Virus record (IMG/VR): IMGVR_UViG_3300037041_001875
Coordinates: 1,600 to 65,599 of that record
Length of the DNA stretch: 64,000 nucleotides
Strand: one strand, 5' to 3'
Origin: a virus
Taxonomy: Duplodnaviria > Caudoviricetes
This document shows positions 1 through 64,000 of the stretch, one piece after another. Numbering within the stretch: position 1 is the stretch's first letter; every line of letters begins with the position of its first letter. The notes under the pieces were generated by a model. It had not been told where the DNA came from, did not search any database, and saw only the letters and a program-made list of their open reading frames with translations. The position numbers were made by a program, and so were the translations under genes.

Positions 1-192
1 ACAAGCAGGTCTGACCCATCGGGCGAAACGAACCTTTGTCCTGCTCTAACGACTATCATGACAACTAACCTTTTTTATCCGCCAAATACAATGGAATCTC
101 TAGGTGCTTACCTTGTTATGCCCCATGGAGTAATAATACGCCCAGCCATGATTTCCTAAATCCGCAACAATCTGCTCATTGTCTAGCATGGG

Positions 193-411
193 TCACTTCC
201 CTCTTTCTAAATAACGGTCACAAGCTCTGCTATTAGCATGTGCTGGCCGTTCCGCCGTGTGTCCCGATACGTATATCAAGCATCGACCATACCCATAAGG
301 CCAGTTTGCGTTAGTGCCTCTGCCATTGATGTAGCACTTACAGGTTCGGCAGGTCTTAGGTGGGTGTCCCATGGGGAGCTCCTTGCGGTCAGTCGTCCTT
401 GACAGTGCCAA
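193..411 (-). CDS. Small Cys-rich hypothetical protein (likely start ATG 372); copy at 62057..62275
   Basis: CxxCxC...C...C pattern, packed gene run. Confidence 0.55.
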   Translation of the reverse strand: MALSRTTDRKELPMGHPPKTCRTCKCYINGRGTNANWPYGYGRCLIYVSGHTAERPAHANSRACDRYLERGK

Positions 412-700
412 AAATGCGGTACGACTCGATCCCTGTGGCCTTGTCGTTGAAAGGCCCCTCGACCATCGCGTCGGGAATGAACGTCAAGGCCTCGGCAACT
501 TGATCGCCGAGCTGCGTCGACACTTGCACGAGCACCCCACGGCCTTCGATGTTCATGGCCTTTGTGGATTTCATCCAGCCATGGCCGTCAGAGTAAATCT
601 TAGAGATGATCTTCCAGAGGTCTGGATTGCCGATGATTTTTACGGTGCTATCGAGCTCCTTGACGTCAGCAGTGTTTTTTGCGTTGACTTGCTTTACCAT
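389..700 (-). CDS. Phage hypothetical protein; copy at 62253..62564
   Basis: AGGAG RBS, packed gene run. Confidence 0.7.
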   Translation of the reverse strand: MVKQVNAKNTADVKELDSTVKIIGNPDLWKIISKIYSDGHGWMKSTKAMNIEGRGVLVQVSTQLGDQVAEALTFIPDAMVEGPFNDKATGIESYRIFGTVKDD

Positions 701-703
701 TGG

Positions 704-1759
704 TCACTCCTTTATGTGTTCTATCTGCAAAGCGCATGATCCACAGGTTGGGCATATGCCGTAGACCCCAACCTCTTCGGGCAGGTCTACCACGGTGTCG
801 AGAATCCACGAACATCCCTGCGGGCAAGCGCAGCGCCATGCCAAGAGCGGCCGCGAAGACCTCGAGATCAAGAGGAGCTGTTCCTTGTCGCGGAAGAACT
901 TGGCCACGAATCTATCGAAAACAGATTCGCCCGGTAGCAAGAGCAACCGCACCGCAGCGTGACCTTCCCCGCGAGCGATGAGGCGCATATAAACAGGAAC
1001 TCTGCTCAAATCTCCCCAAATCGACCCCTGATCCCCAGGCCGAGCGCTCCCACGGGTGTCCTCAGAGAGCTCGAAGAGCGCTTGGTATTCTCCCACTTGG
1101 TCTATGGGAAGAATCTCCGCGAGGAGCTCGAGATCGATGGGCAGACGCTCGACGAGCAAGCGCTCCTCTTGCCACTGCCTCTGAGCGGCCTGGGCCTTGC
1201 CCCCAGGTGTCCACCCGCCCTTGTCCCGGCGAATCTCCCCACGAGGAACGACCGCGGGGGCCTCGACGGCGCCGAAGGCTAGAGCGGCCTCGCATTCGTC
1301 CTTGCCGCAGCTCTTCGGCGGAACGGCTACGCCGTCAGCTCCATAGAAGAAGCGCTTCGCAGGGATAAGCTCTTGGCAAACTGGGCAAAGCACCTCGGGT
1401 GCCACCACCCGCGGCCGGCCGGTCGGCTTGATGGGCTCGTTCACACGGCCGAGCTCCACGACGAGCTTTTTCGCATCGCAATGGAAGTGAGCGGCAAGAG
1501 CCTCGAGGCCTTCCCCGTCGCGGTAGCGCTGAACAAGCTCGACGAGCTGGTCTGTGGTGAACTCGTACTTATTAGGCGGCGGCCGGCGTATGGGCCTATC
1601 AGGGCTCCCAGTGATACCAAGCTCGCGGCAGACGACCTTGACCACGGTCGACCAGGCTACGCCAGTCTTGCGGGCAATGTCGGGACCAGTCATGCCCGTT
1701 TCGTATAGTTCAACGATTTCAGTGATCTGCTCGCGTGTTAGGTGAACTCCGCTGGGCAT
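704..1759 (-). CDS. HTH-domain protein with Zn-binding motifs; copy at 62568..63623
   Basis: Two HTH-like segments (GMTGPDIARKTGVAWSTV; GEGLEALAAHFHC) plus CPVC, CACPQGC, CPTC. Confidence 0.7.
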   Translation of the reverse strand: MPSGVHLTREQITEIVELYETGMTGPDIARKTGVAWSTVVKVVCRELGITGSPDRPIRRPPPNKYEFTTDQLVELVQRYRDGEGLEALAAHFHCDAKKLVVELGRVNEPIKPTGRPRVVAPEVLCPVCQELIPAKRFFYGADGVAVPPKSCGKDECEAALAFGAVEAPAVVPRGEIRRDKGGWTPGGKAQAAQRQWQEERLLVERLPIDLELLAEILPIDQVGEYQALFELSEDTRGSARPGDQGSIWGDLSRVPVYMRLIARGEGHAAVRLLLLPGESVFDRFVAKFFRDKEQLLLISRSSRPLLAWRCACPQGCSWILDTVVDLPEEVGVYGICPTCGSCALQIEHIKE

Positions 1760-2034
1760 TATCGTTTGATCCTTATTGATTCCTTGACGGTGTCAAGGAG
1801 CTGCGATTCGATGCAAGAGCCGAGGCATGCCTGCAAGGTCGCCGAGCAGCTCTTATTTACGGTTTCGATTTCTGTTACGTGCGCCTTGAGAGCTCTTATT
1901 TCCGATTCAAGAGTTTGAATCTGCTTAAGCTTTTCGTCACTTCTGATAGTGAAAACAGTTATCAGGAACACCATTAATGCAACCCAAAGCATATAAAGGA
2001 TTGCTACCGTGCGCCCACTTAAAAAATCTATCAT
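1759..2034 (-). CDS. Membrane-anchored coiled-coil protein; copy at 63623..63898
   Basis: N-terminal hydrophobic helix followed by heptad pattern. Confidence 0.65.
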   Translation of the reverse strand: MIDFLSGRTVAILYMLWVALMVFLITVFTIRSDEKLKQIQTLESEIRALKAHVTEIETVNKSCSATLQACLGSCIESQLLDTVKESIRIKR

Positions 2035-2233
2035 TTTTTCGCCTTTTTTAGCTCACGAGCCTTTCCCTATCACGACAAATAGGTATTTGTCAAGCGCCTG
2101 TTTACAATGTAAACGTGCAAAATCGGCGCGGAGCGCTGGGCACGTTTCGAGAAAAATTTACCTAAAAAGGCAGTTGACCGCCTTTGACCGGACCTTGACT
2201 CGATTTTTTGGGGTTTTTTGGGGTTTGGCCGGA

Positions 2234-2578
2234 CTAGCGTAAAAATTCATTTAAAATCAACGAAACGTCGCGTTTGTCTTCTTTGGTAGCATAACGCAAT
2301 TTACCGGCGATAAATTCGGCCAAATCGCGCAATGGCGGGTCAAAATTTTCAATTAGACTCTGGTGCACTGTGCTAGCCTGACCACAAACGGACCTAGCTA
2401 CGGCTATCGCCACAGCTTCCCGGTCTATCGAAATAATCTCTTTCAATGCCTCGTGCCGCGTCTTTGGGAATCCATCGAAACTAGGCATGGAGGTTTCATC
2501 AATTGCAAGGTCGATATCCTCGCAAGCTTTTTCAAGCGCTCCGTTGATCTCAAATTCTGTGAATAGTTCCATTTTCAT
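2234..2578 (-). CDS. Hypothetical early-island protein
   Basis: GAAAGG RBS, packed gene run. Confidence 0.65.
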   Translation of the reverse strand: MKMELFTEFEINGALEKACEDIDLAIDETSMPSFDGFPKTRHEALKEIISIDREAVAIAVARSVCGQASTVHQSLIENFDPPLRDLAEFIAGKLRYATKEDKRDVSLILNEFLR

Positions 2579-2592
2579 CGCCGCCTTTCGTT

Positions 2593-2850
2593 TCAGATTG
2601 ACCCTAGTTCGCCGTGTTCATAGCGCTGTGCCTCAATTATTGCCTCGTTTGCCTCGACTAAGAAACCGAGACGAGCGGCTACTAGTGCGGCAATGGCGTA
2701 TTCCCATGACTCACCCACAGTCCATCCATCAAGCCAGTCCATGCCTGGTGTCACGATACCGTTGAAATTGGGTAAATTGTTGATAATATCCACATCTTTT
2801 TTTGATAGCACTGGCCATGTTTTGCGCCAATGATCGAGCGGTTGATTCAT
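2593..2850 (-). CDS. Hypothetical early-island protein
   Basis: GAAAGG RBS. Confidence 0.65.
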   Translation of the reverse strand: MNQPLDHWRKTWPVLSKKDVDIINNLPNFNGIVTPGMDWLDGWTVGESWEYAIAALVAARLGFLVEANEAIIEAQRYEHGELGSI

Positions 2851-2864
2851 TTACTGCGCCCCTT

Positions 2865-3278
2865 TCAAATTGAGAGACCTAGCGAATTGATTAGGCTTTT
2901 CCGCTTTTCAATAGCGTCAAGCAATTCTTCCCGGTTAGTACAACCAAAATAGTCATAGTCTTCATTTTCAAGCGCAATTTCGAGCGCGTCCAATTGGATT
3001 TTTGCCCAAGTATCGGCGCACTGGTCGCCATTATCGAACGTTTCACAGTAATTAAATCCATCGTTAGATTGCCTCACAATGGCGTGGAAACCCTTGTCTT
3101 TATCGCTCATGACTCCATACCAATTGCAAACAAACGGGCCAGGATCGCCGCTCGAGCCTGCGGTATCATCGAACCATGAATGATCTAGTCTGGCCAGAAT
3201 ATCGGCCAAACCGTCAATTTCGCGCAATACTGCGGCCGGTGTATGAATGTACTCTCTTTTGAATTGATCAACGTCCAT
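2865..3278 (-). CDS. Acidic hypothetical protein (start MDVDQF)
   Basis: GAAAGGACAAACGAAAATG start context. Confidence 0.65.
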   Translation of the reverse strand: MDVDQFKREYIHTPAAVLREIDGLADILARLDHSWFDDTAGSSGDPGPFVCNWYGVMSDKDKGFHAIVRQSNDGFNYCETFDNGDQCADTWAKIQLDALEIALENEDYDYFGCTNREELLDAIEKRKSLINSLGLSI

Positions 3279-3642
3279 TTTCGTTTGTCCTTTCGTTTGT
3301 GTCCTGGTCCATGCAGTAGCTTTCAACAATTTGAAACGGCACTAGTTCAATGCGCACAGTAAACTCGCAAGATTCTTCGCAATTTTCATGCTTTTTGATT
3401 CGAACACTAATCCGCCCACTTGACCAACCATAAGAACACTGACCAGGAACCAAACCACTGACCAGGCTCAATACATGCAGGAAAATATCATCGACACTAG
3501 GCACTTTCATGCCTTGAGCACTGGTCCATCGCCAGTCGTTTAGCACAAACATTGGATGGACCTTTACCGCAAATTCATAGGCCTTGTTTCTCACGGTTTC
3601 GATAGCACAGTGCAATTCACTTTGGGTCATTGGATTATTCAT
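3268..3642 (-). CDS. Hypothetical protein
   Basis: ATGA overlap with upstream gene. Confidence 0.65.
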   Translation of the reverse strand: MNNPMTQSELHCAIETVRNKAYEFAVKVHPMFVLNDWRWTSAQGMKVPSVDDIFLHVLSLVSGLVPGQCSYGWSSGRISVRIKKHENCEESCEFTVRIELVPFQIVESYCMDQDTNERTNENGR

Positions 3643-3932
3643 TGGTAATATCTCCCCACGATCACATGTTCGTGATCGTCACAAATATGCACCAGTGTTC
3701 CGGCGAAATAGTTGTCGCCTTGACTACCGTGCCATGTGATACCGTCGATAGTCATTTCGCTTCGCATGAAATTGCCAAGGCAATAAACGTCGCCTCGATA
3801 TCGGAAGAACAGATCGCAATCAATTTCGTCCGATGAAAGAAAATCGAATTCAGCTCTTTCTTTCTCGTTTAGCTCAATTCCATGAATCAATTCACGAGGA
3901 ACGCGATTTGTTATGACTTTCATTTGGTTCAT
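3639..3932 (-). CDS. Phage hypothetical protein
   Basis: ATGA coupling on both sides; FFRYRG...FMR...WHG pattern. Confidence 0.7.
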   Translation of the reverse strand: MNQMKVITNRVPRELIHGIELNEKERAEFDFLSSDEIDCDLFFRYRGDVYCLGNFMRSEMTIDGITWHGSQGDNYFAGTLVHICDDHEHVIVGRYYQ

Positions 3933-4168
3933 TTGTTGCCGTCTCTTTCTTCGATTGTGAGTTGTGGTTCATATGTTTCAGAAAGTGGGTCAGTGTAGGT
4001 TTTTGTTTCACAAACTGAACATACATAGACAGTCTTAATTGTCACCATATCATCAAATTTATAGTTATTATTCTCGTCAATTATCGAGATACTTATATAA
4101 GTATCTCTCTTTTGCCACTTTTGCGATTTGCATTTTCGGCACTTCTCAATTTTTACTATCCGTTTCAT
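3929..4168 (-). CDS. Zn-ribbon hypothetical protein (start MKRIVK)
   Basis: CRKC...CSVC; GAAAGG RBS. Confidence 0.6.
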   Translation of the reverse strand: MKRIVKIEKCRKCKSQKWQKRDTYISISIIDENNNYKFDDMVTIKTVYVCSVCETKTYTDPLSETYEPQLTIEERDGNK

Positions 4169-4169
4169 T

Positions 4170-4470
4170 TTTTGTTTCCCTTTCCTTTCCTTTCGTTTCT
4201 CAAAAATATGTTTCCTGTATTTTTTGACATACCATATCACAAAAAAATTCACAAAAAAACAAAAAAAGATAAAAAAGAATATCCCACAATAACTTGTGAC
4301 AATTTTGACATACTGAACAATCTTTCAGAGTTACTTATGTTAAGTTTTAGTGATACTGTAATAAAAAATAATAAGAGAAAATCATTTTTGTGTGAATTTG
4401 TTTCAAACTGGGATAGTCTGAAAAATAAAAAACAAAATTTTTGGGAAAATGAAAGAAGTGAGGCAAACAA
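4170..4470. promoter_or_regulatory. AT-rich divergent control region
   Basis: Long A/T runs and TTGACA hexamers between divergent gene arrays. Confidence 0.6.
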
Positions 4471-4471
4471 A

Positions 4472-4702
4472 ATGAAAGAGACGGGAAAAGCGCTAAACTA
4501 TATCGCCAAAATGAGGAACAAGGAAAAACAACGATATGCGCAGGCATACTATGAATACTGTGAAAATATTCGATCTGACGATCCTACACTAAGCTCGACT
4601 TATGGTTGCGATCGTATGGCCAAACAAGCGGTCAGACTTGAACTCGCATTTTTCGGCATATGCGAAAAAAACAGACCATTTGCATCATACTGGCCACAAT
4701 GA
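4472..4702 (+). CDS. Hypothetical protein (start MKETGK)
   Basis: GAGG RBS; upstream ORF extension is low-complexity intergenic DNA. Confidence 0.6.
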   Translation: MKETGKALNYIAKMRNKEKQRYAQAYYEYCENIRSDDPTLSSTYGCDRMAKQAVRLELAFFGICEKNRPFASYWPQ

Positions 4703-4714
4703 AAGGACAACCAA

Positions 4715-5116
4715 ATGAAAGAGAAACTATTTCGAGAGTACGGGATAAGCGAAACTAGCACGGACAACGATATAGAAAGGGTTTCTGAAATACTGGCAAT
4801 TGATTACGATATAATAGCTGAATATCGAAAGCACCGTAGAGAAGTATACATAAATCATGTACAATATGTCGTAACTGATCCGACTTGTGCCGATACACGA
4901 GAATATTTTAATTGCCTCGAAAAAGCGCTAGATCGAGCAATGGAACTTGCCATTGATCAAGCGGATACTGCCGATGAAATAACCGACCTTGATCAATGGG
5001 GCGACTCCATGGAAACCGGATGGGGAGTATGTCCAGAAAATGAAAGCGGCGCATACTGGCCACAAGTTCACGCTGAATTCGATGGTAAACGCATCGACAA
5101 ACTACCGTGGGAATAG
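4715..5116 (+). CDS. Acidic hypothetical protein
   Basis: GAAAGGACAACCAAATG start. Confidence 0.7.
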   Translation: MKEKLFREYGISETSTDNDIERVSEILAIDYDIIAEYRKHRREVYINHVQYVVTDPTCADTREYFNCLEKALDRAMELAIDQADTADEITDLDQWGDSMETGWGVCPENESGAYWPQVHAEFDGKRIDKLPWE

Positions 5117-5129
5117 AAAGGACAACCAA

Positions 5130-5573
5130 ATGAAAAAGCAGAAAGACAATTACAAAGTGATAGGACGTGGAAAAGCGGGTTGGCATGCGCGGGCTAAAAA
5201 TTTAAGCTCAAGCGGCGGTACACTAGAGACCTACATTGATCAAGCGGCCGAAAATTGTCTCGTTTACGATGCGGATAAAACCGACTATGATCTATTCGCA
5301 AAATTGATTATCGCCGGTCCTATGGTTGACGTAGACCTGCCTGAAAATACCGTTGACCGGTTTACGTGCGAGGATAGACTAACCGCCAAAGCCATGCTCC
5401 CCGGTTTTTCTGGTGGCTTTGAAAAACTGGCAAAAATGGCGATTGAAAATGAAAACTTTCAAGGTCTGGACAAGGTATCCATTGACGTTTTCGAAAGGTT
5501 ATTGCGACAATTACCGGGAATGAAGATCGGACGGGTGATCAACGGCAAAGTAGAATGGGAAAGTGAGGTTTGA
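5130..5573 (+). CDS. Hypothetical protein (start MKKQKD)
   Basis: Same 20-nt start context as the previous gene. Confidence 0.7.
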   Translation: MKKQKDNYKVIGRGKAGWHARAKNLSSSGGTLETYIDQAAENCLVYDADKTDYDLFAKLIIAGPMVDVDLPENTVDRFTCEDRLTAKAMLPGFSGGFEKLAKMAIENENFQGLDKVSIDVFERLLRQLPGMKIGRVINGKVEWESEV

Positions 5574-5576
5574 ATC

Positions 5577-6203
5577 ATGCGAACGCTAACCCGTGAATTC
5601 TACATAGCAAAAGACGGCCAAAAAGTAACGTCCAACAAACTGCCGGAAGAAAGTGCCGTCTGCTATATTTCCACAGCGGCAAGTGGTCGAGTGAGTGTCC
5701 AGTTTTTCATTGGAAAACAGAGTAAACCGGATAAGTACCTCGCCTACAAATCACGCGAATCAGCAAACACTGCAATCGAAGCTTTTTTTGATAATTTGGT
5801 ACGTGTTTACGCGTATAAACAGGAACAAAAAGAGCGACAAAAACTAGCGCGGCAAGCGGCAAAAGCTGAATTCGAAGGAACGATAGGATCTGTTTTTGTA
5901 GCGTCATGGGGCTATGACCAAACGAACGTCGACGCATACCAGATCACGGCCCGAATCAATAATCAAACCGTCGAGGTGGTTGAAATCGGTTTCGAGCACC
6001 TCCCCGAGGAAAGCAAAGGTTACAGCTCGATGGCCGAAAATGTTAAACCTTTACCGGTATCGGCAGAAAAAGCCGCAAAAATGCCAAAATTGTTGGCGCG
6101 CATTACCGCGAAGGACAGTATTCAAGTAGCAAACAAACGGAGCGCTGGCAACGCGGATTTATGGGACGGTGCGCGTAGTTATTACCATTCCTGGTATGCG
6201 TGA
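5577..6203 (+). CDS. Conserved phage hypothetical protein
   Basis: SWGYDQTNVDAYQI motif, which I recall from phage early proteins. Confidence 0.7.
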   Translation: MRTLTREFYIAKDGQKVTSNKLPEESAVCYISTAASGRVSVQFFIGKQSKPDKYLAYKSRESANTAIEAFFDNLVRVYAYKQEQKERQKLARQAAKAEFEGTIGSVFVASWGYDQTNVDAYQITARINNQTVEVVEIGFEHLPEESKGYSSMAENVKPLPVSAEKAAKMPKLLARITAKDSIQVANKRSAGNADLWDGARSYYHSWYA

Positions 6204-6218
6204 ACGAAAGGCGAAACA

Positions 6219-6410
6219 ATGACAAAAACAATGTATGCAGTTATTCGGTTATCATCCGACGGTCATAAGTGGCTCGATATGAGTACTTTGGCCAATTTGC
6301 GCGAAGAAGCACAATTAAAAGCGGATAACATGGACAATGAATTGCCACAATGGGCAAAAAACAATCGGCAAATCCAAGTCATTGAAACGACTTTGATTTA
6401 TGCCGGCTAA
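6219..6410 (+). CDS. Hypothetical protein
   Basis: GAAAGG RBS. Confidence 0.6.
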   Translation: MTKTMYAVIRLSSDGHKWLDMSTLANLREEAQLKADNMDNELPQWAKNNRQIQVIETTLIYAG

Positions 6411-6431
6411 CAGAAAGGAAAAGGGCAACAA

Positions 6432-7061
6432 ATGGCGCAAAGAAGGACACCGGTCGAAAAATGGCTCGAGCAGGCACTAGGAACGGACGAAACGCGCCCG
6501 TTCTTGCTTAAACCTGCCGTTTCGGCAGACGATGAGAATATCAGAGCTTGCACCGATGGCCATAGACTGCACGTTGCGAGTTCTAAACTCTACACTGCGG
6601 AAATCAAAAATGAATGGCAAGCTCCCACGGATTGCATGTTCAAACCACGAAAAGGTTTCAAAATATCAAACAAGTTCTTACGAACGGCGCTTGTTGATGA
6701 AATCAACGAAATAATCAACGAAAATCTAAATTCCAAGCTAGTCGAGCAAATATCAGAACTAAACCGTAGCTCTGAACTGTTCAGTGCTATCAAATGCGAA
6801 ACGCACCGAGACACCTTCGAAGAAGCAATCAAAGAAACGCTGGCCACCTTGCGTGAATACCGAAATCCGCGAAGCATGGTATCGTTGAAAAAGTGGCTCG
6901 GCGTTAACGTAACTGTAAATCCATTATATTTACTCGAGGCACTCAATTACCGACTAGCCAATTATGTGAATCTGAACTCCGATGGTGACGAGCTTGGACC
7001 AGTGATTGTGGAATATCTTGACGTAAAACTCGCCGCATGCATAATGCCGATGAGACACTAA
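6432..7061 (+). CDS. Truncated sliding-clamp (DnaN/beta)-like protein
   Basis: CTDGHRLH, VNPLYLLEAL and terminal IMPMR resemble beta-clamp motifs. Confidence 0.55.
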   Translation: MAQRRTPVEKWLEQALGTDETRPFLLKPAVSADDENIRACTDGHRLHVASSKLYTAEIKNEWQAPTDCMFKPRKGFKISNKFLRTALVDEINEIINENLNSKLVEQISELNRSSELFSAIKCETHRDTFEEAIKETLATLREYRNPRSMVSLKKWLGVNVTVNPLYLLEALNYRLANYVNLNSDGDELGPVIVEYLDVKLAACIMPMRH

Positions 7062-7075
7062 CGAAAGGAACGGAC

Positions 7076-7447
7076 GTGGCTAAAGTAAAGCTTTTATTGA
7101 GAAAGATGCTAAAAGACGGTCAGGTCGTCGACCTAGTCGACGCGTGGACGGCAAACATGCGGGCAAAGATCGAAGCCCATGACTATGGCGACGCCGAGCC
7201 ATATATGGTGGCAGTAGCTCACGCATCTGTGCGCAGGCATGCTCGCGTTATGGCCGAGTTGTCTACCGATGAAGGCGTGATTTTTCCGCCGGTTATCCCA
7301 AAGAAAGTAAGAGAACCTTTACTTCGAGCGCTCAACGAAGCAATAGACGTTTGTGACGGCGCACACTTAGGCAGGCAATACGACCAGGCAAAGAAACACG
7401 GCACGTGGCCGCCACCCAAAGAAACCTGGATCAAAAAAGAACCATGA
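7076..7447 (+). CDS. Hypothetical protein (GTG start)
   Basis: GAAAGG RBS. Confidence 0.55.
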   Translation: MAKVKLLLRKMLKDGQVVDLVDAWTANMRAKIEAHDYGDAEPYMVAVAHASVRRHARVMAELSTDEGVIFPPVIPKKVREPLLRALNEAIDVCDGAHLGRQYDQAKKHGTWPPPKETWIKKEP

Positions 7448-7463
7448 ACAAGGAGCAAAAAAG

Positions 7464-7808
7464 ATGAAAAAGCTACATTGGCTCGTGATTGTGCTCGCGT
7501 GTTCCTCGCCGCCATGTTTGTGGACTGCTTGTGAACAAGCAGACGAGCAAGAGTCATACGAAACCGTTCAAGATTGTGGTGAGTTTTATCAAGCTTTGCT
7601 CAATGAGTGGACAATCTGCTCGGACGGCGACGAGCAGATCAAGAAAAATTTGTCGAACATGCAACAATGGTGCGAAACCACAGTGAAATCGGTAAATATT
7701 CCCATATCGGTGTATAACGAGTGCATCGACGTAGGCATTGGTTGCGATATGTCGACCGGTCACGTGATCATCATCGAGCCATGCCTCATCGTTATCAATG
7801 CAGAGTGA
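7464..7808 (+). CDS. Exported Cys-rich putative lipoprotein
   Basis: MKK + hydrophobic stretch + LAC; many Cys; AGGAG RBS. Confidence 0.55.
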   Translation: MKKLHWLVIVLACSSPPCLWTACEQADEQESYETVQDCGEFYQALLNEWTICSDGDEQIKKNLSNMQQWCETTVKSVNIPISVYNECIDVGIGCDMSTGHVIIIEPCLIVINAE

Positions 7809-7819
7809 TCGAACCTGCC

Positions 7820-8479
7820 TCAAAAAATCCGATTCACTAAAATTTGCGTTTCATCGAGCAAGAACGGTCGGATCTTTTCGGCCAGTTTTAGCCGGCCACG
7901 AATGATCTGTGCTGTGCGCACAGTGCGCGCTGAACAGCTTCCACTTGCGTAGCCAGCTAAACCGCCGCTGCATGCGCCTCGAGCGCCTGTATTTCGGCAC
8001 TTCTCTGCATCGAGCACCAGGGACCCCCCGCATTCTTGAACGACCCTGGCCAGCCAACGAGCGCCACATGCCGCTTGGCCCTCGGCCGTGGCCAGATCGC
8101 ACCCACGTTTGGCTTTGCCGTGGACCTGGACTAGGCCAAGCTCGCCAAGTCGACCTCGAGCTGACGTGTCGAACGAGCTCTCCTTGTAGGCCATGGCAAT
8201 GAAGAGTGCAGGATCGAGCCCAACGTCCGCCGCGGCGCCAGCTAGGGCGACCTCGAAGCGTTCACTTTCTCTCCATCTTGGGTCGTTTGCAGGGGTGTGA
8301 TCGCGCTCGAGCAGGTAAGCTACAGCTCCAAGGGGCCTTGTTTGGCCCGTATTAGGCTCGGCCGGCTCGGCAAAAGCTGGTTTCAGATTGCACGTTTCGA
8401 AGATTATTGCGAGGCAAATCCCTATAAACAAGGCGAGAAATACAAATTTCATTCCAGCGGTTAAGTCTCGTCGATCCAT
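7820..8479 (-). CDS. Lytic transglycosylase (SLT domain) with N-terminal signal/anchor
   Basis: AMAYKESSFD...GELGLVQV motifs; GGAGG RBS before ATG 8479. Confidence 0.85.
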   Translation of the reverse strand: MDRRDLTAGMKFVFLALFIGICLAIIFETCNLKPAFAEPAEPNTGQTRPLGAVAYLLERDHTPANDPRWRESERFEVALAGAAADVGLDPALFIAMAYKESSFDTSARGRLGELGLVQVHGKAKRGCDLATAEGQAACGARWLARVVQECGGSLVLDAEKCRNTGARGACSGGLAGYASGSCSARTVRTAQIIRGRLKLAEKIRPFLLDETQILVNRIF

Positions 8480-8541
8480 TTTGTACCTCCATGTTCCATT
8501 GGTTTCAATGACCTTAGCAGGCATCGCGGATCGTTTCAATA

Positions 8542-8570
8542 TTGACAAAGTTGCGCGACTTCTGTAGACT
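8542..8570 (+). promoter_or_regulatory. Sigma70-type promoter
   Basis: TTGACA-17 bp-TAGACT. Confidence 0.65.
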
Positions 8571-8574
8571 ACGT

Positions 8575-9130
8575 CCCGTAAGGGGCGGTGTAGGCTTTAT
8601 ATAATCAAAATATATGGAAAAAGGCGCAAAAAAGGGAATTCCCCAGCTTTCGCCGAGGAGCTCCCCATTCAACCGGACGGACTTGGAGTTACTCCGTTTT
8701 ACAGCGGGAAAGCTCAGAGTCAAGGAATATCAGCCGGCAGGATAAGGGAGCACCTCCGAAGGCGTTCGAAGACGCTCCCAGGACAACAACACAGCCGAGG
8801 GGACGAAGCGAACCTATCACGAGCTCCAGGGGAACGCAAGTTGCGCGGCTTGTGCGGAAAATGTGCGGCCTTAAAATGTATCTGAGCCCCGCGTGGAATC
8901 TAACAAGGCGCTTCATCCATCCTGGTTCCGCACGGGGCTCGTTTTCCGTGCGAAAAGAGGGCGGTGCGCCCGCGGCCGGCAGTTGTATGCAGTTATATGC
9001 ACTTTATGGTATAACTATGTATTACCTTGCCGCCGAAACGGTAAACTCAACTACACCGGGCCTCGGAGCATTTTTTGCTTGTCTCGGGGAGCTCTCCGCG
9101 GTATCATAAAAGTGGCTCCGTTGCAGGTTC
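8575..9130 (+). ncRNA. Candidate structured noncoding RNA
   Basis: Follows the promoter; no convincing ORF; CGTCCC-GTAA-GGGGCG tetraloop hairpin and long GAGCCCCG...CGGGGCTC stem (~8885-8940). Confidence 0.35.
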
Positions 9131-9267
9131 CTGTCTAATACCCAGCAGGGGCCTGCATCGCCTGCCCATCTAGGCCTCGGCGCGGTTCGCTGGTCTCTTT
9201 AAGACAGTTCCGGCTTTCTCTAAGGGCTAGAGCTTTGGATGGCACGAGCCTCGCCGAGGCCCCCTTT

Positions 9268-10062
9268 TCAAACCTTCGTGTACAACATGGGCTCGAGCTC
9301 CCGGAAGAGCCCGTGCGGCGGCTTCGGGTCGGGAGGTCCGATGCCCAGCAGGCCGTGTTGCTTGAGCGCCTTCGAAATCTCTGTGAAGGTATCCTCGACG
9401 ACCGATTCCTCGAGGTACATGAGCAGATGCCGGCAGAGCACGAGGTCATAGACCGCTGGCTCGGCGCCCCACCAATCGCCCGTTCTGGTCCGCACGTCGG
9501 CGATCCTGGCGTGGATGCGCTCCGCGAGCTCGGGAATGAGCCGCATACGGCTCCCACGGATCTCCACGAGGGACTTCCAAACCCTCGCCGTCAAGAAGGT
9601 CAGCTTGTTCAAATGCCTCTTGGGAAAGGCCGGGTTCATGGCATTCTTGACGCACTTGGGCGAGATGTCCAGGGCGTCAATCGTGATGTTCTTCGCCGTG
9701 GTGAACTGGTGCAAGAGCAGGGCAATCGTGGCGAGTTCATGCCCGTCGGAGCACCCAAGAGACAGAACTCGCACGCTCTCGCCGGACCGGATTCGGCAGA
9801 GAAAGTGCCGCTGCAAGGCTTCCCAGAACGTGTGATTTCGACCGAAGTACGTCGAGTGCACCAGGCCATGATCGGCCAAGTTCGGCATCTCTTGGTCAAT
9901 GTTCTCTCGGAGGTGTACTAAATAGGCCTTGGCCGTGGGGAATCCGCGAGAATGCGCATATTTTTTGATATGCCTCGCTGAGAAGTTTTTGACCACCGCA
10001 ATCTGAGCTCCAGTGTGCTCAACGAGAACGGCGCAGAACTGGGCATAAACCTTCTTTTCCAC
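9268..10062 (-). CDS. cheR: CheR-family SAM-dependent protein-glutamate methyltransferase
   Basis: STYFGRN, VLSLGCSDGHE, ALDIS, YDLVLCRHLLMY, LKQHGLLGIG match CheR motifs in order. Confidence 0.85.
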   Translation of the reverse strand: MEKKVYAQFCAVLVEHTGAQIAVVKNFSARHIKKYAHSRGFPTAKAYLVHLRENIDQEMPNLADHGLVHSTYFGRNHTFWEALQRHFLCRIRSGESVRVLSLGCSDGHELATIALLLHQFTTAKNITIDALDISPKCVKNAMNPAFPKRHLNKLTFLTARVWKSLVEIRGSRMRLIPELAERIHARIADVRTRTGDWWGAEPAVYDLVLCRHLLMYLEESVVEDTFTEISKALKQHGLLGIGPPDPKPPHGLFRELEPMLYTKV

Positions 10063-10250
10063 GACAACCTCCGATAGAAAAACAGCGCTTGCGAGGCATC
10101 GAGAATCATCTTACAGGCAGGACACCGAAATAGCCACTCCAACGGGTCACGTCTCAGGGCCGCCACGACGATCTTCTCCGCGAATTCTACTGGAATTGGG
10201 TGCCCTCGCTGGCCGCAATGGGGGCAACCGAGTACCGCTTGGTAGGTCAT
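9918..10250 (-). CDS. Zn-ribbon protein (3' end overlaps cheR)
   Basis: CPHC...CPAC; ATGA coupling at 10247-10250. Confidence 0.45.
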   Translation of the reverse strand: MTYQAVLGCPHCGQRGHPIPVEFAEKIVVAALRRDPLEWLFRCPACKMILDASQALFFYRRLSWKRRFMPSSAPFSLSTLELRLRWSKTSQRGISKNMRILADSPRPRPI

Positions 10251-10537
10251 AGGCTGGACACGAGGATCTTTGCGATGTGCTCGCGCAAGGAGGTCAGGGT
10301 TAGCGAGGAGCACCACGTCACCTCGCCGAGCAGGATAGGGTCGTCGCCGACCTCGCACGGGTGTCTGTTCCAGTAGGCCATGTAACGGCCGTCCTCGCCG
10401 TTCATCTTGATGTCAAACTCCATCTCCCGGCCGCACTTCTGGCACTCGCCGCGCCAAACATCCACATGTTGCCAGCGTAGGACTGGACACTTACAGCTTT
10501 CCATACACACCTCTAAGTATTCACTATTCTTGGTCAT
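10247..10537 (-). CDS. Zn-binding protein, paralogue of 10534..10767
   Basis: QHV..W...CxxC...KM...DG.Y...HxC..GD shared. Confidence 0.65.
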   Translation of the reverse strand: MTKNSEYLEVCMESCKCPVLRWQHVDVWRGECQKCGREMEFDIKMNGEDGRYMAYWNRHPCEVGDDPILLGEVTWCSSLTLTSLREHIAKILVSSL

Positions 10538-10767
10538 TTCTCAGTTATAACGGTGTAGCCCTGCCGAGGTAAGACTTGGTTGCGTAGCAATGAGAGCGTC
10601 TTGGCTGAATACGTCACCTCGGGGGGCTCTTGGTCGCCTTGTGTGCACCCATGGTGAGTGAACTGCAAGAGGTAATTTCCGTCTGCCATGGACATTTTAA
10701 CGCTCATGTCAACCACTTGCGAACAGTAGGTGCACTTGCAGACCCATTCAGCCACATGTTGAATCAT
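10534..10767 (-). CDS. Zn-binding protein, paralogue of 10247..10537
   Basis: Same shared motifs. Confidence 0.65.
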   Translation of the reverse strand: MIQHVAEWVCKCTYCSQVVDMSVKMSMADGNYLLQFTHHGCTQGDQEPPEVTYSAKTLSLLRNQVLPRQGYTVITEK

Positions 10768-10771
10768 GAGC

Positions 10772-11599
10772 TCATCCTTTGCGCGTCAAGGCCCACCCTA
10801 TGAGGCCCCCCACCACGGCGAGGAGCACGAGGCCCCACCATCCTCGAGCCGAGCCGTGATCGATGTTGTTGAGGGCAAAATCTTGGGCCTTGGCGTTCTG
10901 TGCCGGGTCGGCGCGGAAAATCTCCGATCGGACGCGAGCGACGAGCTTCGAGAAGGCCTCGCCGTCGAAGGACGGCGCCGTGTAGTAACCGCCTGCGATG
11001 ATAGAATCCCAGTATCGGGCGTCGTACCCAGGCCCACCGGCAATCAAATACCTCGAGGCACTCTGGTAGCCGGCATTCTGTGAGGTCGGGGAGATGCGCG
11101 TCAGGAAGTCGTCTATCGCCTCTTTCCAGTTCTTGAACGCTCGCCACTGCTCGTCGGGCACAGGATAGGTGTTGCCGGCCGTGTCGACCTCTTGCGTACC
11201 CATCTTGTAGTAGCCGTCAGGCCACGTGCCGCGCTTCGCTCCCCAAGCGTTGTAGTGCCAGACCTTCTGGTCCCAACCACTTGAGAAGATCGCGTGTGCG
11301 GTCATGCGAGCCCGCTGGTCGGCGTTCGTGATGCCGTAGCGGGATAGGAGCGCGTCCATGTTCAGCGCGAGCTGTTGATGGTTGCCGACTTCTCCCCAGG
11401 GTGTTCGTTGTGCTTGTAGGAGCTCACCCAAGAGGATACCTCCATAGACCAGGCCAGAGAGCAGACTCACCATGAGGAAAGAGTTGATCCATATAGATAC
11501 ACCTCTCCCGCGAGACGCTAGTCTACCCTTGAGCTTTTCCGCCGTCAAGCTCAAAAAACCTTTTTTTGAATTCGAGGTAGTCTCTTCTCGGGTTCGCAT
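10772..11599 (-). CDS. GH73/FlgJ-like glucosaminidase-fold protein with N- and C-terminal TM helices
   Basis: HAIFSSGW, YNAWGAK, TQE, WRAF, GGYYTAP motifs. Confidence 0.75.
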   Translation of the reverse strand: MRTREETTSNSKKGFLSLTAEKLKGRLASRGRGVSIWINSFLMVSLLSGLVYGGILLGELLQAQRTPWGEVGNHQQLALNMDALLSRYGITNADQRARMTAHAIFSSGWDQKVWHYNAWGAKRGTWPDGYYKMGTQEVDTAGNTYPVPDEQWRAFKNWKEAIDDFLTRISPTSQNAGYQSASRYLIAGGPGYDARYWDSIIAGGYYTAPSFDGEAFSKLVARVRSEIFRADPAQNAKAQDFALNNIDHGSARGWWGLVLLAVVGGLIGWALTRKG

Positions 11600-12128
11600 T
11601 GCACGTGTCCAGTTCCATGGGTCGGACCATGAGACCGTATCTCTGGCCGATGTACTTGTTTAGGAGCACCCGCCCGTAATCTCGAAAAGGCCCCTCGGGG
11701 GCTAAACTCGTGATTTCACGAGCCATTTGTAGGTCATCGGCATCGTTTATGCGCTGGATTTGTTCTTTATGCACTGGCATGCATTTATATTTATTCCAGA
11801 TCAATTTCTGCCAAATAGACTCATAATCATCAAGGTTTACACCAAGCTGCTTGAGGTAGCGCTTCACTGGTCGGGTGACGTCGCCGACGTAGGTCTCATG
11901 GGCGTCGTGTAAGAGGGCGGCGAGCTGGAGCTCGTCAGGCACCAGGCGAGACACCTCCAACGAGTGCCGCGCAACCGAGATGTGCGTCGACAAGTGGCCA
12001 TTGAACCGCAGGATTCCCGCTAGACTCCATGCAATATCTTCTATATCAATGTCTTCCATTTTGGGATCACTTAAGTCTACCCAAACACCAGAAGACACCC
12101 CTAGCCAACATGGCTCAGTTGAACTCAT
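11523..12128 (-). CDS. HD-family phosphohydrolase (YfdR/YfbR-like nucleotidase)
   Basis: DIAWSL...RFNGH...SVARHS...ALLHDAHETYVGDV...P.K. Confidence 0.88.
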   Translation of the reverse strand: MSSTEPCWLGVSSGVWVDLSDPKMEDIDIEDIAWSLAGILRFNGHLSTHISVARHSLEVSRLVPDELQLAALLHDAHETYVGDVTRPVKRYLKQLGVNLDDYESIWQKLIWNKYKCMPVHKEQIQRINDADDLQMAREITSLAPEGPFRDYGRVLLNKYIGQRYGLMVRPMELDTCNANPRRDYLEFKKRFFELDGGKAQG

Positions 12129-12592
12129 TTAGAAATTCCCCATAACATACCAAAGGTTATCGTTCCAGCGGCAAGTAGCCCTATGCCACCCCACTTTAGC
12201 CCATTTTTGATTTTTCGAATCCTTTCTGCTCGAGCATATTCCTTTCGCTGTTCACCTACTAACGCTTGTAACCTATTAATTTCCAATTGGCTCGCTTCCA
12301 ATTGGCTCGCTCTTATTTCAGATGCTTGCCCTACAACGGTCAATTCTGCTTTAGTAGTATCAAGTAAAACATTCAATTCGTGATTTACATAATGGAAATG
12401 TTTGGCAATTTCTATCCAAATGACAATTTTTCTAAATTCTTCGGTAGGATAACACTCGCGCAATCCAGAAGGTGTCTTTATCGTGTACCCATCGGGTATT
12501 TCGGGCAGCTCGTCGGCCTTCAAGCTCCATGCGAAGGCTATTAGAGCCCAGAAAATTAGTCCGAGGATTAGATCCTTCAAGAAATCAATCAA
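12125..12592 (-). CDS. Exported coiled-coil protein with C-terminal TM (spanin-like candidate); likely TTG start 12592
   Basis: Signal-like N-terminus, coiled coil, C-terminal hydrophobic helix; AAAGGA RBS. Confidence 0.55.
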   Translation of the reverse strand: MIDFLKDLILGLIFWALIAFAWSLKADELPEIPDGYTIKTPSGLRECYPTEEFRKIVIWIEIAKHFHYVNHELNVLLDTTKAELTVVGQASEIRASQLEASQLEINRLQALVGEQRKEYARAERIRKIKNGLKWGGIGLLAAGTITFGMLWGISK

Positions 12593-12968
12593 CGTCCTTT
12601 CGAGATAAACGATCTTTGAGTTCCTCGTGGGTAGCGTTAGCCATTGATTTCCTGGTCTGTTCGAAGTCGGCTCGGGCATTTTGAATCACCTTCTCAACAA
12701 TTGCCGCCTTGTCCGCCAAGGTTTTCTGTTGTCCTTTCAGCTTTTCGATGGATTTGTCGCAGGATTTATTTAGGCTGTCAAGCGGTGCATTCTTCGCTCG
12801 CTCGGCGTAGTTATCCGTCAACCTGCTCGAGTTTAGCATCCACCAAAAACCTGCCACGGTGAGAAGGGCAATCCACGGAAGAATCAATAAAAGTATCACC
12901 CACCATTTTTTGTTACGGAAAAGGCTTGTGGGATCATATAACGCCTGGTCCCATATATTTTTCAGCAT
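12585..12968 (-). CDS. Membrane-anchored coiled-coil protein (i-spanin-like candidate)
   Basis: N-terminal TM, periplasmic coiled coil. Confidence 0.55.
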   Translation of the reverse strand: MLKNIWDQALYDPTSLFRNKKWWVILLLILPWIALLTVAGFWWMLNSSRLTDNYAERAKNAPLDSLNKSCDKSIEKLKGQQKTLADKAAIVEKVIQNARADFEQTRKSMANATHEELKDRLSRKDVD

Positions 12969-12979
12969 TCTGGGAGCTC

Positions 12980-13246
12980 CTACGCTTGGTGCCTCGTGGA
13001 CGTGGAATCTAGAGCAGTGACGCTTGCCTCATCTTCCACGAGTTCGCCTATTATATGCTCACGGCACATTACCCATGAGCGTCTATCGGCCGAGGTATCC
13101 CCTCGAGAAGCAATATCAAACAGAGCACACCACGTCCCACATTGGGCAGCGCCGTCACCGTAAGGGCAATTGAGCTTGCGGCCATCTTCGGCCACGAGAA
13201 CCTTAGTGGTCTTGGTATTCTTTCGGACTAGGCTAACCTTTTTCAC
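12980..13246 (-). CDS. Small Cys-rich protein
   Basis: CPY...CGTWCALF...C; coupled to cysH. Confidence 0.6.
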   Translation of the reverse strand: MKKVSLVRKNTKTTKVLVAEDGRKLNCPYGDGAAQCGTWCALFDIASRGDTSADRRSWVMCREHIIGELVEDEASVTALDSTSTRHQA

Positions 13247-13866
13247 GGTTTCACCTCATGGATTCCACATTCCTGCCGCTCGCCGGCCCAGCGGCCAGAG
13301 CGTTCGTCGCTCGAGGTCGGCAACGCGGTGCAAGGACGGCACCCGATAGATCGGTATCCCTGGTCGTGCAACGATTGAACAGGCACGTCGTTATCTCGAA
13401 TGTATTTCCAGCATTCCTCGCTTGTCCAGTTTAGCATTGGAGCCAAACGGATCTTGCCTTTCCGGTCTGTCTCAATTTCCTTCGAGTCTTTGCGCGTCGA
13501 GGCTTGGTCCCACCGCAGGGCAGAAACCCACGCCTGGTAGGGCTCGAGCGCGTACCATAAAGGAAGCACCTTTCGCTCATTGCAGCACTCTTGCGCAGGC
13601 GGGAGGTGAGTGCCTTCCGTAGGACCGATCCAACGCAAGGCCAAATCCCATTGCTGGTGCATACGGTTGGCAAAGGCCACTGTTTCACTGAACAGCATGC
13701 CCGTGTTGATCGAAAGGACCGGGACGTGCTCCCAGACCTTGCGGGCATGATCGAGCAGAACCATCCCTGAATAGCCCCAAGCCGTCGTGAAGATTACCTT
13801 GTCATCGTACATATCACGATAGAAGTTCAGAGTCTCACGCAGCTTGTCAGACTTCTCTGTCACCAT
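13243..13866 (-). CDS. cysH: APS/PAPS reductase (CysH family, Fe-S type)
   Basis: NTGMLFSET, CCNERKVLPL, GYRSIGCRPCT, ERSGRW, C-terminal ECGIH. Confidence 0.92.
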   Translation of the reverse strand: MVTEKSDKLRETLNFYRDMYDDKVIFTTAWGYSGMVLLDHARKVWEHVPVLSINTGMLFSETVAFANRMHQQWDLALRWIGPTEGTHLPPAQECCNERKVLPLWYALEPYQAWVSALRWDQASTRKDSKEIETDRKGKIRLAPMLNWTSEECWKYIRDNDVPVQSLHDQGYRSIGCRPCTALPTSSDERSGRWAGERQECGIHEVKP

Positions 13867-14630
13867 GGCACTGGACCTTTCAGAGCTCCGGTGAGGTTGA
13901 TCACCGGGGGTCGCTCTGGATACCCATACTTCTTAGCCCAATGCCACCATCCTGCAAGGCTCACTGCGGCCTCGAGGCCTGGGGGAGGTAGGGAGCTCAC
14001 GAGGCTCCGTAGATGCTCCGCGGCGCGGTAAATCTCCGATGCCGAGACCTCGATAACCTCTGGGAGCTCGGGCGCGTCGGCAAGAGCAGGTGCCCAACGG
14101 GGGATGAGCTCGGCCTCGGGGCGCACGGGAACAACCGTGGTGCTTCGAGCTGGCCAGACCGCTTTGACTGCGGCGCAACCGTATCCGCCGCCCGTGGCCT
14201 GGAAGTAATGGTGCGAGGGATTGTCGCGGTAGACCTCATGGATTTGCTGCAATATCTCTCGAGCCATAATCTGGTGAGCAATCATTTTCAATTGATTGTT
14301 ACTCCCAGCAAACAAAAATGTCCTTCCCTTATCGGACATTTCGTATTCGTCCATAACTTGCTTTATGACACGAATACGAGGAACTTTATCGTCCCATGTG
14401 TATACTATAACATCTAAATCTTTGCATATGCTAGTTATAGCCTCGCCAGTATTACCACTAGTCGCCACAATAACCGTTCTCACGCCTTGTAAGGCCGCAA
14501 AGTGCTTCACGGCCATAGCTTCGCGGTATTTAAATGATCCCGTTGGGAGCATATAGTCACATTTAAAATAGACCATGCGTCCGCAACTATCATCTGATAG
14601 AATTAAAGGGCTTCTTGTTATTTCTTCCAT
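13860..14630 (-). CDS. Fold-II PLP enzyme (threonine-synthase family), cysteate-synthase-like
   Basis: PTGSFK (PLP Lys), ATSGNTG, HYFQATGGG, INLTG. Confidence 0.8.
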   Translation of the reverse strand: MEEITRSPLILSDDSCGRMVYFKCDYMLPTGSFKYREAMAVKHFAALQGVRTVIVATSGNTGEAITSICKDLDVIVYTWDDKVPRIRVIKQVMDEYEMSDKGRTFLFAGSNNQLKMIAHQIMAREILQQIHEVYRDNPSHHYFQATGGGYGCAAVKAVWPARSTTVVPVRPEAELIPRWAPALADAPELPEVIEVSASEIYRAAEHLRSLVSSLPPPGLEAAVSLAGWWHWAKKYGYPERPPVINLTGALKGPVPW

Positions 14631-15442
14631 GCTGCCCCCAAGAATTGTGCACCAGGGAAATGATTCATTTCAATGACTACATACTTGTTATTCTCATCGA
14701 AGGTTCCATCAACAGACCATCGGTGGTTCTTACAACCCTTAACCTTTGGCGCAACTTCTTTATTTATCTGCTCCACCACTTCGGGTATACCATCAATCCT
14801 ACCGCCAAAATGAGCAACGTTGAGAGTCTTTTGTAGTACTACCTTTGTACTTTTAGAGTCAAGATTGCTCAAATCCATATCTTCCGTGTCCCTTACAAAA
14901 CCATCTAAATCTACCAAGATATATTTTGGTTTTTTCCAGCCAGCAGTAGAAATACCTTCAAGGTTAAAATACACTGGCGTCATTGTTATAAAGTCCACAC
15001 AGTCTTGCCCAATGAATCTAATAATGGGCGGGCATCGAGTATCATCCGTGAACTTGTGCAGTTGATCGGCCGGGTGAATCCATTCTTCGACAAACCACGC
15101 ACGAGAAGATAGTAATTTTTTGCGGGTATTTAATTTTATTCTTCTTATCTTATCTAGTTCAGAAGGTAAATCACTCGCTGAAAATAAACAGTCGTATGAA
15201 AAAATCATAAACCCTTCAGCAGTCTTCTCTAACAGAGCTACGCCACTATTCTGCCGACCACACCGCGGTTTCCAAACATATTTACCTATAGGCGCTTTTA
15301 TTAACCTATCTATATTGTAGTAAAACTCGCCTGGATTAATTAAGGTCGCAGGATAAGCAAGTGACGTGTTATCACTTAACCACTGCTTAGTGAAAATCTT
15401 GTCCCAAAACTCTTTAGCATTTAAAATCATTACTTCTTCCAA
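14618..15442 (-). CDS. ATP-grasp ligase, paralogue C
   Basis: DKIFTK, VWKP..G....GV, FVEEWI, PIIR, SVDG, VIEMNHFPG. Confidence 0.85.
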   Translation of the reverse strand: MEEVMILNAKEFWDKIFTKQWLSDNTSLAYPATLINPGEFYYNIDRLIKAPIGKYVWKPRCGRQNSGVALLEKTAEGFMIFSYDCLFSASDLPSELDKIRRIKLNTRKKLLSSRAWFVEEWIHPADQLHKFTDDTRCPPIIRFIGQDCVDFITMTPVYFNLEGISTAGWKKPKYILVDLDGFVRDTEDMDLSNLDSKSTKVVLQKTLNVAHFGGRIDGIPEVVEQINKEVAPKVKGCKNHRWSVDGTFDENNKYVVIEMNHFPGAQFLGAAWKK

Positions 15443-16254
15443 ACAACACCTAAGAAGGGTGTTCCTATGGCAGAGTTCATTTCAATTATAACAAACTTGT
15501 TATCTTTATCAAATACGCCGTCAACAGACCAACATTTATTGTGGATTAACTTCAGTTTTGGGCTAATCTCACGATTCACTTGGTCAATAATCTCTCGAAC
15601 ACCTTCAATTTTATGCCCACATAAATCGGTGTCTATACGCCTCTCCACAACAGACACTAGAGTTTTCTTGTCTGCGTTAGACAGGTCCATTTCATCGGTG
15701 TGCCTAACAACGCCATTGAAATCTAGCCATAAATACTTTCGATGGTCCCAACCAAAAGACGATATGCCGACCTCGTTAAAGTATACCGGCGAAATCACTA
15801 CGAAATGAACGGCGCTTCGTCCACAGATACGAATAATCGGCGGGCAACGCATATCATTTGTGAACTTGCCAAGTCTTTCGTGCGGTTTAACCCATTCCTC
15901 GACAAACCAGTTTCGGTGATCTTTAGCTTCTTTAGCTTCTGAAATAGTTAATCGTTTTATTCTAGTTAATTCTTCAATTGTGTCCTGTAAAGGCATAACT
16001 GTATCAGATGGGAATATTTTATATCCGTCAACAGTTTTATTTATAAGAGCGATTCCCCAGCCTTTCCGGCCAAAACAAGGCTTCCAGACGTACTCACCTA
16101 CAGGCAAATCTTCCAATTTTTTAGCAACCTCGTTGAAAAGGGCTAATTCTACTATAGTTTTAGGATAGGCAAACGACGTGTTTTCACTTAGCCACTGCTT
16201 AGTGTAGATCTTATTTGCAAATCTCTTCGGTACTATTTTCAAATTGATAATCAT
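15430..16254 (-). CDS. ATP-grasp ligase, paralogue B
   Basis: NKIYTK, VWKPCFGRKGWGI, FVEEWV, PIIR, SVDG, IIEMNSAIG. Confidence 0.85.
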   Translation of the reverse strand: MIINLKIVPKRFANKIYTKQWLSENTSFAYPKTIVELALFNEVAKKLEDLPVGEYVWKPCFGRKGWGIALINKTVDGYKIFPSDTVMPLQDTIEELTRIKRLTISEAKEAKDHRNWFVEEWVKPHERLGKFTNDMRCPPIIRICGRSAVHFVVISPVYFNEVGISSFGWDHRKYLWLDFNGVVRHTDEMDLSNADKKTLVSVVERRIDTDLCGHKIEGVREIIDQVNREISPKLKLIHNKCWSVDGVFDKDNKFVIIEMNSAIGTPFLGVVWKK

Positions 16255-17141
16255 GGCCGTCTCAATGCGTCAAAATTGTGCAAGTGCTTCACATTTGGAG
16301 CATGTTCTATTTCAATACAAACAAAATCCACTGAATCATCTTTGTTATGCCTATAGACTCCATCAAACGCAAACAAGGCGTTAGGGCTCATTACCGCACA
16401 CACCTCAATTTTTATAGCCTCTATAATCTTATCAAAAAAGGGTAAAACCATCCCCGTAACGTCTTTCACCGTTCCATAATTCTCGATTGACCAAGGCAAA
16501 TCGTTTGGTATGTCTGGTCGGGTCTGTAAGAGCTCGCCCTTGTAGTTGAAACAGATGCGCCGTGCACCGCCCTGCAAGGTTCCGCGCCCTCGAGAAGCTT
16601 TCGTAGGTATGTGGAGCTCCCCAAAGTGGAAATCTCCGCGACTCATGATGATCCTCACGAGCGGATTGAACGGAGCATCATATCCAAGAGTTTTTAGTTC
16701 TTCTGGTGCCGGCGAAACATATTCCTCGACTATCCATTTATGTGCAGAGGGCACTCTTGGCATATCCGAAGAAATATCAACAAACAGTTCCGCGGCGTTG
16801 AGTAGTCTTAGATTAGCGTCTCTAAAACCCAAATCGTTAGGCTCTTTCCAAACCATTCGAACGCCTCTGGAACGCGATAGATTAATCGGTTTTACTACCA
16901 CCCAACGCTCTGTAGGACAACTAGAACTGACTAGCCACGTACATAAATCTGCCCATGTAGCTGAGCAGACTAATGTAGGCGGAACTTGAAATGACGTGTT
17001 ATTTAGAAGCCAATTCTTAGTCCATACTTTATTCCAAGTGGATCGCAGTAATTTCTTTTGAGGCGCAGCTATATTCTTTTTGCGCTCTCTAGGTGTTATT
17101 CGAACAACATGGGTCACCGTAGTTATGACAACTTTACCCAT
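16251..17141 (-). CDS. ATP-grasp ligase, paralogue A (ATPgrasp_ST / alpha-L-glutamate-ligase-like); likely start MGKVVI
   Basis: VVKP..LSRSRGV, IVEEYV, PLVRII, HIPTKASRGRGTLQGGA, FDG, IEIEHAP. Confidence 0.85.
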   Translation of the reverse strand: MGKVVITTVTHVVRITPRERKKNIAAPQKKLLRSTWNKVWTKNWLLNNTSFQVPPTLVCSATWADLCTWLVSSSCPTERWVVVKPINLSRSRGVRMVWKEPNDLGFRDANLRLLNAAELFVDISSDMPRVPSAHKWIVEEYVSPAPEELKTLGYDAPFNPLVRIIMSRGDFHFGELHIPTKASRGRGTLQGGARRICFNYKGELLQTRPDIPNDLPWSIENYGTVKDVTGMVLPFFDKIIEAIKIEVCAVMSPNALFAFDGVYRHNKDDSVDFVCIEIEHAPNVKHLHNFDALRRP

Positions 17142-17526
17142 CTTTTGGCTTCTTTCGTGGTGTTTTGGAGCGTACAATATGCCGAGGTGTATTCTTACCT
17201 TCTGCGGCCGCTTTGGTCTGGCGAGCTTTCTTCTCTTTTGCCCTACGCTCAAAGGGTCCAGTTCCATGCTCTGACATGAACTTGCCAGGGGAACTGGACA
17301 AAACTTGATTGTCACGTACCTCTTCCATCCCGCAAACATCACACGAATTCTCGCCCATCAAGCGATTGCCACACTTCTCGCACGATTTTGCGCCCATCCA
17401 ACATACAAAGCACAGGTCACCCACATGGGTGTCCCTGATTGGAGCACTATGCCGGTGACATTTCCTGCATGCCCTTATCGTGAGGGGGTAATGCCCCCAG
17501 CTCTTACTTGTAAAGGTTGTGGTCAC
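17134..17526 (-). CDS. Basic multi-Zn-finger protein
   Basis: Four CxxC pairs, K/R-rich tail. Confidence 0.6.
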   Translation of the reverse strand: MTTTFTSKSWGHYPLTIRACRKCHRHSAPIRDTHVGDLCFVCWMGAKSCEKCGNRLMGENSCDVCGMEEVRDNQVLSSSPGKFMSEHGTGPFERRAKEKKARQTKAAAEGKNTPRHIVRSKTPRKKPKDG

Positions 17527-17794
17527 GGTACTCTTTCAGCGCCACAAAAACAGTGTCGGCGACCTCCCGCATTACCACGCCCTTGGCGCTATGCCAAAGC
17601 TGTGCGGTGATCTGCTCTTGCGATGAGCCCAGGGCGCTCGCAATGAGAATTCTAAGTGCGGCCGATATATTAAGCGATCCGCCCTCGTTTACAAGCCCGT
17701 TATGCTCGGCAAAGACCTCAATTCGTTGGATTGTTTCAGCGTCCAATCTAACTGCAAGTGCTCGTGTTTGTTCTTTATTCATGTTGATCCCCAT
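17504..17794 (-). CDS. Ribbon-helix-helix DNA-binding protein
   Basis: LAVRLD...IEVFA...NISAALRILI. Confidence 0.65.
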   Translation of the reverse strand: MGINMNKEQTRALAVRLDAETIQRIEVFAEHNGLVNEGGSLNISAALRILIASALGSSQEQITAQLWHSAKGVVMREVADTVFVALKEYRDHNLYK

Positions 17795-17842
17795 ATCACA
17801 GTTTTGGAATGTTTACAAGGACTGAAAATAGTAAACTGTTTT

Positions 17843-20353
17843 TTATTTTGGAACGTGGAGATCGAGGTGGTTGAAGCCTATTTTGCCTTCGACCTCAAAG
17901 GGCATGCAGTACGTTTTGCCGGTGATAGGCGAGGCCAGCTTCTTCGAGCAGCGTAACGAGTTCATGCAATCCTCGAGGGCTTGCTGAGCATAGTCGATGG
18001 TGACCTCGGCGCGGAGGTCATCATGAATCTGCATAATTGGCCAAACTCTTGTATGATAGTCGCCTTTCTCTTCCAATAGGCGTAACCATCTAATGGTAGC
18101 CGCATCTACAATATCTCCCGCGCCGCCTTGAACTGGGTGGTTCGTGGCCTCGGTGTCAGGCACTCCGCCCAATGGCCAGCGGCGTCGACGGCCGAGCCAT
18201 GGCGTTCGGAGCTCGAAGGTTCGGTTGGCAATTTCAGTGACGTAAGCAGAATACTCGTTGACATTTTTGTATTTTGCCCGTTTGCGGGCCTGCATGGTCT
18301 GAACTTCTTGGAACGTGATCCCTGGAACATCCTCGCGCACATTCTCAAATAAGGTCTGCGGACCAGCTCGGTAAATGTCACCGAAGGTCACGGGCTTCGA
18401 GTTCGTCCTCAAGAGCTTGCGCTGGTCCGTGCTCGCTCGATTCCAAATCTCCCCGAAGTAGACCTCGGCGAACATAGAGTGCACGTCGGTCCCGTTGATG
18501 AAGGCCTCAATGAGATCCTCTTGGCCCGCGAGCAACACCGATATGCGCAGCTCGAGCGCCGCGAAGTCCACTGAGATGATGCAGCGCCCCGGAGCGGGCA
18601 CGAGCATACGTCGCATGGACCTCGGCCAGTTCTGCACAGCAGGCTTTGTGCCGAAGCGTCCCGAAGGCGTCGCGGTCTTGTTCCAGCGCGTGTGAATGCG
18701 CCCATCTTTGCCGACCTCCTGACCCAAACCGTCGATGTACGTCGAGAACAATTTCGTCTTGGTTCGGTAGGCCTGCAAGAGCTCGACGAACGGGTGATCT
18801 CTAAACTCAAAAAGGCTCGCGGCATCGGTCGAAAGCTGTCCGCTCTTCGTGACCTTCTTGGGTATCAAATTGAACTGGTCGACGAGCACCTTTTGAAGCT
18901 GCGGGGGGCTGTTCGGATTGAAATCTCGACTCCCCACGAGAGACCATATATTCTCTTTTAGGCATGCAATACTCTCACTGAATTCCTTATGCAGCACAAG
19001 GCGCGCAGCTTCGTCGACTCCGAGGCCGACCTTCTCCCAATCCATGGCGTAGCGCGTGATAATCCGATCCGTCTCGTACACGTTCAGAACGTTCTCACGA
19101 CGCATCTCTTGGCGCAATTTGTCATGCAGTAGAATCGTGTTCGCGGTGTCTGCACCGTTGTAGTAGAGCAGCGCGGGGATGTCCTCGTCGCTCACGTTTA
19201 TGAACCGCTTATCGTAGTATTCCTTCCAGGGCTCGACCGGGAAAAATTGGGTCGCCACAGCTTGCAAATCGTGGGGCGTCTTTGGGTAGATCGCATGGTG
19301 CTCAAGGAGAGTGTCTTCGATCTTCCCGGCGATCTTGATCTGCATCATTCGCTCGATGATCGGGACGTCAAAAGCCATGTTATGGAAGACCCACGTTCTC
19401 TCTGGATCTTGGAAAGCCGCTTTAAGAGCTCTCCAAGAGGAATGCCAGTCTTCCGTGGTGAAATACGAACGCAACCCTGGGCATGGAATAGCCACGGCGA
19501 AAGGCTTCTCTTCGCCTGTCTCGTCATCATAGATGAGACGCGCCAAACCTACCGTCGTGATCCCGCATTCGCGCACGTCTAGGCCATCGGTCTCGAGGTC
19601 CACGGCCACAGGTTCCGAAGGCGACTCGAGCACTCGTTGAACAGCTTCGAAGGTGAAAGCCTCGACCACGGGCTGGCGCAACGCGATCTTCTCGTTGGCC
19701 AAGAGGTGTGCCTTCTCGACGTCAGCAATGAATAGATCCAACCATACGTGCCTTGCCGGCGAGCGCAGCATAGCTGCGGGATGGATGGTCGACACCACAA
19801 GCGTTCGCCATTCCTCTTCAGCAAAGGCCTCGGGCCGCAGTTGCGGCTCCACTATCTTCGGGTCAAAGTCAACAGGAAACTGAGCAGTCTCGGGCGCCAA
19901 TACCTCGAGGGGATACTTGATACTAAAGTCTTGCCAAGTAGTAGCTCCTCGAAACTTCTCGACGCCTTTGAGGCCGGTCGTCGACTGCAATGCAATGCCC
20001 CCCAAGGTCAAGATCGCCCGTGGCTTGATCTCGACAATGTTGGCCTCGAGCTCCCCCTGGCAACACTCCCGAGCAATCTTCATTGCGGCATCCGATGGTT
20101 TGGTCCCGCCGCTGAAGTTGCACCGAATAGCATTCGTGATATGGGTCGCCTCGATTGACGTGTGCAGATAGTCCAGGACCGTCTTCAAGATGTGTCCCGA
20201 GGCCCCCACGAACGGAACTCCCCGCTTGACCTCTTCGCGGCCCGGGCTCTCCCCGATGACCATCAAGTTGTTCCACGCGACGAGGGGGTGTTTGTCCATG
20301 ACTTCCAATCCATTCTCGAAGAATGGGCAGGTAATCTGATTACATGGCTTCAT
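17843..20353 (-). CDS. polA: Family A DNA polymerase with N-terminal family-4 UDG-like domain and 3'-5' exonuclease
   Basis: GESPG..E...G.PFVG.SG and HPAA (UDG); DLET, HN..FD, YN..D (exo); DFAALELR, KPVTFG.IY, QIHDD (pol). Confidence 0.93.
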   Translation of the reverse strand: MKPCNQITCPFFENGLEVMDKHPLVAWNNLMVIGESPGREEVKRGVPFVGASGHILKTVLDYLHTSIEATHITNAIRCNFSGGTKPSDAAMKIARECCQGELEANIVEIKPRAILTLGGIALQSTTGLKGVEKFRGATTWQDFSIKYPLEVLAPETAQFPVDFDPKIVEPQLRPEAFAEEEWRTLVVSTIHPAAMLRSPARHVWLDLFIADVEKAHLLANEKIALRQPVVEAFTFEAVQRVLESPSEPVAVDLETDGLDVRECGITTVGLARLIYDDETGEEKPFAVAIPCPGLRSYFTTEDWHSSWRALKAAFQDPERTWVFHNMAFDVPIIERMMQIKIAGKIEDTLLEHHAIYPKTPHDLQAVATQFFPVEPWKEYYDKRFINVSDEDIPALLYYNGADTANTILLHDKLRQEMRRENVLNVYETDRIITRYAMDWEKVGLGVDEAARLVLHKEFSESIACLKENIWSLVGSRDFNPNSPPQLQKVLVDQFNLIPKKVTKSGQLSTDAASLFEFRDHPFVELLQAYRTKTKLFSTYIDGLGQEVGKDGRIHTRWNKTATPSGRFGTKPAVQNWPRSMRRMLVPAPGRCIISVDFAALELRISVLLAGQEDLIEAFINGTDVHSMFAEVYFGEIWNRASTDQRKLLRTNSKPVTFGDIYRAGPQTLFENVREDVPGITFQEVQTMQARKRAKYKNVNEYSAYVTEIANRTFELRTPWLGRRRRWPLGGVPDTEATNHPVQGGAGDIVDAATIRWLRLLEEKGDYHTRVWPIMQIHDDLRAEVTIDYAQQALEDCMNSLRCSKKLASPITGKTYCMPFEVEGKIGFNHLDLHVPK

Positions 20354-20403
20354 TGTGGTACTCCCTTGGGGGGTGAGTGACTAGAAAACTGTATAAAAAC
20401 GAG

Positions 20404-20496
20404 TGGCACGAGCAGGATTCGAACCTTCCACGGCGACGTAACAACCGAGGAGAAGAGAGACAGTCCGTTTACTTCGCCGCATCACCAGATCGTGCC
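20404..20496 (-). ncRNA. tRNA-like RNA: acceptor stem and T-arm, no D stem, elongated central stem
   Basis: GGCACGA/TCGTGCC-A acceptor; GAAGG-TTCGAAT-CCTGC T-arm; CGGCGA/TCGCCG stem. Confidence 0.5.
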
Positions 20497-20704
20497 AGAA
20501 GGAGCCCTAACGTTGCAGGTGTGTTGGGCAACCGGCGCATCTTTTTGAGTAGATACTGCCTGCAACGTGAGGGACTCCATAAAATTGCCAGTGACCAATT
20601 TAAAGTCCAGCAAACTGGCAACCTGGACACCGGAAGGAATAAGGGCAGATCTTCCTTCCAAGGCTCGAGTTAGGGGTGTGACGTCCGCCCGAGCCAGTCT
20701 CGCC

Positions 20705-21289
20705 TTAACGCCCTCGCCGCATGACTGTGGGCGGTGTAGCCGGTCGTGGTTGCGGTGTCGCCATGGGTGGAGCCACAGCTTGGGCCACAGCTTGGGCCAC
20801 AACTTGGGCCGCGACTGCTGGGGCCTCTACGGCCGCAACAGGGAACTCCCCTGCGGTAGCGTGCGAAATGGGAATGATATTCGAGAGGTTGACTTTTGGG
20901 TTCCCATCTGCTCCGGTCTTGATCTTCACGTCCGCCGCGAAGGTGGTGTCGATGAGGTTCTGTGTGTCGGCGTCCTCGCCGGCCTCGAGCAGGTCATAGC
21001 GCCCCCACGCCTTGAGGTAACCGACCGTCTGCTCAATGGGCCTGCCCCACTTGCCAGGCTTATCGGATAGCCCCAAGTATTGGCTGTGGACCTTCGTGCC
21101 GGGGTCATCGCCGCTGATTTGCACACACTTGGCGGTGATGTAGCGCTCGCCGACATGCTCCCCCTGGGAGTTGACGCCCTCGGTGATCCCTGTGATTTGG
21201 AACTCCTGCCGACCTGGGTCTGGCGGAACCCATCCAGCTCCAGGGGTTTTGCCTTCGAACTCGTTCATGTTGATTCCAAAAACGCCCAT
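20705..21289 (-). CDS. Putative ssDNA-binding protein (DUF669-like)
   Basis: Position next to AAA_24/Cas4-like genes; beta-rich core, A/P-rich tail with a 12-bp tandem repeat. Confidence 0.55.
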   Translation of the reverse strand: MGVFGINMNEFEGKTPGAGWVPPDPGRQEFQITGITEGVNSQGEHVGERYITAKCVQISGDDPGTKVHSQYLGLSDKPGKWGRPIEQTVGYLKAWGRYDLLEAGEDADTQNLIDTTFAADVKIKTGADGNPKVNLSNIIPISHATAGEFPVAAVEAPAVAAQVVAQAVAQAVAPPMATPQPRPATPPTVMRRGR

Positions 21290-21374
21290 TTGTGTCTCTC
21301 CTTGTCAGTGATTGGTTTAGATTCGATCCTTCTGGCATAGCCAGCATTCGAGTGTCAACCAAAAAATACACCCG

Positions 21375-21977
21375 TTAGGATTTTCGCAAACTGTTCAGAA
21401 TACTAAAAGTTATTTTTGCTGTAGCACGAGCATCCTCTAAAGCATCGTGAGCATGCGACAGTTCAATTTTCATATTTTTTGCCGTTGTTTCCAGCTTGTA
21501 ATCTAGCGGCTCTATATTATGAACTGCAAAGTACAACATAACGAATTGCATCGTGTCCCATACGCGCATATCCATCGGCAAGAATATATTCACAAACCGG
21601 CATACGTTTAGAATGAATGGGTGGTCAAACTTCGCCGCGTTATAGCCACAACCTTGCACGACGTAATAACTTTTCCCCGATTTGGCTATACGTTTTTGAT
21701 CCGTGAACCGGCCGACCCATCCAGCAAACCTTTGCAGGGCCATAGCACTATGAACGCCTTCCAGGCCCCATATTTCTGGGTCGTAACAGTTATTAAAACC
21801 CGATTCTTTCATCTTAATTAACGATTGGACACCCTTTTCAGTGGGTAAAAGCTTGACTTCAAAACTAGAAATCTCTTTTCCTGTAATACTATCCATACAA
21901 ATAGCGCCTATTTGTATGATTTCATCTTTGGAAACGTCTACACCCGTCGTTTCAAGGTCAAAAATTACTACGTTCAT
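21375..21977 (-). CDS. DEDDh 3'-5' exonuclease (DnaQ-like)
   Basis: FDLETTG, YNAAKFD, HAHDALED. Confidence 0.92.
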   Translation of the reverse strand: MNVVIFDLETTGVDVSKDEIIQIGAICMDSITGKEISSFEVKLLPTEKGVQSLIKMKESGFNNCYDPEIWGLEGVHSAMALQRFAGWVGRFTDQKRIAKSGKSYYVVQGCGYNAAKFDHPFILNVCRFVNIFLPMDMRVWDTMQFVMLYFAVHNIEPLDYKLETTAKNMKIELSHAHDALEDARATAKITFSILNSLRKS

Positions 21978-22700
21978 TTATCTGCCCTCAATTTTGGCGC
22001 AGGATTCGAGGCCCAATATTTCTGCGAAGTCGTCGTAATGAGGCGACGGCCCTATACGGGCGAATCCAGCATTGTTTGCGTGAGCTCGAGCGAGGCGCAT
22101 GCGCGCTGGCCACGTGCCAAATTTGCGCCCGTGGACGTACCATTCGAGGCCCTTAGTTCCCATGTCCTTCACGTCACTGTACAATAGCAGGTCTGCGTTA
22201 CCTGGAAAGAAATTCTTGGAGTCGCCCTTGAGAGTGAAGGTGCGCTCCTTGTCCGAATGGCAAATCCAAATTGAATGAATCGGCCATTTTTTGATGGTTG
22301 TCATAAGATGCACGAAGAAGCTCGTAAATTTGCCCCAGTGCTCCCACTCGAGTTTGTTGACCTTGAACTCCTTCTTAATCTCGTCTTCGAATAGGAGCTG
22401 TGTTATCGTTAGGTTGTCCAACACGAGAGTCTTACAAGCCAGCTCGCCGCTCTCAATGGCTTTGCCGAGCGCTTCGAGTTGCACTTTCAAGTCTTCCATG
22501 CTCTTGAAAAAGACCACGGGCAGATTGAAGTCAGCCAAGGTCCGCATTTCTCCCCGAGCAATGGTAGGCACCAGGAACACCGGATAGGGCCATGTCCCAG
22601 CGAAGTGCGTCTTACCGGCGCCATTCTCACCGTACAATAGAACGTTGTACGTTGCATCTGATAGCAGATCCGACGTGCTGGACAATCGCAAATTACCCAT
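21978..22700 (-). CDS. AAA_24 / Sak4-like ATPase
   Basis: LLYGENGAGKT Walker A, LVLDNLT Walker B, WICH. Confidence 0.85.
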   Translation of the reverse strand: MGNLRLSSTSDLLSDATYNVLLYGENGAGKTHFAGTWPYPVFLVPTIARGEMRTLADFNLPVVFFKSMEDLKVQLEALGKAIESGELACKTLVLDNLTITQLLFEDEIKKEFKVNKLEWEHWGKFTSFFVHLMTTIKKWPIHSIWICHSDKERTFTLKGDSKNFFPGNADLLLYSDVKDMGTKGLEWYVHGRKFGTWPARMRLARAHANNAGFARIGPSPHYDDFAEILGLESCAKIEGR

Positions 22701-23596
22701 TAAAATTCGCTCCGATCCTTCTTACGCAAGCCGTCCATCGAGTCTCTAAGGCACATGCCCATGTATTCGCACGTCCGGTTCCACATGACGCAATTGTGCA
22801 TGCGCTGTGGCCACTTCCCGAAGTGGAAACACTCTTCCAATTCCCAGGAAATTTTCTTCATGGATCTTTCCCAGGCTTTGAGCATCTCGTCAGGAATGAC
22901 CACCTCTTCTTGGTAAATCATGACCTCGCGTTCATGCTTTACGATCTGGTCAACCATGAAGGCTCGCAAGTCACCACGATCACACTTTTTCCAAAGCCAA
23001 ACTTGCCCCAGAAATTGGGGGTTCAGCTTGTAGCTGTCAAGCAGTACGGTAGACCTTCTCGCCGCGGTCTTGTGCTCGCAGATGGTCGGCCGGCCCTGGA
23101 CTTGGATGACCGCGTCTAGGCGTGCCGAGTAATGGAAGGGCTTCTTCACCTCGAGCGCGAGCTCGACGTGCAAAATGTCTGACTCCTGTATCTTGAGCAC
23201 GCCCCCCGGACCCCAAAAGCGCGCCCATGCCGATAACAGTCGACGTGCCTCGTTGGCAGTCACGGGCGCCACGGTAGAAGCCAGGTCGACGACATACCAG
23301 AGCGAAGCCCAGAAGGCCTCGTCACCATCCTGCCACGCGAGCAGCGCTTGGGCAATGGCCTCGTGAACCAGTCCGCCGAGTTCGAGTGCAGGAAAGAGCT
23401 CGACCGTGGTCAATCGCTTCACGAACTGATAGAAATACCTCTTCGGGCAGCGAACGAACTCGGCCCACTTGGAATTTCCCATGAGCGAAGGCCCACCGGC
23501 CAAATCTTCTTTTCGAAAAGCAGTTTGCCAGCTCGGCTCTTGCGCGAGCAGGCCACCTTTGACGTCAACGCCTGAAAAGTCTACTCCAAATTTCAC
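22700..23596 (-). CDS. Cas4/RecB-like PD-(D/E)XK exonuclease (likely GTG start 23596)
   Basis: CPKRY, G.LVH, RLD...EHKT, Q...Y-type motif, C-terminal C...CEY...C. Confidence 0.85.
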   Translation of the reverse strand: MKFGVDFSGVDVKGGLLAQEPSWQTAFRKEDLAGGPSLMGNSKWAEFVRCPKRYFYQFVKRLTTVELFPALELGGLVHEAIAQALLAWQDGDEAFWASLWYVVDLASTVAPVTANEARRLLSAWARFWGPGGVLKIQESDILHVELALEVKKPFHYSARLDAVIQVQGRPTICEHKTAARRSTVLLDSYKLNPQFLGQVWLWKKCDRGDLRAFMVDQIVKHEREVMIYQEEVVIPDEMLKAWERSMKKISWELEECFHFGKWPQRMHNCVMWNRTCEYMGMCLRDSMDGLRKKDRSEF

Positions 23597-23979
23597 TATG
23601 CCCTCGGCCCGTTTCCTGCCGGAACGCTCACTATGAGCGGCTGATCCTTTTGTCCCTCGTGTGTGTGTGTCCACGCGGCCTCGACACCCATGCGAACAGT
23701 TGTGGCTAAGAGATCACCGATAGCCTGCAACTGGGCTTGGAGCTCTTCCCGTGTCTCGACGGTCTGCACAACGGCCGCGGCGACAAAGCGAGCAGCAGCG
23801 TAGCCCAAAGCGACCAAACCATGCAACGTCGGCATCTCGCCGCCAAATGCTTTAATCAGTTCAGTCGTCGCGGTCATCGAAAATTGATTTAGGCCAATAG
23901 CAGAAGGAACACCATTCTCGGGCGTTTTCGCCATCAAATACCTAGTAGCTTCAGCCACCACTTGCTTTGTGCTAGTCAC
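23596..23979 (-). CDS. Hypothetical protein
   Basis: Packed in operon. Confidence 0.55.
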   Translation of the reverse strand: MTSTKQVVAEATRYLMAKTPENGVPSAIGLNQFSMTATTELIKAFGGEMPTLHGLVALGYAAARFVAAAVVQTVETREELQAQLQAIGDLLATTVRMGVEAAWTHTHEGQKDQPLIVSVPAGNGPRA

Positions 23980-24352
23980 TTAGCATCTCCCTTTCGTTGT
24001 TAAATGCGATGTAAACGAATTTACCAATTTTCTTTCGGCACTCTTTACAGCAATCCGACAAATCCGCCAGTGACCTTCCAATATTTATCGTGACCGATCC
24101 ATACCATCGGGCGAAAGCGAGGCACTCCGCTGCGCTCAGGGGGCTATCGAGCTTTCCGCCTCTTGCCATGATCTCGTCCTCGAGCTCCTTATGCCGTGCG
24201 TAAATACTTGAAATGTCTATTACTTGCTGCAACAGGTACTTTCGAATATCTCTTCCCTTGCGGAGATTTGCCACGAGCCGATGGATTTCGCAATGCTCCC
24301 GACACAGATGCCGAGTACACATGATCCTTGGATTGGCCATCCACATACGCAT
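23972..24352 (-). CDS. Pyrimidine-dimer DNA glycosylase / T4 endonuclease V-like
   Basis: MRMWMANP..MC..HL..EH.EIH, RHKEL..E...RG. Confidence 0.78.
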   Translation of the reverse strand: MRMWMANPRIMCTRHLCREHCEIHRLVANLRKGRDIRKYLLQQVIDISSIYARHKELEDEIMARGGKLDSPLSAAECLAFARWYGSVTINIGRSLADLSDCCKECRKKIGKFVYIAFNNEREMLSD

Positions 24353-24381
24353 CTCTACACCTCCCCAAGACACCGAAGGTG

Positions 24382-24852
24382 TCATGTTGGCGTCACCGTT
24401 ATGTTTGGGTCTTCATAGAGCAGTCTTCTTGAGAGCTCCTCGACGACCTTCTCGTGCATCTCGTTTGCTTCCAAGTCTGTCTCGCGCTCGCATTCTGGGA
24501 GCTTCCAAGGGCTTTTAAACCTAACAGGTTTTGTAACGTCAATCTCCCAATAAGGATCATCCCACAGGGCCATAAAAGCAGCAGTTTCATAGTAATGATC
24601 AACCCCAATTTTAATCGGTTCAGTACAACCAAATGGAGAATCAAAATCTATTTGGTTTCCCACGGTAGAAATTACTATACGTTTTTCTCCGTATTCTAAC
24701 AAGGTGTTTCGCCTAAAACCACATTTTGTAGCATTACAAAAATGCCCTGCCCAGCCTCGCTCAGTCCTTACAATTAAGCCTGGACGGTGTATTTCGTTGT
24801 CAGGTTTAGTGCCACAGTCAAAAAAGTAGTTAGGCATCTTCTTTGCCTTCAA
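24382..24852 (-). CDS. Phage hypothetical protein
   Basis: ERGWAGHF...C.FRRNTLLE; packed in operon. Confidence 0.7.
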   Translation of the reverse strand: MKAKKMPNYFFDCGTKPDNEIHRPGLIVRTERGWAGHFCNATKCGFRRNTLLEYGEKRIVISTVGNQIDFDSPFGCTEPIKIGVDHYYETAAFMALWDDPYWEIDVTKPVRFKSPWKLPECERETDLEANEMHEKVVEELSRRLLYEDPNITVTPT

Positions 24853-25099
24853 CCGCAGGCATTACCGGAACCCTACCCGTCAACGCGACGAATCTCACGT
24901 ACTTGTCGAGCTCCGCTTGCTTTGCGTTGAATGCAACGGCAATGAAGCCCATGTTCATGACAACGGTCATGAGCAATGTAGCCATGGGCCAGCCAATGGA
25001 GTCAAGATGGAAAACAGCATAGAACGCAAGACCCCCTAAGACGGCTTCCATGATGAGAAACGCTAAGAATTTCTTGCTCTTGTGCCATACCTTTTCCAT
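24830..25099 (-). CDS. Two-TM small membrane protein (holin-like candidate)
   Basis: SKKF followed by two hydrophobic helices; AGGAG RBS. Confidence 0.55.
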   Translation of the reverse strand: MEKVWHKSKKFLAFLIMEAVLGGLAFYAVFHLDSIGWPMATLLMTVVMNMGFIAVAFNAKQAELDKYVRFVALTGRVPVMPAVEGKEDA

Positions 25100-25106
25100 T
25101 TTGCTC

Positions 25107-25751
25107 CTATCGCACCCGTAGGTGTACTTTGTCTGTTACCAGTCTTGCAAACTGTATTGTCTTATCGCCCTCTTTCAATGCTACTAGTAATGCTCTTTTA
25201 TCCACTTCAAGCTTGACACGAAGGAACTTCGGAGGCCAGTCCAAATCAATCATGTTCGGTTTCTTCAATACCGAAAATGTAAATGGGTTTGTACCATCCC
25301 AAAGGTGTTCCATCCCTTCAAGAACACAAGAATTAATGAACTTTTCCTCGTTGTCCACGGCCACGCTATCAGGGCTCTTCTGCACTGCGGCCGTGAAATT
25401 TAACGTCTTGAGCTTGTCAATGCTAACCGTGATCATTGCTCCCAAGACGTAGTCTTCCAGGCGAGCTGCTTGATTTTTCAAGACCTTGGCTCGGTCGGCG
25501 AAGGTCTTTGACCTCTCGGCCCAGACCCCGGCTTGCGCCTCGGCTTCTCGAGCGACCCAAAGACACCGGTCGACCTTGTCGGCGAGGCTCGTCTCGCATG
25601 CGGTGAGCTCCTCTTCGAGCTCGGGCGTGACTTCGCCCTCGAGGTCGTCTATGGAGTGAAGCACCTTCCGCAGATCGTCTATGATTTCGGTTAAGGTTCG
25701 CTTCTTCGGTTTCGGTTGCTCGATGATTTCCACAGCTTCCATATTAAGCAC
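25107..25751 (-). CDS. Siphovirus Gp157-like protein
   Basis: Acidic N-terminus, coiled coil, KSPDSV, EVDKRALLVALKEG, terminal HLRVR. Confidence 0.78.
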   Translation of the reverse strand: MLNMEAVEIIEQPKPKKRTLTEIIDDLRKVLHSIDDLEGEVTPELEEELTACETSLADKVDRCLWVAREAEAQAGVWAERSKTFADRAKVLKNQAARLEDYVLGAMITVSIDKLKTLNFTAAVQKSPDSVAVDNEEKFINSCVLEGMEHLWDGTNPFTFSVLKKPNMIDLDWPPKFLRVKLEVDKRALLVALKEGDKTIQFARLVTDKVHLRVR

Positions 25752-26079
25752 CCTCTTTCTTTTGTTCTTCTATATCTAAGGCTGTTAATTCGTCGACACT
25801 TATCTCTTGTAGCATCGCTTGATTGTTAACGTAAATAACTCGATGGACACCATGAGCTATATCGTCCCTATAAGGAAATCTATCCAATGTTTCCATTCCA
25901 ATGAACATGACCGTGCTAGGGGCTTCTTCGAAGAAGAACCGCGAAGTATATTCGTCGCCCTCTTCCACGATGTGACGTATCGCCGATTCCGTGGCAATAA
26001 TGTCAGAAGAATCGTCTAGTAGGATATTGAAAGTCCTACGCTGAGCCTTACGCACCAGGATTCGTACAATTTTCTTCAT
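25744..26079 (-). CDS. Hypothetical protein
   Basis: Packed in operon. Confidence 0.55.
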   Translation of the reverse strand: MKKIVRILVRKAQRRTFNILLDDSSDIIATESAIRHIVEEGDEYTSRFFFEEAPSTVMFIGMETLDRFPYRDDIAHGVHRVIYVNNQAMLQEISVDELTALDIEEQKKEGA

Positions 26080-27688
26080 AGTCCGATCCCATTAACATAC
26101 GTTTCGCCGCCCTGGCAACAATTTCTTGCTCAGTCAAGTGAGAATTTTCGGAATCGAGCAGAAGCCGCATCTGAGCTAGAGATCCGTCTTCGCCAAGAGC
26201 GCCCTCGGACTCCTCTTGCTTCTGGGCGAGGGACAGCGCCATGGCCTCGTCCACGGTCCCAGGGACCACATAGTAGTCAGTCCACAGATCGGGGTAGAAC
26301 GAGCCGAAGCGATGGTGACGCTTCTCCGCTTGGATGAGATTCAACGGTGTCCAGTCGAGGTCCACGAACTGGGCAGCTCGAGCGTTTGACAGGGAGATGC
26401 CCGTGGACGCGGCCGCGACCGACGCTATCAGAGCTCGAGGCTCGCGCAGCTTGTCGGGCGAGCCCCACTCCTCGAGGATACGGGTGCGCTTGGCCGTGGG
26501 CGCGTCGCCGGTCATGACGTCGACCGGGACACCGAAGGCTTTGATGCGCTCTTCCAAGATCTTGGCGGTCTCTCGGAACCAGATCCACCAAACCACTCGA
26601 TGATGCGTGAGCTGAATATGCCCCACCGGGACGGCTCGAGCTTTTTCGGCCGAAATGTGTTGACGCAGTTCGTTGATGATGGTAAGGTGCGCGCCGCTCG
26701 GGGCAGACACACCATTCAATATTTCAGCCAGGGTCGGGAACTTTCTAGCGACGCGAAGCTCGTGAACGGTTCGATGGTGCACTGGGACCGGAATGTTCAT
26801 TTGCTCGCGGGTCCGTTTGTAGACGACCTCGGTGAGCCTCGAGGCAAGCTCGTCCACATTTGTTCGGCCTGTATCAATCATGCCGCCATAAGGGCTCGGC
26901 GACGCACCACAATATCGAGCTCGAAATTCGTTGCGTCCGCCAAAAGCTCTTCCGCAAGCTGCATCGAGCAACCCCCACAAGCTGACCATTCGGTTCCGCA
27001 TGGGTGTGGCCGTGATCAAGATGGTCCTGTCTCGAGGAATACCTCGAAAGGCTTGGCTCCAAGTCACGTACTTGTTGCTCACCGTGTGCGCCTCGTCGCA
27101 CAGCACTGCGCCCATGCGGTGTCGCGTGAAGTACCCCGCGAGACGGTCGGCCTGGGAATAGGGCAGGATGTAACAGTCGGTCTTGCCGGCCTTGAGCGAG
27201 GCCTTGAGATCTTCAGCGTTGACACAGACATGAAAGGTCCATCCGAGCCGGCGACACTCAGTGCGCCACACGTCGATGACACTCACTGGCACACCCACGA
27301 CAATGGGAAGGTCTACCGCAGCCGTGGCCGTCGCGGTCTTCCCGCCGCCGAGGTCCAGAGCCAAAATAGCTCCGTGGCGTTGGCGTAACCAAGCCACGGC
27401 TTCGATCTGGAAGGGACGCAACCACTCTCGGGATGCTAGTGGAATAGCGTGGTGGTCGTCGAGTTGCGCCCCCAAAGGGGAAAGCCCGGACAACACGGGC
27501 AGGTGGCTCCGATGGACATCGACTTTCAAGGACTCGGGTGGCACTGAGTTGAACCAGCCTTGGTGAGGGGAAGCCCCCATAACCCTTATCCCAGGAATAT
27601 TGGATAGACCCCTAGCGGTGCTAGCATAACGTTTGATTTCTTCAGTGTCAAGAGCCCACCAGTCGTTTCCGATCAATTTCATGCTCAC
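26048..27688 (-). CDS. SNF2-like SF2 helicase
   Basis: LRPFQ, DLGGGKT, DEAH, TATPMRN, TGISL, QAEKRHHRFG. Confidence 0.92.
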   Translation of the reverse strand: MSMKLIGNDWWALDTEEIKRYASTARGLSNIPGIRVMGASPHQGWFNSVPPESLKVDVHRSHLPVLSGLSPLGAQLDDHHAIPLASREWLRPFQIEAVAWLRQRHGAILALDLGGGKTATATAAVDLPIVVGVPVSVIDVWRTECRRLGWTFHVCVNAEDLKASLKAGKTDCYILPYSQADRLAGYFTRHRMGAVLCDEAHTVSNKYVTWSQAFRGIPRDRTILITATPMRNRMVSLWGLLDAACGRAFGGRNEFRARYCGASPSPYGGMIDTGRTNVDELASRLTEVVYKRTREQMNIPVPVHHRTVHELRVARKFPTLAEILNGVSAPSGAHLTIINELRQHISAEKARAVPVGHIQLTHHRVVWWIWFRETAKILEERIKAFGVPVDVMTGDAPTAKRTRILEEWGSPDKLREPRALIASVAAASTGISLSNARAAQFVDLDWTPLNLIQAEKRHHRFGSFYPDLWTDYYVVPGTVDEAMALSLAQKQEESEGALGEDGSLAQMRLLLDSENSHLTEQEIVARAAKRMLMGSDYEENCTNPGA

Positions 27689-27726
27689 ACCTCCACTAAA
27701 TGACCTCTAATTTCAAGGGGTACCCT

Positions 27727-27755
27727 GTTTTAATGGGGCTAGAAACATATGTCAA
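27727..27755 (-). promoter_or_regulatory. Sigma70-type promoter of the replication operon
   Basis: TTGACA-17 bp-TAAAAC on the minus strand. Confidence 0.55.
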
Positions 27756-27788
27756 CCAAAAAACTCCCTTGCGCCCCAAAGGGCGGCT

Positions 27789-29054
27789 GTGCTACCCAAG
27801 CGCATGCGGAAAAAATTAGGCTCTCCTATCCCAAAATGGGCTATAAGTCAACAGGATATTGTTGACGTGAACCTACCTATTGGATTTCTAAGGGATTTTA
27901 TTGATTACGTTGAGCTATGTACTGACGCTCCTAGAGTTTTTGCGCTTGGAACAGGGCTAGGTATATTAGCCGTTGCGTGTGGTAAATGCAACGTTGTCGT
28001 TAAAAGTTCCGATCCTAAGCTAGAGTCTATTTTGCCCATTCGTCTATGGCAAGCGCTACTTGGAACGTCGGGACAAAGAAAATCTAAAGTAATGGATTTA
28101 GGTGTCGGATTATTACAACGCACAAATCATACTTTTTTATTGCCCGATGATGGCTCAGTAGAAGCTTGGCATGACGAGATGGTTGAGCAACCCATATCTT
28201 TAATGTATCAAGAAGAGTTGTCAGGGTTATTTGATGCTCAACAGAGGTCATATAGTAATGGATTGCAATCTTGGATGTTAAAGTTATGGTCTGGCACAGA
28301 TAAAGACAGGAAAACTAAAGGTGGTGGTATTAAATCCATAGTACGACCTAGATTAAATGTTCTTGGGGCCATACCTCCTGATGTGTTTCTGAAAAAAACT
28401 AGATCAACTGATTGGAGAAGTGGATACCTTCCACGGTTTTTATATTGGGGCGGCGCTAGAGAAGAATGGGCAGATAACTGCTACAATGCTCCTAAACAAG
28501 AACTATTCTTATCTGAGCAATTAAAACAGGTTCATTTTAATAGTGATGGTAATATAATAATACCCCATCTGATTAGCAAAATGCTATCAGAATGGTTTTA
28601 TGACACAATAGAATCAAAAAGGGAAGATTTTTTAGAAGATACTTATGCAGGACTGCTAAGACTTCAAGAAGTAGGTCATATTATAGCCGCTTTGGTGGCA
28701 TTATCACGATCTATGAGAATTGTTAGTAAAGTGTCTTCAACACGACTTCTTGTATTAGAGAGTGATATGAGTGTAGCAATTAAGATTCTTAACTTATGTA
28801 AGAAAACGATTGAATCTATATCCAGCAGAGCGAATAAAGACGGTGTATCGGTTATTGAAGAATCCATAGTCGACCTTTTAATCGGGAACTCCGCAGGGTT
28901 AACCGCAAGAGAAGTGGTCAGTAAATTACCTATGTCCTATGATGCCGCTTCTAAACATTTGAAAAGCTTAGCAACCGCCGGGATAGTATCAGTGACTTTT
29001 CGCCCCGGGCCTAGTAGAGGCAGGCCGTCTAATGTTTACAAATATAGTGAATAA
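27789..29054 (+). CDS. DUF3987/YfjI-like P-loop protein (replicative helicase-type) with C-terminal winged helix
   Basis: LLGTSGQRKS, EELSGLF, RLNVLGAIPP, SGYLPRFL, GRPS tail. Confidence 0.8.
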   Translation: MLPKRMRKKLGSPIPKWAISQQDIVDVNLPIGFLRDFIDYVELCTDAPRVFALGTGLGILAVACGKCNVVVKSSDPKLESILPIRLWQALLGTSGQRKSKVMDLGVGLLQRTNHTFLLPDDGSVEAWHDEMVEQPISLMYQEELSGLFDAQQRSYSNGLQSWMLKLWSGTDKDRKTKGGGIKSIVRPRLNVLGAIPPDVFLKKTRSTDWRSGYLPRFLYWGGAREEWADNCYNAPKQELFLSEQLKQVHFNSDGNIIIPHLISKMLSEWFYDTIESKREDFLEDTYAGLLRLQEVGHIIAALVALSRSMRIVSKVSSTRLLVLESDMSVAIKILNLCKKTIESISSRANKDGVSVIEESIVDLLIGNSAGLTAREVVSKLPMSYDAASKHLKSLATAGIVSVTFRPGPSRGRPSNVYKYSE

Positions 29055-29059
29055 AATCC

Positions 29060-29720
29060 CCTCGGGAGCGTCGATTTATTTTTGAGCCTCCATAATTTAA
29101 AGCTTAATGATTTCATATTTTTAGGTATTATTTATTTTTTATTTTTTGGAGCCCCCCCTCTCTCTTTCTCTTCTGTATAAATACCCGGGCAGGTATCTCC
29201 TCTACCTGTTCCTATGCACACTATATGCAAGGAACTAAATTGAACATCTCTCGCACCTTCTCACTCTCGCGCTCTCCTTCTTGCGAGCCTCAGATGGCCA
29301 GTTCACAGCTAGTTGAAGCCGTGTACCGTTGTAAACGCCCCACGCGAAGAACTTGGTGGGCGCGTGAACAGATGATCAAACTATGAGAAAATAAAAAAAA
29401 TATTCTAAATACATATGTAAGAGTGCGAGATCACTGAGGTTGTTTCTTTGTGATTTAACTACTTTTGACTGTTTTTAACCTTATAAACTTGAAATCGTTA
29501 AGCTTTTTGGCCTATATCGCCATGTGATTTTTATGTGTTTTTATGGGTTTTTATGAGGGCATTAATAAGGTAACTCTTAATAAACAGATTGAAACAAAAA
29601 CGTTCTAACTGTCGTTACAACGTTGAGACAACGTCTATACGACGTCGTCTCTTAGCTTCAGACGACGTTGTATCTTCGCTTCAAACGACGTTTGTCTCGA
29701 AACTGTGTAAGACCTTCGAA
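29060..29720. promoter_or_regulatory. Candidate replication origin: AT-rich tract plus phased ACGT-core repeats
   Basis: Large AT-rich noncoding gap next to the helicase-type gene; ACGT at 29600, 29620, 29631, 29642, 29665, 29688. Confidence 0.45.
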
Positions 29721-29792
29721 GCATCAAAAGCGATCTGAACAAGAGACGCTGTGAAGGACAAGAAGAAAAGTTGAACCCCGACGCTTTTTTGT

Positions 29793-29820
29793 TTGACACC
29801 GTTGGAAGCTTTGGTAAACT
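29793..29820 (+). promoter_or_regulatory. Sigma70-type promoter
   Basis: TTGACA-16 bp-TAAACT, 8 bp before ATG 29829. Confidence 0.55.
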
Positions 29821-29828
29821 GCTGGGCA

Positions 29829-30566
29829 ATGAACGCGGCAACGCACGACCTCTGCTTGTTCTGGGTTCCCAATAGGGTGGCTCCCACCCCACGTAGTTCC
29901 TCAGTAAATACCGAGAATCCCGACGACATTTGCGCCTATCAGGACGAGGTCACTGCCCTCGAAACCCTACGCGAAAAGCTGAGCGTGGTAGCCCAAAAGG
30001 CTACTGGGACCATTCACGAGCTTCCCCAAATTGACGGTGCTCCTAAGCTCATCGAGAAGCCTTGGGCTACCTTCGAGGCAGGGCAGCGCTATGTGGCTTG
30101 GAACCTGTTCGCCGTCGACCCTATCAGCGGTCATGAGGTCCAGCTCTCAAAGCGCCTCGAGAACGTTGGCGGCGGGGTCATGTGGCTCGAATCGATCCGC
30201 TCAGATCGTGCCGTGACACGAGTTGTGCCACCTCAAGAGAACATCGAGCGAGGATATCGGTGCGAAACGTGTCGGAGATTCTCCTACGAGCAGGGCCAAA
30301 AATGGCTCAACCAAGAGACGCACCGCTTCGAGAGCGCTAACGCGCAGATGTGGCGTGATGTCATGGAGCTCATCGCCGAAAAACAGGATGTAGAGGTTCC
30401 GAATTCCCTAGAAGACTTCGGCGCCTGTTTGGAAGATTCCAAGCTGGTTGCAAAAGTATACCCTGGCTGTAATAAGTACAAAGCTCGCGTAGCCTGGAGA
30501 GTCGACCAATGCCCAACGGGAACGACTCTCGGAGAGGAGAATGGCGAGTCTCGCCTTGGGCGGTAA
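29829..30566 (+). CDS. Hypothetical protein with C-terminal Cys cluster
   Basis: CETCRRFS...GQ...GAC...PGC. Confidence 0.65.
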   Translation: MNAATHDLCLFWVPNRVAPTPRSSSVNTENPDDICAYQDEVTALETLREKLSVVAQKATGTIHELPQIDGAPKLIEKPWATFEAGQRYVAWNLFAVDPISGHEVQLSKRLENVGGGVMWLESIRSDRAVTRVVPPQENIERGYRCETCRRFSYEQGQKWLNQETHRFESANAQMWRDVMELIAEKQDVEVPNSLEDFGACLEDSKLVAKVYPGCNKYKARVAWRVDQCPTGTTLGEENGESRLGR

Positions 30567-30991
30567 CAACCGCTAGCGAGGCTCGAAACGTAGCAGGGCC
30601 AAAGATGATCGTGCCGGATTCCCAAGCGAATTCAATGCGTTTGGCGTCTGGAAGGCCCCATGGACTGTGCGCACATTTTTCGTTATCCGATGGACAAGAG
30701 CTCGTTAACGATCAATCGTTTTTCAGAGAGCTTTTAAACGGAGGATTGGCGGACACCGCCTACCTACCTGAGTGGCTTGACAAGTCAGGTGGCTACGGGA
30801 TCTGTACGCTCATTGGTTCGGATACGTTGATCCATGCTCTGCATCCGGGAACTTGTACGCTAACCCAGGCAAATGCCTGGGGAAAAGCCGAAGGCTTGCA
30901 TGCTTGGCGTCGTGGTGACGGCGATATCGTCGTCTGCCCGTGCTGGCAAGAGAAATCCGCACAATCTGGCAAGGGGTCCAGGCGTCGATGA
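30509..30991 (+). CDS. Cys-cluster protein similar to the previous gene's C-domain (true start probably downstream)
   Basis: HGLCAHFS...GQ...GIC...PGTC. Confidence 0.55.
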   Translation: MPNGNDSRRGEWRVSPWAVTTASEARNVAGPKMIVPDSQANSMRLASGRPHGLCAHFSLSDGQELVNDQSFFRELLNGGLADTAYLPEWLDKSGGYGICTLIGSDTLIHALHPGTCTLTQANAWGKAEGLHAWRRGDGDIVVCPCWQEKSAQSGKGSRRR

Positions 30992-31335
30992 TTCCACTTA
31001 TCCCCTTCCAAGACCTGCTCGTGATAACCCTAATTGCCGTGGGATTCTCATTCGTTGTGACTGGTTCCACGATAGGATATCCCATCCGTTTCGTGGCCTA
31101 TAAGGCCCTCGGCTGGATAGGCTCAAGCCCCATTTGGCTCGATAGCATCGCTCGTTGCCCGTACTGTCACGCATGGTGGCAGGGGCTCGGGTGGGCTTGG
31201 TACACCGGACACGGATTCTGGGAATCTCTTCAGGCGGCTTTCGCCGCATGCGGAATCGCCGCCATAGTACAAGCTCAGTGGTCACTCGCAGCAGGGAAAG
31301 AAAGCTACGTCAGGGAAGGGCGCAAAAATGTCTAA
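30988..31335 (+). CDS. Membrane protein with CxxC (DUF1360-like)
   Basis: TM helices and CPYCHAWW. Confidence 0.65.
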   Translation: MIPLIPFQDLLVITLIAVGFSFVVTGSTIGYPIRFVAYKALGWIGSSPIWLDSIARCPYCHAWWQGLGWAWYTGHGFWESLQAAFAACGIAAIVQAQWSLAAGKESYVREGRKNV

Positions 31336-33139
31336 AGTCAGCAAAGAAGAGGTCTTGAAGGCCTTGGGCACGGCCCAATTGCAGGGCGTCAAAGAGGCCG
31401 TCAAAGAGCAGACCAAGGAGATGGGCATGCTCAGCGGGATGATGCCGGGAAGGGCGAATCCCGTGGTCACAGGGGCCTTTGAGCAGGTCGCTCAGCAGGC
31501 CACAGCCGTGCGGCTCAACATCCAACGGCGAGATCCAGTCTCGGGCAAAATGACGTATATCAGAGGCCCTGGCGAAATCGACGCCAACCTCATCGCCAGC
31601 AAGGGCCTGCCCGAGATTATTGATGACTGGTGCGGCGGCGGCGAGTACACCGTCGAGGTCATGGCGCCCGGTCAAGAGCGCCTCATGCAGAACTTCACGG
31701 TCGGCGGGGCTCCGCAAGATCCTGGCTATCGAGCGAAGACTGCCGTTGCCGGCGGGGTTCCGGTCAATCAGGCCTATGACCCCTCGCACTACTTCGGCGT
31801 GCCGAGGCCGATGTACGCATCTCCGCAAGACAACTCGAGCAATATGGCCGTCAAAATGATGGAAATCATGATGGCCAAGGAAATGATGAGTGCCAAACTG
31901 GGCAGCGTATCCAACGCAGGTCAAGCCTCGTCCGAGGTCCAAGAGCTCCGCGCCGAGCTCGCTCGCATGCGGGATGACCAGAAGCGCGCCGAAGAAGATC
32001 GCCGCCGCACCGACGAGATGGAACGCTTGCGGCGCGAGGCGGCCGAAGACCGGCGCAAGTCCGAAGAGCGCTTCGAGAAGCTGCTCTCCGAGATGCACAA
32101 GGACAAGACCCCGGCGTGGGTAGGCCTGGCACAAGCGGCGATGCCTGCGCTTGCCGAAGTCTTCAAGGGCAAGGACGCCACAATGGGCCTGCTCTCGAAC
32201 ACGTTCGGGACCGTCTTGCAAGCGCAGCAAATGGCCGCACAGCAGCAGTCTGAGACCTTCAAGATGCTGTTGAACCGGCCCACGGCTACGGACGAAATCT
32301 CGAAGATGACCTCGGTCTTCGCACAGAGCCAGCTCACGAACTTGCAAACCATCAACCAGATCGTGAGCTCAGGCCTGCTCGACAAGGGCGGCGGACACCC
32401 GCTGGTCGAGCTCCTCTCGCAGATCATCGACCAGGGCGGGCAAGTGCTTCAGGCCGGTCTATCGGGCAAGCAGGCGGCCGCAGGCAACATCGCCGGCATA
32501 GAACCGGAACCGGCTCCAGTGCTCCCACCTCGAGCAAGCTCTGAGGTTCCGCAGTTGCCGGCGCCCAAGGACACCCAGAAGCAATATGACCTAAACGCCG
32601 ATCCCTCGTTTCGGGTTATCATCGAGCAGATCAAGGGCAACGGCGATCCACGAGAGATTGCTCTGAGACTCTATCGCCACGGACAACCCCTTCGAGAAGA
32701 CCAAGGGCACCCGTTGGCGAAGTCTTGGTGTCGAGATCCTGAGAGTTACTCACGCCTCGTGCTCAGCCAGCTAGGTGTGCCTGACGCACGCATTCAGCAG
32801 ATCACAACGGCGCTGGTAGACCTCGCGCTGTGGGTCAAAGATGGCCGTGACCCAGAGGAATTCGCCAAGGTCGAAACACGCCGACGTCGACGCAAGAGGT
32901 TAGTGCCTTCAGCATCACCAGAGATGCAAGCGACACACGGCTTCTCGTTCAACCCTGACGAGCTTGATGATAGCGCCGAAGAAGAGTTCTACGAGGACGA
33001 CGACGGCGATGATGAACTGAGCAGAAGTCTCGAAGACGACGAGCTTGACGGTGAGGACGATGCACAGCAACAAGAGATGAGCTCGGTCATCGCAGAAGAG
33101 GCTCGGGCCGCCGAGGCTTCTTCAGTTGCGGAGTCGTGA
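31328..33139 (+). CDS. Large coiled-coil protein with acidic tail (putative virion/assembly protein)
   Basis: 603 aa, strong codon bias, E/R coiled coil, RRRRRKR then D/E-rich tail. Confidence 0.8.
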   Translation: MSKVSKEEVLKALGTAQLQGVKEAVKEQTKEMGMLSGMMPGRANPVVTGAFEQVAQQATAVRLNIQRRDPVSGKMTYIRGPGEIDANLIASKGLPEIIDDWCGGGEYTVEVMAPGQERLMQNFTVGGAPQDPGYRAKTAVAGGVPVNQAYDPSHYFGVPRPMYASPQDNSSNMAVKMMEIMMAKEMMSAKLGSVSNAGQASSEVQELRAELARMRDDQKRAEEDRRRTDEMERLRREAAEDRRKSEERFEKLLSEMHKDKTPAWVGLAQAAMPALAEVFKGKDATMGLLSNTFGTVLQAQQMAAQQQSETFKMLLNRPTATDEISKMTSVFAQSQLTNLQTINQIVSSGLLDKGGGHPLVELLSQIIDQGGQVLQAGLSGKQAAAGNIAGIEPEPAPVLPPRASSEVPQLPAPKDTQKQYDLNADPSFRVIIEQIKGNGDPREIALRLYRHGQPLREDQGHPLAKSWCRDPESYSRLVLSQLGVPDARIQQITTALVDLALWVKDGRDPEEFAKVETRRRRRKRLVPSASPEMQATHGFSFNPDELDDSAEEEFYEDDDGDDELSRSLEDDELDGEDDAQQQEMSSVIAEEARAAEASSVAES

Positions 33140-33142
33140 GCC

Positions 33143-33355
33143 ATGGCGGTCAACATCGACCGCGGACAGATTTCGGTGCGCTTGACGGACGACCAAGCAC
33201 GCGCCCTCGAGCGGTATCGGGTAACGCTTCAGAAGAGAATCCGATGCCACGCCCCCGGGTGGTCATGCAGTTCGGCACATGCGATCCGCGATCTGATTTT
33301 GAGAGGATTGAAGACCGAAGGCCTCATTCCTGACGTTGTAGAACCCCCAGAATAA
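33143..33355 (+). CDS. Ribbon-helix-helix protein
   Basis: ISVRLTDDQ...SSAHAIRDLI. Confidence 0.6.
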   Translation: MAVNIDRGQISVRLTDDQARALERYRVTLQKRIRCHAPGWSCSSAHAIRDLILRGLKTEGLIPDVVEPPE

Positions 33356-33480
33356 TGGTTTCCACTAGTTAACGCTCAACATCCCCCTGTTAACTCCCAC
33401 CTACAACCGCCCAATATAATTGCGGTTTCATTGAACACACTGGAAAACCTAAGTATTCAAAAACACCCAAGATTTAGCTA

Positions 33481-33508
33481 TTGACCACTAAATAGCTAGT
33501 TGTAGTCT
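33481..33508 (+). promoter_or_regulatory. Promoter of the structural operon
   Basis: TTGACC-16 bp-TAGTCT. Confidence 0.5.
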
Positions 33509-33516
33509 GCCAGTGT

Positions 33517-34104
33517 ATGAGTCTATCTGGCAGAAGGATTGTCGACGCGCAATTCGGGACGGCCGAAGTTCACGATGTCTATTCGCTCAACGACCGTTTA
33601 TCCCTCATCAACGGTCAAGTTTTCAAAAGCCTGCGAGACCCTTCCATACGCGCCCTTGCGTTAGACCTCGTTCGAGGCACCCCGCAACATGGCAATGAAT
33701 CCGAGCTGTCTGAACTGTCAAGAGTCTTCTGGTTCGTCAAGAAGAACGTTGAATACAGGCAAGACCCACACCAGTACGATTTATACTCTACAGCTTCTAG
33801 GACCATCCAAGTGCATGCCGGGGATTGTGACGATCACTGCACGTTGATCGCTGCCTTAGTTGGAAATCTTGGATTCATTCCAGGGGCTAAAGTGATTTCA
33901 CCGGATGGAGCTAACTGGCACATTTACGCGCTAACTTCAGTGTTTCCGCGTAGCAACCCGCAAGCTCCCACGGCAAGATACCTAGCTCTCGACACCACAC
34001 AACCACTGAGTCATCCAGGTTGGGAACCTCCCGCGAAGTTCCAACGCTATGCACGGGTGGTCACGTTCACTGAAAGCGGGCCACTGGTCCAAACCGTGAG
34101 GTAA
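33517..34104 (+). CDS. Transglutaminase-like (Cys-His-Asp) protein, candidate maturation protease
   Basis: VEYRQDP, GDCDDH, WHIYA, LALDTT. Confidence 0.85.
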   Translation: MSLSGRRIVDAQFGTAEVHDVYSLNDRLSLINGQVFKSLRDPSIRALALDLVRGTPQHGNESELSELSRVFWFVKKNVEYRQDPHQYDLYSTASRTIQVHAGDCDDHCTLIAALVGNLGFIPGAKVISPDGANWHIYALTSVFPRSNPQAPTARYLALDTTQPLSHPGWEPPAKFQRYARVVTFTESGPLVQTVR

Positions 34105-34106
34105 TC

Positions 34107-35024
34107 ATGGAATATCATCGTTTCATTACGGACCCCAGTCGAACATTGTCTGCGGCAGATCGCATGGATGTGTTCGGCGGCGGGATGGACCCTGCGGGCC
34201 TCGGCACTTTGGGAGCTCCAGTGAATCCAGCGCACGTCTTTGAGTACCTCGGCGAGAATCTCCCGCCCTCGGGGAATCCGAAGGAGATCATCGGGCGCGG
34301 CGGGGATCGTTGGAGTCGGGGCGCTCAGGATATCTACGGTGGCAAGTATATCACGGAAACGCAAGACCGTCTCTCGCCCAACACCAAGACGATCACCGTC
34401 GAGGATGCGAAGCCGGTCGTCATGCGACCAGACGAGCTCACTGAGATCAAGAACAACTCGCAGATCGTTCGGGAGATGACGCAGAACATCGGCTCAGTTC
34501 GAATGTTCGCTGCTCGTCCGAATGCGAACGTGCTCGCTGAGCAGGTCAGTGCCGATGCCGAGGCGCGTAACGTTCAGGACCAAGCTGTCGCGCTCGTTTA
34601 CGAGAGCCAGATGGATGCCATTCGAGCGACGCACCTGGGTGCTCGAGCTCGAGGCGCTGCTCTTCGCGGTGAGACCATCGGCGCATTGCCCACGGTGTCT
34701 CTAAATCGCAAGTTCTTGCCGACAACGAATATCGTTCGCATGCAAGCGCCAGTTCTCATGAAGACTATGGTGACACTCTACCCCGCGGGGAAGGCGAGCT
34801 CCCCACCGGCCGGTAGCAGTGACCCCGCACCAGTGTCTTTCACGACCGGCGAGAACATGTCCTTGGCCACCTTCCCCACAACCTCGAACGGCTCGTTTTC
34901 AGCCGAAGAGGCCGGCATGGGGGAAACCTACGTGGACACGCGCTTCGAGCCCACGAAGATTGCCTTGATTCTCGGTGGCGTCGCAGTCGCGGCCCTTGCC
35001 GCCTACTTTTTCATGAGGCAATAA
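34107..35024 (+). CDS. Putative virion membrane protein (C-terminal TM)
   Basis: IALILGGVAVAALAAYFFMRQ. Confidence 0.7.
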   Translation: MEYHRFITDPSRTLSAADRMDVFGGGMDPAGLGTLGAPVNPAHVFEYLGENLPPSGNPKEIIGRGGDRWSRGAQDIYGGKYITETQDRLSPNTKTITVEDAKPVVMRPDELTEIKNNSQIVREMTQNIGSVRMFAARPNANVLAEQVSADAEARNVQDQAVALVYESQMDAIRATHLGARARGAALRGETIGALPTVSLNRKFLPTTNIVRMQAPVLMKTMVTLYPAGKASSPPAGSSDPAPVSFTTGENMSLATFPTTSNGSFSAEEAGMGETYVDTRFEPTKIALILGGVAVAALAAYFFMRQ

Positions 35025-35027
35025 CCC

Positions 35028-36005
35028 ATGAAGACCTGGGTATGGATTGTCGGTGGAGTTGGCGTTGCGGCTGGCGCGTGGTGGTATCTCAAGGGTCGCA
35101 ACTCTGCAACGACCGAGATGAGTTACCCCGAAGGCGTGGTCCCTGGTGTAACTCCTGGTTATCCTCTTGCTCCTAGCGTCGATGAGCTCCCGCCTGACGT
35201 TGCTCAACAAGAAACTCCAATGGGAGGATCGAATGCTCCACAGCAATCCTCTTCGCAAGCGTCCGCGTTCAGTCCTGTGGCTATGGCAAGCTCCGCTTCA
35301 AGCAGCGGCTCGCCATATGCCGTGGGCACCGGAAACGGATCAACCACAACGTCGACGACGACGGCGCCAGCGACAACAAGCCTGCTGAAACGTGCTCCCG
35401 TGCGGGTCAAGGCTGTGCCCCCGAGGCCTATGGTAGTGGTTACGCCGATGGCAGTAGCGCCAAAGGTTACTTCAATAGTAGCAACAAAACCAGTGGCAGT
35501 GTTTGAGCCAAAGGTTACGCCGATGGCAGCAACAGAACCGGTGGCGGTGTTTGCTCCAATGGTGCCAATAGCGGCACCAGTGTCCGTGCCGACACCAATG
35601 TTCGCGCCAAAGCCGGTGGTTACCGCCGAAGCTGTAGCTCCGACTGTAGCTCCGACTGTAGCAGCTCCATTGGTGAAACGTGAACTGGTGCCGGTTATGG
35701 TCACGACCTACCGAAGTCCGGTGACGAGCGCCACGCGGACGGTCGTCGTTCCGATGGTGAAGGCTCCAAGTCCGACTGTTGTCGCTCCGAGGCCGAAGAG
35801 CCCAACGCCGACCGTGGTCACTCCTTTGACCAGGCCACTGGCCGTGGTCCGACCGACGAATCTTCGAGGCGTCTATGCTGTGGGAGCCGACTTCACCGAA
35901 GCCGAGTATCGCGCTATGGGAGTTCGTGCCGAGCTCGAGACGCGGCGGCGTGAGTGGGCAGCAAATCAAATGTCTGAACAGACAAATGCAATGGCAAGGA
36001 GATAG
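35028..36005 (+). CDS. N-anchored P/V/T/A-rich membrane protein
   Basis: WVWIVGGVGVAAGAWWYLK plus low-complexity stalk. Confidence 0.7.
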   Translation: MKTWVWIVGGVGVAAGAWWYLKGRNSATTEMSYPEGVVPGVTPGYPLAPSVDELPPDVAQQETPMGGSNAPQQSSSQASAFSPVAMASSASSSGSPYAVGTGNGSTTTSTTTAPATTSLLKRAPVRVKAVPPRPMVVVTPMAVAPKVTSIVATKPVAVFEPKVTPMAATEPVAVFAPMVPIAAPVSVPTPMFAPKPVVTAEAVAPTVAPTVAAPLVKRELVPVMVTTYRSPVTSATRTVVVPMVKAPSPTVVAPRPKSPTPTVVTPLTRPLAVVRPTNLRGVYAVGADFTEAEYRAMGVRAELETRRREWAANQMSEQTNAMARR

Positions 36006-36007
36006 TC

Positions 36008-36295
36008 ATGACACAGAAGAGCAAAAAGTCCTGCAAGTTGACCACGGCAAAAGCCGCAAGAGGAAATTTGGCAGCGGCGCGAGCGCACAAAGCTTTCCAG
36101 GATTGTGCGTCTGGAAAGAAAAGTTGCAGTGCCGCCGAAGAAAAGAAGCTCATGGGGCAGATCAATAAGCTTCACGCTTCTTCCAAAAAGGACACAGACA
36201 AGCTTTGGTTTGTTTGTTCTAAATCAGAATATGACAAGGCAATGAGCGCTTCTCAAAAGCCTGCCGTAGCTTTTTGGAAGAACCTGAAAAAGTAA
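36008..36295 (+). CDS. Lys-rich basic protein
   Basis: Composition; packed in operon. Confidence 0.6.
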   Translation: MTQKSKKSCKLTTAKAARGNLAAARAHKAFQDCASGKKSCSAAEEKKLMGQINKLHASSKKDTDKLWFVCSKSEYDKAMSASQKPAVAFWKNLKK

Positions 36296-36314
36296 GGATT
36301 GGAGAACCCCAACC

Positions 36315-36698
36315 GTGGCTAAAGCTATCACATTGTCTGGAATAGCACAAGCGGCAAACGTCCCTTGGCAGTATCGTGCATGCACGCCCGTCGAGGTCTT
36401 CTCCCCGCCGCTAAACCAGAACGTGACGGTATGCCGTGAGTCGCTTCCAGCGGCCACGCCGACGACGGTTGTGCCAGCGGCACCCATGCCTATGCCGAAG
36501 AAGCGCGGCCGGCCTCGAGGCTCAAAGCCAGGCGCCCTCGATAAGAAGGGTCGACCGATTCATCGGCCGCAGTTCCCGGTATGCTCTCGGTACGAGTGGA
36601 TTCAGACGAAAAAAGGCCTGCGGTGTAAGTGCACTCGCGGTCAAGGAAAGTATGCCCCGAATGACATGTGTCGTCGAGGGTCAAACAACGCGGGCTAG
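36315..36698 (+). CDS. AT-hook basic protein with Cys motif (putative DNA-condensing)
   Basis: KKRGRPRGSK; TKKGLRCKC. Confidence 0.65.
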   Translation: MAKAITLSGIAQAANVPWQYRACTPVEVFSPPLNQNVTVCRESLPAATPTTVVPAAPMPMPKKRGRPRGSKPGALDKKGRPIHRPQFPVCSRYEWIQTKKGLRCKCTRGQGKYAPNDMCRRGSNNAG

Positions 36699-36719
36699 CT
36701 TTGCCCGTAGGAGGTCGAC

Positions 36720-37214
36720 ATGGGAAAAGACATGATCGCCCGCAACGACGGGCAAGATGAGTCGGATGGCGATTTCGGTGCGCTCGACATTCAAGTGTTG
36801 AGTGGACTGGACCTCTCTGCTGACAACGTGATCCCGCCGATTCTGGGTGTGGGCGCGGCCGCGATTTCCTCGCTGCTCGTCCGAAAGTTCGTCGCGCACG
36901 AACTGGTCCAGAACTGGGCGGACGCGATTGGCGGTGTGATCGGTGCAGCTCTCTGCATGCCGATCAAATACTGGAAGGGCGACGAAGCCATGAGCTCTGC
37001 CATGGTGTCGTCTCTCGCTTACGGCGTGGTCACAACTGCCGTGAAGAAGCTCGGCCCCATGCTCGGCATCGGCTATCTGGTTCCCCAGATGAGCGGCTTG
37101 GCCATGGAGCGCATGGGCTATCTGCCGCAGATCCCGACCATGTCCGCACAGCAAGCATCTATTCCACGTGAGGTCCGTGCGTCCGCTGACATTTCGGCTT
37201 TCGGCCGTCCGTAG
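36720..37214 (+). CDS. Multi-TM membrane protein directly upstream of the capsid candidate
   Basis: Three hydrophobic helices; AGGAGG RBS. Confidence 0.7.
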   Translation: MGKDMIARNDGQDESDGDFGALDIQVLSGLDLSADNVIPPILGVGAAAISSLLVRKFVAHELVQNWADAIGGVIGAALCMPIKYWKGDEAMSSAMVSSLAYGVVTTAVKKLGPMLGIGYLVPQMSGLAMERMGYLPQIPTMSAQQASIPREVRASADISAFGRP

Positions 37215-37280
37215 TCAGTACGCAAAAACAAATGCCGCTTTAAGGCATAGAAGACCGAAAAGGTCACTGGAGATTTCAAC

Positions 37281-38000
37281 ATGGCACAGATCAAGAAAAT
37301 CGAGTTCGGCGACGGATCACAAGTAACGATCACTGACTGGGGTGATTACCCCCTCTGGTCGCGCATCTGCGTCGGCGTGAACACGTTCGGCACGGACCAA
37401 GCTTTCTTCCAGTACCAGAGTGGACAGGCGGCGCCTGGCATCACTCTGTCGACTGACCTGGACACGAACATGCTCGCCAACGGCCAGCTCCCGGCGTCGC
37501 ATGAGTTCCTCGTTTACTCGTTCCAGATCATCCCCGACGAGATCCTCGGCGTGGATACGGTCGTAGGCGAGACGACCTACGTGGCCGGTCAGCACCTCCC
37601 CGAAGTGGACGTGACGGCGGGCTTCCAGAAGATGAACCAAATCTTCAACTCGACGCTGTTCCAGTTCCGCATCGAGCAGAGCAAAACCTACGTGGAAGGC
37701 CCCATCGCGTACTTCCCCGCAGGCGGCGGCTCGCACATCGAGCACAACTCGGCTGTGGACGGCCAAGCTTCCGAAGCCGCGGACTACATCGAGGCCTACT
37801 CGATTCACAACGGCCGGCAGGGCTGGGACCACGTCCGTCGCTTGTGGATGCCGATCTACATTGCCGGACTCGAGACCTTCCGGGGCACCCTGCGTGCTCC
37901 TCGTGGAACCGGGTTCAGCACAAACGTTCCCATCGACTGGGACTTCGGCATGGGCTTCACGTGCCGCATGACCGGTCCGCGCAAGCGTCCGACCTACTGA
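37281..38000 (+). CDS. Candidate major capsid protein (single jelly-roll-like)
   Basis: Strong codon bias, beta-strand pattern, TNM..NGQLP, one copy of the module that is duplicated in the next three genes. Confidence 0.55.
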   Translation: MAQIKKIEFGDGSQVTITDWGDYPLWSRICVGVNTFGTDQAFFQYQSGQAAPGITLSTDLDTNMLANGQLPASHEFLVYSFQIIPDEILGVDTVVGETTYVAGQHLPEVDVTAGFQKMNQIFNSTLFQFRIEQSKTYVEGPIAYFPAGGGSHIEHNSAVDGQASEAADYIEAYSIHNGRQGWDHVRRLWMPIYIAGLETFRGTLRAPRGTGFSTNVPIDWDFGMGFTCRMTGPRKRPTY

Positions 38001-38007
38001 TCTGACC

Positions 38008-38097
38008 GGTCGCGTGTTCGAATTCTGCCCCTGGGTGGCTTAAAAAACACCCTTCCCGTTGGCTTGGCTGTCCGGGGGCAGTCTCGAGAACACGACC
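38008..38097 (+). promoter_or_regulatory. Long intergenic hairpin after the capsid gene
   Basis: CGTGTTC/GAACACG and CTGCCCCTGG/CCGGGGGCAG stems ending just before AGGAGG. Confidence 0.55.
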
Positions 38098-38114
38098 CAT
38101 AGGAGGTTTCAAGC

Positions 38115-38987
38115 ATGGGCAAGAAGAGATACGTTCCACGGTGGATGCACTCCCGTGTGGTCGTTACGTCCTTGGGTGACATGATCGCCGACCCCGAGCT
38201 GTTCATGAACAAGACGGCGTGGCCTTTCAAGATCGAACATCTCACAATCTTCGGCTATCCATTGGACGTTGATCACAACTTCCTTCAAGCGGGTGGCATC
38301 GGCTCTCTCATCCAAGGAGAGATTGGTATCAGCGGGTCGACCGACGTCAATCTAGTTCCTGCCCCTGTCAATGCATCTTTTGGGTGCACTGAACTGCATA
38401 CACAAATCGGCGCCTTCATGGAAGGCACCACGATGAAATTTAAACACCCTTATCTACTCTCGCGTGATAGCGGGTTCAATGTCGAGTGCACTCTGAACCT
38501 CGACGATTGCGGTACGCGCACTTTTCTTACTTCTATGAAACATGGTGTAGCTCTCTTCGGAGTGAAGGTCCAGTCGGGCAAGCCTGCGATGCTGGCTGGA
38601 TTGTTCCGGCATTTGGATGTTCCTACAGGAAGCTCCTTCACCATCGAAGCGGCAGACCTGTTCAACGATGGCGAAGAAGATGTGCTAATTCAAAGTATGC
38701 AGTTAACGCACCCAATGGAAGATATGCACTCTATCCTTATGGGTGTTTACTGGAAGATAAATCCAATGTCTGGCTTGACTTGGATGGATCAACCGGTGCA
38801 TATCTCTGGAATCACGCCTTACACGATGTCTCGACGCAACTTCGATGGCATAAAACCATTTTCCTTAACTCCACTAGAAGACACTTATTTGTATCGGCGG
38901 CAAAGATTGGGGATCAAGTTGACACCTCTAGTGGATGAAGACCAGCCAGTCAATATAACTCTCTTCGGCTATTTGGAGGTGGAGTGA
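38115..38987 (+). CDS. Double-jelly-roll-like protein 1
   Basis: HPYLL...ALFG-GKP / TYLY...TLFGYLEVE internal duplication. Confidence 0.55.
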   Translation: MGKKRYVPRWMHSRVVVTSLGDMIADPELFMNKTAWPFKIEHLTIFGYPLDVDHNFLQAGGIGSLIQGEIGISGSTDVNLVPAPVNASFGCTELHTQIGAFMEGTTMKFKHPYLLSRDSGFNVECTLNLDDCGTRTFLTSMKHGVALFGVKVQSGKPAMLAGLFRHLDVPTGSSFTIEAADLFNDGEEDVLIQSMQLTHPMEDMHSILMGVYWKINPMSGLTWMDQPVHISGITPYTMSRRNFDGIKPFSLTPLEDTYLYRRQRLGIKLTPLVDEDQPVNITLFGYLEVE

Positions 38988-39859
38988 TGGCTAAAAACTA
39001 TCTCCCATTTGCCCGTCGAGTTTACCTCGATGTCCCTGCCGGGACTAGAAGGTCAATTCTACGTGAGCAGTTTTCGAGTGGTATGGGCAATCGAGCTTTT
39101 CTGTCTGATGTGGCAATCGACTTAATTTATATTGATGGGATTACCACGTATAACTACAATTGGCAGGTAGGGCGCGTGCTAACTGAGCGTGTGTTCATGC
39201 GTATGGGTATTTTTGGCGCTCCTTACTTGACAGAAGATTTCTATCCTATCGCGCTATTCAACGATTCTCCTATGGAAGAGGTCGGTGTATGGAGATTGCC
39301 AAAACCATACACAATCTTTCCAGGTGAGAGGTTGAAAGCTCGTGTGCAGTTTTCTCCCGGCGGCGCTGTGGCTCCTTTGCCCAGTGAGGCATATGGTGGG
39401 TACTATGCAACTTGGCCGAGCATAGCTTTTCACGGTGTCCGTCAAGACAACAAAAGACCCATAGTTTTGTATGATACGTTCCCTTCAACCTTCGATCAAA
39501 ACGACGTGTTCGTGACTCCACCATTAGGGACTCCAGTTATTTTGCAAGGTGAACGCTTGCAATGTCCCAAAGAGACACCCGTAGACATTTATGCCGTGAA
39601 AAATCCCACTTGCGGCGATGGTCAGCAAGGCCAGTTCCCGGGTGTGCAGATTTGGTCGCCCGACGGCCGGAAGTGGTGGGAAGATGATCGGTGGCCGCTG
39701 GTTCTGTATCCCACGTTCGTGATAAAAAATTTGCGTGGGCCTGAATGGGTTTTGGATGTTAGTGAGACGCTGCAAATTGAATTCGAGAATCTTCCTGTTT
39801 ACTCGTTCGATAGAACCTTAATGGTCACGTTGCGCGGTCAAGTGGAGGTAGAAATATGA
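38984..39859 (+). CDS. Double-jelly-roll-like protein 2
   Basis: KPYTI...AFHG-KRP / WVL...TLRGQVEVE. Confidence 0.55.
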   Translation: MMAKNYLPFARRVYLDVPAGTRRSILREQFSSGMGNRAFLSDVAIDLIYIDGITTYNYNWQVGRVLTERVFMRMGIFGAPYLTEDFYPIALFNDSPMEEVGVWRLPKPYTIFPGERLKARVQFSPGGAVAPLPSEAYGGYYATWPSIAFHGVRQDNKRPIVLYDTFPSTFDQNDVFVTPPLGTPVILQGERLQCPKETPVDIYAVKNPTCGDGQQGQFPGVQIWSPDGRKWWEDDRWPLVLYPTFVIKNLRGPEWVLDVSETLQIEFENLPVYSFDRTLMVTLRGQVEVEI

Positions 39860-40926
39860 AAAACATTTTCGTGACTACCCCTGGTGTTCCAAGTCCTGTT
39901 GTGGCCTCGAGGTTCACGGCCTTCAAGGGCGAGCGCCCCAAGGTACTCTCGCAAGTTCCCGCGGGTGAAAATGTCGCCGAAGTTTACCCGTGGATTTCGG
40001 GCGTGCGGCACATGATTAACGGTGTGACGGACTCGGAAACCAAGGTTATTCGAGAAGGCTACGGGTCTTCCGCTTTCGTGAACAACACCGACCGAGTTAT
40101 AAGTATCAAGCAGTTGAGGTTTTTCTCTTCTCAACCGCCCGGTCTTGTCATGATATTAGGGAATTCGATGATTTATGCCCGCATGGGCATTAAAGTAAGA
40201 CACACCGATTTCGAAATCGTGTCTGAATGGCTCCCATGCGGCATGCTCGAGACGCAAAACAATGTATGGGAAACAGTTGCCCGTAGCAATCTCTGTATGT
40301 CCCTGCCAACCCCGTACTATTTGCAGTCGGGACACACGTTCAGGACACGCATACGCTCAACTAATCCGTTCATGGCCGCTGCGAATTATTCTTTTTCTAT
40401 GACTTTGTTCGGCAAAGACCCAAAGAACGGCAAACCGTATGAGCTTTGCAAGCAAGTGACCGTGCCCTACCGCGCCACGCCGGCAGTTAGCGCCGCAAAC
40501 CCCCTGTATGTGGACGTTGTGTTTGATGACAACCGCGACTATCCCATGCGAGATATGCTGTTAACGCATATTTTGTTTTCGATAGCTCCACACGCAGGCG
40601 TGGGGTACGAGCAGGTTTTGCGTTACGCACAGCAACTAGATTTTCAGTTTATGCCGCCCGAAGGGCCAAAGTGGCTAGACTTTGCCGACTGGGCTCCAGT
40701 GGGTAACTTGGTAGATCAAACAATATGTAGCAATGTTAGTGCTTCGTTTGTTTCATACAGGCCAGAAACGCCTATACTTTTCGCTCCTAGCCAGCAGATA
40801 GATATTGACGTCAGAGCGCTTGCGCCGTTGTCTTATCAGGATGCCGAGGAGCCTAGAGAGCTTATCTACGAGGTTCCGTTGTGGGTCACGTTGATCGGCA
40901 CGCAAGAGCAGCAGGTGAACAGATGA
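39856..40926 (+). CDS. Double-jelly-roll-like protein 3
   Basis: TPYYL...TLFG-GKP / TPILF...TLIGTQE. Confidence 0.55.
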   Translation: MKNIFVTTPGVPSPVVASRFTAFKGERPKVLSQVPAGENVAEVYPWISGVRHMINGVTDSETKVIREGYGSSAFVNNTDRVISIKQLRFFSSQPPGLVMILGNSMIYARMGIKVRHTDFEIVSEWLPCGMLETQNNVWETVARSNLCMSLPTPYYLQSGHTFRTRIRSTNPFMAAANYSFSMTLFGKDPKNGKPYELCKQVTVPYRATPAVSAANPLYVDVVFDDNRDYPMRDMLLTHILFSIAPHAGVGYEQVLRYAQQLDFQFMPPEGPKWLDFADWAPVGNLVDQTICSNVSASFVSYRPETPILFAPSQQIDIDVRALAPLSYQDAEEPRELIYEVPLWVTLIGTQEQQVNR

Positions 40927-41216
40927 GCCAGCTCGACCGATACTATCTGAAGTCGTCGCCAGAGGTGATCGTCAAGGTTCAGGTTCCATCGTTGGTCACC
41001 CTTTGGGTGGTTCCCGTCGTGGACATGGAAGATGAAACCTTCGAGTCGTCGATGGTCTACATCACGATCAACGATGAGCCGAAGTGCCGTTTGTGGAAGG
41101 GGACACCCCTCATGACAAACCGGCTCCATTTCCTGCATCTCGAGGCCGGGGATTCCATCTGGGCATGCACTCGTGACCAGGCCCTTGTAGGAATCCAGAT
41201 CGACGCGGAGAACTGA
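40923..41216 (+). CDS. Small beta-rich protein (penton/minor capsid candidate)
   Basis: ATGA coupling; LHLEAGDSIWA. Confidence 0.5.
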   Translation: MSQLDRYYLKSSPEVIVKVQVPSLVTLWVVPVVDMEDETFESSMVYITINDEPKCRLWKGTPLMTNRLHFLHLEAGDSIWACTRDQALVGIQIDAEN

Positions 41217-41218
41217 AG

Positions 41219-41767
41219 ATGGACGTCACATATGGGCATGACGAACGCTGGCCGGCAAACACATGGATAAACCTGTGGGTCGAGACCTATAATCGTCCGC
41301 CCGTCATGCCCCAAGAGATGCGCCCTGAGCTCGAGAAGCTAGACCTCGACGTGTTCAATCCCGAAGAAGGCATGCTTTCCGTGTTCGGCGAATCTTTGGT
41401 GAGCTACGATCCTGACAAGCAGGTTGGAAAGTCCCTCGTGTTTGTTCGTGACCGTTCTGGTCTTATGACCAAAACCAATCTGATCTCGTCGCTCACACGA
41501 GCTCCTTGGACGCCTGTCGCATCGGGACCGTTCATGCCGTCGGTGTCATACTGGCCGGGAATGAGCGACACGCTCAAGACGAATCAGGACACTATCACAG
41601 CGCTTTGGAATACCCAGCAGGGAACTGAGGGCGCTTGGAGCTTCGCTAAGTTCTTTGGTACAGTGCTCAAGGTGAGTGCGGTGGGTGCGATTGGGATCTT
41701 GCTGTTTTCCCTTTACACCCGCGCCATGCCTGAACCTCGACTACCAAGAAAGCGAGCCTACCGATGA
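41219..41767 (+). CDS. Membrane protein (C-terminal TM, basic tail)
   Basis: Hydrophobic helix then RLPRKRAYR. Confidence 0.65.
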   Translation: MDVTYGHDERWPANTWINLWVETYNRPPVMPQEMRPELEKLDLDVFNPEEGMLSVFGESLVSYDPDKQVGKSLVFVRDRSGLMTKTNLISSLTRAPWTPVASGPFMPSVSYWPGMSDTLKTNQDTITALWNTQQGTEGAWSFAKFFGTVLKVSAVGAIGILLFSLYTRAMPEPRLPRKRAYR

Positions 41768-41935
41768 ACACAAGTGACAAGATCAAGCTCGGTACAAGCC
41801 TTTTGAAAGCGCTCGTTGCCGGCGCGGCGAAGAACCGCTCTCAACGAGGCAGCGAGGCAGAAACGAAACAGAATACGAACGTGAGCGGCTGTGGAGGTTG
41901 CACGCGGTCGGATCACAAGTGAAGTGAGGTGAGTC

Positions 41936-42853
41936 ATGGCGGAAACCTGGGATACCGGCGAAGACAGTAGCTCTTGGGACACGACCACGCAGGACTACAG
42001 CACGCAAACCGAGCGTGACCAGTGTGGCCAGACCTTGGACGAGTCGTGGGAGTATCAGACGGACGACTATGGCTACACCAAGCAGGACAACAGCCAAACC
42101 ACGGGCTACAAAGAGGCGCGCAAGACTGAGATCAAGCGGATTCAGACCGCCTTATTGCGAGCGACCTTCAACCCGGGCACCGTCGACGGCTCTTGGGGGC
42201 CGAAGACCTGCTCGGCCATGCTCGCATTCCAGAAGAGTCGCTTCGGCTCGGCGAAGAAGGCCTGGTTGGATATCGAGACGTGGACCAAGCTCGACTTTGA
42301 CATGAGCACCTCGAAGAGATTCGAAGACCTCTACGGCCGGTCATGCGGTGGAGCTCCACCGGCTGGTTGGGCGGGCGCAGGAAGCGGAACGAATGTCGGT
42401 ATCAGCGCTACCGAAATCCAGAAGATTCAGTACGGACTCGGCGTGCTCACAACGGGTGTGTTCGACAAGGCCACGTGCGCTGCGCTCTACAAGAAGCAAG
42501 CGGCTCTTGGAGTGAGTGGCTCAGTGCTCACGAAGCGCGTCTTCGAGACGCTCGGCTTCACGACTTCGGACGCTCAGAAGTTGGCTATGCAGCTCGGCAC
42601 GGCTTGCACAGCCTACTACAAGGCGGCTGGAAGCACAACCCCGGCGAAGCCATCGACGACGCCAGCTAAGCCAACCACGCCAACCACGCCAACCAAACCT
42701 CCGACGACTCCAGGCACAACGCCAACCAAACCCACAATCACTCCACAGACCGCAGGGCTCAGTGGATGGTGGATCTTGGCCGGCATGCTCGTCGTGGGCA
42801 TCGGCGGCATGATTTTCATGAAAGACCAGAAGCCTGGTAAGAGGCGTCGATAA
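41936..42853 (+). CDS. Peptidoglycan-binding (PG_binding_1 x2) membrane-anchored protein
   Basis: IKRIQTALL...VDGSWGPKTCSAMLAFQ; second repeat; P/T linker; C-terminal TM. Confidence 0.85.
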   Translation: MAETWDTGEDSSSWDTTTQDYSTQTERDQCGQTLDESWEYQTDDYGYTKQDNSQTTGYKEARKTEIKRIQTALLRATFNPGTVDGSWGPKTCSAMLAFQKSRFGSAKKAWLDIETWTKLDFDMSTSKRFEDLYGRSCGGAPPAGWAGAGSGTNVGISATEIQKIQYGLGVLTTGVFDKATCAALYKKQAALGVSGSVLTKRVFETLGFTTSDAQKLAMQLGTACTAYYKAAGSTTPAKPSTTPAKPTTPTTPTKPPTTPGTTPTKPTITPQTAGLSGWWILAGMLVVGIGGMIFMKDQKPGKRRR

Positions 42854-43536
42854 TGTCAACTGTTCATGCAGAATTCGGACTTCCGATTTTCATCGCCGAT
42901 GCCGGTGAAAAACCTCAACGCGGTGCGTTCTTCGCAACGAACGGCAAGTGGACGTTGTCTGGCATTGCGAAGGCAGCGTACAATGATGCTTCAGCGTGGA
43001 AGATCATCAACAAGAACGGTTGGAACACTTCGAATCTCGTCTACCGGGCAGATTCCACGAAGTGCACTTCAGTAAAGCGCGAGAGCTCTTGGGCGCTCAC
43101 GACGTTGTCGCCCGTGGCGAGCACAAAGTCGGCGTTCATTGCATTGTGCCAGCGCGACGCGAAGTCAATTCCATCCGTTCCGCCGAGGGTCTTCAAGTTC
43201 CCAGTGATTTGGATTCCTGACCTCGACAAGATGCCGTTGCCGGTCGCTGGAAAGCCTACCGCAGAACCCGAAACTAAACCGGTTGGACCAACGGTGTTCG
43301 TGGACCCTATCAAAGTGTACTCTGACGTCGCCGTGGACCCCGGCAAGCCCACGAGCGGCGGCGGTTCTGGGAGCGGCTCTAGCGGCGGTTCTGGGAGCGG
43401 GGCGCCCATTACCACCCCTGGGACACCACGGCCGCAAGAGGCCGGCATGGGACCGTTTGTGCTGATTGGCGGTGGACTGCTCATGTTGCTTGGCCTGCTC
43501 GTCTGGCCGGTGACGAAAGGCAAAAAGCGTCGATGA
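42853..43536 (+). CDS. LysM-like membrane-anchored protein
   Basis: TLSGIAKAAYNDASAWKII..N; G/S linker; C-terminal TM + KKRR. Confidence 0.65.
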   Translation: MSTVHAEFGLPIFIADAGEKPQRGAFFATNGKWTLSGIAKAAYNDASAWKIINKNGWNTSNLVYRADSTKCTSVKRESSWALTTLSPVASTKSAFIALCQRDAKSIPSVPPRVFKFPVIWIPDLDKMPLPVAGKPTAEPETKPVGPTVFVDPIKVYSDVAVDPGKPTSGGGSGSGSSGGSGSGAPITTPGTPRPQEAGMGPFVLIGGGLLMLLGLLVWPVTKGKKRR

Positions 43537-43757
43537 ACACGGCGGTCGTGAAGCATGTGGAAGTCTTAGAAGCTCATCGACTCGTGGCGTTGTGCGTCTG
43601 GTGCAAACGCGACGCGGAAGATGCAGCTCAGTGGATTTCCTTGAACGGTCGGCCAGTGGTCCCACTCTGCCCAAGGTGTCATAAGGACGTCGAACGAGTC
43701 GCTCAAGCTATGGTTGTTTTCGGGCGCTTTGTGTTGCCCAAGATGGTGAAAAAATGA
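43533..43757 (+). CDS. Small Zn-finger protein
   Basis: CVWC...CPRC; ATGA coupled on both sides. Confidence 0.6.
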   Translation: MNTAVVKHVEVLEAHRLVALCVWCKRDAEDAAQWISLNGRPVVPLCPRCHKDVERVAQAMVVFGRFVLPKMVKK

Positions 43758-45277
43758 CGGCTAAGTCTCAGGATGTAAAAGTCTTTCCGGGCGACGAAAG
43801 CACAAAGTTTCGCTTGCTCGAGCGTACTGTGGACACTGGTGCCGATCCGGCGTTCATTGAAGCGCCGCCCTACATCCTGAACGCCACAGGCAACAATGCC
43901 AACGGCGTGGACGTGACTAAGTGGCACTCGGTGACGGTTACTCACACTGCGCAGGACTATTCCCAAGCGGGATGGACCGGGTGTTCGGTGACGTTCATTC
44001 CATGGCGTTATTACAAGCCGATCACTCCCCAAGCGGCGGCGACACCTCCCGCGGTGAACATCCCGCCGCAAGGCGCATGGATCGCGGACAACGAAGAGAC
44101 CATTGCCATTGACGCGGTTACGCTTGGCATCACGCAACAGAAGGTGTACTCGACGCTCAACTGTGATCGGATGTTCTTCCAGGTCACGAGCGTTCTGAGC
44201 ACGGCCGAAGAAGAAGCGGTCATTGCCGGCGCCGAGGTCATGCGGCAGTCCGTGTTCGGTGTGACGCCTCGGCAGGACGACGGCTACTCGCCTACAGTGG
44301 TCGGTTCGGCCGGTGGGGCTGGCGGCGGTGGCGGCGGTACGGTCACGATCCCAGATCCGATCAACAATAACACGATTCAGTTGGCCGGCAACGCCATAGA
44401 CCTCCAGGCTGGCAACGTCGCGGCAGGAACCCAACGGGTCACGATTGCTACGGATGACGTGAACCTCGCGGCGATAAACACGAACATCGCTGACATCGAG
44501 GTCGACACTGGCAACATAGCCGGTGATACGGCCAACATTCTGATCGACACTGGTACTATTGCCAGTAACACCACAGACATATCGGCCGACACAGGTAACA
44601 TTGCCGGTGATACGGCAAACATTCTCATTGACACTGGTACAATCGTTACCAATACCGGAACGATTGTCACTAACACTGGCAACATCGCAACATCTACCGC
44701 TATCATGGACGATTGGGATGCCGTTCATGACTCCCCGGCAGGAACCGACGGTGTTCGCCTCGAGGGGTATGCGTCCGATTCGCAGGTCGCTGCGGTGTCG
44801 GCGAATGCGGACGACGTCCGCCTGGCTCTGAGCAAGCACGGCGAGGTCTATGAGGCGAATCACACCTACGCCACGCAAAGCAATCGCACCGAAGAAATCG
44901 ACCCCGCCAACCAGTGGTATGAATTCTCGACGCTCGTTGCTGTGACCAATGGTGCGGACGCCACAAACTACTATTACATACCCATGGCGTCATATACGCG
45001 CTTGGATATGCAACTGATTTTGAGTGGTGGTTCTGGCACGGTCACGGTCACTGTGGAAGGTTCTCTACAGGCAGACGGCACCGCTCCCGCAAGCTTGGCC
45101 TATGTCGACGTCACAAATCAGGCCTACGGTTCGGCCAGCTTCACGGCCAGCATCGTGCTAGTGGACAATACACAGTTTTTCTGTGCGTTCAACTACATCC
45201 GTGTGAAGGTTGTGGCGGCAACGGGCGGCGCGAATGATGGCGATTGGACAATCTACATAAAGAAGACGTGGGAATAA
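43754..45277 (+). CDS. Spike/fibre protein with central 7-aa repeat stalk
   Basis: DTGNIAG-DTANILI-DTGTIAS... heptads between two beta-rich domains; poly-Gly hinge. Confidence 0.72.
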   Translation: MTAKSQDVKVFPGDESTKFRLLERTVDTGADPAFIEAPPYILNATGNNANGVDVTKWHSVTVTHTAQDYSQAGWTGCSVTFIPWRYYKPITPQAAATPPAVNIPPQGAWIADNEETIAIDAVTLGITQQKVYSTLNCDRMFFQVTSVLSTAEEEAVIAGAEVMRQSVFGVTPRQDDGYSPTVVGSAGGAGGGGGGTVTIPDPINNNTIQLAGNAIDLQAGNVAAGTQRVTIATDDVNLAAINTNIADIEVDTGNIAGDTANILIDTGTIASNTTDISADTGNIAGDTANILIDTGTIVTNTGTIVTNTGNIATSTAIMDDWDAVHDSPAGTDGVRLEGYASDSQVAAVSANADDVRLALSKHGEVYEANHTYATQSNRTEEIDPANQWYEFSTLVAVTNGADATNYYYIPMASYTRLDMQLILSGGSGTVTVTVEGSLQADGTAPASLAYVDVTNQAYGSASFTASIVLVDNTQFFCAFNYIRVKVVAATGGANDGDWTIYIKKTWE

Positions 45278-45281
45278 CCAA

Positions 45282-45872
45282 ATGACTGTTAGCGGACGCA
45301 CAGGTATATTCACAGGAAAAGTAGATCCTATAACGGATTGTTTGCATGCCATAGAAAATGAGCATGCTAAAATACATGGTGGCCGTCATTTCTTTTCTTA
45401 TACAGCAGACAGATACGGATCGCTAGATTCAGAGAGAACAGGCACAAATTTTCTTATAATTCCCCCGACAGTTAATTCGGGGTACAAGTGCCACTTTACA
45501 TTTAAAGTGCTGTATTTTGGCGCAATTGAGTTATGTCTTGAAGAAGACATCACCTATACCGGTGGCAGCGCAGTTTCTATTTATAATAATGACCGTGCTA
45601 GCGCCACTTCAGCTTTAACTCAAATAAAACAAGATGTAGCAATCACGGGTGGCACGCGGACACAATTAGTACCAGCATATCTAGGAGATATTCCTAATGG
45701 ATTAGGAACTAGTGGAAGTTTTTCGGTTGTTAGACCGGATGAAGAGATCATATTGAACGGTGCCTATAATTATATTCTTAAGATGGATGTTCACAATTCT
45801 GGAGAATTGTTAGCGGGTGATAACGTAACGACAACAATATTTCAATTTTACGAACATGTAAACATCGAGTAA
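45282..45872 (+). CDS. Beta-sandwich virion protein, paralogue 1 of 3
   Basis: MTVxGRT...EHxxxHxG...NxxR...E.IL...YE. Confidence 0.72.
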   Translation: MTVSGRTGIFTGKVDPITDCLHAIENEHAKIHGGRHFFSYTADRYGSLDSERTGTNFLIIPPTVNSGYKCHFTFKVLYFGAIELCLEEDITYTGGSAVSIYNNDRASATSALTQIKQDVAITGGTRTQLVPAYLGDIPNGLGTSGSFSVVRPDEEIILNGAYNYILKMDVHNSGELLAGDNVTTTIFQFYEHVNIE

Positions 45873-45881
45873 GGTGATTTT

Positions 45882-46430
45882 ATGACGGTACGTGGACGAA
45901 CAGCAATCTACCCAGTACGCATCGATCAAACGACCGATGCCGCCGCAGTAGTTGACTATGAGCACAAAGAGGTTCACACGGGTGACGCCTTCTATGTGAC
46001 TCAAGTGGATGAGCTTGATGATACGGAAATCACGTCTCATCGTTTCCTTCCGCCAAATACTGCGGAATGGATGCACTTCTTCTTTATTATCGAGGCTCAA
46101 GCAGCTTGTTTGATAGAAATACGCGAAGGCATAACCGATGGCATAGAAGCTAGCTCAGGTATTCTCAATCGAAATCGTAATTTCTCGGATGCTCTGGCCA
46201 CTATGAAGCATGAAAGACAACTGGGAGCGGCTACGCTTGGCACAGTGATATGGTCTTGGGCCAGTGGTGGGGCAACTGAAAATTCTAGGACTCCTATGCT
46301 AACTCGGCAGAGTGGGGAAATCGTACTAAAGCAGAATACGCTATACGAAGTCCGCGTGACTTCAAGTGTGGATGATAACATCGTGTCGACTTATTTCACT
46401 TGGTATGAACATACCAACGTGGAAAACTGA
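45882..46430 (+). CDS. Beta-sandwich virion protein, paralogue 2 of 3
   Basis: Same motifs. Confidence 0.72.
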   Translation: MTVRGRTAIYPVRIDQTTDAAAVVDYEHKEVHTGDAFYVTQVDELDDTEITSHRFLPPNTAEWMHFFFIIEAQAACLIEIREGITDGIEASSGILNRNRNFSDALATMKHERQLGAATLGTVIWSWASGGATENSRTPMLTRQSGEIVLKQNTLYEVRVTSSVDDNIVSTYFTWYEHTNVEN

Positions 46431-46439
46431 GGTGTTGTC

Positions 46440-46985
46440 ATGACAGTTGTAGGACGCACTGCACTATTCCCAAATAAGATAGACCAGACAACCTCTGGTA
46501 AAGCCCAGCTAGAGTATGAGCATAAGCAGGTTCATAGTGGTGATGCTTGGGTAGTGACATACAATGCGTCGACTGATGCAGCGGCAACCTTAGACCGTTA
46601 TATAGTGGTCCCAAACACAACGAGATGGCCTCACGTATTTTGGGACATAGTTGGTCAAGGTCTAACAACCATTTCGTTGTATGAAGGTGCTTCTGGCACC
46701 TATGATCCTGTCACAGCGTACAATAGAAATAGAAACAGTGTTCGGGCTAATACGACTGTCATAGGCAATCCAACGGGAATAATCACGGCAGGAACCTTGA
46801 TATGGACGTGGCAGTCTGGCACAACGGGACCATCCCGGGCGCGGGGCTCGGGCGCTACGCGAGAGACCGGCGAGCTCGTATTGAAACAGGCTACAACCTA
46901 CTTGCTTCGATGCACGAGTGGCGTGAATAGCAACATAATCTCGGTAGACTTGATTTGGTACGAACAAACAAACATCGAAAACTAG
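46440..46985 (+). CDS. Beta-sandwich virion protein, paralogue 3 of 3
   Basis: Same motifs. Confidence 0.72.
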   Translation: MTVVGRTALFPNKIDQTTSGKAQLEYEHKQVHSGDAWVVTYNASTDAAATLDRYIVVPNTTRWPHVFWDIVGQGLTTISLYEGASGTYDPVTAYNRNRNSVRANTTVIGNPTGIITAGTLIWTWQSGTTGPSRARGSGATRETGELVLKQATTYLLRCTSGVNSNIISVDLIWYEQTNIEN

Positions 46986-46988
46986 GAG

Positions 46989-47282
46989 TTGCTCATGGCA
47001 CAGACAGACAAATGGGTCACAGACCTAGTAAAAGAGCTCGATAAGAAGACGAAAGAGCAGCTCGACCCCACATATGTGACGCCGGACGCCAAATCGAACT
47101 TGATCGAGCCGACGCTTGTGGAGTCGCAAGCGATGGTCGAGCACTTTCGAGCGGGCAAGTTGCCGTGGGACGTCATGAAGCTCGTCCGACGAGGCAATCT
47201 GACCTTCTCGTTCGAACAAATCAACGATGCCTTGATAGCGTGGCAGGGTGTTCTAAGTTCTAAGAGTCCGAAGAGCATTTAA
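46989..47282 (+). CDS. Hypothetical protein
   Basis: AGGAG RBS. Confidence 0.6.
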   Translation: MLMAQTDKWVTDLVKELDKKTKEQLDPTYVTPDAKSNLIEPTLVESQAMVEHFRAGKLPWDVMKLVRRGNLTFSFEQINDALIAWQGVLSSKSPKSI

Positions 47283-47284
47283 TA

Positions 47285-47965
47285 ATGACGAGTTCGATTT
47301 ACAACTATCAGAACAATGCCAAGGTCTGGTTGCCCATGACCTCGGCATGTCATGATCCTGTCAATGTTCGCACGTTGGATAAGTCGGGAAATAATTTACA
47401 TTATCGTTTCGGTGATGGAGCTATTAGTGGCAGTTTTCCGACTAAGTTGTCAGGTAGCCGTGGCTATCTTAACGACACAGTAAATAAATATCTTGAAGCG
47501 CTAGCTAATGAAACAAATGCCATAACCCAAGGAACTTGGGCCATATTTTTTAAATTAGATGACTGGGTATCAAACCAGCATATTGTTAGCCATTATGATG
47601 CGTTAGGCAATTGTCGTTGTATTATTCAAATAGTTGCTAATATCGCAAGATTTTATTGTGGCGACGTAGCGAATCCGGTGGGATTAACTATTAATCTGCG
47701 AGGTAACAAGGTTTTCTTAGCTGGGTACAGAACCACTGACGGTTATAGAAGACTATATGTAAACGGTATAATAGCAACACCCGTAAATGCTGGGGTCAGT
47801 TTGCCGGGAGCCCCTACAACTAATCCAAGGATTTTTAATAACTACGTTCTAACTACAGCATGTTATGCTAACGTCTTTTGGTATGGTCACTGGGAATACG
47901 CCCTAACAGAACTTCAACTAAGAGACCTCGAAGCACGTCTGAGAAGACAACTGAATGATGTTTGA
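47285..47965 (+). CDS. LamG/concanavalin-like lectin protein
   Basis: DKSGNN, LYVNG, ALTELQL. Confidence 0.75.
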   Translation: MTSSIYNYQNNAKVWLPMTSACHDPVNVRTLDKSGNNLHYRFGDGAISGSFPTKLSGSRGYLNDTVNKYLEALANETNAITQGTWAIFFKLDDWVSNQHIVSHYDALGNCRCIIQIVANIARFYCGDVANPVGLTINLRGNKVFLAGYRTTDGYRRLYVNGIIATPVNAGVSLPGAPTTNPRIFNNYVLTTACYANVFWYGHWEYALTELQLRDLEARLRRQLNDV

Positions 47966-47974
47966 GGTAGGTTC

Positions 47975-48643
47975 ATGGGTTTAGGTGGTATATTACAAGA
48001 GCTGAAAACTGAAGGCGTTCTAGGCCTTTATCATGACTATAGATCGGGTAGATTGGTTGATTACTCGGGTAACAGTAACAATGGCACTGCTACAGCAGTC
48101 TCTTTTAGTAAGAAGGGTGCGGGTTTCTTAGGAACTGCCGGTAGAATTTTGGTTCCTTCTTCCGCTACGTTGCAAAGTGTTACGGGAACGTTAATTGGAT
48201 GCTACACCGTTTCAAACAATACACAACAAATCAGAATAATAAATAAACGCGGGTTAACTACACAAATAGACTACTTTCAAGCAAGTACAACAGTATTAGC
48301 ACTGTTTGATGGGGTAAATATTCCACAATTAACCGTTCCTAGAACTAATGGAAAAGTTTGTAATTCTGTTAGCTGGACAAGTGGCGGAACCCCTGTAGGA
48401 TACCAAAACGGTGTTTTGGTCGGTAACTACACTCTAACCCTATCACCAGTATTAAATAATACTGATGTCACTATAGGGAATCAAAACATAGGAATAGCTA
48501 ATGTATTATCAACTCAAATCTGCCACTATGCACTTATCATAAATCGTGTTCTCACGGCCACAGAGCATGCAAGGGTCTATGGCCAGCTAGAAAATATGAC
48601 TTGGAATACTAAGGGACTAACACCCGGACCTATGATGCCCTAA
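47975..48643 (+). CDS. LamG/concanavalin-like lectin protein
   Basis: DYSGNSNNGT, YQNG, IINRVLTATE. Confidence 0.8.
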   Translation: MGLGGILQELKTEGVLGLYHDYRSGRLVDYSGNSNNGTATAVSFSKKGAGFLGTAGRILVPSSATLQSVTGTLIGCYTVSNNTQQIRIINKRGLTTQIDYFQASTTVLALFDGVNIPQLTVPRTNGKVCNSVSWTSGGTPVGYQNGVLVGNYTLTLSPVLNNTDVTIGNQNIGIANVLSTQICHYALIINRVLTATEHARVYGQLENMTWNTKGLTPGPMMP

Positions 48644-48655
48644 TAGGAGTTTTGA

Positions 48656-49267
48656 ATGGGTTTAGGTGGTATACTACAACGATTGAAAACAGAGGGCGTG
48701 ATGCTTGTGTATCATGACCATCGCTCTGGTACGCTATACGACTACTCTGGTAACAGTCGGACGGGCTCTCCTAATTCTGCTAACTGTTTCAGTAAACAGG
48801 GCATGATCACTAAGGGCTATGTAACCGTGACTAATGATGCCACGTTACAAGCTGCCACAACGGGAACTTTGATAATTCGTCAGAGTGTTACACGGGCAGG
48901 ATCATCTTCTTATTTTGCTAAGAAGAATAATCAATTTCAATTCACTTATTCTGATGGACTGGATAGGTACGATTTATATGTTAATGGAACCTCTCGCACG
49001 CTAACTTCTACTAATTTAGTAGGCATGCACACGCACGCAGTGGAGTTTGATAATGCTGGCGGTACTCCAATAGGATACCTGAACGGCATATCAATCGGTA
49101 ACTACTCTGGCGTACTCACGTCTGTAGCAGATGCGGCTAACTTAACTTATGGCTCGGCTTCGAGCGACGTTGAACCGCAGACGTTAAGGTATTTCTTATG
49201 GATTTCTAGGAAACTAACGGCCGCGGAACATCAAGAGCTGTATCAACAATTGCAGGCATTATCATGA
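48656..49267 (+). CDS. LamG/concanavalin-like lectin protein (close paralogue of previous)
   Basis: MGLGGILQ.LKTEGV shared; DYSGN, YLNG, RKLTAAEH. Confidence 0.8.
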   Translation: MGLGGILQRLKTEGVMLVYHDHRSGTLYDYSGNSRTGSPNSANCFSKQGMITKGYVTVTNDATLQAATTGTLIIRQSVTRAGSSSYFAKKNNQFQFTYSDGLDRYDLYVNGTSRTLTSTNLVGMHTHAVEFDNAGGTPIGYLNGISIGNYSGVLTSVADAANLTYGSASSDVEPQTLRYFLWISRKLTAAEHQELYQQLQALS

Positions 49268-50667
49268 GTTGGCCAAATAAAGTTTATAGTAAATCAAGGT
49301 CTACAAGCATTGTTGATGTTAACGATCCAGCACTTATTATAAACATCGATGGTCAGATAGTTAAAAATACTTTGTTAGATCGTAAAGGTATTGCAGATTT
49401 AACAATAGTGGGAGGGGCATCTTCAATTAACAGTTTGAATGGTTATCTTACAAAAGGGTCTACAGGTTTAATAGCGTCTAATATTAATCCACTCGTGGCT
49501 TATCCACAAGCTATAAATACGTCTTTCACTGTATTATTGTTGGCAAAAAATATATTGCCTGCGGTGCAATGTTTTGCTTCCAGTGGTGTTAGTGCAATTC
49601 CTGCTGGATGGGCGGTGTATTATGACGGCGGTGCTAGCGTAATTTTACAAGTTCTAGTTGCTGGATCTGCTTGGCAATATGGTCAATTTCTTATAGTAGG
49701 TTCGGATTTAACTAAAACTTTTCGTTTTATTAGTTTAAAATTCGATGCGTCTATACCGACTCTCGGAGTATCTATTAACGGAAACCCTTATTTATTTTCA
49801 TATCTTCCCGGTTTTTATTCAGGTACCTTACCTAATGGTTTATATTTAGGAACTATAAACTCTGCCCCAAGTGTGAGTTCTGGAACAGGTTTAGGTAAGT
49901 TTTCAATACACTCGGGCGCCAAAACAGATGCTTGGGTAAGATCGCGGTGGGTAAAAGTAGCGCAAGCGGCCCAGTTGAAAACAGGGTGGGGAGCCAAGGT
50001 ATCCATCGCCAACGAAAACACGGTAGGGAATTTCGTCGGCAACGGCTCGACCCCCTTCGAGATTTTGTCCGGGACGTGGAAGACGAGCACGCAACTGGTC
50101 GACGGCGAGCTCCACAAGGTCGTTGAATGCGTGGCCGCTGGCACGGTCTGGCTTGACCGCCACTTCATGAACATCAACAGTTCCGAAGCCGCCTACGGGT
50201 CGTGGCGCCTATCCTACGGTCACGCCAAGGACACTGTGAACGTTGCCCATATCGGGCTGACCTCGACAAGTAAAGCGGCCTGGGACGGTGCGAGCAATAC
50301 CGGCTACGTCTTGCGCCTGTCTGCTACAGCGGCAGGCGATAAACTTCTCCGCTACAGTGGCAGCGGTGCGGCGAACCTTTGTTTCAATATGCCCAACAGT
50401 TCTGCCGTCACAAATCAGGTCCAGATAACTCGGCGATTTGACAATGTGTGGCAGGGTTATCAGACACCTAGCATCGTTGCGGCCGATGCGCTGGCCACAC
50501 CTCCATGGGCACCATCAACGGATGGGCCTTTTACCGATGCCACCTACACCACGTCGGCAGGCATGAGCTTCACGTTCAATCCAGGCGACTGGGTATCTTT
50601 GGGTAATGTGCGCGACAACTACTCGTTGACCAAATACCTCGGTGAATTCGATCCTCGGGAGGTTTGA
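49264..50667 (+). CDS. Two-domain lectin-like receptor-binding candidate
   Basis: LamG-like N-domain (SING) plus second beta-rich domain. Confidence 0.65.
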   Translation: MSWPNKVYSKSRSTSIVDVNDPALIINIDGQIVKNTLLDRKGIADLTIVGGASSINSLNGYLTKGSTGLIASNINPLVAYPQAINTSFTVLLLAKNILPAVQCFASSGVSAIPAGWAVYYDGGASVILQVLVAGSAWQYGQFLIVGSDLTKTFRFISLKFDASIPTLGVSINGNPYLFSYLPGFYSGTLPNGLYLGTINSAPSVSSGTGLGKFSIHSGAKTDAWVRSRWVKVAQAAQLKTGWGAKVSIANENTVGNFVGNGSTPFEILSGTWKTSTQLVDGELHKVVECVAAGTVWLDRHFMNINSSEAAYGSWRLSYGHAKDTVNVAHIGLTSTSKAAWDGASNTGYVLRLSATAAGDKLLRYSGSGAANLCFNMPNSSAVTNQVQITRRFDNVWQGYQTPSIVAADALATPPWAPSTDGPFTDATYTTSAGMSFTFNPGDWVSLGNVRDNYSLTKYLGEFDPREV

Positions 50668-50668
50668 C

Positions 50669-50854
50669 GTGAAGCTGAAGTGCCCACGGTTGCCGAAGGG
50701 AATCTCGAAGAAGACGCTCGCCGAGGGTGTGAAGGTCGAGCTCGAGCACACGGACGACCGACGAGCGGCGACCTGCATAGCGAAGGTGCACCTCCATGAA
50801 TGCCCGACCTACTACGCTCGCCTCGAGAAGCTCGAGAAGGCCTGCAAGAGATGA
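50669..50854 (+). CDS. DUF5661-like small protein
   Basis: G.KVELEHT...IA..HL.E.P.YY.RL. Confidence 0.72.
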   Translation: MKLKCPRLPKGISKKTLAEGVKVELEHTDDRRAATCIAKVHLHECPTYYARLEKLEKACKR

Positions 50855-51333
50855 ATATGGACCTCGGCAAGACCTACCGCGGCACGCCTGAAGCAAGCCT
50901 CTTGCAGGTGGTCATGGCCAGCCAAGAGCAGATCCGTTCCGAGATCAACAAGCTCGTCCAGGTCACGGCGGCGCAGGGCGCGAAGCTCGAGTCGTTCGAC
51001 AAGCGCTTCGACCTCTTTCAAGACTCGATTGCCAAGCTCTACGAGCACAACAATAATTGCCCGACCAAGACTCACTTGCAAGAGCTTCGCGGTGACGTGT
51101 CGGAGATTCGGGTTATGGTGAGTACACATGATCGCCAGCTTGCCGAAGAGCAGGGCTTCAAGGCCGGCCGGAAGATCAAGCCCACGCCCTGGGCAGGTCT
51201 CTCGAAGTACACAAGCTCGCCACCTGTGACCCTATCGTTGTCCATCAAAGATCCGAAGGTTTGGGGCAAGATCATTTTCTACACCGCTGTAGCAGCGGCC
51301 GCCGCGGCGAGCCTGTTTGCGCAGTACGCATGA
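50851..51333 (+). CDS. Coiled-coil protein with C-terminal TM
   Basis: Heptads then IIFYTAVAAAAAASLF. Confidence 0.65.
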   Translation: MNMDLGKTYRGTPEASLLQVVMASQEQIRSEINKLVQVTAAQGAKLESFDKRFDLFQDSIAKLYEHNNNCPTKTHLQELRGDVSEIRVMVSTHDRQLAEEQGFKAGRKIKPTPWAGLSKYTSSPPVTLSLSIKDPKVWGKIIFYTAVAAAAAASLFAQYA

Positions 51334-51559
51334 GGTGACGCATGGCCGATGAGAACATTCAGAATCGACCCAACAACATGCCGGTGTTCGGAGCTCTGGT
51401 GGGCATCATGGCCTTCTCAGCGTTCACGTATTTCATCATCCAGTGGATGGGATCGGGGATGACTCGTGACTACTAGCAATTGGGGCTTCAAAGATGCGTT
51501 GATTGTGGGCGGCGTTCTGGTGCTCTTCTTCTACGTCGCCAAGACGCGAGGGTGAGTCT

Positions 51560-51934
51560 ATGAAGCTCGACCAGTACATGGCAGAGCGCGGCTATCAGCA
51601 CCTCGTCGATGACTTCTTCATCGACGGTGTGAGGCAACCTGTTTTGCCCGATGAGGCGGTGCTGCTACCGCTCAGCAACTTGAAGGCGGACACCAACGCG
51701 ACGACCGTCTATGACCTGGCCCGAGCCGACTATGGCACCTTCGAGGGTCCGGTAGAGCTCTACGTTTGGCGACAGACCGATGGCTCTGAGCTCGAGTACG
51801 TCACGGTTGCTGGCCAGGCCTTCGAACGACTGCGGTTGTCGGCAACAGAGGCTCGAAACAAGGTTCGCACGCTTCTCCTATTCGCTAGCGGACTAGGATT
51901 GCTCGGCACGGGGATTTACCTCGGCAAAAGGTGA
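51560..51934 (+). CDS. Membrane protein (C-terminal TM)
   Basis: LLLFASGLGLLGTGIYLGKR. Confidence 0.6.
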   Translation: MKLDQYMAERGYQHLVDDFFIDGVRQPVLPDEAVLLPLSNLKADTNATTVYDLARADYGTFEGPVELYVWRQTDGSELEYVTVAGQAFERLRLSATEARNKVRTLLLFASGLGLLGTGIYLGKR

Positions 51935-51937
51935 GTC

Positions 51938-52108
51938 ATGACAGAAGACTCGAAGAAGAACCTTTGGGGCCTGTTGATAGCGGCCGTGGTGATCGGCGTG
52001 TACGAGTACTCACAAAATCGAAGTCGCCAGCTTCAGGAACGGGTCGACGAGTACGAGCGTCGGAAGGTCGAGCGTCAACGGTTTGAGGAACAACTGCCAA
52101 CAGCGTGA
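51938..52108 (+). CDS. 56-aa membrane protein (below ORF-track cutoff)
   Basis: MTEDSKKNLWGLLIAAVVIGVY... Confidence 0.55.
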   Translation: MTEDSKKNLWGLLIAAVVIGVYEYSQNRSRQLQERVDEYERRKVERQRFEEQLPTA

Positions 52109-52205
52109 TGAATAAATAGGATATATTCCCCCTATGGGCGTAAGCATAGCCGAGAGAAGAGTACGAGTCAAGGAAAAAATCGAGTTTGAAAGTGAAAAGA
52201 TGAGC

Positions 52206-52234
52206 TTGACGAGGCAAAACGATGATAGTAGACT
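52206..52234 (+). promoter_or_regulatory. Sigma70-type promoter followed by a ~200-nt structured leader
   Basis: TTGACG-17 bp-TAGACT. Confidence 0.55.
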
Positions 52235-52434
52235 CTCCCACGGGAAGGGTGTTGATAGGATCATCTGCTTGGATGAAGACCTCTCAACTCCCTGTTCTGC
52301 TATGGTAGAGTCGCTCTCCTCGTCTCTCCTCTCTGTCAAGTATCCGAAAAGTTTGGGCAATTACGCCCGCAAGGGTCTCGGGAAGGGTTTATCCTCACGA
52401 GCCCACAACGGCCCATTGGGCAATGAGGTTCATC

Positions 52435-52554
52435 ATGGCTAAGCGTCGTCGCGCTGCTCGCAAGTCCGGTTCCTGCAAGATCGTCACGATGAAGACCGGC
52501 CGTCGCTGCAAGTGCAAGGGCAAGTTTCGGAAGATGTCTTCCTGCAAGCGTTAG
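52435..52554 (+). CDS. 39-aa basic Cys-rich protamine-like protein
   Basis: MAKRRRAARKSGSCKIVTMKTGRRCKCKGKFRKMSSCKR; GAGG RBS. Confidence 0.65.
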   Translation: MAKRRRAARKSGSCKIVTMKTGRRCKCKGKFRKMSSCKR

Positions 52555-52717
52555 GATCGAGGCAGTCAATGGACCGAGAGCGCTCGCTGCTTGAGGCGTA
52601 TCTACAAGGAACGGCCGACCTCATCGTTTGGCTGTTTCCTGCTGTCGTCATGGGCATTGTAGTTGCCCTCGCGCAGCGAGCGCTTTTGGAACCGGCGAAA
52701 TCACGAGGAGAGATGAA

Positions 52718-53068
52718 ATGAATTTTGCGCAACTGGCAATCGCAGTTGTTACGGGCGCTGTTCCTCTCACGGCCAGCTTCTACACCTACGATCGGTTGGC
52801 GGGCTCGAGCTCGTTCAAGCGTTCGGTGTACTCGGCGCTTGCCGGCCTCGGTGCGGGTGTTGTCGCTTCTTTGGCGATGACGCAGCTCATCGGGGTGACC
52901 GCGGAAAATCCCGTCATGACCCTGAACAGATCGCGTAGCAGTGCGATTAGTGGTTTAGTCGATGCGTGGAACGTCAACATGATGCCACCACGTGGCGGAA
53001 TCCCGACGAACGTTTACTCCAAGATGCCCGAGACTGCCGAGGTCGGTAAGTCGTTCGGCGTCGTGTGA
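52718..53068 (+). CDS. Two-TM membrane protein
   Basis: Hydrophobic helices; AGGAG RBS. Confidence 0.6.
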   Translation: MNFAQLAIAVVTGAVPLTASFYTYDRLAGSSSFKRSVYSALAGLGAGVVASLAMTQLIGVTAENPVMTLNRSRSSAISGLVDAWNVNMMPPRGGIPTNVYSKMPETAEVGKSFGVV

Positions 53069-53391
53069 AAGGATCTGATCTCATGATGAAGCTACTCGGA
53101 TTCTTCATGGTCGCGCTTCCCGGCATCGCCGGATTCGCTGCCTATGGTGTGGCTCAGAACAAGGGCATGAACCCCCTCGCCAGTGCCGCTCTTGCCGGTG
53201 CTGCTTTCGCCGCGGCCGAAATCGGCGGCAACATGTTGTCTGGCAGTCTCGCGGGCCTCTCCATGGAGCACGTCGGCGCCATGATGCTGAACCCCCAACC
53301 ACAATCTTGGGCGGCTTTAGACGCGGCTCAGCGCGGCAACATGGGGTATCTATCCCCTGAGCGCATCGCCGCCTGCTACGGAACGTGTTGA
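53065..53391 (+). CDS. Two-TM membrane protein
   Basis: Hydrophobic helices. Confidence 0.6.
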   Translation: MKGSDLMMKLLGFFMVALPGIAGFAAYGVAQNKGMNPLASAALAGAAFAAAEIGGNMLSGSLAGLSMEHVGAMMLNPQPQSWAALDAAQRGNMGYLSPERIAACYGTC

Positions 53392-53392
53392 G

Positions 53393-53737
53393 ATGATTCG
53401 CTCGGCCTTCGTCAGAGCAGTCCCAGTGGTCAGCACTGTGGCCGCCGTGATCTACGCCAAGGAGCACAAGGGCTGGACGTGGGCCATTCCTGCTGGGATT
53501 GCTGCCCACTTTGCCAGCTCTTGGCTCGTTGGGCAGTTGCTTGGAGCTCTCGATGCCGTGCAAGCCATGCCCTTGAAGCCTGCCGAGGTCTCTGGCGGGG
53601 AAGTGAAGATCCCTGCGAGTGGGGCCTCGATGAGCTCGAGTAGTGTGGCCGGCGTTGGAGCTCTAGCGAAAACAACCGATGTGATCGACAAGAATGACAA
53701 CGTGATTCGGCTCCCCACGGCGATGGGCGAGCCTTGA
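53393..53737 (+). CDS. Membrane protein
   Basis: Hydrophobic helices. Confidence 0.6.
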   Translation: MIRSAFVRAVPVVSTVAAVIYAKEHKGWTWAIPAGIAAHFASSWLVGQLLGALDAVQAMPLKPAEVSGGEVKIPASGASMSSSSVAGVGALAKTTDVIDKNDNVIRLPTAMGEP

Positions 53738-53746
53738 AGGTGAACC

Positions 53747-53932
53747 ATGTCTCGAAATCTCCTTCTGTTCTTGGGCCTCGTTGCAGTGAGCGGCGGTGCA
53801 TTCTATCTCTACAAGAGCGGCAAGCTCGTGGGCATGCCTGGACAAATGTCTCAGGGAACGCCTATGCAGGAGTTCAAGCTCGCTAAGCGGTTGCCCATCC
53901 CTATGCCGACACTATCCGGTTACTATTGGTAA
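53747..53932 (+). CDS. Small N-anchored membrane protein
   Basis: LLLFLGLVAVSGGAFYLYK. Confidence 0.6.
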   Translation: MSRNLLLFLGLVAVSGGAFYLYKSGKLVGMPGQMSQGTPMQEFKLAKRLPIPMPTLSGYYW

Positions 53933-53963
53933 GTGAATGAGACTCCCGCCCACGAGGTGACAA

Positions 53964-56111
53964 ATGGCTTTAGATGCAAAAGAAGAAGTTGGAATCGCCG
54001 CGTTAGCCGCAGTCACCGTGGGCGGGTTTGTTTATTACTTATCTAAAAACTCTCCGGGTAACTCTGAAATACTCCAAGCTACAGTAACTAAAGATAAAAA
54101 GAATGTAGTCATTGTTAAATCTGTCCAAGAAATAAAGCCAAAAGATAAAGCTATCTTGGACTGGCAGTTTTCTGCGAAGGTAGCCACTTCAATATACAAG
54201 CCAACACTTCCGACATTTAAAGAGGTGTCTGGATTGTCAAACGAACCGCGCATGAATAGCGGTTTGCTGGGAAAACTTGTTTCAGCTTATTGGGCTTATT
54301 CGCAAACCAGATTATGGTACATGACTCATTGCAAGCAATATCATCCATTCGACGAAACCACGCAATGGTTAGCAAGAGATGCTTCCTATGGCGGTCACGA
54401 TATGAACAAAGCTCATTACAAAGAGCTCATGAAAACAGACCGTGGAACCTGGCCGGTAGGTGTTCCACGGGCCTTTCTCATGAACCGCTTCGAAGGAGAA
54501 AATCCTTCGAAGTTCAACCAATATCGGAGATACACTTCGTTAGATCAAACATTCCCTAATTGGTCCATGCCTTTTGGCGGATTCGACTGCGTTCGAACAC
54601 AAGCATCATTAAAACACTCAAATACTGCTAGTGGCGCGGGCTATAAAAATAGTTGTTGGACTTATTGTGGATGGAGAAGACCTTCGGGGGGGTCAACTTC
54701 CGGGTGTGTTCCTAAAATGTGTCCTAGACCTCTCCCAACAAGATGGTTTTCTCCAATTAATTGGGATATAAAAACAGAAAGAACTGCTGCTTATTTTACT
54801 TATAGAGAGCCTTTTGTTGTAGGAAAGATGTTTGATGGCCAAGTTGTAAGTAATCAGATTGTGGCGACAAGAGGCTATAAGTACCAAGACGGTGCATGGG
54901 AAGATGACAAGGCTTTTGCTGGTATAGTTGAGAAGTATACCTACAACGTTGGGGTTCCTGCAATAGGCGGCTATCCTGGTAGAATATGGGGAAAAATTTC
55001 GATTCCCGAAAGAATGAATGCTAGATACTTAATAAAAGTTCCTAAAGACTTCTCATCAAAATATTCTCTTGCGAACAAGGCAACTAAAGAAGATTCAAAA
55101 AACGTCGAAGATAAATTTATAAAAGAATTGCACCGATATTATCATAGAGGATACAATCTAGTTAATACCTGTTTGGATATTCTGATAGACCGCAAGCATT
55201 TTGATTTGGAGAAAGAGTTTCCAAAATTCGTTAAACATTGCAATTGGTGGTGGATATTCCCACCCAACAAGGCAATGTTAGCGACTATCAAAGATAAAGA
55301 TGGTGAGCTCGTCAGAATGGCGCGCTTTGCTGATATTGGCGGCGGCAATATGGGTCTTAGCGACGTGAAATCTGAATATTTAGTTGACTATGTTATGAAG
55401 CTAACTCCACCGCCGGGAACTATCCCGCCTTGGGAAGACAAAGGTCCGTTATGGTTATGGCCGAGTACGGCAGGACAAATGAGACTGACCGGTGCTCCGA
55501 CCATACCATATCAACCGGCCCCTGGTTCTTATATCACGGGTGGCAGTGACTATCTTAGAAGCGCGGAAACAAATGCTTGGAGTAGTTGGAATAATATGTT
55601 TGAGTACATGTTAACCACTTTAAATGAAGCTATCTATTCTTATGTAATGAAAGAAGCCGGCGGGGCTATTGGAGGATATGTTACCAAAACGGCCGCTGCA
55701 TGGGCAGAAAATGTAGGAATAGATATATTAGAGCAGCTTCAAGATAAGCTTGGAAGCTCTTTTGGTGGTGTAATGGAATTAGGTTCTAAGGTTGCGGCCT
55801 TTGCGGGCCTAGTAGAAAATATTGATATAGCAGACAGTCTAAATAAAACAATAAAGCAGTCTTTCGAGGGAACAGGTTTAAACGCATATGATCTGTTAAA
55901 AAAATATCTGAAGGGAGCCGTTGACGGGATGAATCCAGAGGATCTTCGCAGAGTCCGAAATATGTTAGACCTGGGAATGTCCGAGCTGCGTTCGTGGGGG
56001 TGGCATGATGATCTCATCGGAGAACTTGGTTCAGTAGGTAGTACCTACGGTGACAGAGGTATTAAAGCAATAAAGTCCAAATATGGGTACAACGTCCAGA
56101 AGTTTGGTTGA
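53964..56111 (+). CDS. Large N-anchored protein of unknown function (low GC)
   Basis: 715 aa; N-terminal TM, aromatic/Cys-rich core, helical C-terminus. Confidence 0.75.
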   Translation: MALDAKEEVGIAALAAVTVGGFVYYLSKNSPGNSEILQATVTKDKKNVVIVKSVQEIKPKDKAILDWQFSAKVATSIYKPTLPTFKEVSGLSNEPRMNSGLLGKLVSAYWAYSQTRLWYMTHCKQYHPFDETTQWLARDASYGGHDMNKAHYKELMKTDRGTWPVGVPRAFLMNRFEGENPSKFNQYRRYTSLDQTFPNWSMPFGGFDCVRTQASLKHSNTASGAGYKNSCWTYCGWRRPSGGSTSGCVPKMCPRPLPTRWFSPINWDIKTERTAAYFTYREPFVVGKMFDGQVVSNQIVATRGYKYQDGAWEDDKAFAGIVEKYTYNVGVPAIGGYPGRIWGKISIPERMNARYLIKVPKDFSSKYSLANKATKEDSKNVEDKFIKELHRYYHRGYNLVNTCLDILIDRKHFDLEKEFPKFVKHCNWWWIFPPNKAMLATIKDKDGELVRMARFADIGGGNMGLSDVKSEYLVDYVMKLTPPPGTIPPWEDKGPLWLWPSTAGQMRLTGAPTIPYQPAPGSYITGGSDYLRSAETNAWSSWNNMFEYMLTTLNEAIYSYVMKEAGGAIGGYVTKTAAAWAENVGIDILEQLQDKLGSSFGGVMELGSKVAAFAGLVENIDIADSLNKTIKQSFEGTGLNAYDLLKKYLKGAVDGMNPEDLRRVRNMLDLGMSELRSWGWHDDLIGELGSVGSTYGDRGIKAIKSKYGYNVQKFG

Positions 56112-56159
56112 TTCAAAACAGTAGCCAAACAAGGCTACCACAACTGTAAGAGGTACGTC

Positions 56160-56336
56160 ATGCCAAAGAAAAGAAGCAAAAGACAACCAGGCTACTACTG
56201 CGTCAACACCAAGGCCGCTACCCGTGGCAAGCGCTGCCTGCACAAGGCTGTCGGCGGCGCGGTGCGGTTCGTCAAGTCCGGCAACATCAAGTGCCCGAAG
56301 ACCTGCCGCTCCTACGCGAAGAAGCGTCACGGCTGA
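56160..56336 (+). CDS. 58-aa basic Cys-rich protein
   Basis: MPKKRSKR...KRCLHKAVGGAVRFVKS..KC; GAGG RBS. Confidence 0.65.
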   Translation: MPKKRSKRQPGYYCVNTKAATRGKRCLHKAVGGAVRFVKSGNIKCPKTCRSYAKKRHG

Positions 56337-56348
56337 TCGGAGGTTCCC

Positions 56349-56477
56349 ATGCCCTACAAGTGTGCACCCGTCAAGAACCGCAAGGGCAAGGTTGTCCGCA
56401 AGCAGTGCTACCACATGGTCAACGGCAGGCCCCGTTTCGTCAAAAATTCGACGAAAGGGTGTAGCTGTTCCCGCTGA
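56349..56477 (+). CDS. 42-aa basic Cys-rich protein, paralogue of previous
   Basis: KQCYHMVNGRPRFVKNS..GC; GGAGG RBS. Confidence 0.65.
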   Translation: MPYKCAPVKNRKGKVVRKQCYHMVNGRPRFVKNSTKGCSCSR

Positions 56478-56546
56478 TTTTCACTTTATAGACGTTGACG
56501 CCTACATCCTTCACGGGGTAAGCTCCCCGCAGGAGGAGCGTAGCAT

Positions 56547-56903
56547 ATGTCTATAAATTCATGCCGGCCCAACGTACTCAAGATGACCGCAGGCCAGGCG
56601 AAGAAATTCCTCGAGGCCCAAGACAAACCAACGCTCGTCCAGTTCGCCGCAGATTGGTGCGAGTTCTGCGAAGCCTCGAAGCCGGAAGTCGAAGCGGCCT
56701 CGGCGGCACTGTGTGATCGAGCCCGAGTGGTCCGCGTGAACGTCGATAAAGCTCCCCAGCTCGCGGACAAGTTTGGCGTGAACGCTCTCCCCGATTTCGT
56801 GGTCATGCACCGCGGCAAAGTCGTGGCGCGCATCAAAGGCTATGCGGACCGGAAAACGTTGCTACGAGCGGTTTCTAAGGCCTTGCAGGCGAGGAAACAC
56901 TAA
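56547..56903 (+). CDS. trxA: Thioredoxin
   Basis: VQFAADWCEFC, VNVD, FGVNALP. Confidence 0.9.
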   Translation: MSINSCRPNVLKMTAGQAKKFLEAQDKPTLVQFAADWCEFCEASKPEVEAASAALCDRARVVRVNVDKAPQLADKFGVNALPDFVVMHRGKVVARIKGYADRKTLLRAVSKALQARKH

Positions 56904-57556
56904 TGCAGGTTGCGACATACAAAGGGCCTGCCGGGACGCTTCAGTTGACGGCAAAGGATCGCCTGCTGGCCGCTCGAGGCGTCCTCGGTGAAGGCGACAA
57001 GAACCCGTCGGACGAGGTCATGCGAGCCTACTTGTGGGCCATCATGCGAAGGTGCTTGATACGCGGGACAGTCATTGGTTACGGCACGATGTGGGAGCAA
57101 TTCTCCCAGCCGATCAACCCTGCTTGGCGTGCCGATGGTGTGTTTTGTCGTGAGGGGGGTCTTTATCACGGGAAAGACGAATGCGCAAGCGAAAAATTGG
57201 CTCGGCGCGCAAAAATTTCTGCGACCCCCTGGGATAACATTCCTGTCAAGATCCGAAACGCCGTGGACCAGTTTGCCAGCGGAGCTCTCCCGCCGCCGAT
57301 GACCGAGAGGCTCTTGCCTGCCGGCCGCAACCGCCTGTCGAACTGGGCAAGCTACAAGGGCGTCCGCGAGAAATTCCCGTGGGGCGTGGCCATTGGGGGT
57401 GAGTGGTTCCTCGAGGATAGACCCATGCGAGCTGGCAACGTTGAGATTGTCGGCGTCACAGACGTTGTCGAGCCCTCAAGCATGATCTTGAAGGTTTCTT
57501 CTATCGGTATTGGGATTGTCACTGCTTTAGCGTGGTTGTTCTTCTACCGTAAGTAG
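56903..57556 (+). CDS. SleB-like cell-wall hydrolase candidate with C-terminal TM
   Basis: LLAAR...GEG...WAIMRR...QFS. Confidence 0.5.
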   Translation: MQVATYKGPAGTLQLTAKDRLLAARGVLGEGDKNPSDEVMRAYLWAIMRRCLIRGTVIGYGTMWEQFSQPINPAWRADGVFCREGGLYHGKDECASEKLARRAKISATPWDNIPVKIRNAVDQFASGALPPPMTERLLPAGRNRLSNWASYKGVREKFPWGVAIGGEWFLEDRPMRAGNVEIVGVTDVVEPSSMILKVSSIGIGIVTALAWLFFYRK

Positions 57557-57560
57557 AATA

Positions 57561-57827
57561 TCAGGAAGCTTTTTCGAGGGCGTTCTTTGCCCGTCGGGCA
57601 GCGCCAGCTTCTTGCAAGCGCTTCTTGTGATCTTCTCGCATCACGCGCTTTACGGGCTTCGCCACTTCCTTGCTCGCCAGCCATTCTTCGAGAGTGGTGA
57701 TCTTCACGAATCGCTGCTTGCCCACGATAACTAGCGGCAGATTTCCCTTTTTGTGCTCATTGAGAAGGGTGACTTCACGTAGTCCGAGCTCAGCGGCGGC
57801 TTCTTCGAGGGTCTTCATTCCTACCAT
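57561..57827 (-). CDS. Excisionase-like HTH protein
   Basis: TLEEAAAELGL...GNLP..IVGKQRFV...LEEW. Confidence 0.75.
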   Translation of the reverse strand: MVGMKTLEEAAAELGLREVTLLNEHKKGNLPLVIVGKQRFVKITTLEEWLASKEVAKPVKRVMREDHKKRLQEAGAARRAKNALEKAS

Positions 57828-57838
57828 GATAGGGCTCC

Positions 57839-58228
57839 TTACGTTTGTGGATAAATTCGTCGCTCATAGAACATCATTCGGCCGTCGTCATCATGGCCAA
57901 GGTTATCTGTGAAGTCAAGCGGTCTGAAAGCACTCTCCGAAAGAAAAATTACGTTGTCAACGGCTTCGCTCTCCCGATTCTTTTGCAGGTCGCCGTGTTT
58001 TGTTTTGCTGCGAATCCACCTTCCCTCTTCTGGATGCAGCAATACGAGCACTAGATATTCCCTACTAGGAGCTTCGGGCGCCTCAACGCCCAGCAACACT
58101 TGCCTTTCCGTGGACACAGGTTTGTAGTAAGACCGTGTCAACCAAATGGAGTGGGGATGCACGAATTCGTTGTAGGGAACCCAGTTCATAGCGCGATCCT
58201 TTCCAGCAGGTCGTCGATGCTCGAGCAC
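57839..58228 (-). CDS. Hypothetical protein (likely start MNWVPY)
   Basis: Packed gene run. Confidence 0.55.
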   Translation of the reverse strand: MLEHRRPAGKDRAMNWVPYNEFVHPHSIWLTRSYYKPVSTERQVLLGVEAPEAPSREYLVLVLLHPEEGRWIRSKTKHGDLQKNRESEAVDNVIFLSESAFRPLDFTDNLGHDDDGRMMFYERRIYPQT

Positions 58229-58872
58229 AACGGAATCTGAAATCGCAGAGTGGAGTCTAACAGGTGGAGGTGTTTGTAGAGCGTTTTTATCTGTTTTGGG
58301 CTTGCAAGCGAGTAATTATGGGCAGTTATGCACGCCAGATTCGGGTTTTTCGTATTATGCCCTGCCGTATTATGCCCTGCCGTAGTATGCCCCCACGCGG
58401 TGAGCTCGCAAGCGTCGCAGAGTCGAACAATCTCCTCGAGAAGGCCTCGATTCTCAGAGCCCCTCTCTCGAGGATTGTGCGCGGCCGTCCGGCCGGAGGC
58501 AAACCACAAGGTGGCCTTGGGTGCCATGATTCCTTCGAGGAGCCCCACGAGCCCGCCGATGCGCGTCAGAAGGTGTCCTGTTTGAATCCATTGCTCAGTG
58601 CCATGGCCGAAATAGGCGAACACGTTGAAAGGCGCTTTGTTGTGCTGCTGGAACACTTGGGTCACGGTGTTTTCCACGGCCGCAGACCTTCGAAGAGCTG
58701 GAAGCTGGCACGGAACCGGGACCATGAGCACCTCATGGCCGAGCGCGTTGTGATGCTTCGCGTAGGCTGCGGCTTCCCGCTCGAATTCAGCGCTGGTGTT
58801 CTTGTTTACATACAAGATTAAATGTCGCATCCTATGCCTTCTTCGCGGAACAAATCGCCCATAGACCTGCAA
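58186..58872 (-). CDS. Hypothetical protein with FGHG motif and a 15-bp tandem repeat
   Basis: AYFGHG; GHTTA-GHNTA-GHNTK. Confidence 0.6.
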   Translation of the reverse strand: MQVYGRFVPRRRHRMRHLILYVNKNTSAEFEREAAAYAKHHNALGHEVLMVPVPCQLPALRRSAAVENTVTQVFQQHNKAPFNVFAYFGHGTEQWIQTGHLLTRIGGLVGLLEGIMAPKATLWFASGRTAAHNPRERGSENRGLLEEIVRLCDACELTAWGHTTAGHNTAGHNTKNPNLACITAHNYSLASPKQIKTLYKHLHLLDSTLRFQIPLCSSIDDLLERIAL

Positions 58873-59084
58873 AGGGTCGCGGACGAAACGCGCAGGATGC
58901 GGCTGTCTCGAGCTAGGTAAAACTCATATTTCGTTGGGTCGAGCAGTTCTGAGGCCGACAGACCCTCGTCTCTTAGCTGTTTTATTGCGCTCTTTAGTGT
59001 CTCGTGCATCGAGATTGTGCTGTCTTCTAGGTCGATAGACAAAACTGAAAACGTTGGGGCCTTTTTTGAGCACTCGTCAGTCAT
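58818..59084 (-). CDS. Hypothetical protein
   Basis: GGAGG RBS; coupled to the integrase. Confidence 0.55.
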   Translation of the reverse strand: MTDECSKKAPTFSVLSIDLEDSTISMHETLKSAIKQLRDEGLSASELLDPTKYEFYLARDSRILRVSSATLCRSMGDLFREEGIGCDI

Positions 59085-60117
59085 TTGAATCCTCCATGTC
59101 GTCGTCCGTTGCGTACATATCCTCGAGCCTATCGTTCATCTCATCCATTCTATTCGAATGGAGGTAGATTTGAGTGGTCTCTATGCTCGTGTGACCGAGA
59201 AAGTTTGCTACAAGCATGATGTCCTTGGTTGCCTGATACAACCGAAGAGCGGCCGTCTTGCGAAAGCGGTGCGAGCGGACCTCCGAGGCCTCGATGCCAC
59301 ACGCCACGGCGTAGTCCTTGAGATGCTTCGAGATGTGCGCGTAGGAGCTCTTCGGCCGGTTCTCTGCCGACGCGGCCGGCGCGACGATATCCGCGATGTA
59401 GTTCCAAGCTCCTGGCCATCTGCTCAGTACTTCGAGCTCTTCGCGGACCACGCCCGAGGGCAAGCTGCGCTGCTTCAACCTCTTCGACCAGATCATCAAA
59501 GGAGCACCAGTCTCGACCGAGTGGAGCACGGATTCTCGTTGAATCCATGGTGTGTCCGCACCTGCTCGAAGGCCGAGTTTGATAGCGATGCGCAGCACTG
59601 GCCACGTCCAGGGCCATCGAGGATTGCCCTTGTCGGCGTCGATCACCGCAAGGATTTTACCTACCTCTTGTTCAGTGAACGCGGGAAGGATCTTCTTGGT
59701 CGGCGCTTCCCGGTCGCGGAGCATCTTCTTCACCTTCAGGCCGGCGAGCTCGACGATCAACTCTCCGCGGTTCGTATAGAGCGCGTACTGCCTGATAGCG
59801 GCGCGGATCGCGTGCTTAGTGGTCAGTTGCAGGTCACGTCTGCGCAGGGCGTCGACCGGCGTCCCGCCTGTGGTAATGAGCGCGTGCCAGACGTAGTTGG
59901 CATACGTCTCAGCGCTGTTCTTCGACAACGCGGCATCCTCAATCATGAAGCGGACGAACGCCTTGCAACTCTCCCGGCAACACTTGGCGACGTAGGTCCG
60001 CGCCGCATGCACAATCTCAATGGGCACGGGCTCAAAAATCGCGTCCTTGCCGTTGATAAGGGCCTCGGCGCCCTCGAGGCCGTTCACGAGCCGGTTGGCG
60101 TTATCGTTTTGGCTCAT
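59077..60117 (-). CDS. int: Tyrosine recombinase/integrase
   Basis: LGLR, HRFRKT, LGHTSIETTQIY catalytic set. Confidence 0.92.
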   Translation of the reverse strand: MSQNDNANRLVNGLEGAEALINGKDAIFEPVPIEIVHAARTYVAKCCRESCKAFVRFMIEDAALSKNSAETYANYVWHALITTGGTPVDALRRRDLQLTTKHAIRAAIRQYALYTNRGELIVELAGLKVKKMLRDREAPTKKILPAFTEQEVGKILAVIDADKGNPRWPWTWPVLRIAIKLGLRAGADTPWIQRESVLHSVETGAPLMIWSKRLKQRSLPSGVVREELEVLSRWPGAWNYIADIVAPAASAENRPKSSYAHISKHLKDYAVACGIEASEVRSHRFRKTAALRLYQATKDIMLVANFLGHTSIETTQIYLHSNRMDEMNDRLEDMYATDDDMEDSND

Positions 60118-60634
60118 TCTCTTTTTCTTTTATCTCCTTGCGCAAATTGTCGTCGCACGTCAGGTCATCGCAGCAATGACAAAGTTGAATATGCGTCCGC
60201 TTGCACCACTCACTGATACTGATACCTTCGGGGGGTGAGATAACCCGATTTATCTTTTCTATGTCTTCTCTCGGCTCGACCTCTTCGAGCATCCAAGCAT
60301 GGTTGACGGCCCACTGGCTCACTTTGGCTCTCATCTCGTGCAGTTCTCTCTCGAGCTCGTCTCGGTCGGCTTTCAATGCTTGTATACAATCAACGATTCG
60401 ATTTGCGACCTCTTTGGCGGTGCAAGGCCCCTCAACATCGACCTCCCCAATTAGAGCACCTTTGGCCTCTTCTAATACTTTACGAAGAGCCATGTTCTCT
60501 TGGTCGAGGTCTTCTATCACACTTTCTACCTCGTCTACTTCGATCTTGAGAGCGTCGCGCTCGCCTTCTATTTCGGCAAACTTAGCCTCTCGACAATCAC
60601 ACGCATGATGATGGACTGTACATTCTCTTGTCAT
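60101..60634 (-). CDS. Coiled-coil phage protein
   Basis: CTVHHHACDCRE motif, heptads. Confidence 0.7.
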   Translation of the reverse strand: MTRECTVHHHACDCREAKFAEIEGERDALKIEVDEVESVIEDLDQENMALRKVLEEAKGALIGEVDVEGPCTAKEVANRIVDCIQALKADRDELERELHEMRAKVSQWAVNHAWMLEEVEPREDIEKINRVISPPEGISISEWCKRTHIQLCHCCDDLTCDDNLRKEIKEKENEPKR

Positions 60635-60728
60635 CCTTTAACCCCCTTAAAGGCCCTGGCCATAATCTCGAGGGGGCGCCGTAGCCTAGTCAATTCGATT
60701 TCTAACTGGTCGTCCTCGTCAGACATTG

Positions 60729-61367
60729 TCATTCTCCTTCGAGGCTTTCGAGCTCATCGAGCGCTTCGACGAGTCGCGTAAGAGACTTGATCTCGTGCTC
60801 TGGTCCGTAGGACACATAAGGCGCCCCGCGAGCTTCACGTTGCAGGTTGACAATCACGGCGAGCTCGAGTTGATAGTCTCGAGATGAGCTGAGCTCGGCC
60901 TGCCGTGGGTCGCTGTTCACGAGGTCTTCCCGCCGAGTTACCGCTTCGATTTCCTCGACGGTGTCGTCTTGCGGCGGCAAGGCCTCGGCGGGAACCTGCT
61001 CAGCCTCGAGCACTGGCTCTGAGCGAGCTTTGAAGCACTCATCGCAATGATCCGTGCGCGTGCCGTCGAGGTTACGGCCTCCATGCCAACCAGGCGCGTG
61101 CAGACCGTCGAGGAACCATATCGACGGGATCGGCCCCTTCCATTGGGGGTCGTATATCGTATGCTCGATGCCGCATAGGTCGCACTTGATATGCGGCTTG
61201 CCGGGAACGCCGTCCAGTCTATCGTCTAAACCGCAATGGTAGCTCATGAAAAGTCGTGTCCACTTTCCGGGCCTCTTCGACCTCTTCGGGCGTAGGTACT
61301 CGATTCTCTCGCTGATAGGTGTTAAGGCCACAGCAACACCCCGCGCCTGCACACAATGTCGTTGCAT
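60729..61367 (-). CDS. Zn-finger hypothetical protein (true start probably downstream)
   Basis: CDLC...GW...DHCDEC. Confidence 0.55.
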   Translation of the reverse strand: MQRHCVQARGVAVALTPISERIEYLRPKRSKRPGKWTRLFMSYHCGLDDRLDGVPGKPHIKCDLCGIEHTIYDPQWKGPIPSIWFLDGLHAPGWHGGRNLDGTRTDHCDECFKARSEPVLEAEQVPAEALPPQDDTVEEIEAVTRREDLVNSDPRQAELSSSRDYQLELAVIVNLQREARGAPYVSYGPEHEIKSLTRLVEALDELESLEGE

Positions 61368-61515
61368 AAGCTATGCTCATCGCAATAAGGTGGCAGCGCC
61401 AACGCTGGCCGTCCCAGAATAAGTGCTTGCAATACGTAACAGGATCAAACCCACCATAACTGCATGGTCCCTTACGGCAACAAAAACCGCAACCTATGCA
61501 GGCCTTCCCGATCAT
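61219..61515 (-). CDS. CxxCxxCC (YkgJ/FliB-like) metal-cluster protein
   Basis: CIGCGFCC...C..L...C. Confidence 0.6.
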   Translation of the reverse strand: MIGKACIGCGFCCRKGPCSYGGFDPVTYCKHLFWDGQRWRCHLIAMSIAYATTLCAGAGCCCGLNTYQRENRVPTPEEVEEARKVDTTFHELPLRFRR

Positions 61516-61722
61516 TTCTTCTCCCAGCTAGAGCAAAGACTCGAGCCGTCTGTATAAACCGTGACTCTTCGAGGAAAGACCTCGTTGGCGTCCAAATAGC
61601 TTCGAAGCTCACACTTCCAATAACGTCCCTTGTAGCCGAAATCCGCCAAAATTTCAGCGCTAGTCTCATAGCCGCTCTTGTGTTTGCAATCCTTACAGCT
61701 CTTGCCCCTTGGATGTAACACG

Positions 61723-61923
61723 TCAACAGTCATGGCTTTCCTTCCAGCCGTCCTTTTCGAGGATTGCCTCGAAGGGACGTTTGTGCATACGGTGTCCATA
61801 TTCCCATAGCTTTGAATCAGCCCAGCGACCGCCGTAGTACACTTCTTGGTCGTTGATACACTGCACAAGCAGGTCTGACCCATCGGGCGAAACGAACCTT
61901 TGTCCTGCTCTAACGACTATCAT
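61723..61923 (-). CDS. Small hypothetical protein spanning the circular junction
   Basis: Frame stays open across 61864/61865. Confidence 0.55.
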   Translation of the reverse strand: MIVVRAGQRFVSPDGSDLLVQCINDQEVYYGGRWADSKLWEYGHRMHKRPFEAILEKDGWKESHDC

Positions 61924-64000
61924 GACAACTAACCTTTTTTATCCGCCAAATACAATGGAATCTCTAGGTGCTTACCTTGTTATGCCCCATGGAGTAATAA
62001 TACGCCCAGCCATGATTTCCTAAATCCGCAACAATCTGCTCATTGTCTAGCATGGGTCACTTCCCTCTTTCTAAATAACGGTCACAAGCTCTGCTATTAG
62101 CATGTGCTGGCCGTTCCGCCGTGTGTCCCGATACGTATATCAAGCATCGACCATACCCATAAGGCCAGTTTGCGTTAGTGCCTCTGCCATTGATGTAGCA
62201 CTTACAGGTTCGGCAGGTCTTAGGTGGGTGTCCCATGGGGAGCTCCTTGCGGTCAGTCGTCCTTGACAGTGCCAAAAATGCGGTACGACTCGATCCCTGT
62301 GGCCTTGTCGTTGAAAGGCCCCTCGACCATCGCGTCGGGAATGAACGTCAAGGCCTCGGCAACTTGATCGCCGAGCTGCGTCGACACTTGCACGAGCACC
62401 CCACGGCCTTCGATGTTCATGGCCTTTGTGGATTTCATCCAGCCATGGCCGTCAGAGTAAATCTTAGAGATGATCTTCCAGAGGTCTGGATTGCCGATGA
62501 TTTTTACGGTGCTATCGAGCTCCTTGACGTCAGCAGTGTTTTTTGCGTTGACTTGCTTTACCATTGGTCACTCCTTTATGTGTTCTATCTGCAAAGCGCA
62601 TGATCCACAGGTTGGGCATATGCCGTAGACCCCAACCTCTTCGGGCAGGTCTACCACGGTGTCGAGAATCCACGAACATCCCTGCGGGCAAGCGCAGCGC
62701 CATGCCAAGAGCGGCCGCGAAGACCTCGAGATCAAGAGGAGCTGTTCCTTGTCGCGGAAGAACTTGGCCACGAATCTATCGAAAACAGATTCGCCCGGTA
62801 GCAAGAGCAACCGCACCGCAGCGTGACCTTCCCCGCGAGCGATGAGGCGCATATAAACAGGAACTCTGCTCAAATCTCCCCAAATCGACCCCTGATCCCC
62901 AGGCCGAGCGCTCCCACGGGTGTCCTCAGAGAGCTCGAAGAGCGCTTGGTATTCTCCCACTTGGTCTATGGGAAGAATCTCCGCGAGGAGCTCGAGATCG
63001 ATGGGCAGACGCTCGACGAGCAAGCGCTCCTCTTGCCACTGCCTCTGAGCGGCCTGGGCCTTGCCCCCAGGTGTCCACCCGCCCTTGTCCCGGCGAATCT
63101 CCCCACGAGGAACGACCGCGGGGGCCTCGACGGCGCCGAAGGCTAGAGCGGCCTCGCATTCGTCCTTGCCGCAGCTCTTCGGCGGAACGGCTACGCCGTC
63201 AGCTCCATAGAAGAAGCGCTTCGCAGGGATAAGCTCTTGGCAAACTGGGCAAAGCACCTCGGGTGCCACCACCCGCGGCCGGCCGGTCGGCTTGATGGGC
63301 TCGTTCACACGGCCGAGCTCCACGACGAGCTTTTTCGCATCGCAATGGAAGTGAGCGGCAAGAGCCTCGAGGCCTTCCCCGTCGCGGTAGCGCTGAACAA
63401 GCTCGACGAGCTGGTCTGTGGTGAACTCGTACTTATTAGGCGGCGGCCGGCGTATGGGCCTATCAGGGCTCCCAGTGATACCAAGCTCGCGGCAGACGAC
63501 CTTGACCACGGTCGACCAGGCTACGCCAGTCTTGCGGGCAATGTCGGGACCAGTCATGCCCGTTTCGTATAGTTCAACGATTTCAGTGATCTGCTCGCGT
63601 GTTAGGTGAACTCCGCTGGGCATTATCGTTTGATCCTTATTGATTCCTTGACGGTGTCAAGGAGCTGCGATTCGATGCAAGAGCCGAGGCATGCCTGCAA
63701 GGTCGCCGAGCAGCTCTTATTTACGGTTTCGATTTCTGTTACGTGCGCCTTGAGAGCTCTTATTTCCGATTCAAGAGTTTGAATCTGCTTAAGCTTTTCG
63801 TCACTTCTGATAGTGAAAACAGTTATCAGGAACACCATTAATGCAACCCAAAGCATATAAAGGATTGCTACCGTGCGCCCACTTAAAAAATCTATCATTT
63901 TTTCGCCTTTTTTAGCTCACGAGCCTTTCCCTATCACGACAAATAGGTATTTGTCAAGCGCCTGTTTACAATGTAAACGTGCAAAATCGGCGCGGAGCGC
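61865..64000 (+). repeat. Second copy of bases 1-2136 (circular wrap-around)
   Basis: acaagcaggtctgaccc at 1 and 61865; duplicated ORFs offset by exactly 61,864; ORF 61723..61923 crosses the junction. Confidence 0.97.

Follow-up and report, generated by a model that had tools for sequence, protein, structure and literature searches.

A conserved viral operon of ATP-grasp ligases, a PLP enzyme and a CysH reductase, with a possible role in sulfur amino acid tagging

A sediment virus carries a real multi-enzyme module, undescribed so far, in five overlapping open reading frames on the minus strand that encode three ATP-grasp ligases, a PLP enzyme and a CysH reductase. The initial annotation knew of no described viral example, and a literature search found none. 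We tentatively propose that the operon serves to make an unusual amino acid that contains sulfur and to couple it to an acceptor; the reading in which cysteate is the tag is plausible, though less likely than not. The window is the whole stretch of DNA that was analysed, 64,000 nucleotides in length, and the relevant features lie in it as follows.

17134..17526, minus strand: Zn-ribbon-like protein, 130 aa; ORF whose stop overlaps the G1 start
16251..17141, minus strand: ATP-grasp G1, 296 aa; starts with the ATG at 17141, which overlaps the upstream ORF's stop
15430..16254, minus strand: ATP-grasp Gb, 274 aa; ATPgrasp_ST match and AF2 fold
14618..15430, minus strand: ATP-grasp Ga, 270 aa; ATG overlapping the Gb stop
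13860..14630, minus strand: PLP enzyme, fold-type II, 256 aa; PF00291
13243..13866, minus strand: CysH, assigned as Fe-S APS/PAPS reductase by NF002537 and PF01507, 207 aa; start overlaps the PLP stop
12980..13246, minus strand: ORF of 88 aa, four cysteines; begins at a GTG that overlaps the CysH stop
56547..56903, plus strand: thioredoxin (WCEFC); PF00085, 67.4 bits

The five co-oriented genes lie at 13243-17141, as first annotated, but that span proved too narrow for the operon, since the genes at 17134-17526 and 12980-13246 are likewise coupled by overlap. The coupled unit comprises seven genes: the five-gene core, a gene upstream for a Zn-ribbon protein with a basic tail, and a downstream 88-aa Cys-rich ORF. 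Start and stop overlap at all six junctions of this unit, the Ga/Gb junction reading TAATG. The Ga stop falls within the PLP gene, and therefore the translation of ligase and PLP enzyme is physically coupled. Ga was listed as 14618-15442 with a TTG start; the ATG at 15430, which gives 270 aa as in the L003 orthologue, is more likely to be its start.

All seven genes are under purifying selection in comparisons with three related contigs, with dN/dS values of 0.04-0.21 (Zn-ribbon gene, 0.10-0.12; G1, 0.06-0.08; Gb, 0.04-0.07; Ga, 0.19; PLP gene, 0.08-0.10; 88-aa ORF, 0.12), and by this measure the operon genes are real. The module was found again in all related contigs readable at that locus, and contigs from three further DNA runs, belonging to three studies, also bridge operon genes. 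At each of the six related loci examined, the PLP gene adjoins CysH and has an ATP-grasp gene immediately upstream. The Zn-ribbon gene is kept upstream of G1 at the four related loci that extend that far (4/4), and the 88-aa ORF is conserved in L003. Each related contig has three or four ATP-grasp genes from four orthogroups, and the set of short paralogues (Ga, Gb and Gc) varies between contigs. The longest contig listed is 62,951 b both for P0009 (PLP enzyme, 49% identical) and for P0119 (G1, 50% identical). The neighbourhood recurs in the related contigs, and the overlaps, the six loci and the dN/dS values bear out the view of these genes as one conserved unit, linked in translation, in contrast to a solitary cysH gene. 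The loci with readable context are nevertheless all close relatives (PLP enzymes 84-89% identical), so that their co-occurrence is essentially one observation.

Judged by its sequence, CysH is a bona fide Fe-S type APS/PAPS reductase, in agreement with the original assignment. It passes the equivalog model NF002537 (178.1 bits, cut-off 154), scores 121.9 bits against PF01507 and belongs to phrog_424. The motifs first quoted for it (CC, CxxC and ECGIH) are present in the translation; as CC, CxxC and ECG(I/L)H they align with those of its best solved relatives, 7lhr (E 1.2e-30) and 2goy (E 1.2e-24), and the cysteines for the Fe-S cluster and for catalysis are retained. By homology the enzyme would be thioredoxin-dependent, and the virus-encoded thioredoxin, 40 kb from the operon, is a possible candidate for its reductant.

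The PLP enzyme matches PF00291 (62.9 bits, cut-off 35), and its AF2 model is a confident fold (pLDDT 86.1). It belongs to an orphan clade of seven clusters among 1.84 billion representatives, beyond which there is a gap. A search of one genome per species across 185,579 species found no cellular relatives, so the protein is unlike a cysK taken from a host. Residue K34 is predicted to be the Schiff-base lysine; the Asn loop is S58-G59-N60-T61, the Gly loop G147-G149-G151 and the C-terminal motif N245-L246-T247-G248. The lysine, both loops and the LTG motif are kept in 13 family members, of which the most distant is 37% identical.

The initial annotation took this protein for a cysteate-synthase-like enzyme and quoted the motifs SFKxxEA, HYFQAxGxG and NxTG, all of which can be read in the translation, as SFKYREA, HYFQATGGG and NLTG. 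Two of the three (as SFK..EA and YFQAxGxGxG) align by HMM with the solved cysteate synthase 9k3c, in short local matches, but the cysteate synthase model TIGR03844 was failed at 21.8 bits (cut-off 324.9), and about 150 residues present in that family are missing. The thrC (39.3 bits, cut-off 167.1) and cysK (22.2 bits, cut-off 350.95) models fared similarly; no curated NCBIfam model is passed, so that the suggested choice between cysteate synthase, ThrC and CysK ends with a protein that groups with no curated family. Comparison of the predicted structure by VIA leaves the reaction types unseparated as well. Its top rows, at Z 23.0-23.6, are O-phosphoserine sulfhydrylase (OPSS), CysK, Capnocytophaga CapA1, CBS and TrpB, with ThrC and Asp racemase at most 1 Z beneath, and the whole set ties at Z 22.6-23.6. 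When solved relatives of the family profile are ranked by sequence, Asp and Ser racemases stand above cysteate synthase. Among 71 distant profile matches, the YFQAxGxGxG variant of the Gly loop occurs in one, a ThrC/cysteate-synthase-like protein, and the CysK-type SVKDR motif in three. With CysH as its translationally coupled neighbour, "cysteate synthase" is a fair conjecture from gene context rather than an established family assignment.

The view of the ligases as ATPgrasp_ST/RimK-like is supported by sub-threshold profile matches, the Gb structure and Atlas neighbours. None of the ATP-grasp proteins has an above-threshold Pfam match. The nearest sequence family of Gb is ATPgrasp_ST (PF14397, "sugar-transfer associated"), at a sub-threshold 27.2 bits (E 2.9e-6; gathering threshold 31.4); the same family is matched by four of 18 G1 family members (best E 3.9e-8), and the Atlas neighbours of Gb are ATPgrasp_ST clusters (score 0.94). 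Weak matches link Gb to MptN and RimK and G1 to rimK_rel_E_lig. The three genes are paralogues, as first noted, with 46% identity between Ga and Gb (E 6e-93) and 28% over 145 aa between G1 and Gb (E 3e-8). G1, the divergent member, has 21 homologue clusters (lowest identity 44%), a metal motif, IEIEH, and a loop, PTKASRGRGTLQGGARR, that is strongly conserved. The ATP-grasp fold is confirmed for Gb among the three, by an AF2 model (pLDDT 80.8) that matches D-Ala-D-Ala ligases and LysX/ArgX (Foldseek E 1.8e-7; by VIA, Z 12.3, rmsd 3.6, 187 aligned). Since the alignment begins at residue ~87 of Ddl, Gb lacks the pre-ATP-grasp domain. No glycosyltransferase was seen beside the operon, and a literature search found no paper naming ATPgrasp_ST (PF14397).

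In the proposed pathway, CysH, assigned by homology, would turn host APS or PAPS into sulfite, with host or viral thioredoxin as reductant. The PLP enzyme would form an aminoacrylate from O-phospho- or O-acetylserine and trap the sulfite to give L-cysteate, a step suggested by its coupling to CysH and its beta-replacement-type fold matches. The ligases, without the usual N-terminal substrate domain, would then form acyl-phosphates with ATP, followed by amide bonds, and so may attach one unit or a short chain of the PLP product to a larger acceptor; the varying Ga/Gb/Gc set would tune the kind or number of units added. The best candidate acceptor in the operon is the co-translated Zn-ribbon protein, the first gene product of the coupled unit, which is Cys-rich and has a Lys/Arg-rich tail with a conserved KDG at its end. 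It is speculative to cast this protein as acceptor or carrier, by analogy with LysW/LysX and S6/RimK. Neither it nor the 88-aa ORF, the last coupled gene, matches a Pfam or PADLOC family.

Other readings divide the module differently. The G+C content is 39-45% in the ATP-grasp genes and 52-56% in the PLP and CysH genes, a sharp gap, which may mean that the two parts were acquired separately and that their roles are unrelated. Two unrelated cargo sets would then lie side by side: an assimilatory CysH with a CysK-like cysteine synthase, where host sulfite reductase turns the sulfite into sulfide and the PLP enzyme raises the supply of cysteine, and separate ligases with another target, such as a glycan or protein that receives glutamate. 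This is somewhat less probable than the proposed pathway. In its favour, passages of Kieft et al. (bioRxiv 10.1101/2021.01.05.425418) place both cysH and cysK among viral auxiliary genes, and the operon CysH falls in phrog_424; the TSGNTG sequence of the Asn loop suits a sulfhydrylase, as do the CysK, CysM and OPSS entries that head the structural lists, and the number of ligase genes varies while the PLP-CysH pair is constant. However, the PLP protein reaches only 22-25 bits on the cysK/cysKM models (cut-offs ~345-351), SVKDR is rare among its distant matches, its absence from the cellular genomes is unlike a captured cysK, and the position of the Ga stop couples ligase to PLP enzyme.

It is improbable that the operon yields a small peptide with cysteine in it, for instance a thiol that resembles glutathione or some other product of an L-amino-acid ligase. 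The cysteine, or a different beta-substituted alanine, would then come from the PLP enzyme, and each of the three ligases would add one residue. Multiple paralogues suit such stepwise addition, the structural neighbours of Gb include BacD/YwfE, RizA, a Streptomyces ATP-grasp peptide ligase and DcsG, and D-cycloserine synthesis is a known case in which an ATP-grasp enzyme works downstream of one with the CysK fold. Yet the alignment ranges indicate that the ligases lack the N-terminal domain used by small-molecule ligases, their nearest sequence family is ATPgrasp_ST rather than GshB or the L-amino-acid ligases, and a change from three to four ligases among near-identical viruses is odd for a fixed product. 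Very improbable is a reading of the PLP enzyme as a racemase or dehydratase whose product, a keto acid or D-amino acid, goes to Ddl-like ligases, with CysH as an independent AMG. The best PDB matches of the PLP family profile are indeed Asp racemase 5ybw (E 5.1e-8) and Ser racemases, and those of the Gb structure are D-Ala-D-Ala, D-Ala-D-Ser and D-Ala-D-Lac ligases; the former, however, fall mostly within residues 12-78, the generic stretch with the Lys and the Asn loop, Ddl does not stand clear of other ATP-grasp matches (Z 12.3-10.2 among the best 50 listed), and the invariant PLP-CysH overlap is left unexplained.

The operon CysH shares its enzyme family with the phage cysH AMG (phrog_424) and bacterial Fe-S APS reductases. 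Unlike a lone phage cysH, it is coupled to a PLP enzyme and, through it, to three ligases, and it is shorter than the solved enzymes 7lhr and 2goy (207 aa against 252-275). The cysteate-tagging proposal invites comparison with cysteate synthases of the ThrC type (9k3c) and CysK type (CapA1, 9k2p), which are also fold-type II PLP enzymes. CapA1 shares the tie for best structural match (Z 23.4, rmsd 2.8, 244 aligned) and has no sequence match to the viral enzyme at E <= 0.1; the latter, at 256 aa, is smaller than CapA1 (333 aa) and the ThrC-type enzymes (398-435 aa). Its proposed chemistry would use up the sulfite made by the neighbouring CysH, and we know of no cysteate synthase linked to CysH. 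The known enzymes supply coenzyme M or sulfonolipid synthesis, according to passages of PMC11211663, and are not known to feed ATP-grasp ligases, as the viral enzyme is proposed to do.

The ATP-grasp gene beside a small Zn-ribbon gene is reminiscent of LysW and its ligases LysX and ArgX, an amino-group carrier system. LysX/ArgX (3vpb, 3vpd, 5k2m) are among the best structural matches of Gb, and RimK, which glutamylates S6, is echoed in the weak RimK/MptN family matches. In contrast to LysX/ArgX and RimK, the operon ligases lack the N-terminal domain, and the 130-aa Zn-ribbon protein has a basic tail ending in KDG, whereas the tails of LysW (EDWGE-type) and S6 are acidic. In the DcsD/DcsG pair, a non-protein amino acid is made by a beta-replacement enzyme of the CysK fold and passed on for processing by an ATP-grasp enzyme. 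The fold searches listed the two proteins (3x43/3x44 for the PLP enzyme, 6jil for Gb), which have no sequence-level relationship to the operon. That system is bacterial, with a single ATP-grasp enzyme and no CysH, while the operon is viral and combines CysH with three ATP-grasp enzymes.

All five of the co-oriented, overlapping minus-strand genes described in the initial annotation are present, and the coupled unit is one of seven genes rather than five:

17134-17526, minus strand: ZnR, a Cys-rich, Zn-ribbon-like protein of 130 aa with a Lys/Arg-rich tail ending in KDG; first gene of the unit
16251-17141, minus strand: G1, ATP-grasp paralogue
15430-16254, minus strand: Gb, ATP-grasp paralogue
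14618-15430, minus strand: Ga, ATP-grasp paralogue
13860-14630, minus strand: PLP, fold-type-II PLP enzyme of 256 aa
13243-13866, minus strand: CysH, APS/PAPS reductase
12980-13246, minus strand: orf88, an ORF of 88 aa with four cysteines; downstream gene of the unit

Junction sequences reveal start/stop overlaps at all six junctions (ZnR/G1, G1/Gb, Gb/Ga, Ga/PLP, PLP/CysH and CysH/orf88). The Gb/Ga overlap places the start of Ga at the ATG at 15430, which gives a product of 270 aa. A scan of 12000-18200 found no minus-strand terminator within the unit, and promoter and terminator signal across this interval was no higher than in shuffles. In one metatranscriptome run, five short contigs (144-215 b, at most two differences each) match the operon, with DNA carry-over possible; two fall on CysH, and the others on the PLP/CysH junction, Ga and the ZnR/G1 junction.

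Readable gene context comes from close relatives only, with PLP enzymes 84-89% identical to that of the window: one IMG/VR contig and eight metagenome contigs. ORFs were examined in six related contigs, leaving out the three shortest (L009-L011). A search for the same neighbourhood elsewhere had been proposed as a check, and in this set the arrangement recurs: the PLP and CysH genes adjoin in 6/6 loci, an ATP-grasp gene lies immediately upstream of PLP in all six, and ZnR is upstream of G1 in each of the four loci that reach that far. The dN/dS ratio is 0.04-0.21 for every gene (against L003, L005 and L006), and three further DNA runs, each from a different study, have contigs that bridge the genes. 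Seven runs each contain at least 60% of the window's sampled words, and one of the seven may be the source; five are labelled 'sediment metagenome' and two 'metagenome'. Runs with a small share of words were left out of this habitat reading.

Scans of viral contigs, run with the PLP protein and with alignments of both PLP and G1, recovered just one other contig, and the operon DNA has no match in GenBank phage records. The database homologues P0009 (PLP, 49% identical) and P0119 (G1, 50% identical) both have a longest contig 62,951 b in length. A more distant virus thus probably also links PLP and G1, the matching length being the only such link beyond the close clade.

CysH passes the equivalog model NF002537 (178.1 bits, cut-off 154) and PF01507 (121.9 bits, cut-off 22.5), and scores below the narrower models TIGR02055 APS_reductase (155.2 vs 235.3) and TIGR00434 (148.7 vs 165.1). 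Both 7lhr (E 1.2e-30) and 2goy (E 1.2e-24), Fe-S APS reductases, align with it, including at the CC, CxxC and C-terminal ECG(I/L)H cysteines, all of which are present. PADLOC gave no match for six of the seven operon proteins; CysH itself matched BrxP (27.5 bits) and QueC weakly, which in our reading fits a shared PP-loop fold instead of a defence protein.

The PLP enzyme had been read as a cysteate synthase from its motifs. The motifs are there, and the protein passes PF00291 PALP (62.9 bits, cut-off 35) and no NCBIfam model. Its score on the cysteate synthase model TIGR03844 is 21.8 bits against a cut-off of 324.9, over model positions 94-154 only, of about 398 (16.5 bits in the genome search). 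The cysteine synthase models also fail (TIGR01139, 22.2 vs 350.95; TIGR01136, cysKM, 25.2 vs 344.15), and the best NCBIfam match, threonine synthase TIGR00260 (39.3 vs 167.1), is confined to residues 19-86. Among PDB sequences the best matches of the PLP profile are Asp racemase (5.1e-8), Ser racemases, cysteate synthase 9k3c (2.3e-6) and ThrC (4.1e-5), resting mainly on residues 12-78. The 9k3c alignment takes in SFK..EA and YFQAxGxGxG. A regular-expression search found this variant of the Gly loop in 1 of 71 distant profile matches, P0076, whose best models, ThrC at 136 bits and cysteate_syn at 94 bits, both fall short of their cut-offs.

The AF2 model of the PLP enzyme (pLDDT 86.1, pTM 0.85) aligns over 244-251 of 256 residues with O-phosphoserine sulfhydrylase, CysK, CapA1 (9k2p), CBS, CysM, SbnA, TrpB, ThrC and Asp racemase at Z 23.6-22.6, a tie. 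CapA1, a CysK-type cysteate synthase, scores Z 23.4, level with about 50 other entries at Z 22.6-23.6. Of the initial assignment, the motifs in common with 9k3c stand, whereas no cysteate synthase, ThrC or CysK model is passed and the folds do not separate. The reaction type is not readable from sequence or fold. As modelled, the protein is a complete fold-type-II enzyme of minimal size, with about 50 residues fewer than CysK, and its catalytic apparatus looks intact. Invariant in 13 aligned sequences, with identity to the window protein down to 37%, are K34, S58-G59-N60, the Gly loop G147/G149/G151, P181-A182, D185, G218-L219-E220 and N245-L246-T247-G248. We take TSGNTG to be a CysK-like carboxylate loop and T247 of NLTG to be the partner of the pyridine N1.

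This PLP family is rare. Only 10 clusters at 90% identity were found among 5.8 billion proteins, and a profile search of 1.84 billion representatives gave seven matches at E <= 1e-30. Below the clade the next profile matches start at E 4.5e-8, save for a 100-aa family fragment (P0033, E 1.5e-10), leaving a gap in E-value from 1e-45 to 1e-8. Full-length members have 255-267 aa, with one of 327 aa, and two more matches are fragments of 191 and 100 aa. No member was found in 185,579 prokaryote species (one genome each), and the Protein Atlas returns generic PALP clusters only. In BFVD, only three viral proteins resemble the PLP model at E <= 0.001; the two named rows are Megaviridae and Pithovirus, neither of them a phage, and the third is nameless.

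The identity of the three ATP-grasp proteins, also part of the initial annotation, is upheld by fold for Gb, the one modelled, while the sequence scores of all three are sub-threshold. On ATPgrasp_ST (PF14397, cut-off 31.4) Gb scores 27.2 bits and Ga 13.1 bits, and G1 has no match; all are below the gathering score. Four of 18 G1 relatives match PF14397 at E <= 0.01, and the Atlas neighbours of Gb are ATPgrasp_ST clusters. Gb has no match among PDB sequences at E <= 10 and no protein match in GenBank phage records. Its AF2 model (pLDDT 80.8) matches D-Ala-D-Ala ligases, LysX/ArgX, cyanophycin synthetase and DcsG (Foldseek E from 1.8e-7; VIA Z 12.3-10.2, best rmsd 3.6, 187 aligned). These alignments begin at about residue 87 of Ddl or 70 of LysX, so that Gb is without the N-terminal pre-ATP-grasp domain. 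K58, E119, D245 and E258, invariant among 22 paralogues and orthologues, are presumably the ATP-binding Lys, the hinge Glu and the Mg-binding Asp/Glu-x-Asn.

Ga and Gb are 46% identical, and G1 is 24-28% identical to either. By BLAST, every database homologue falls into one of four orthogroups, which comprise 21 clusters for G1, 8 for Gc, 7 for Gb and 2 for Ga. No relative of G1 was found in the 185,579 prokaryote species (one genome each). The fourth orthogroup, Gc, encodes a protein of about 281 aa between G1 and Gb in four related contigs:

L003, 6534-7376: Gc
L004, 1312-2157: Gc
L005, 5994-6839: Gc
L006, 2678-3523: Gc

Gc is absent from the window, which has G1-Gb-Ga, and Ga is absent from L004, L005 and L006, which have G1-Gc-Gb; L003 carries all four (G1-Gc-Gb-Ga). 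Near-identical viruses thus carry swapped sets of ligases.

Neither ZnR nor orf88 belongs to a Pfam or PADLOC family. LysW-type carriers are small Zn-ribbon proteins with an acidic C-terminal tail ending in Glu, which is bound by an ATP-grasp partner. ZnR has the Cys pairs, yet at 130 aa and with a basic KDG tail it differs from such carriers and was not classed as one. The terminal KDG is invariant in 5/5 sequences. A predicted G1-ZnR complex scored 0.00, ZnR's own fold being uncertain, and this score has no bearing on whether the two bind.

The source record has 65,599 b and is 94% complete by the CheckV estimate. Positions 1-2136 and 61865-64000 of the window are identical, and the 1,599 bases of the record that precede the window map to window 60266 onward. 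The genome unit is thus about 61,864 b, either with a direct terminal repeat of about 3.7 kb or as a circular genome assembled past its own start. IMG/VR enters the record as 'linear'. Genes outside the operon include:

17843-20353: family-A DNA polymerase gene, with the operon just downstream of it, in the replication-side block
11523-12128, minus strand: HD-domain YfbR-like 5'-deoxynucleotidase (25.4 bits, slightly below cut-off)
10772-11599, minus strand: glucosaminidase-like protein (21.3 bits)
9268-10062, minus strand: CheR-type SAM methyltransferase (PF01739, 73.7 bits)
33517-34104, plus strand: weak transglutaminase-core match (PF01841, 21.0 bits, under the cut-off of 23), at the head of the structural block
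56547-56903, plus strand: thioredoxin with a WCEFC active site (PF00085, 67.4 bits)

The best GenBank phage match of the polymerase is about 25% identical, and it has no close relative there. The replication/repair block also holds a pyrimidine-dimer glycosylase (23972-24385), a PD-(D/E)XK nuclease (22700-23674), a Gp157-like protein (25107-25751), an SNF2 helicase (26048-27688) and a DUF3987 protein (27789-29054). The YfbR-like and glucosaminidase-like genes lie on the downstream side of the operon, beyond two predicted membrane proteins. No chemotaxis gene besides CheR was seen among the ORFs scanned; the CheR family acts on carboxylates (protein glutamates), as do the ligases. Some bacterial systems pair transglutaminase-like proteins with RimK-related ligases. 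Sulfite is the only product of CysH and thioredoxin the reductant that it needs; the virus-encoded thioredoxin could serve the viral CysH in this role.

Base composition is uneven. Islands of 40-46% G+C occur in a genome of about 52%, at window 2001-6000, 14001-18000, 28001-30000, 46001-50000 and 54001-56000. The ATP-grasp genes form one low-G+C island at 39-45% (Gb 39.6%, Ga 39.4%); PLP and CysH stand at 52-56% and the window as a whole at 51.7%. This contrast suggests that the ligase genes and PLP/CysH are of separate origins.

The proposal that the virus makes L-cysteate and ligates it is a possible reading of the unit, held tentatively, and the gene architecture is its strongest support. 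CysH, reduced by thioredoxin, would release sulfite, which the PLP enzyme would capture to form cysteate; the ligases would then form amides with this product. In every relative CysH starts inside the end of a beta-replacement-type PLP gene, and cysteate from a sulfite-capturing PLP synthase would be the simplest use of this coupling. The acceptor may be a macromolecule, possibly ZnR, as is hinted by the missing N-terminal domain, the likeness to ATPgrasp_ST, RimK and LysX, and the co-translation of ZnR. Counting against such a pathway are the G+C contrast, the basic tail of ZnR, unlike that of LysW or S6, and a context drawn from one shallow clade.

That the unit joins ordinary sulfur auxiliary genes to unrelated ligases is somewhat less likely. 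Smaller weight is given to a free thiol-peptide product, and likewise to a PLP racemase acting with Ddl-like ligases, a combination that recalls the racemases among the sequence matches of the PLP enzyme and the D-Ala-D-Ala ligases among the structural matches of Gb. No hydroxymethylase or kinase genes were found among the scanned ORFs (20 outside the operon), which argues weakly against DNA-base hypermodification as the target. The cysteate pathway can also be put in a far more specific form, which is improbable: L-cysteate would be made from APS-derived sulfite by a PLP synthase of a new, minimal class, and RimK-like ligases lacking the N-terminal domain would attach one or more residues, of cysteate or of mixed acidic kind, to ZnR at its C-terminus or its lysines. 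The Ga/Gb/Gc set would fix the composition of the tail, and together these parts would make up a viral 'sulfonyl-tagging' system for proteins, or a carrier-protein system, without a cellular counterpart.

In a literature search that excluded supplementary files, no paper joined cysteate synthase with ATP-grasp. No paper was found for ATPgrasp_ST, PF14397 or the full name of the family, and nothing relevant to CapA1 appeared among the matches listed. Only one paper had cysH, phage and ATP-grasp together, its accessible text treating them as unrelated genes. The main text of a survey of viral organosulfur genes (bioRxiv 10.1101/2021.01.05.425418) contains no mention of ATP-grasp or cysteate. The parts of the operon are from known superfamilies; what is undescribed is their combination, along with the orphan PLP clade and the varying set of ligases. 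We class the operon with viral sulfur auxiliary metabolism, here extended by a ligase pathway.

Even on a conservative view, the PLP enzyme, at 256 aa, sets a lower bound on the size of fold-type-II enzymes and is tractable for biochemistry. If its product is cysteate or a related amino acid, it would represent a third type of cysteate synthase, a minimal one, in the first viral pathway to a sulfonated conjugate; if ZnR is the acceptor, protein tailing of the RimK/LysX type would extend to viruses. Viral cysH is usually viewed as a simple boost of host sulfur assimilation. Here, it is coupled to a set of amide ligases that varies between viruses and to a PLP family found hardly anywhere else, which suggests that some viruses divert activated sulfate to a dedicated product rather than to cysteine.

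What the first reader, a model, noticed from the sequence alone, without database searches (positions are those of the whole stretch)
31328..57556. Large tailless, membrane-containing temperate virus with no visible packaging ATPase
Seen: no terminase, portal, HK97 capsid or tail genes. There are more than a dozen small TM proteins, a transglutaminase-like protein, jelly-roll-like proteins and spikes. The only P-loops I find are in the replication genes (AAA_24, SNF2, DUF3987). Known: most Varidnaviria encode an FtsK-HerA packaging ATPase, and isolated tailless bacterial viruses have much smaller genomes. Inference: a new ~62 kb lineage with PolA and an integrase that may condense and co-assemble its circular genome.
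Basis: partly seen in the sequence, partly recalled or inferred. Interest (0 to 1): 0.85.

Follow-up and report, generated by a model that had tools for sequence, protein, structure and literature searches.

The report
Large tailless jelly-roll virus, no packaging motor
This is the complete 62 kb genome of an uncultured sediment virus whose shell genes look like those of small tailless membrane viruses, yet it has no recognisable DNA-packaging motor, which raises the question of how such a large genome gets inside its shell.

Summary
The window is one 61,864-bp element wrapped on itself. No terminase, portal, HK97 capsid or FtsK-HerA/A32 ATPase was found. This rests on Pfam for 60 proteins, PHROGs for 20, NCBIfam for 10, and six-frame searches with 7 hallmark families, with a positive control that worked.

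The right arm has a conserved core: a transglutaminase-like enzyme, an AT-hook basic protein, a membrane protein, a 239-aa β-sandwich protein, and three paralogues of 290, 291 and 356 aa. The 290-aa paralogue folds with high confidence (pLDDT 86.6). It gives 63 significant Foldseek matches, led by birnavirus VP2, a jelly-roll capsid protein. The three paralogues are predicted to bind each other (ipSAE 0.81, best control 0.54). Hydrophobic segments occur in 14 of the 40 right-arm ORFs.

The family has 76 clusters in metagenomes, including a 64-kb contig with the same gene order. It has no detectable relative in 185,579 species genomes, no PHROG, and no paper in 5 searches.

Jelly-roll viruses without a packaging ATPase are already in print (FLiP, SPV1, a metagenomic group; PMC8812541), but SPV1 is only about 20 kbp. 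Co-assembly, the membrane, lysogeny and the host are inferred only. I rate this a new variant of a known kind, with interest 0.72.

This scan noted the capsid genes before, but only on this same DNA.

The parts
27789..29054 (+). DUF3987 P-loop helicase with a C-terminal winged helix. It is the only P-loop gene that points the same way as the structural genes and lies directly upstream of them.
   Evidence: Pfam DUF3987 E 1e-12 and MarR_2. L013 has the same position and orientation.
29793..31335 (+). Three small leader ORFs of the rightward module: 257 aa and 160 aa (both Cys-rich) and 131 aa (TM).
   Evidence: Conserved in L019, and the TM ORF also in L013. No real family hit.
31328..33139 (+). 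603-aa protein with a charged helical middle and a very acidic tail. Proposed scaffold, size-ruler or chaperone; this role is an inference.
   Evidence: The tail (residues 531-603) has 28 D+E against 2 K+R. It is 29% identical over 589 aa in L019, and a 623-aa counterpart sits at the same position in L013. No Pfam, PHROG or NCBIfam hit. No Walker A.
33517..34104 (+). Transglutaminase-like (papain-fold) enzyme, one of the best conserved genes of the core module.
   Evidence: Transglut_core at 21 bits, E 4e-4, below the 23-bit cut-off. It is 70% identical in L019, 48% in L013 and 45% in L015.
34107..36005 (+). Two membrane-anchored proteins. The 305-aa protein has a C-terminal TM segment. The 325-aa protein has an N-terminal hydrophobic stretch and is rich in P, T and V.
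   Evidence: L013 has counterparts of 329 and 458 aa at the same position.
36008..36698 (+). Two small basic proteins: 95 aa (pI 10.0) and 127 aa (pI 10.5). The 127-aa protein carries an RGRP AT-hook-like motif. They are candidate DNA-condensing proteins.
   Evidence: The 127-aa protein is conserved in L019, L013, L015, L009 and L011, and the motif is also visible in L013. The AT-hook reading is recalled, not tested.
36720..37214 (+). 164-aa membrane protein directly upstream of the capsid block.
   Evidence: TM segment at residue 36. It is 100% identical in 4 close loci and 26-47% identical in 6 distant ones.
37281..38000 (+). 239-aa β-sandwich protein of single-jelly-roll type. It is a candidate penton or capsid protein and is much better conserved than the three capsid paralogues downstream.
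38115..40926 (+). Three paralogous two-barrel capsid-type proteins of 290, 291 and 356 aa, kept in this order in every relative.
   Evidence: hhalign probability 92.7-97.2% between the three families. AF2 of the 290-aa protein: pLDDT 86.6, pTM 0.88. Foldseek gives 63 hits at E<=1e-3, the top one IBDV VP2 at 2.6e-6. Predicted complex ipSAE 0.81 against a control of 0.54. 76 clusters in metagenomes.
40881..43757 (+). Block of mostly membrane-anchored proteins, including a PG_binding_1 protein with a C-terminal TM segment.
   Evidence: PG_binding_1 E 5.5e-8. TM segments found. Partly conserved in L013, L017 and L019.
43754..50667 (+). Putative vertex or receptor-binding module: a 507-aa acidic protein with short internal repeats, a paralogue triplet (196, 182 and 181 aa), a paralogue pair (222 and 203 aa), and 226-aa and 467-aa proteins.
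   Evidence: BLASTP between paralogues gives E 1e-40 to 7e-10 (triplet) and 9e-30 (pair). No family hits. The 'spike' function is inferred.
50800..57556 (+). Small membrane proteins, a 715-aa protein with an N-terminal TM segment, a thioredoxin, and a 217-aa C-terminally anchored protein.
   Evidence: Thioredoxin E 1.2e-18.
59077..60117 (-). Tyrosine integrase. This is the only basis for calling the virus temperate.
   Evidence: Phage_integrase E 9.3e-15.
17843..27688 (-). Replication and recombination module of the type seen in tailed phages: UDG-PolA, RNase_T exonuclease, AAA_24, PD-(D/E)XK nuclease, Pyr_excise, Sipho_Gp157 and SNF2.

Best explanation
This is the complete genome (61,864-bp unit) of a member of an undescribed lineage of tailless bacterial viruses.

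The shell is proposed to be built from jelly-roll proteins: one 239-aa single-barrel protein and three paralogous two-barrel proteins that assemble into trimer-like capsomers. It probably surrounds an internal membrane that carries the many small hydrophobic proteins encoded among the capsid genes.

The virus has no terminase, no portal and no FtsK-HerA/A32-type packaging ATPase. The most likely route to encapsidation is therefore not pumping DNA into a preformed shell. Instead the genome would be condensed by the conserved basic AT-hook protein (and the neighbouring lysine-rich protein), and membrane and capsid would assemble around this nucleoprotein. This is the proposal for the archaeal virus SPV1.

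The acidic-tailed 603-aa protein may act as scaffold or chaperone. The conserved transglutaminase-like enzyme may act as a maturation or cross-linking enzyme.

Shown here: completeness of the unit, absence of detectable packaging genes, the jelly-roll fold class, paralogy, predicted mutual binding, and conservation of the module.

Inferred only: the membrane, the icosahedral shell, co-assembly, and the roles of the individual accessory proteins.
For: - Unit and repeat: window 1-2136 is identical to 61865-64000. The first 1,599 bases of the record match window 60266-61864 with 1 mismatch. CheckV completeness is 94%.
- Packaging and tail genes: none found in 60 proteins by Pfam, 20 by PHROGs or 10 by NCBIfam. 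All 7 six-frame hallmark searches were empty with a working control.
- P-loops: none in the right arm and none in the held flanks of relatives.
- Paralogy.
- Internal duplication: P 6e-4 and 6e-5 in two of the three families.
- Complex: ipSAE 0.81, best of 3 controls 0.54, with the partner touching both other chains. Partner pLDDT is at least 73 and the runs share at least 61% of contacts. In the tool's calibration, 58 of 80 solved complexes and 2 of 110 mismatched pairs reached the mark.
- Conservation: the core module is conserved and syntenic in L013, L015, L016, L017, L018 and L019.
- Basic proteins have pI 10.0 and 10.5.
- Precedent for jelly-roll viruses without an ATPase: PMC8812541. 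SPV1 nucleoprotein core: PMC8459092.
Against: - Foldseek TM-scores are low (0.23).
- No canonical DJR capsid protein aligns over both barrels. Profile comparison with the PM2 P2 family is null in 3 of 3 tests.
- Jelly-roll domains also occur in tail, baseplate and lectin proteins; phage baseplate and fibre chains appear in the same hit lists.
- The 239-aa model has only moderate confidence (pLDDT 70.7).
- The complex test cannot tell a heterotrimer from homotrimers of paralogues. It used my own alignments and three chains, which differs from its calibration.
- No particle, lipid or expression data exist.
- Only 2 proteins were folded, so an ATPase without a Walker A motif, or a fold that only structure would reveal, is not excluded.
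- All cited precedents for motor-less encapsidation have much smaller genomes.
Confidence: 0.5

Rival explanations
1. The virus does pump DNA, but with a non-canonical motor. One of its replication P-loop enzymes (the DUF3987 helicase, AAA_24 or SNF2) or a host translocase would double as the packaging ATPase, much as parvovirus replication helicases also package DNA (this comparison is recalled, not checked).
For: DUF3987 is the only P-loop gene that points the same way as the structural module and lies directly upstream of it, both here and in L013. A 62-kb genome is large for passive co-assembly. The SNF2 orthologue gives a faint Terminase_6N hit of 11.2 bits, which reflects a shared ATPase core.
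Against: These genes sit in, or at the edge of, a typical replication module together with polymerase, nucleases and Sipho_Gp157. DUF3987 has a C-terminal winged helix, typical of initiator helicases. About 740 bp of AT-rich spacer separates it from the first late ORF. No portal-like or unique-vertex protein was recognised.
Confidence: 0.2
2. The particle is not an icosahedral capsid with an inner membrane. It would be a pleomorphic or enveloped virion in which the jelly-roll proteins act as matrix, fusion or spike proteins, so no packaging motor is needed.
For: 14-18 of 40 ORFs are hydrophobic. Many proteins are C-terminally anchored. There is no ATPase. The best Foldseek hits have low TM-scores.
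Against: Four consecutive, strongly conserved β-barrel genes are present, and they are predicted to form a trimer. The hit lists are dominated by icosahedral capsid proteins.
Confidence: 0.12
3. It is not a virus. It would be a plasmid or other mobile element whose right arm encodes a membrane or surface lectin-like apparatus.
For: No hallmark virion gene is recognised by sequence. Jelly rolls are common in carbohydrate-binding proteins (PMC8812541). The element carries an integrase and auxiliary metabolic genes.
Against: No conjugation or partition ATPase was found. The replication module is phage-like, with Sipho_Gp157. The record comes from a virus collection with a completeness estimate. 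The top structural matches are capsid proteins. The module lies on other virus-collection contigs.
Confidence: 0.08
4. It is an extremely divergent tailed phage whose terminase, portal and HK97 capsid escape all profile searches.
For: The replication genes resemble those of tailed phages. Automatic labels on Atlas clusters read Uroviricota. Phage baseplate and fibre chains occur among the weak fold matches.
Against: TerL is normally the easiest phage gene to detect. Here no ORF of 400 aa or more has a P-loop except PolA, SNF2 and DUF3987. All 7 six-frame searches were empty. The conserved core consists of β-barrel proteins, not an α+β HK97 fold.
Confidence: 0.04

Closest known systems
Portogloboviridae (Sulfolobus polyhedral virus 1, SPV1)
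   Different: SPV1 has an archaeal hyperthermophile host and a genome of about 20 kbp, against 62 kb here. The host here is bacterial, as the peptidoglycan-related domains indicate. SPV1 is not reported to have three two-barrel paralogues. The structural match is at noise level and there is no sequence similarity.
Double-jelly-roll capsid viruses of bacteria (Corticoviridae PM2, Tectiviridae PRD1; Bamfordvirae)
   Same: Both have a two-barrel capsid-type protein of similar size (PM2 P2 is 269 aa), predicted trimer formation, a neighbouring single-barrel protein, and many small membrane proteins within the structural operon. The nearest named Atlas clusters carry P2_N/P2_C at a score of 0.78.
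   Different: No packaging ATPase is present here. Profile comparison with the P2 family is null in 3 of 3 tests, and 0 of 58 family members hit P2_N or P2_C. No DJR capsid protein aligned over both barrels. There are three paralogues where these viruses have one MCP. The genome is about six times the size of PM2's 10,079 bp.
Helvetiavirae (Sphaerolipoviridae, Simuloviridae, Matshushitaviridae: SH1, HHIV-2, HCIV-1, P23-77)
   Different: They encode FtsK-HerA ATPases (PMC8812541). Their genomes are 16-19 kb or about 30 kbp (abstracts). Their capsid proteins have a single barrel.
Birnavirus VP2 (with nodavirus and tetravirus capsid proteins)
   Same: This is the only statistically significant fold match of the 290-aa model (Foldseek E 2.6e-6, probability 0.99). 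VP2 is a two-β-barrel, trimer-forming capsid protein; that architecture is recalled, not checked.
   Different: These are dsRNA or RNA viruses of animals. TM-score is 0.23, and VIA aligns only 112-113 residues to VP2 residues 200-338. No evolutionary link is implied.
PBCV-1 and other giant viruses with several capsid-protein variants
   Different: PBCV-1 is a eukaryotic giant virus of 331 kbp. Its variants occupy special positions beside one dominant MCP, whereas here all three paralogues are conserved in every relative.

Membership tests
Caudoviricetes (tailed phages) | Large terminase subunit (ATPase plus nuclease) | tested here: not met
   No terminase family appeared in the Pfam scans of 60 proteins or the PHROG scans of 20. 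Six-frame Terminase_6N and TerL_ATPase searches gave 0 hits at E<=10. These are sequence tests only.
Caudoviricetes (tailed phages) | Portal protein and HK97-fold major capsid protein | tested here: not met
   Six-frame Phage_portal and Phage_capsid searches gave 0 hits, and the full-library scans listed above found none. The two conserved core proteins that were folded are all-β. The other ORFs were not folded.
Varidnaviria / Bamfordvirae (DJR-MCP viruses) | Major capsid protein with two vertical jelly rolls forming pseudo-hexameric trimers | tested here: inconclusive
Varidnaviria / Bamfordvirae (DJR-MCP viruses) | Profile-profile link to other DJR-MCP families (said in PMC8812541 to hold for all viral DJR-MCPs) | tested here: not met
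   hhalign of A6, A5 and A4 against a 20-sequence PM2 P2 profile gave probability <=0.7% in 3 of 3 comparisons. Only this one DJR family was tested.
Varidnaviria (most members) | FtsK-HerA / A32-type packaging ATPase | tested here: not met
   FtsK_SpoIIIE, DUF87 and Pox_A32 gave 0 hits in six frames. No Walker A motif occurs in the right arm. FtsK gave 0 of 2 in the relatives' records.
Varidnaviria | Single-jelly-roll penton protein | tested here: inconclusive
Portogloboviridae-like (motor-less nucleoprotein-core viruses) | Absence of a packaging ATPase | tested here: met
   As in the rows above.
Portogloboviridae-like (motor-less nucleoprotein-core viruses) | Nucleocapsid protein that coats the circular genome inside a membrane | not testable with these tools
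   The only candidates are the basic proteins at 36008-36698 (pI 10.0 and 10.5). The AT-hook protein is conserved in 5 distant loci.
Portogloboviridae | Sequence or clear structural homology of capsid proteins to SPV1 VP4/VP10 | tested here: inconclusive
Temperate virus | Integrase plus evidence of an integrated copy | tested here: inconclusive
   An integrase is present. No relative was found in 185,579 species genomes with two probes. These are pattern-seeded searches of limited reach. The laid contigs showed no host junction.

The most novel reading that the evidence does not exclude
This lineage would be a previously unrecognised, deep-branching group of bacterial viruses at family-to-class level, possibly outside the existing DJR-MCP assemblage. 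It would build a large capsid from heterotrimers of three paralogous two-barrel proteins plus a single-barrel vertex protein. It would enclose a 62-64 kb genome without any packaging motor, by assembling membrane and shell around DNA condensed by AT-hook and protamine-like proteins. That would make it by far the largest known motor-less encapsidation, and a chimera of a jelly-roll virion module with the replication module of tailed phages.
Probability: 0.25. Interest if true: 0.9.

Novelty: new variant of a known kind. Interest (0 to 1): 0.72.

Why it matters
Tailless jelly-roll viruses of bacteria are known only with small genomes. PM2 is 10 kb, and the archaeal relatives are 16-30 kb (abstracts). 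Almost all of them use an FtsK-HerA motor.

A 62-kb member without any such motor pushes at the assumed size limit of motor-less assembly. It also offers a bacterial counterpart to the archaeal SPV1 model, in which a nucleoprotein core is wrapped by membrane and shell.

Three obligatory capsid paralogues that are predicted to bind each other would be a new way of building capsomers in prokaryotic viruses.

The lineage is not rare. There are 76 clusters at 50% identity, and near-identical DNA occurs in contigs of 4 of 4 laid runs from 4 studies of sediment and other metagenomes. Even so, it is invisible to PHROGs, Pfam and NCBIfam, so current virus-annotation pipelines would leave its virion module blank.

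Tried and rejected
1. A hidden terminase. The one faint Terminase_6N hit (11.2 bits, E 0.004) in the 42-kb relative lies in the orthologue of the window's SNF2 helicase, which is 88% identical. Rejected.

2. A link to the corticovirus MCP P2. This was suggested by the Atlas at score 0.78. Then 0 of 58 family members hit P2_N or P2_C at E<=10. hhalign against PM2 P2 alone was null, and so were the comparisons against a 20-sequence P2 profile in 3 of 3 tests. Rejected at the sequence level. PM2 P2 and PRD1 P3 were not among the top 50 VIA rows, which does not exclude them.

3. The first relaxed P-loop scan with a Walker B filter lost the true positives, AAA_24 and SNF2, so it is uninformative. 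The redo without that filter gave 39 matches, and by eye only AAA_24 looks like a P-loop. My Walker A regex also matched a chance string in SNF2 and not its real motif, so these regex scans are crude.

4. No sequence relation between the 239-aa family and the 290-aa family. BLASTP does not link the three paralogues; only profiles do.

5. Profile searches of PDB sequences with A6 and A2 found nothing.

6. tblastn of the 356-aa protein against 50,697 phage records gave no match.

7. Prophage and host search: 0 relatives in genome contigs with A2 and with A3.

8. The Atlas search with the 603-aa protein returned only unnamed viral clusters.

9. Laid contigs were fragmentary:
- No piece spans the stretch.
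- No host junction was shown.
- A loose end at 60197 is shared by X4 and X5. It may be a mosaic boundary or an att site; this is unresolved.
- Depth over the 3.7-kb repeat region in X2 (50.8-62.2) is not double that outside it (47.6-55). This is a weak hint against a fixed long terminal repeat.

10. Literature: 5 searches listed no paper describing a bacterial jelly-roll virus of about 60 kb without an ATPase. I saw listings and abstracts only, except for passages of PMC8459092, PMC8812541 and PMC9617893. Supplements were closed, so the data sets of the ATPase-less metagenomic DJR group cited in PMC8812541 could not be compared with this lineage.

The record holding L013 is not held, so it was not searched whole.

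12. Only 2 structure predictions were allowed. The 603-, 715-, 507-, 467-, 305- and 257-aa proteins were not folded.

Full report
WHAT THE DNA IS

The two ends of the window repeat each other. Bases 1-2136 are identical to 61865-64000 (over 400 bases; over all 2,136). The parent record is a 65,599-bp virus-collection entry with an estimated completeness of 94%. Its first 1,599 bases equal window 60266-61864 with one mismatch. The record is therefore a 61,864-bp unit with about 3.7 kb of terminal direct repeat, as expected for a circular or circularly permuted genome read past its start. In one run, contig depth over the repeat region is not double the depth outside it. This is a weak hint against a fixed long terminal repeat.

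LAYOUT

The left arm, mostly on the minus strand, carries a replication and recombination module:
- a UDG-PolA fusion
- an RNase_T exonuclease
- AAA_24
- a PD-(D/E)XK nuclease
- Pyr_excise
- Sipho_Gp157
- SNF2

It also carries auxiliary genes: CheR, PAPS reductase, a PLP enzyme and ATP-grasp ligases, and SLT-like and glucosaminidase-like proteins. A DUF3987 helicase on the + strand (27789-29054) comes before an AT-rich gap. After the gap, about 40 co-oriented ORFs run from 29793 to 57556. A tyrosine integrase lies at 59077-60117 on the minus strand.

CHECK OF THE OBSERVATION

Of the 40 right-arm ORFs, 30 were scanned against Pfam. Only PG_binding_1 and Thioredoxin passed the curated cut-offs, and Transglut_core was just below its cut-off (21 against 23 bits). 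PHROGs gave 0 hits for 20 of 20 proteins. NCBIfam gave 0 for 9 of 9 right-arm proteins.

Six-frame searches of the whole record found nothing at E<=10 with any of 7 families: FtsK_SpoIIIE, Terminase_6N, Pox_A32, DUF87, TerL_ATPase, Phage_portal and Phage_capsid. The same tool found AAA_24 at E 2.4e-14 as a positive control.

Classical Walker A strings occur in three real genes, all in the left arm. A relaxed scan added nothing convincing. An earlier, stricter scan lost its own positive controls and is discounted.

Hydrophobic segments are present in 14 of 40 ORFs at the stricter threshold and 18 of 40 at the looser one.

'Spikes' remain untested.

RELATIVES

The 239-aa protein (37281-38000) has 23 homologues at 43-91% identity. 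Loci fetched with that alignment include two informative ones. L013 is 43% identical and lies on a 64,355-bp contig. L019 is 54% identical and lies on a 36.6-kb contig.

tblastn of all 40 proteins against the loci shows a conserved, syntenic core. In order it is: the transglutaminase-like protein (45-70% identical), the basic 127-aa protein, the 164-aa membrane protein, the 239-aa protein, then the 290-, 291- and 356-aa proteins (24-34% identical), then the PG-binding protein and parts of the distal module.

L013 repeats the whole order from DUF3987 onward. It includes a 623-aa counterpart of the 603-aa protein, and it has no ATPase in between.

An exhaustive profile search with the 290-aa family found 76 clusters at 50% identity, 55 of them at E<=1e-30. 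Near-identical DNA occurs in contigs of 4 of 4 laid runs from 4 studies. Seven runs hold at least half of the query's sampled words, most of them labelled sediment metagenome. No relative was found in 185,579 species genomes or in 50,697 phage records.

WHAT THE CORE PROTEINS ARE

The three proteins of 290, 291 and 356 aa are paralogues. hhalign probabilities are 92.7%, 97.2% and 96.4%, with E from 4e-7 to 3e-11. The 239-aa family is unrelated to them by sequence.

Comparing N-terminal and C-terminal half-profiles gives weak but consistent support for an internal duplication in two of the three families: P 6e-4 over 105 columns and P 6e-5 over 112 columns. The third family is not significant.

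With a 58-sequence alignment, the 290-aa protein folds confidently (pLDDT 86.6, pTM 0.88) as an all-β protein.
- Foldseek finds 63 matches at E<=1e-3. The list is led by birnavirus VP2 (E 2.6e-6, probability 0.99, TM 0.23), followed by noda- and tetravirus capsids.
- Every alignment covers only one barrel, and the values sit at the tool's stated noise ceiling.

PMC8812541 (passages) names DUF2961 and PHM as cellular double-jelly-roll proteins, and both appear in my lists.

My reading is that the jelly-roll fold class is well supported for the 290-aa family and plausible for the 239-aa protein. Membership of any particular capsid-protein family is not shown.

PREDICTED ASSEMBLY

The three paralogues were folded together, each with its own alignment. 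The result was ipSAE 0.81 (runs 0.80, 0.86 and 0.81) against a best control of 0.54. The 356-aa partner touched both other chains, its pLDDT was at least 73, and the runs shared at least 61% of contacts. In the tool's calibration, 58 of 80 solved complexes and 2 of 110 mismatched pairs reached this mark. The tool warns that those counts hold only roughly for my own alignments and for three chains.

This supports a trimer-like capsomer. It cannot separate a heterotrimer from homotrimers of paralogues, because close cousins of a true partner also pass.

HOW IT MOST LIKELY WORKS

No motor, portal or terminase is present. Two small basic proteins sit in the core module, with pI 10.0 and 10.5. One carries an RGRP motif that is also seen in L013 and is conserved in five distant loci. 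The 603-aa protein ends in a 73-residue tail with 28 acidic and 2 basic residues.

The simplest model is as follows. The basic proteins condense the circular genome. Membrane proteins and capsomers then assemble around that core. The acidic-tailed protein would act as scaffold or chaperone, and the transglutaminase-like enzyme would mature or cross-link the shell. This is the model described for SPV1 (PMC8459092). SPV1 and FLiP are stated to lack packaging ATPases, as is a further metagenomic group (PMC8812541).

All of this is inference. Only the gene content, the fold class, the paralogy and the predicted binding are shown here.

RIVALS

- A replication P-loop enzyme may double as the packaging motor. 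DUF3987 is the only such gene co-oriented with and adjacent to the late genes, both here and in L013.
- The particle may be pleomorphic or enveloped.
- The element may not be a virus.
- It may be a very divergent tailed phage.

I give these 0.20, 0.12, 0.08 and 0.04.

COMPARISON WITH WHAT IS KNOWN, AND NOVELTY

The element works most like SPV1 and like the ATPase-less jelly-roll viruses. It is not a member of any described family. The defining features either failed (packaging ATPase; profile link to PM2 P2) or were inconclusive (double-barrel geometry, penton). It differs from all bacterial tailless viruses in three ways:
- Genome size: PM2 is 10,079 bp.
- Three obligatory capsid paralogues.
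- A replication module of the kind seen in tailed phages.

Five literature searches listed nothing like it. I rate it a new variant of a known kind.

LIMITS

- Only two proteins could be folded.
- Model coordinates could not be inspected.
- Supplements were closed.
- The host, lysogeny, the membrane and the particle shape remain untested.

Noticed in passing
window 1-2136 = 61865-64000; parent record 1-1599 = window 60266-61864: The parent record carries about 3.7 kb of terminal direct repeat with a single mismatch, yet it is classed 'linear' in its collection. The true unit is 61,864 bp.
   Followed up: yes
window 4001-6000, 14001-16000, 28001-30000, 48001-50000, 54001-56000: Islands of low G+C (0.40-0.43) lie in a backbone of 0.53-0.59. 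They coincide with the + strand cluster at 4.1-7.8 kb, the ATP-grasp genes, the gap after DUF3987, the distal paralogue genes and the 715-aa gene. This suggests mosaic acquisition.
   Followed up: no
window 17843-20353 (-): The family A DNA polymerase is fused to an N-terminal uracil-DNA glycosylase domain and a 3'-5' exonuclease.
   Followed up: no
window 61682-62349: In two of four laid runs (X4, X6), contig depth over this stretch is several times that of the neighbouring bins (88-165 against 6-25). This suggests a segment shared with other abundant elements or strains.
   Followed up: no
window 60136-60197: Contigs of several runs break here, just upstream of the integrase gene. X4 and X5 share the same unlike continuation at 60197. 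It may be a mosaic boundary or an attachment site.
   Followed up: partly
window 45282-46985 and 47975-49267: Besides the three capsid paralogues, there is a second triplet (196, 182 and 181 aa; E 1e-40 to 7e-10) and a pair (222 and 203 aa; E 9e-30) in the distal module. The close relative L001 has two copies of the triplet family where the window has three.
   Followed up: partly
window 33143-33355: A 70-aa protein is nearly invariant among close relatives (93-100% identical). By eye, its N-terminus looks like a ribbon-helix-helix DNA-binding motif. It sits between the 603-aa gene and the transglutaminase-like gene. The motif reading is recalled, not tested.
   Followed up: no
window 704-1759 (-): A 351-aa protein has an N-terminal resolvase/transposase-type helix-turn-helix and a Cys-rich remainder with no family match.
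   Followed up: no
window 7820-8548 (-) and 10772-11599 (-): Two membrane-anchored candidate cell-wall hydrolases give hits below the cut-off: SLT at 20.3 bits and Glucosaminidase at 21.3 bits. Together with PG_binding_1 at 41936-42853, they point to a bacterial host with peptidoglycan.
   Followed up: partly
L021 (relative's record G002, 16282-16479): The SNF2 helicase orthologue gives a faint Terminase_6N match (11.2 bits). This is a reminder that weak terminase hits can come from other ATPases.
   Followed up: yes
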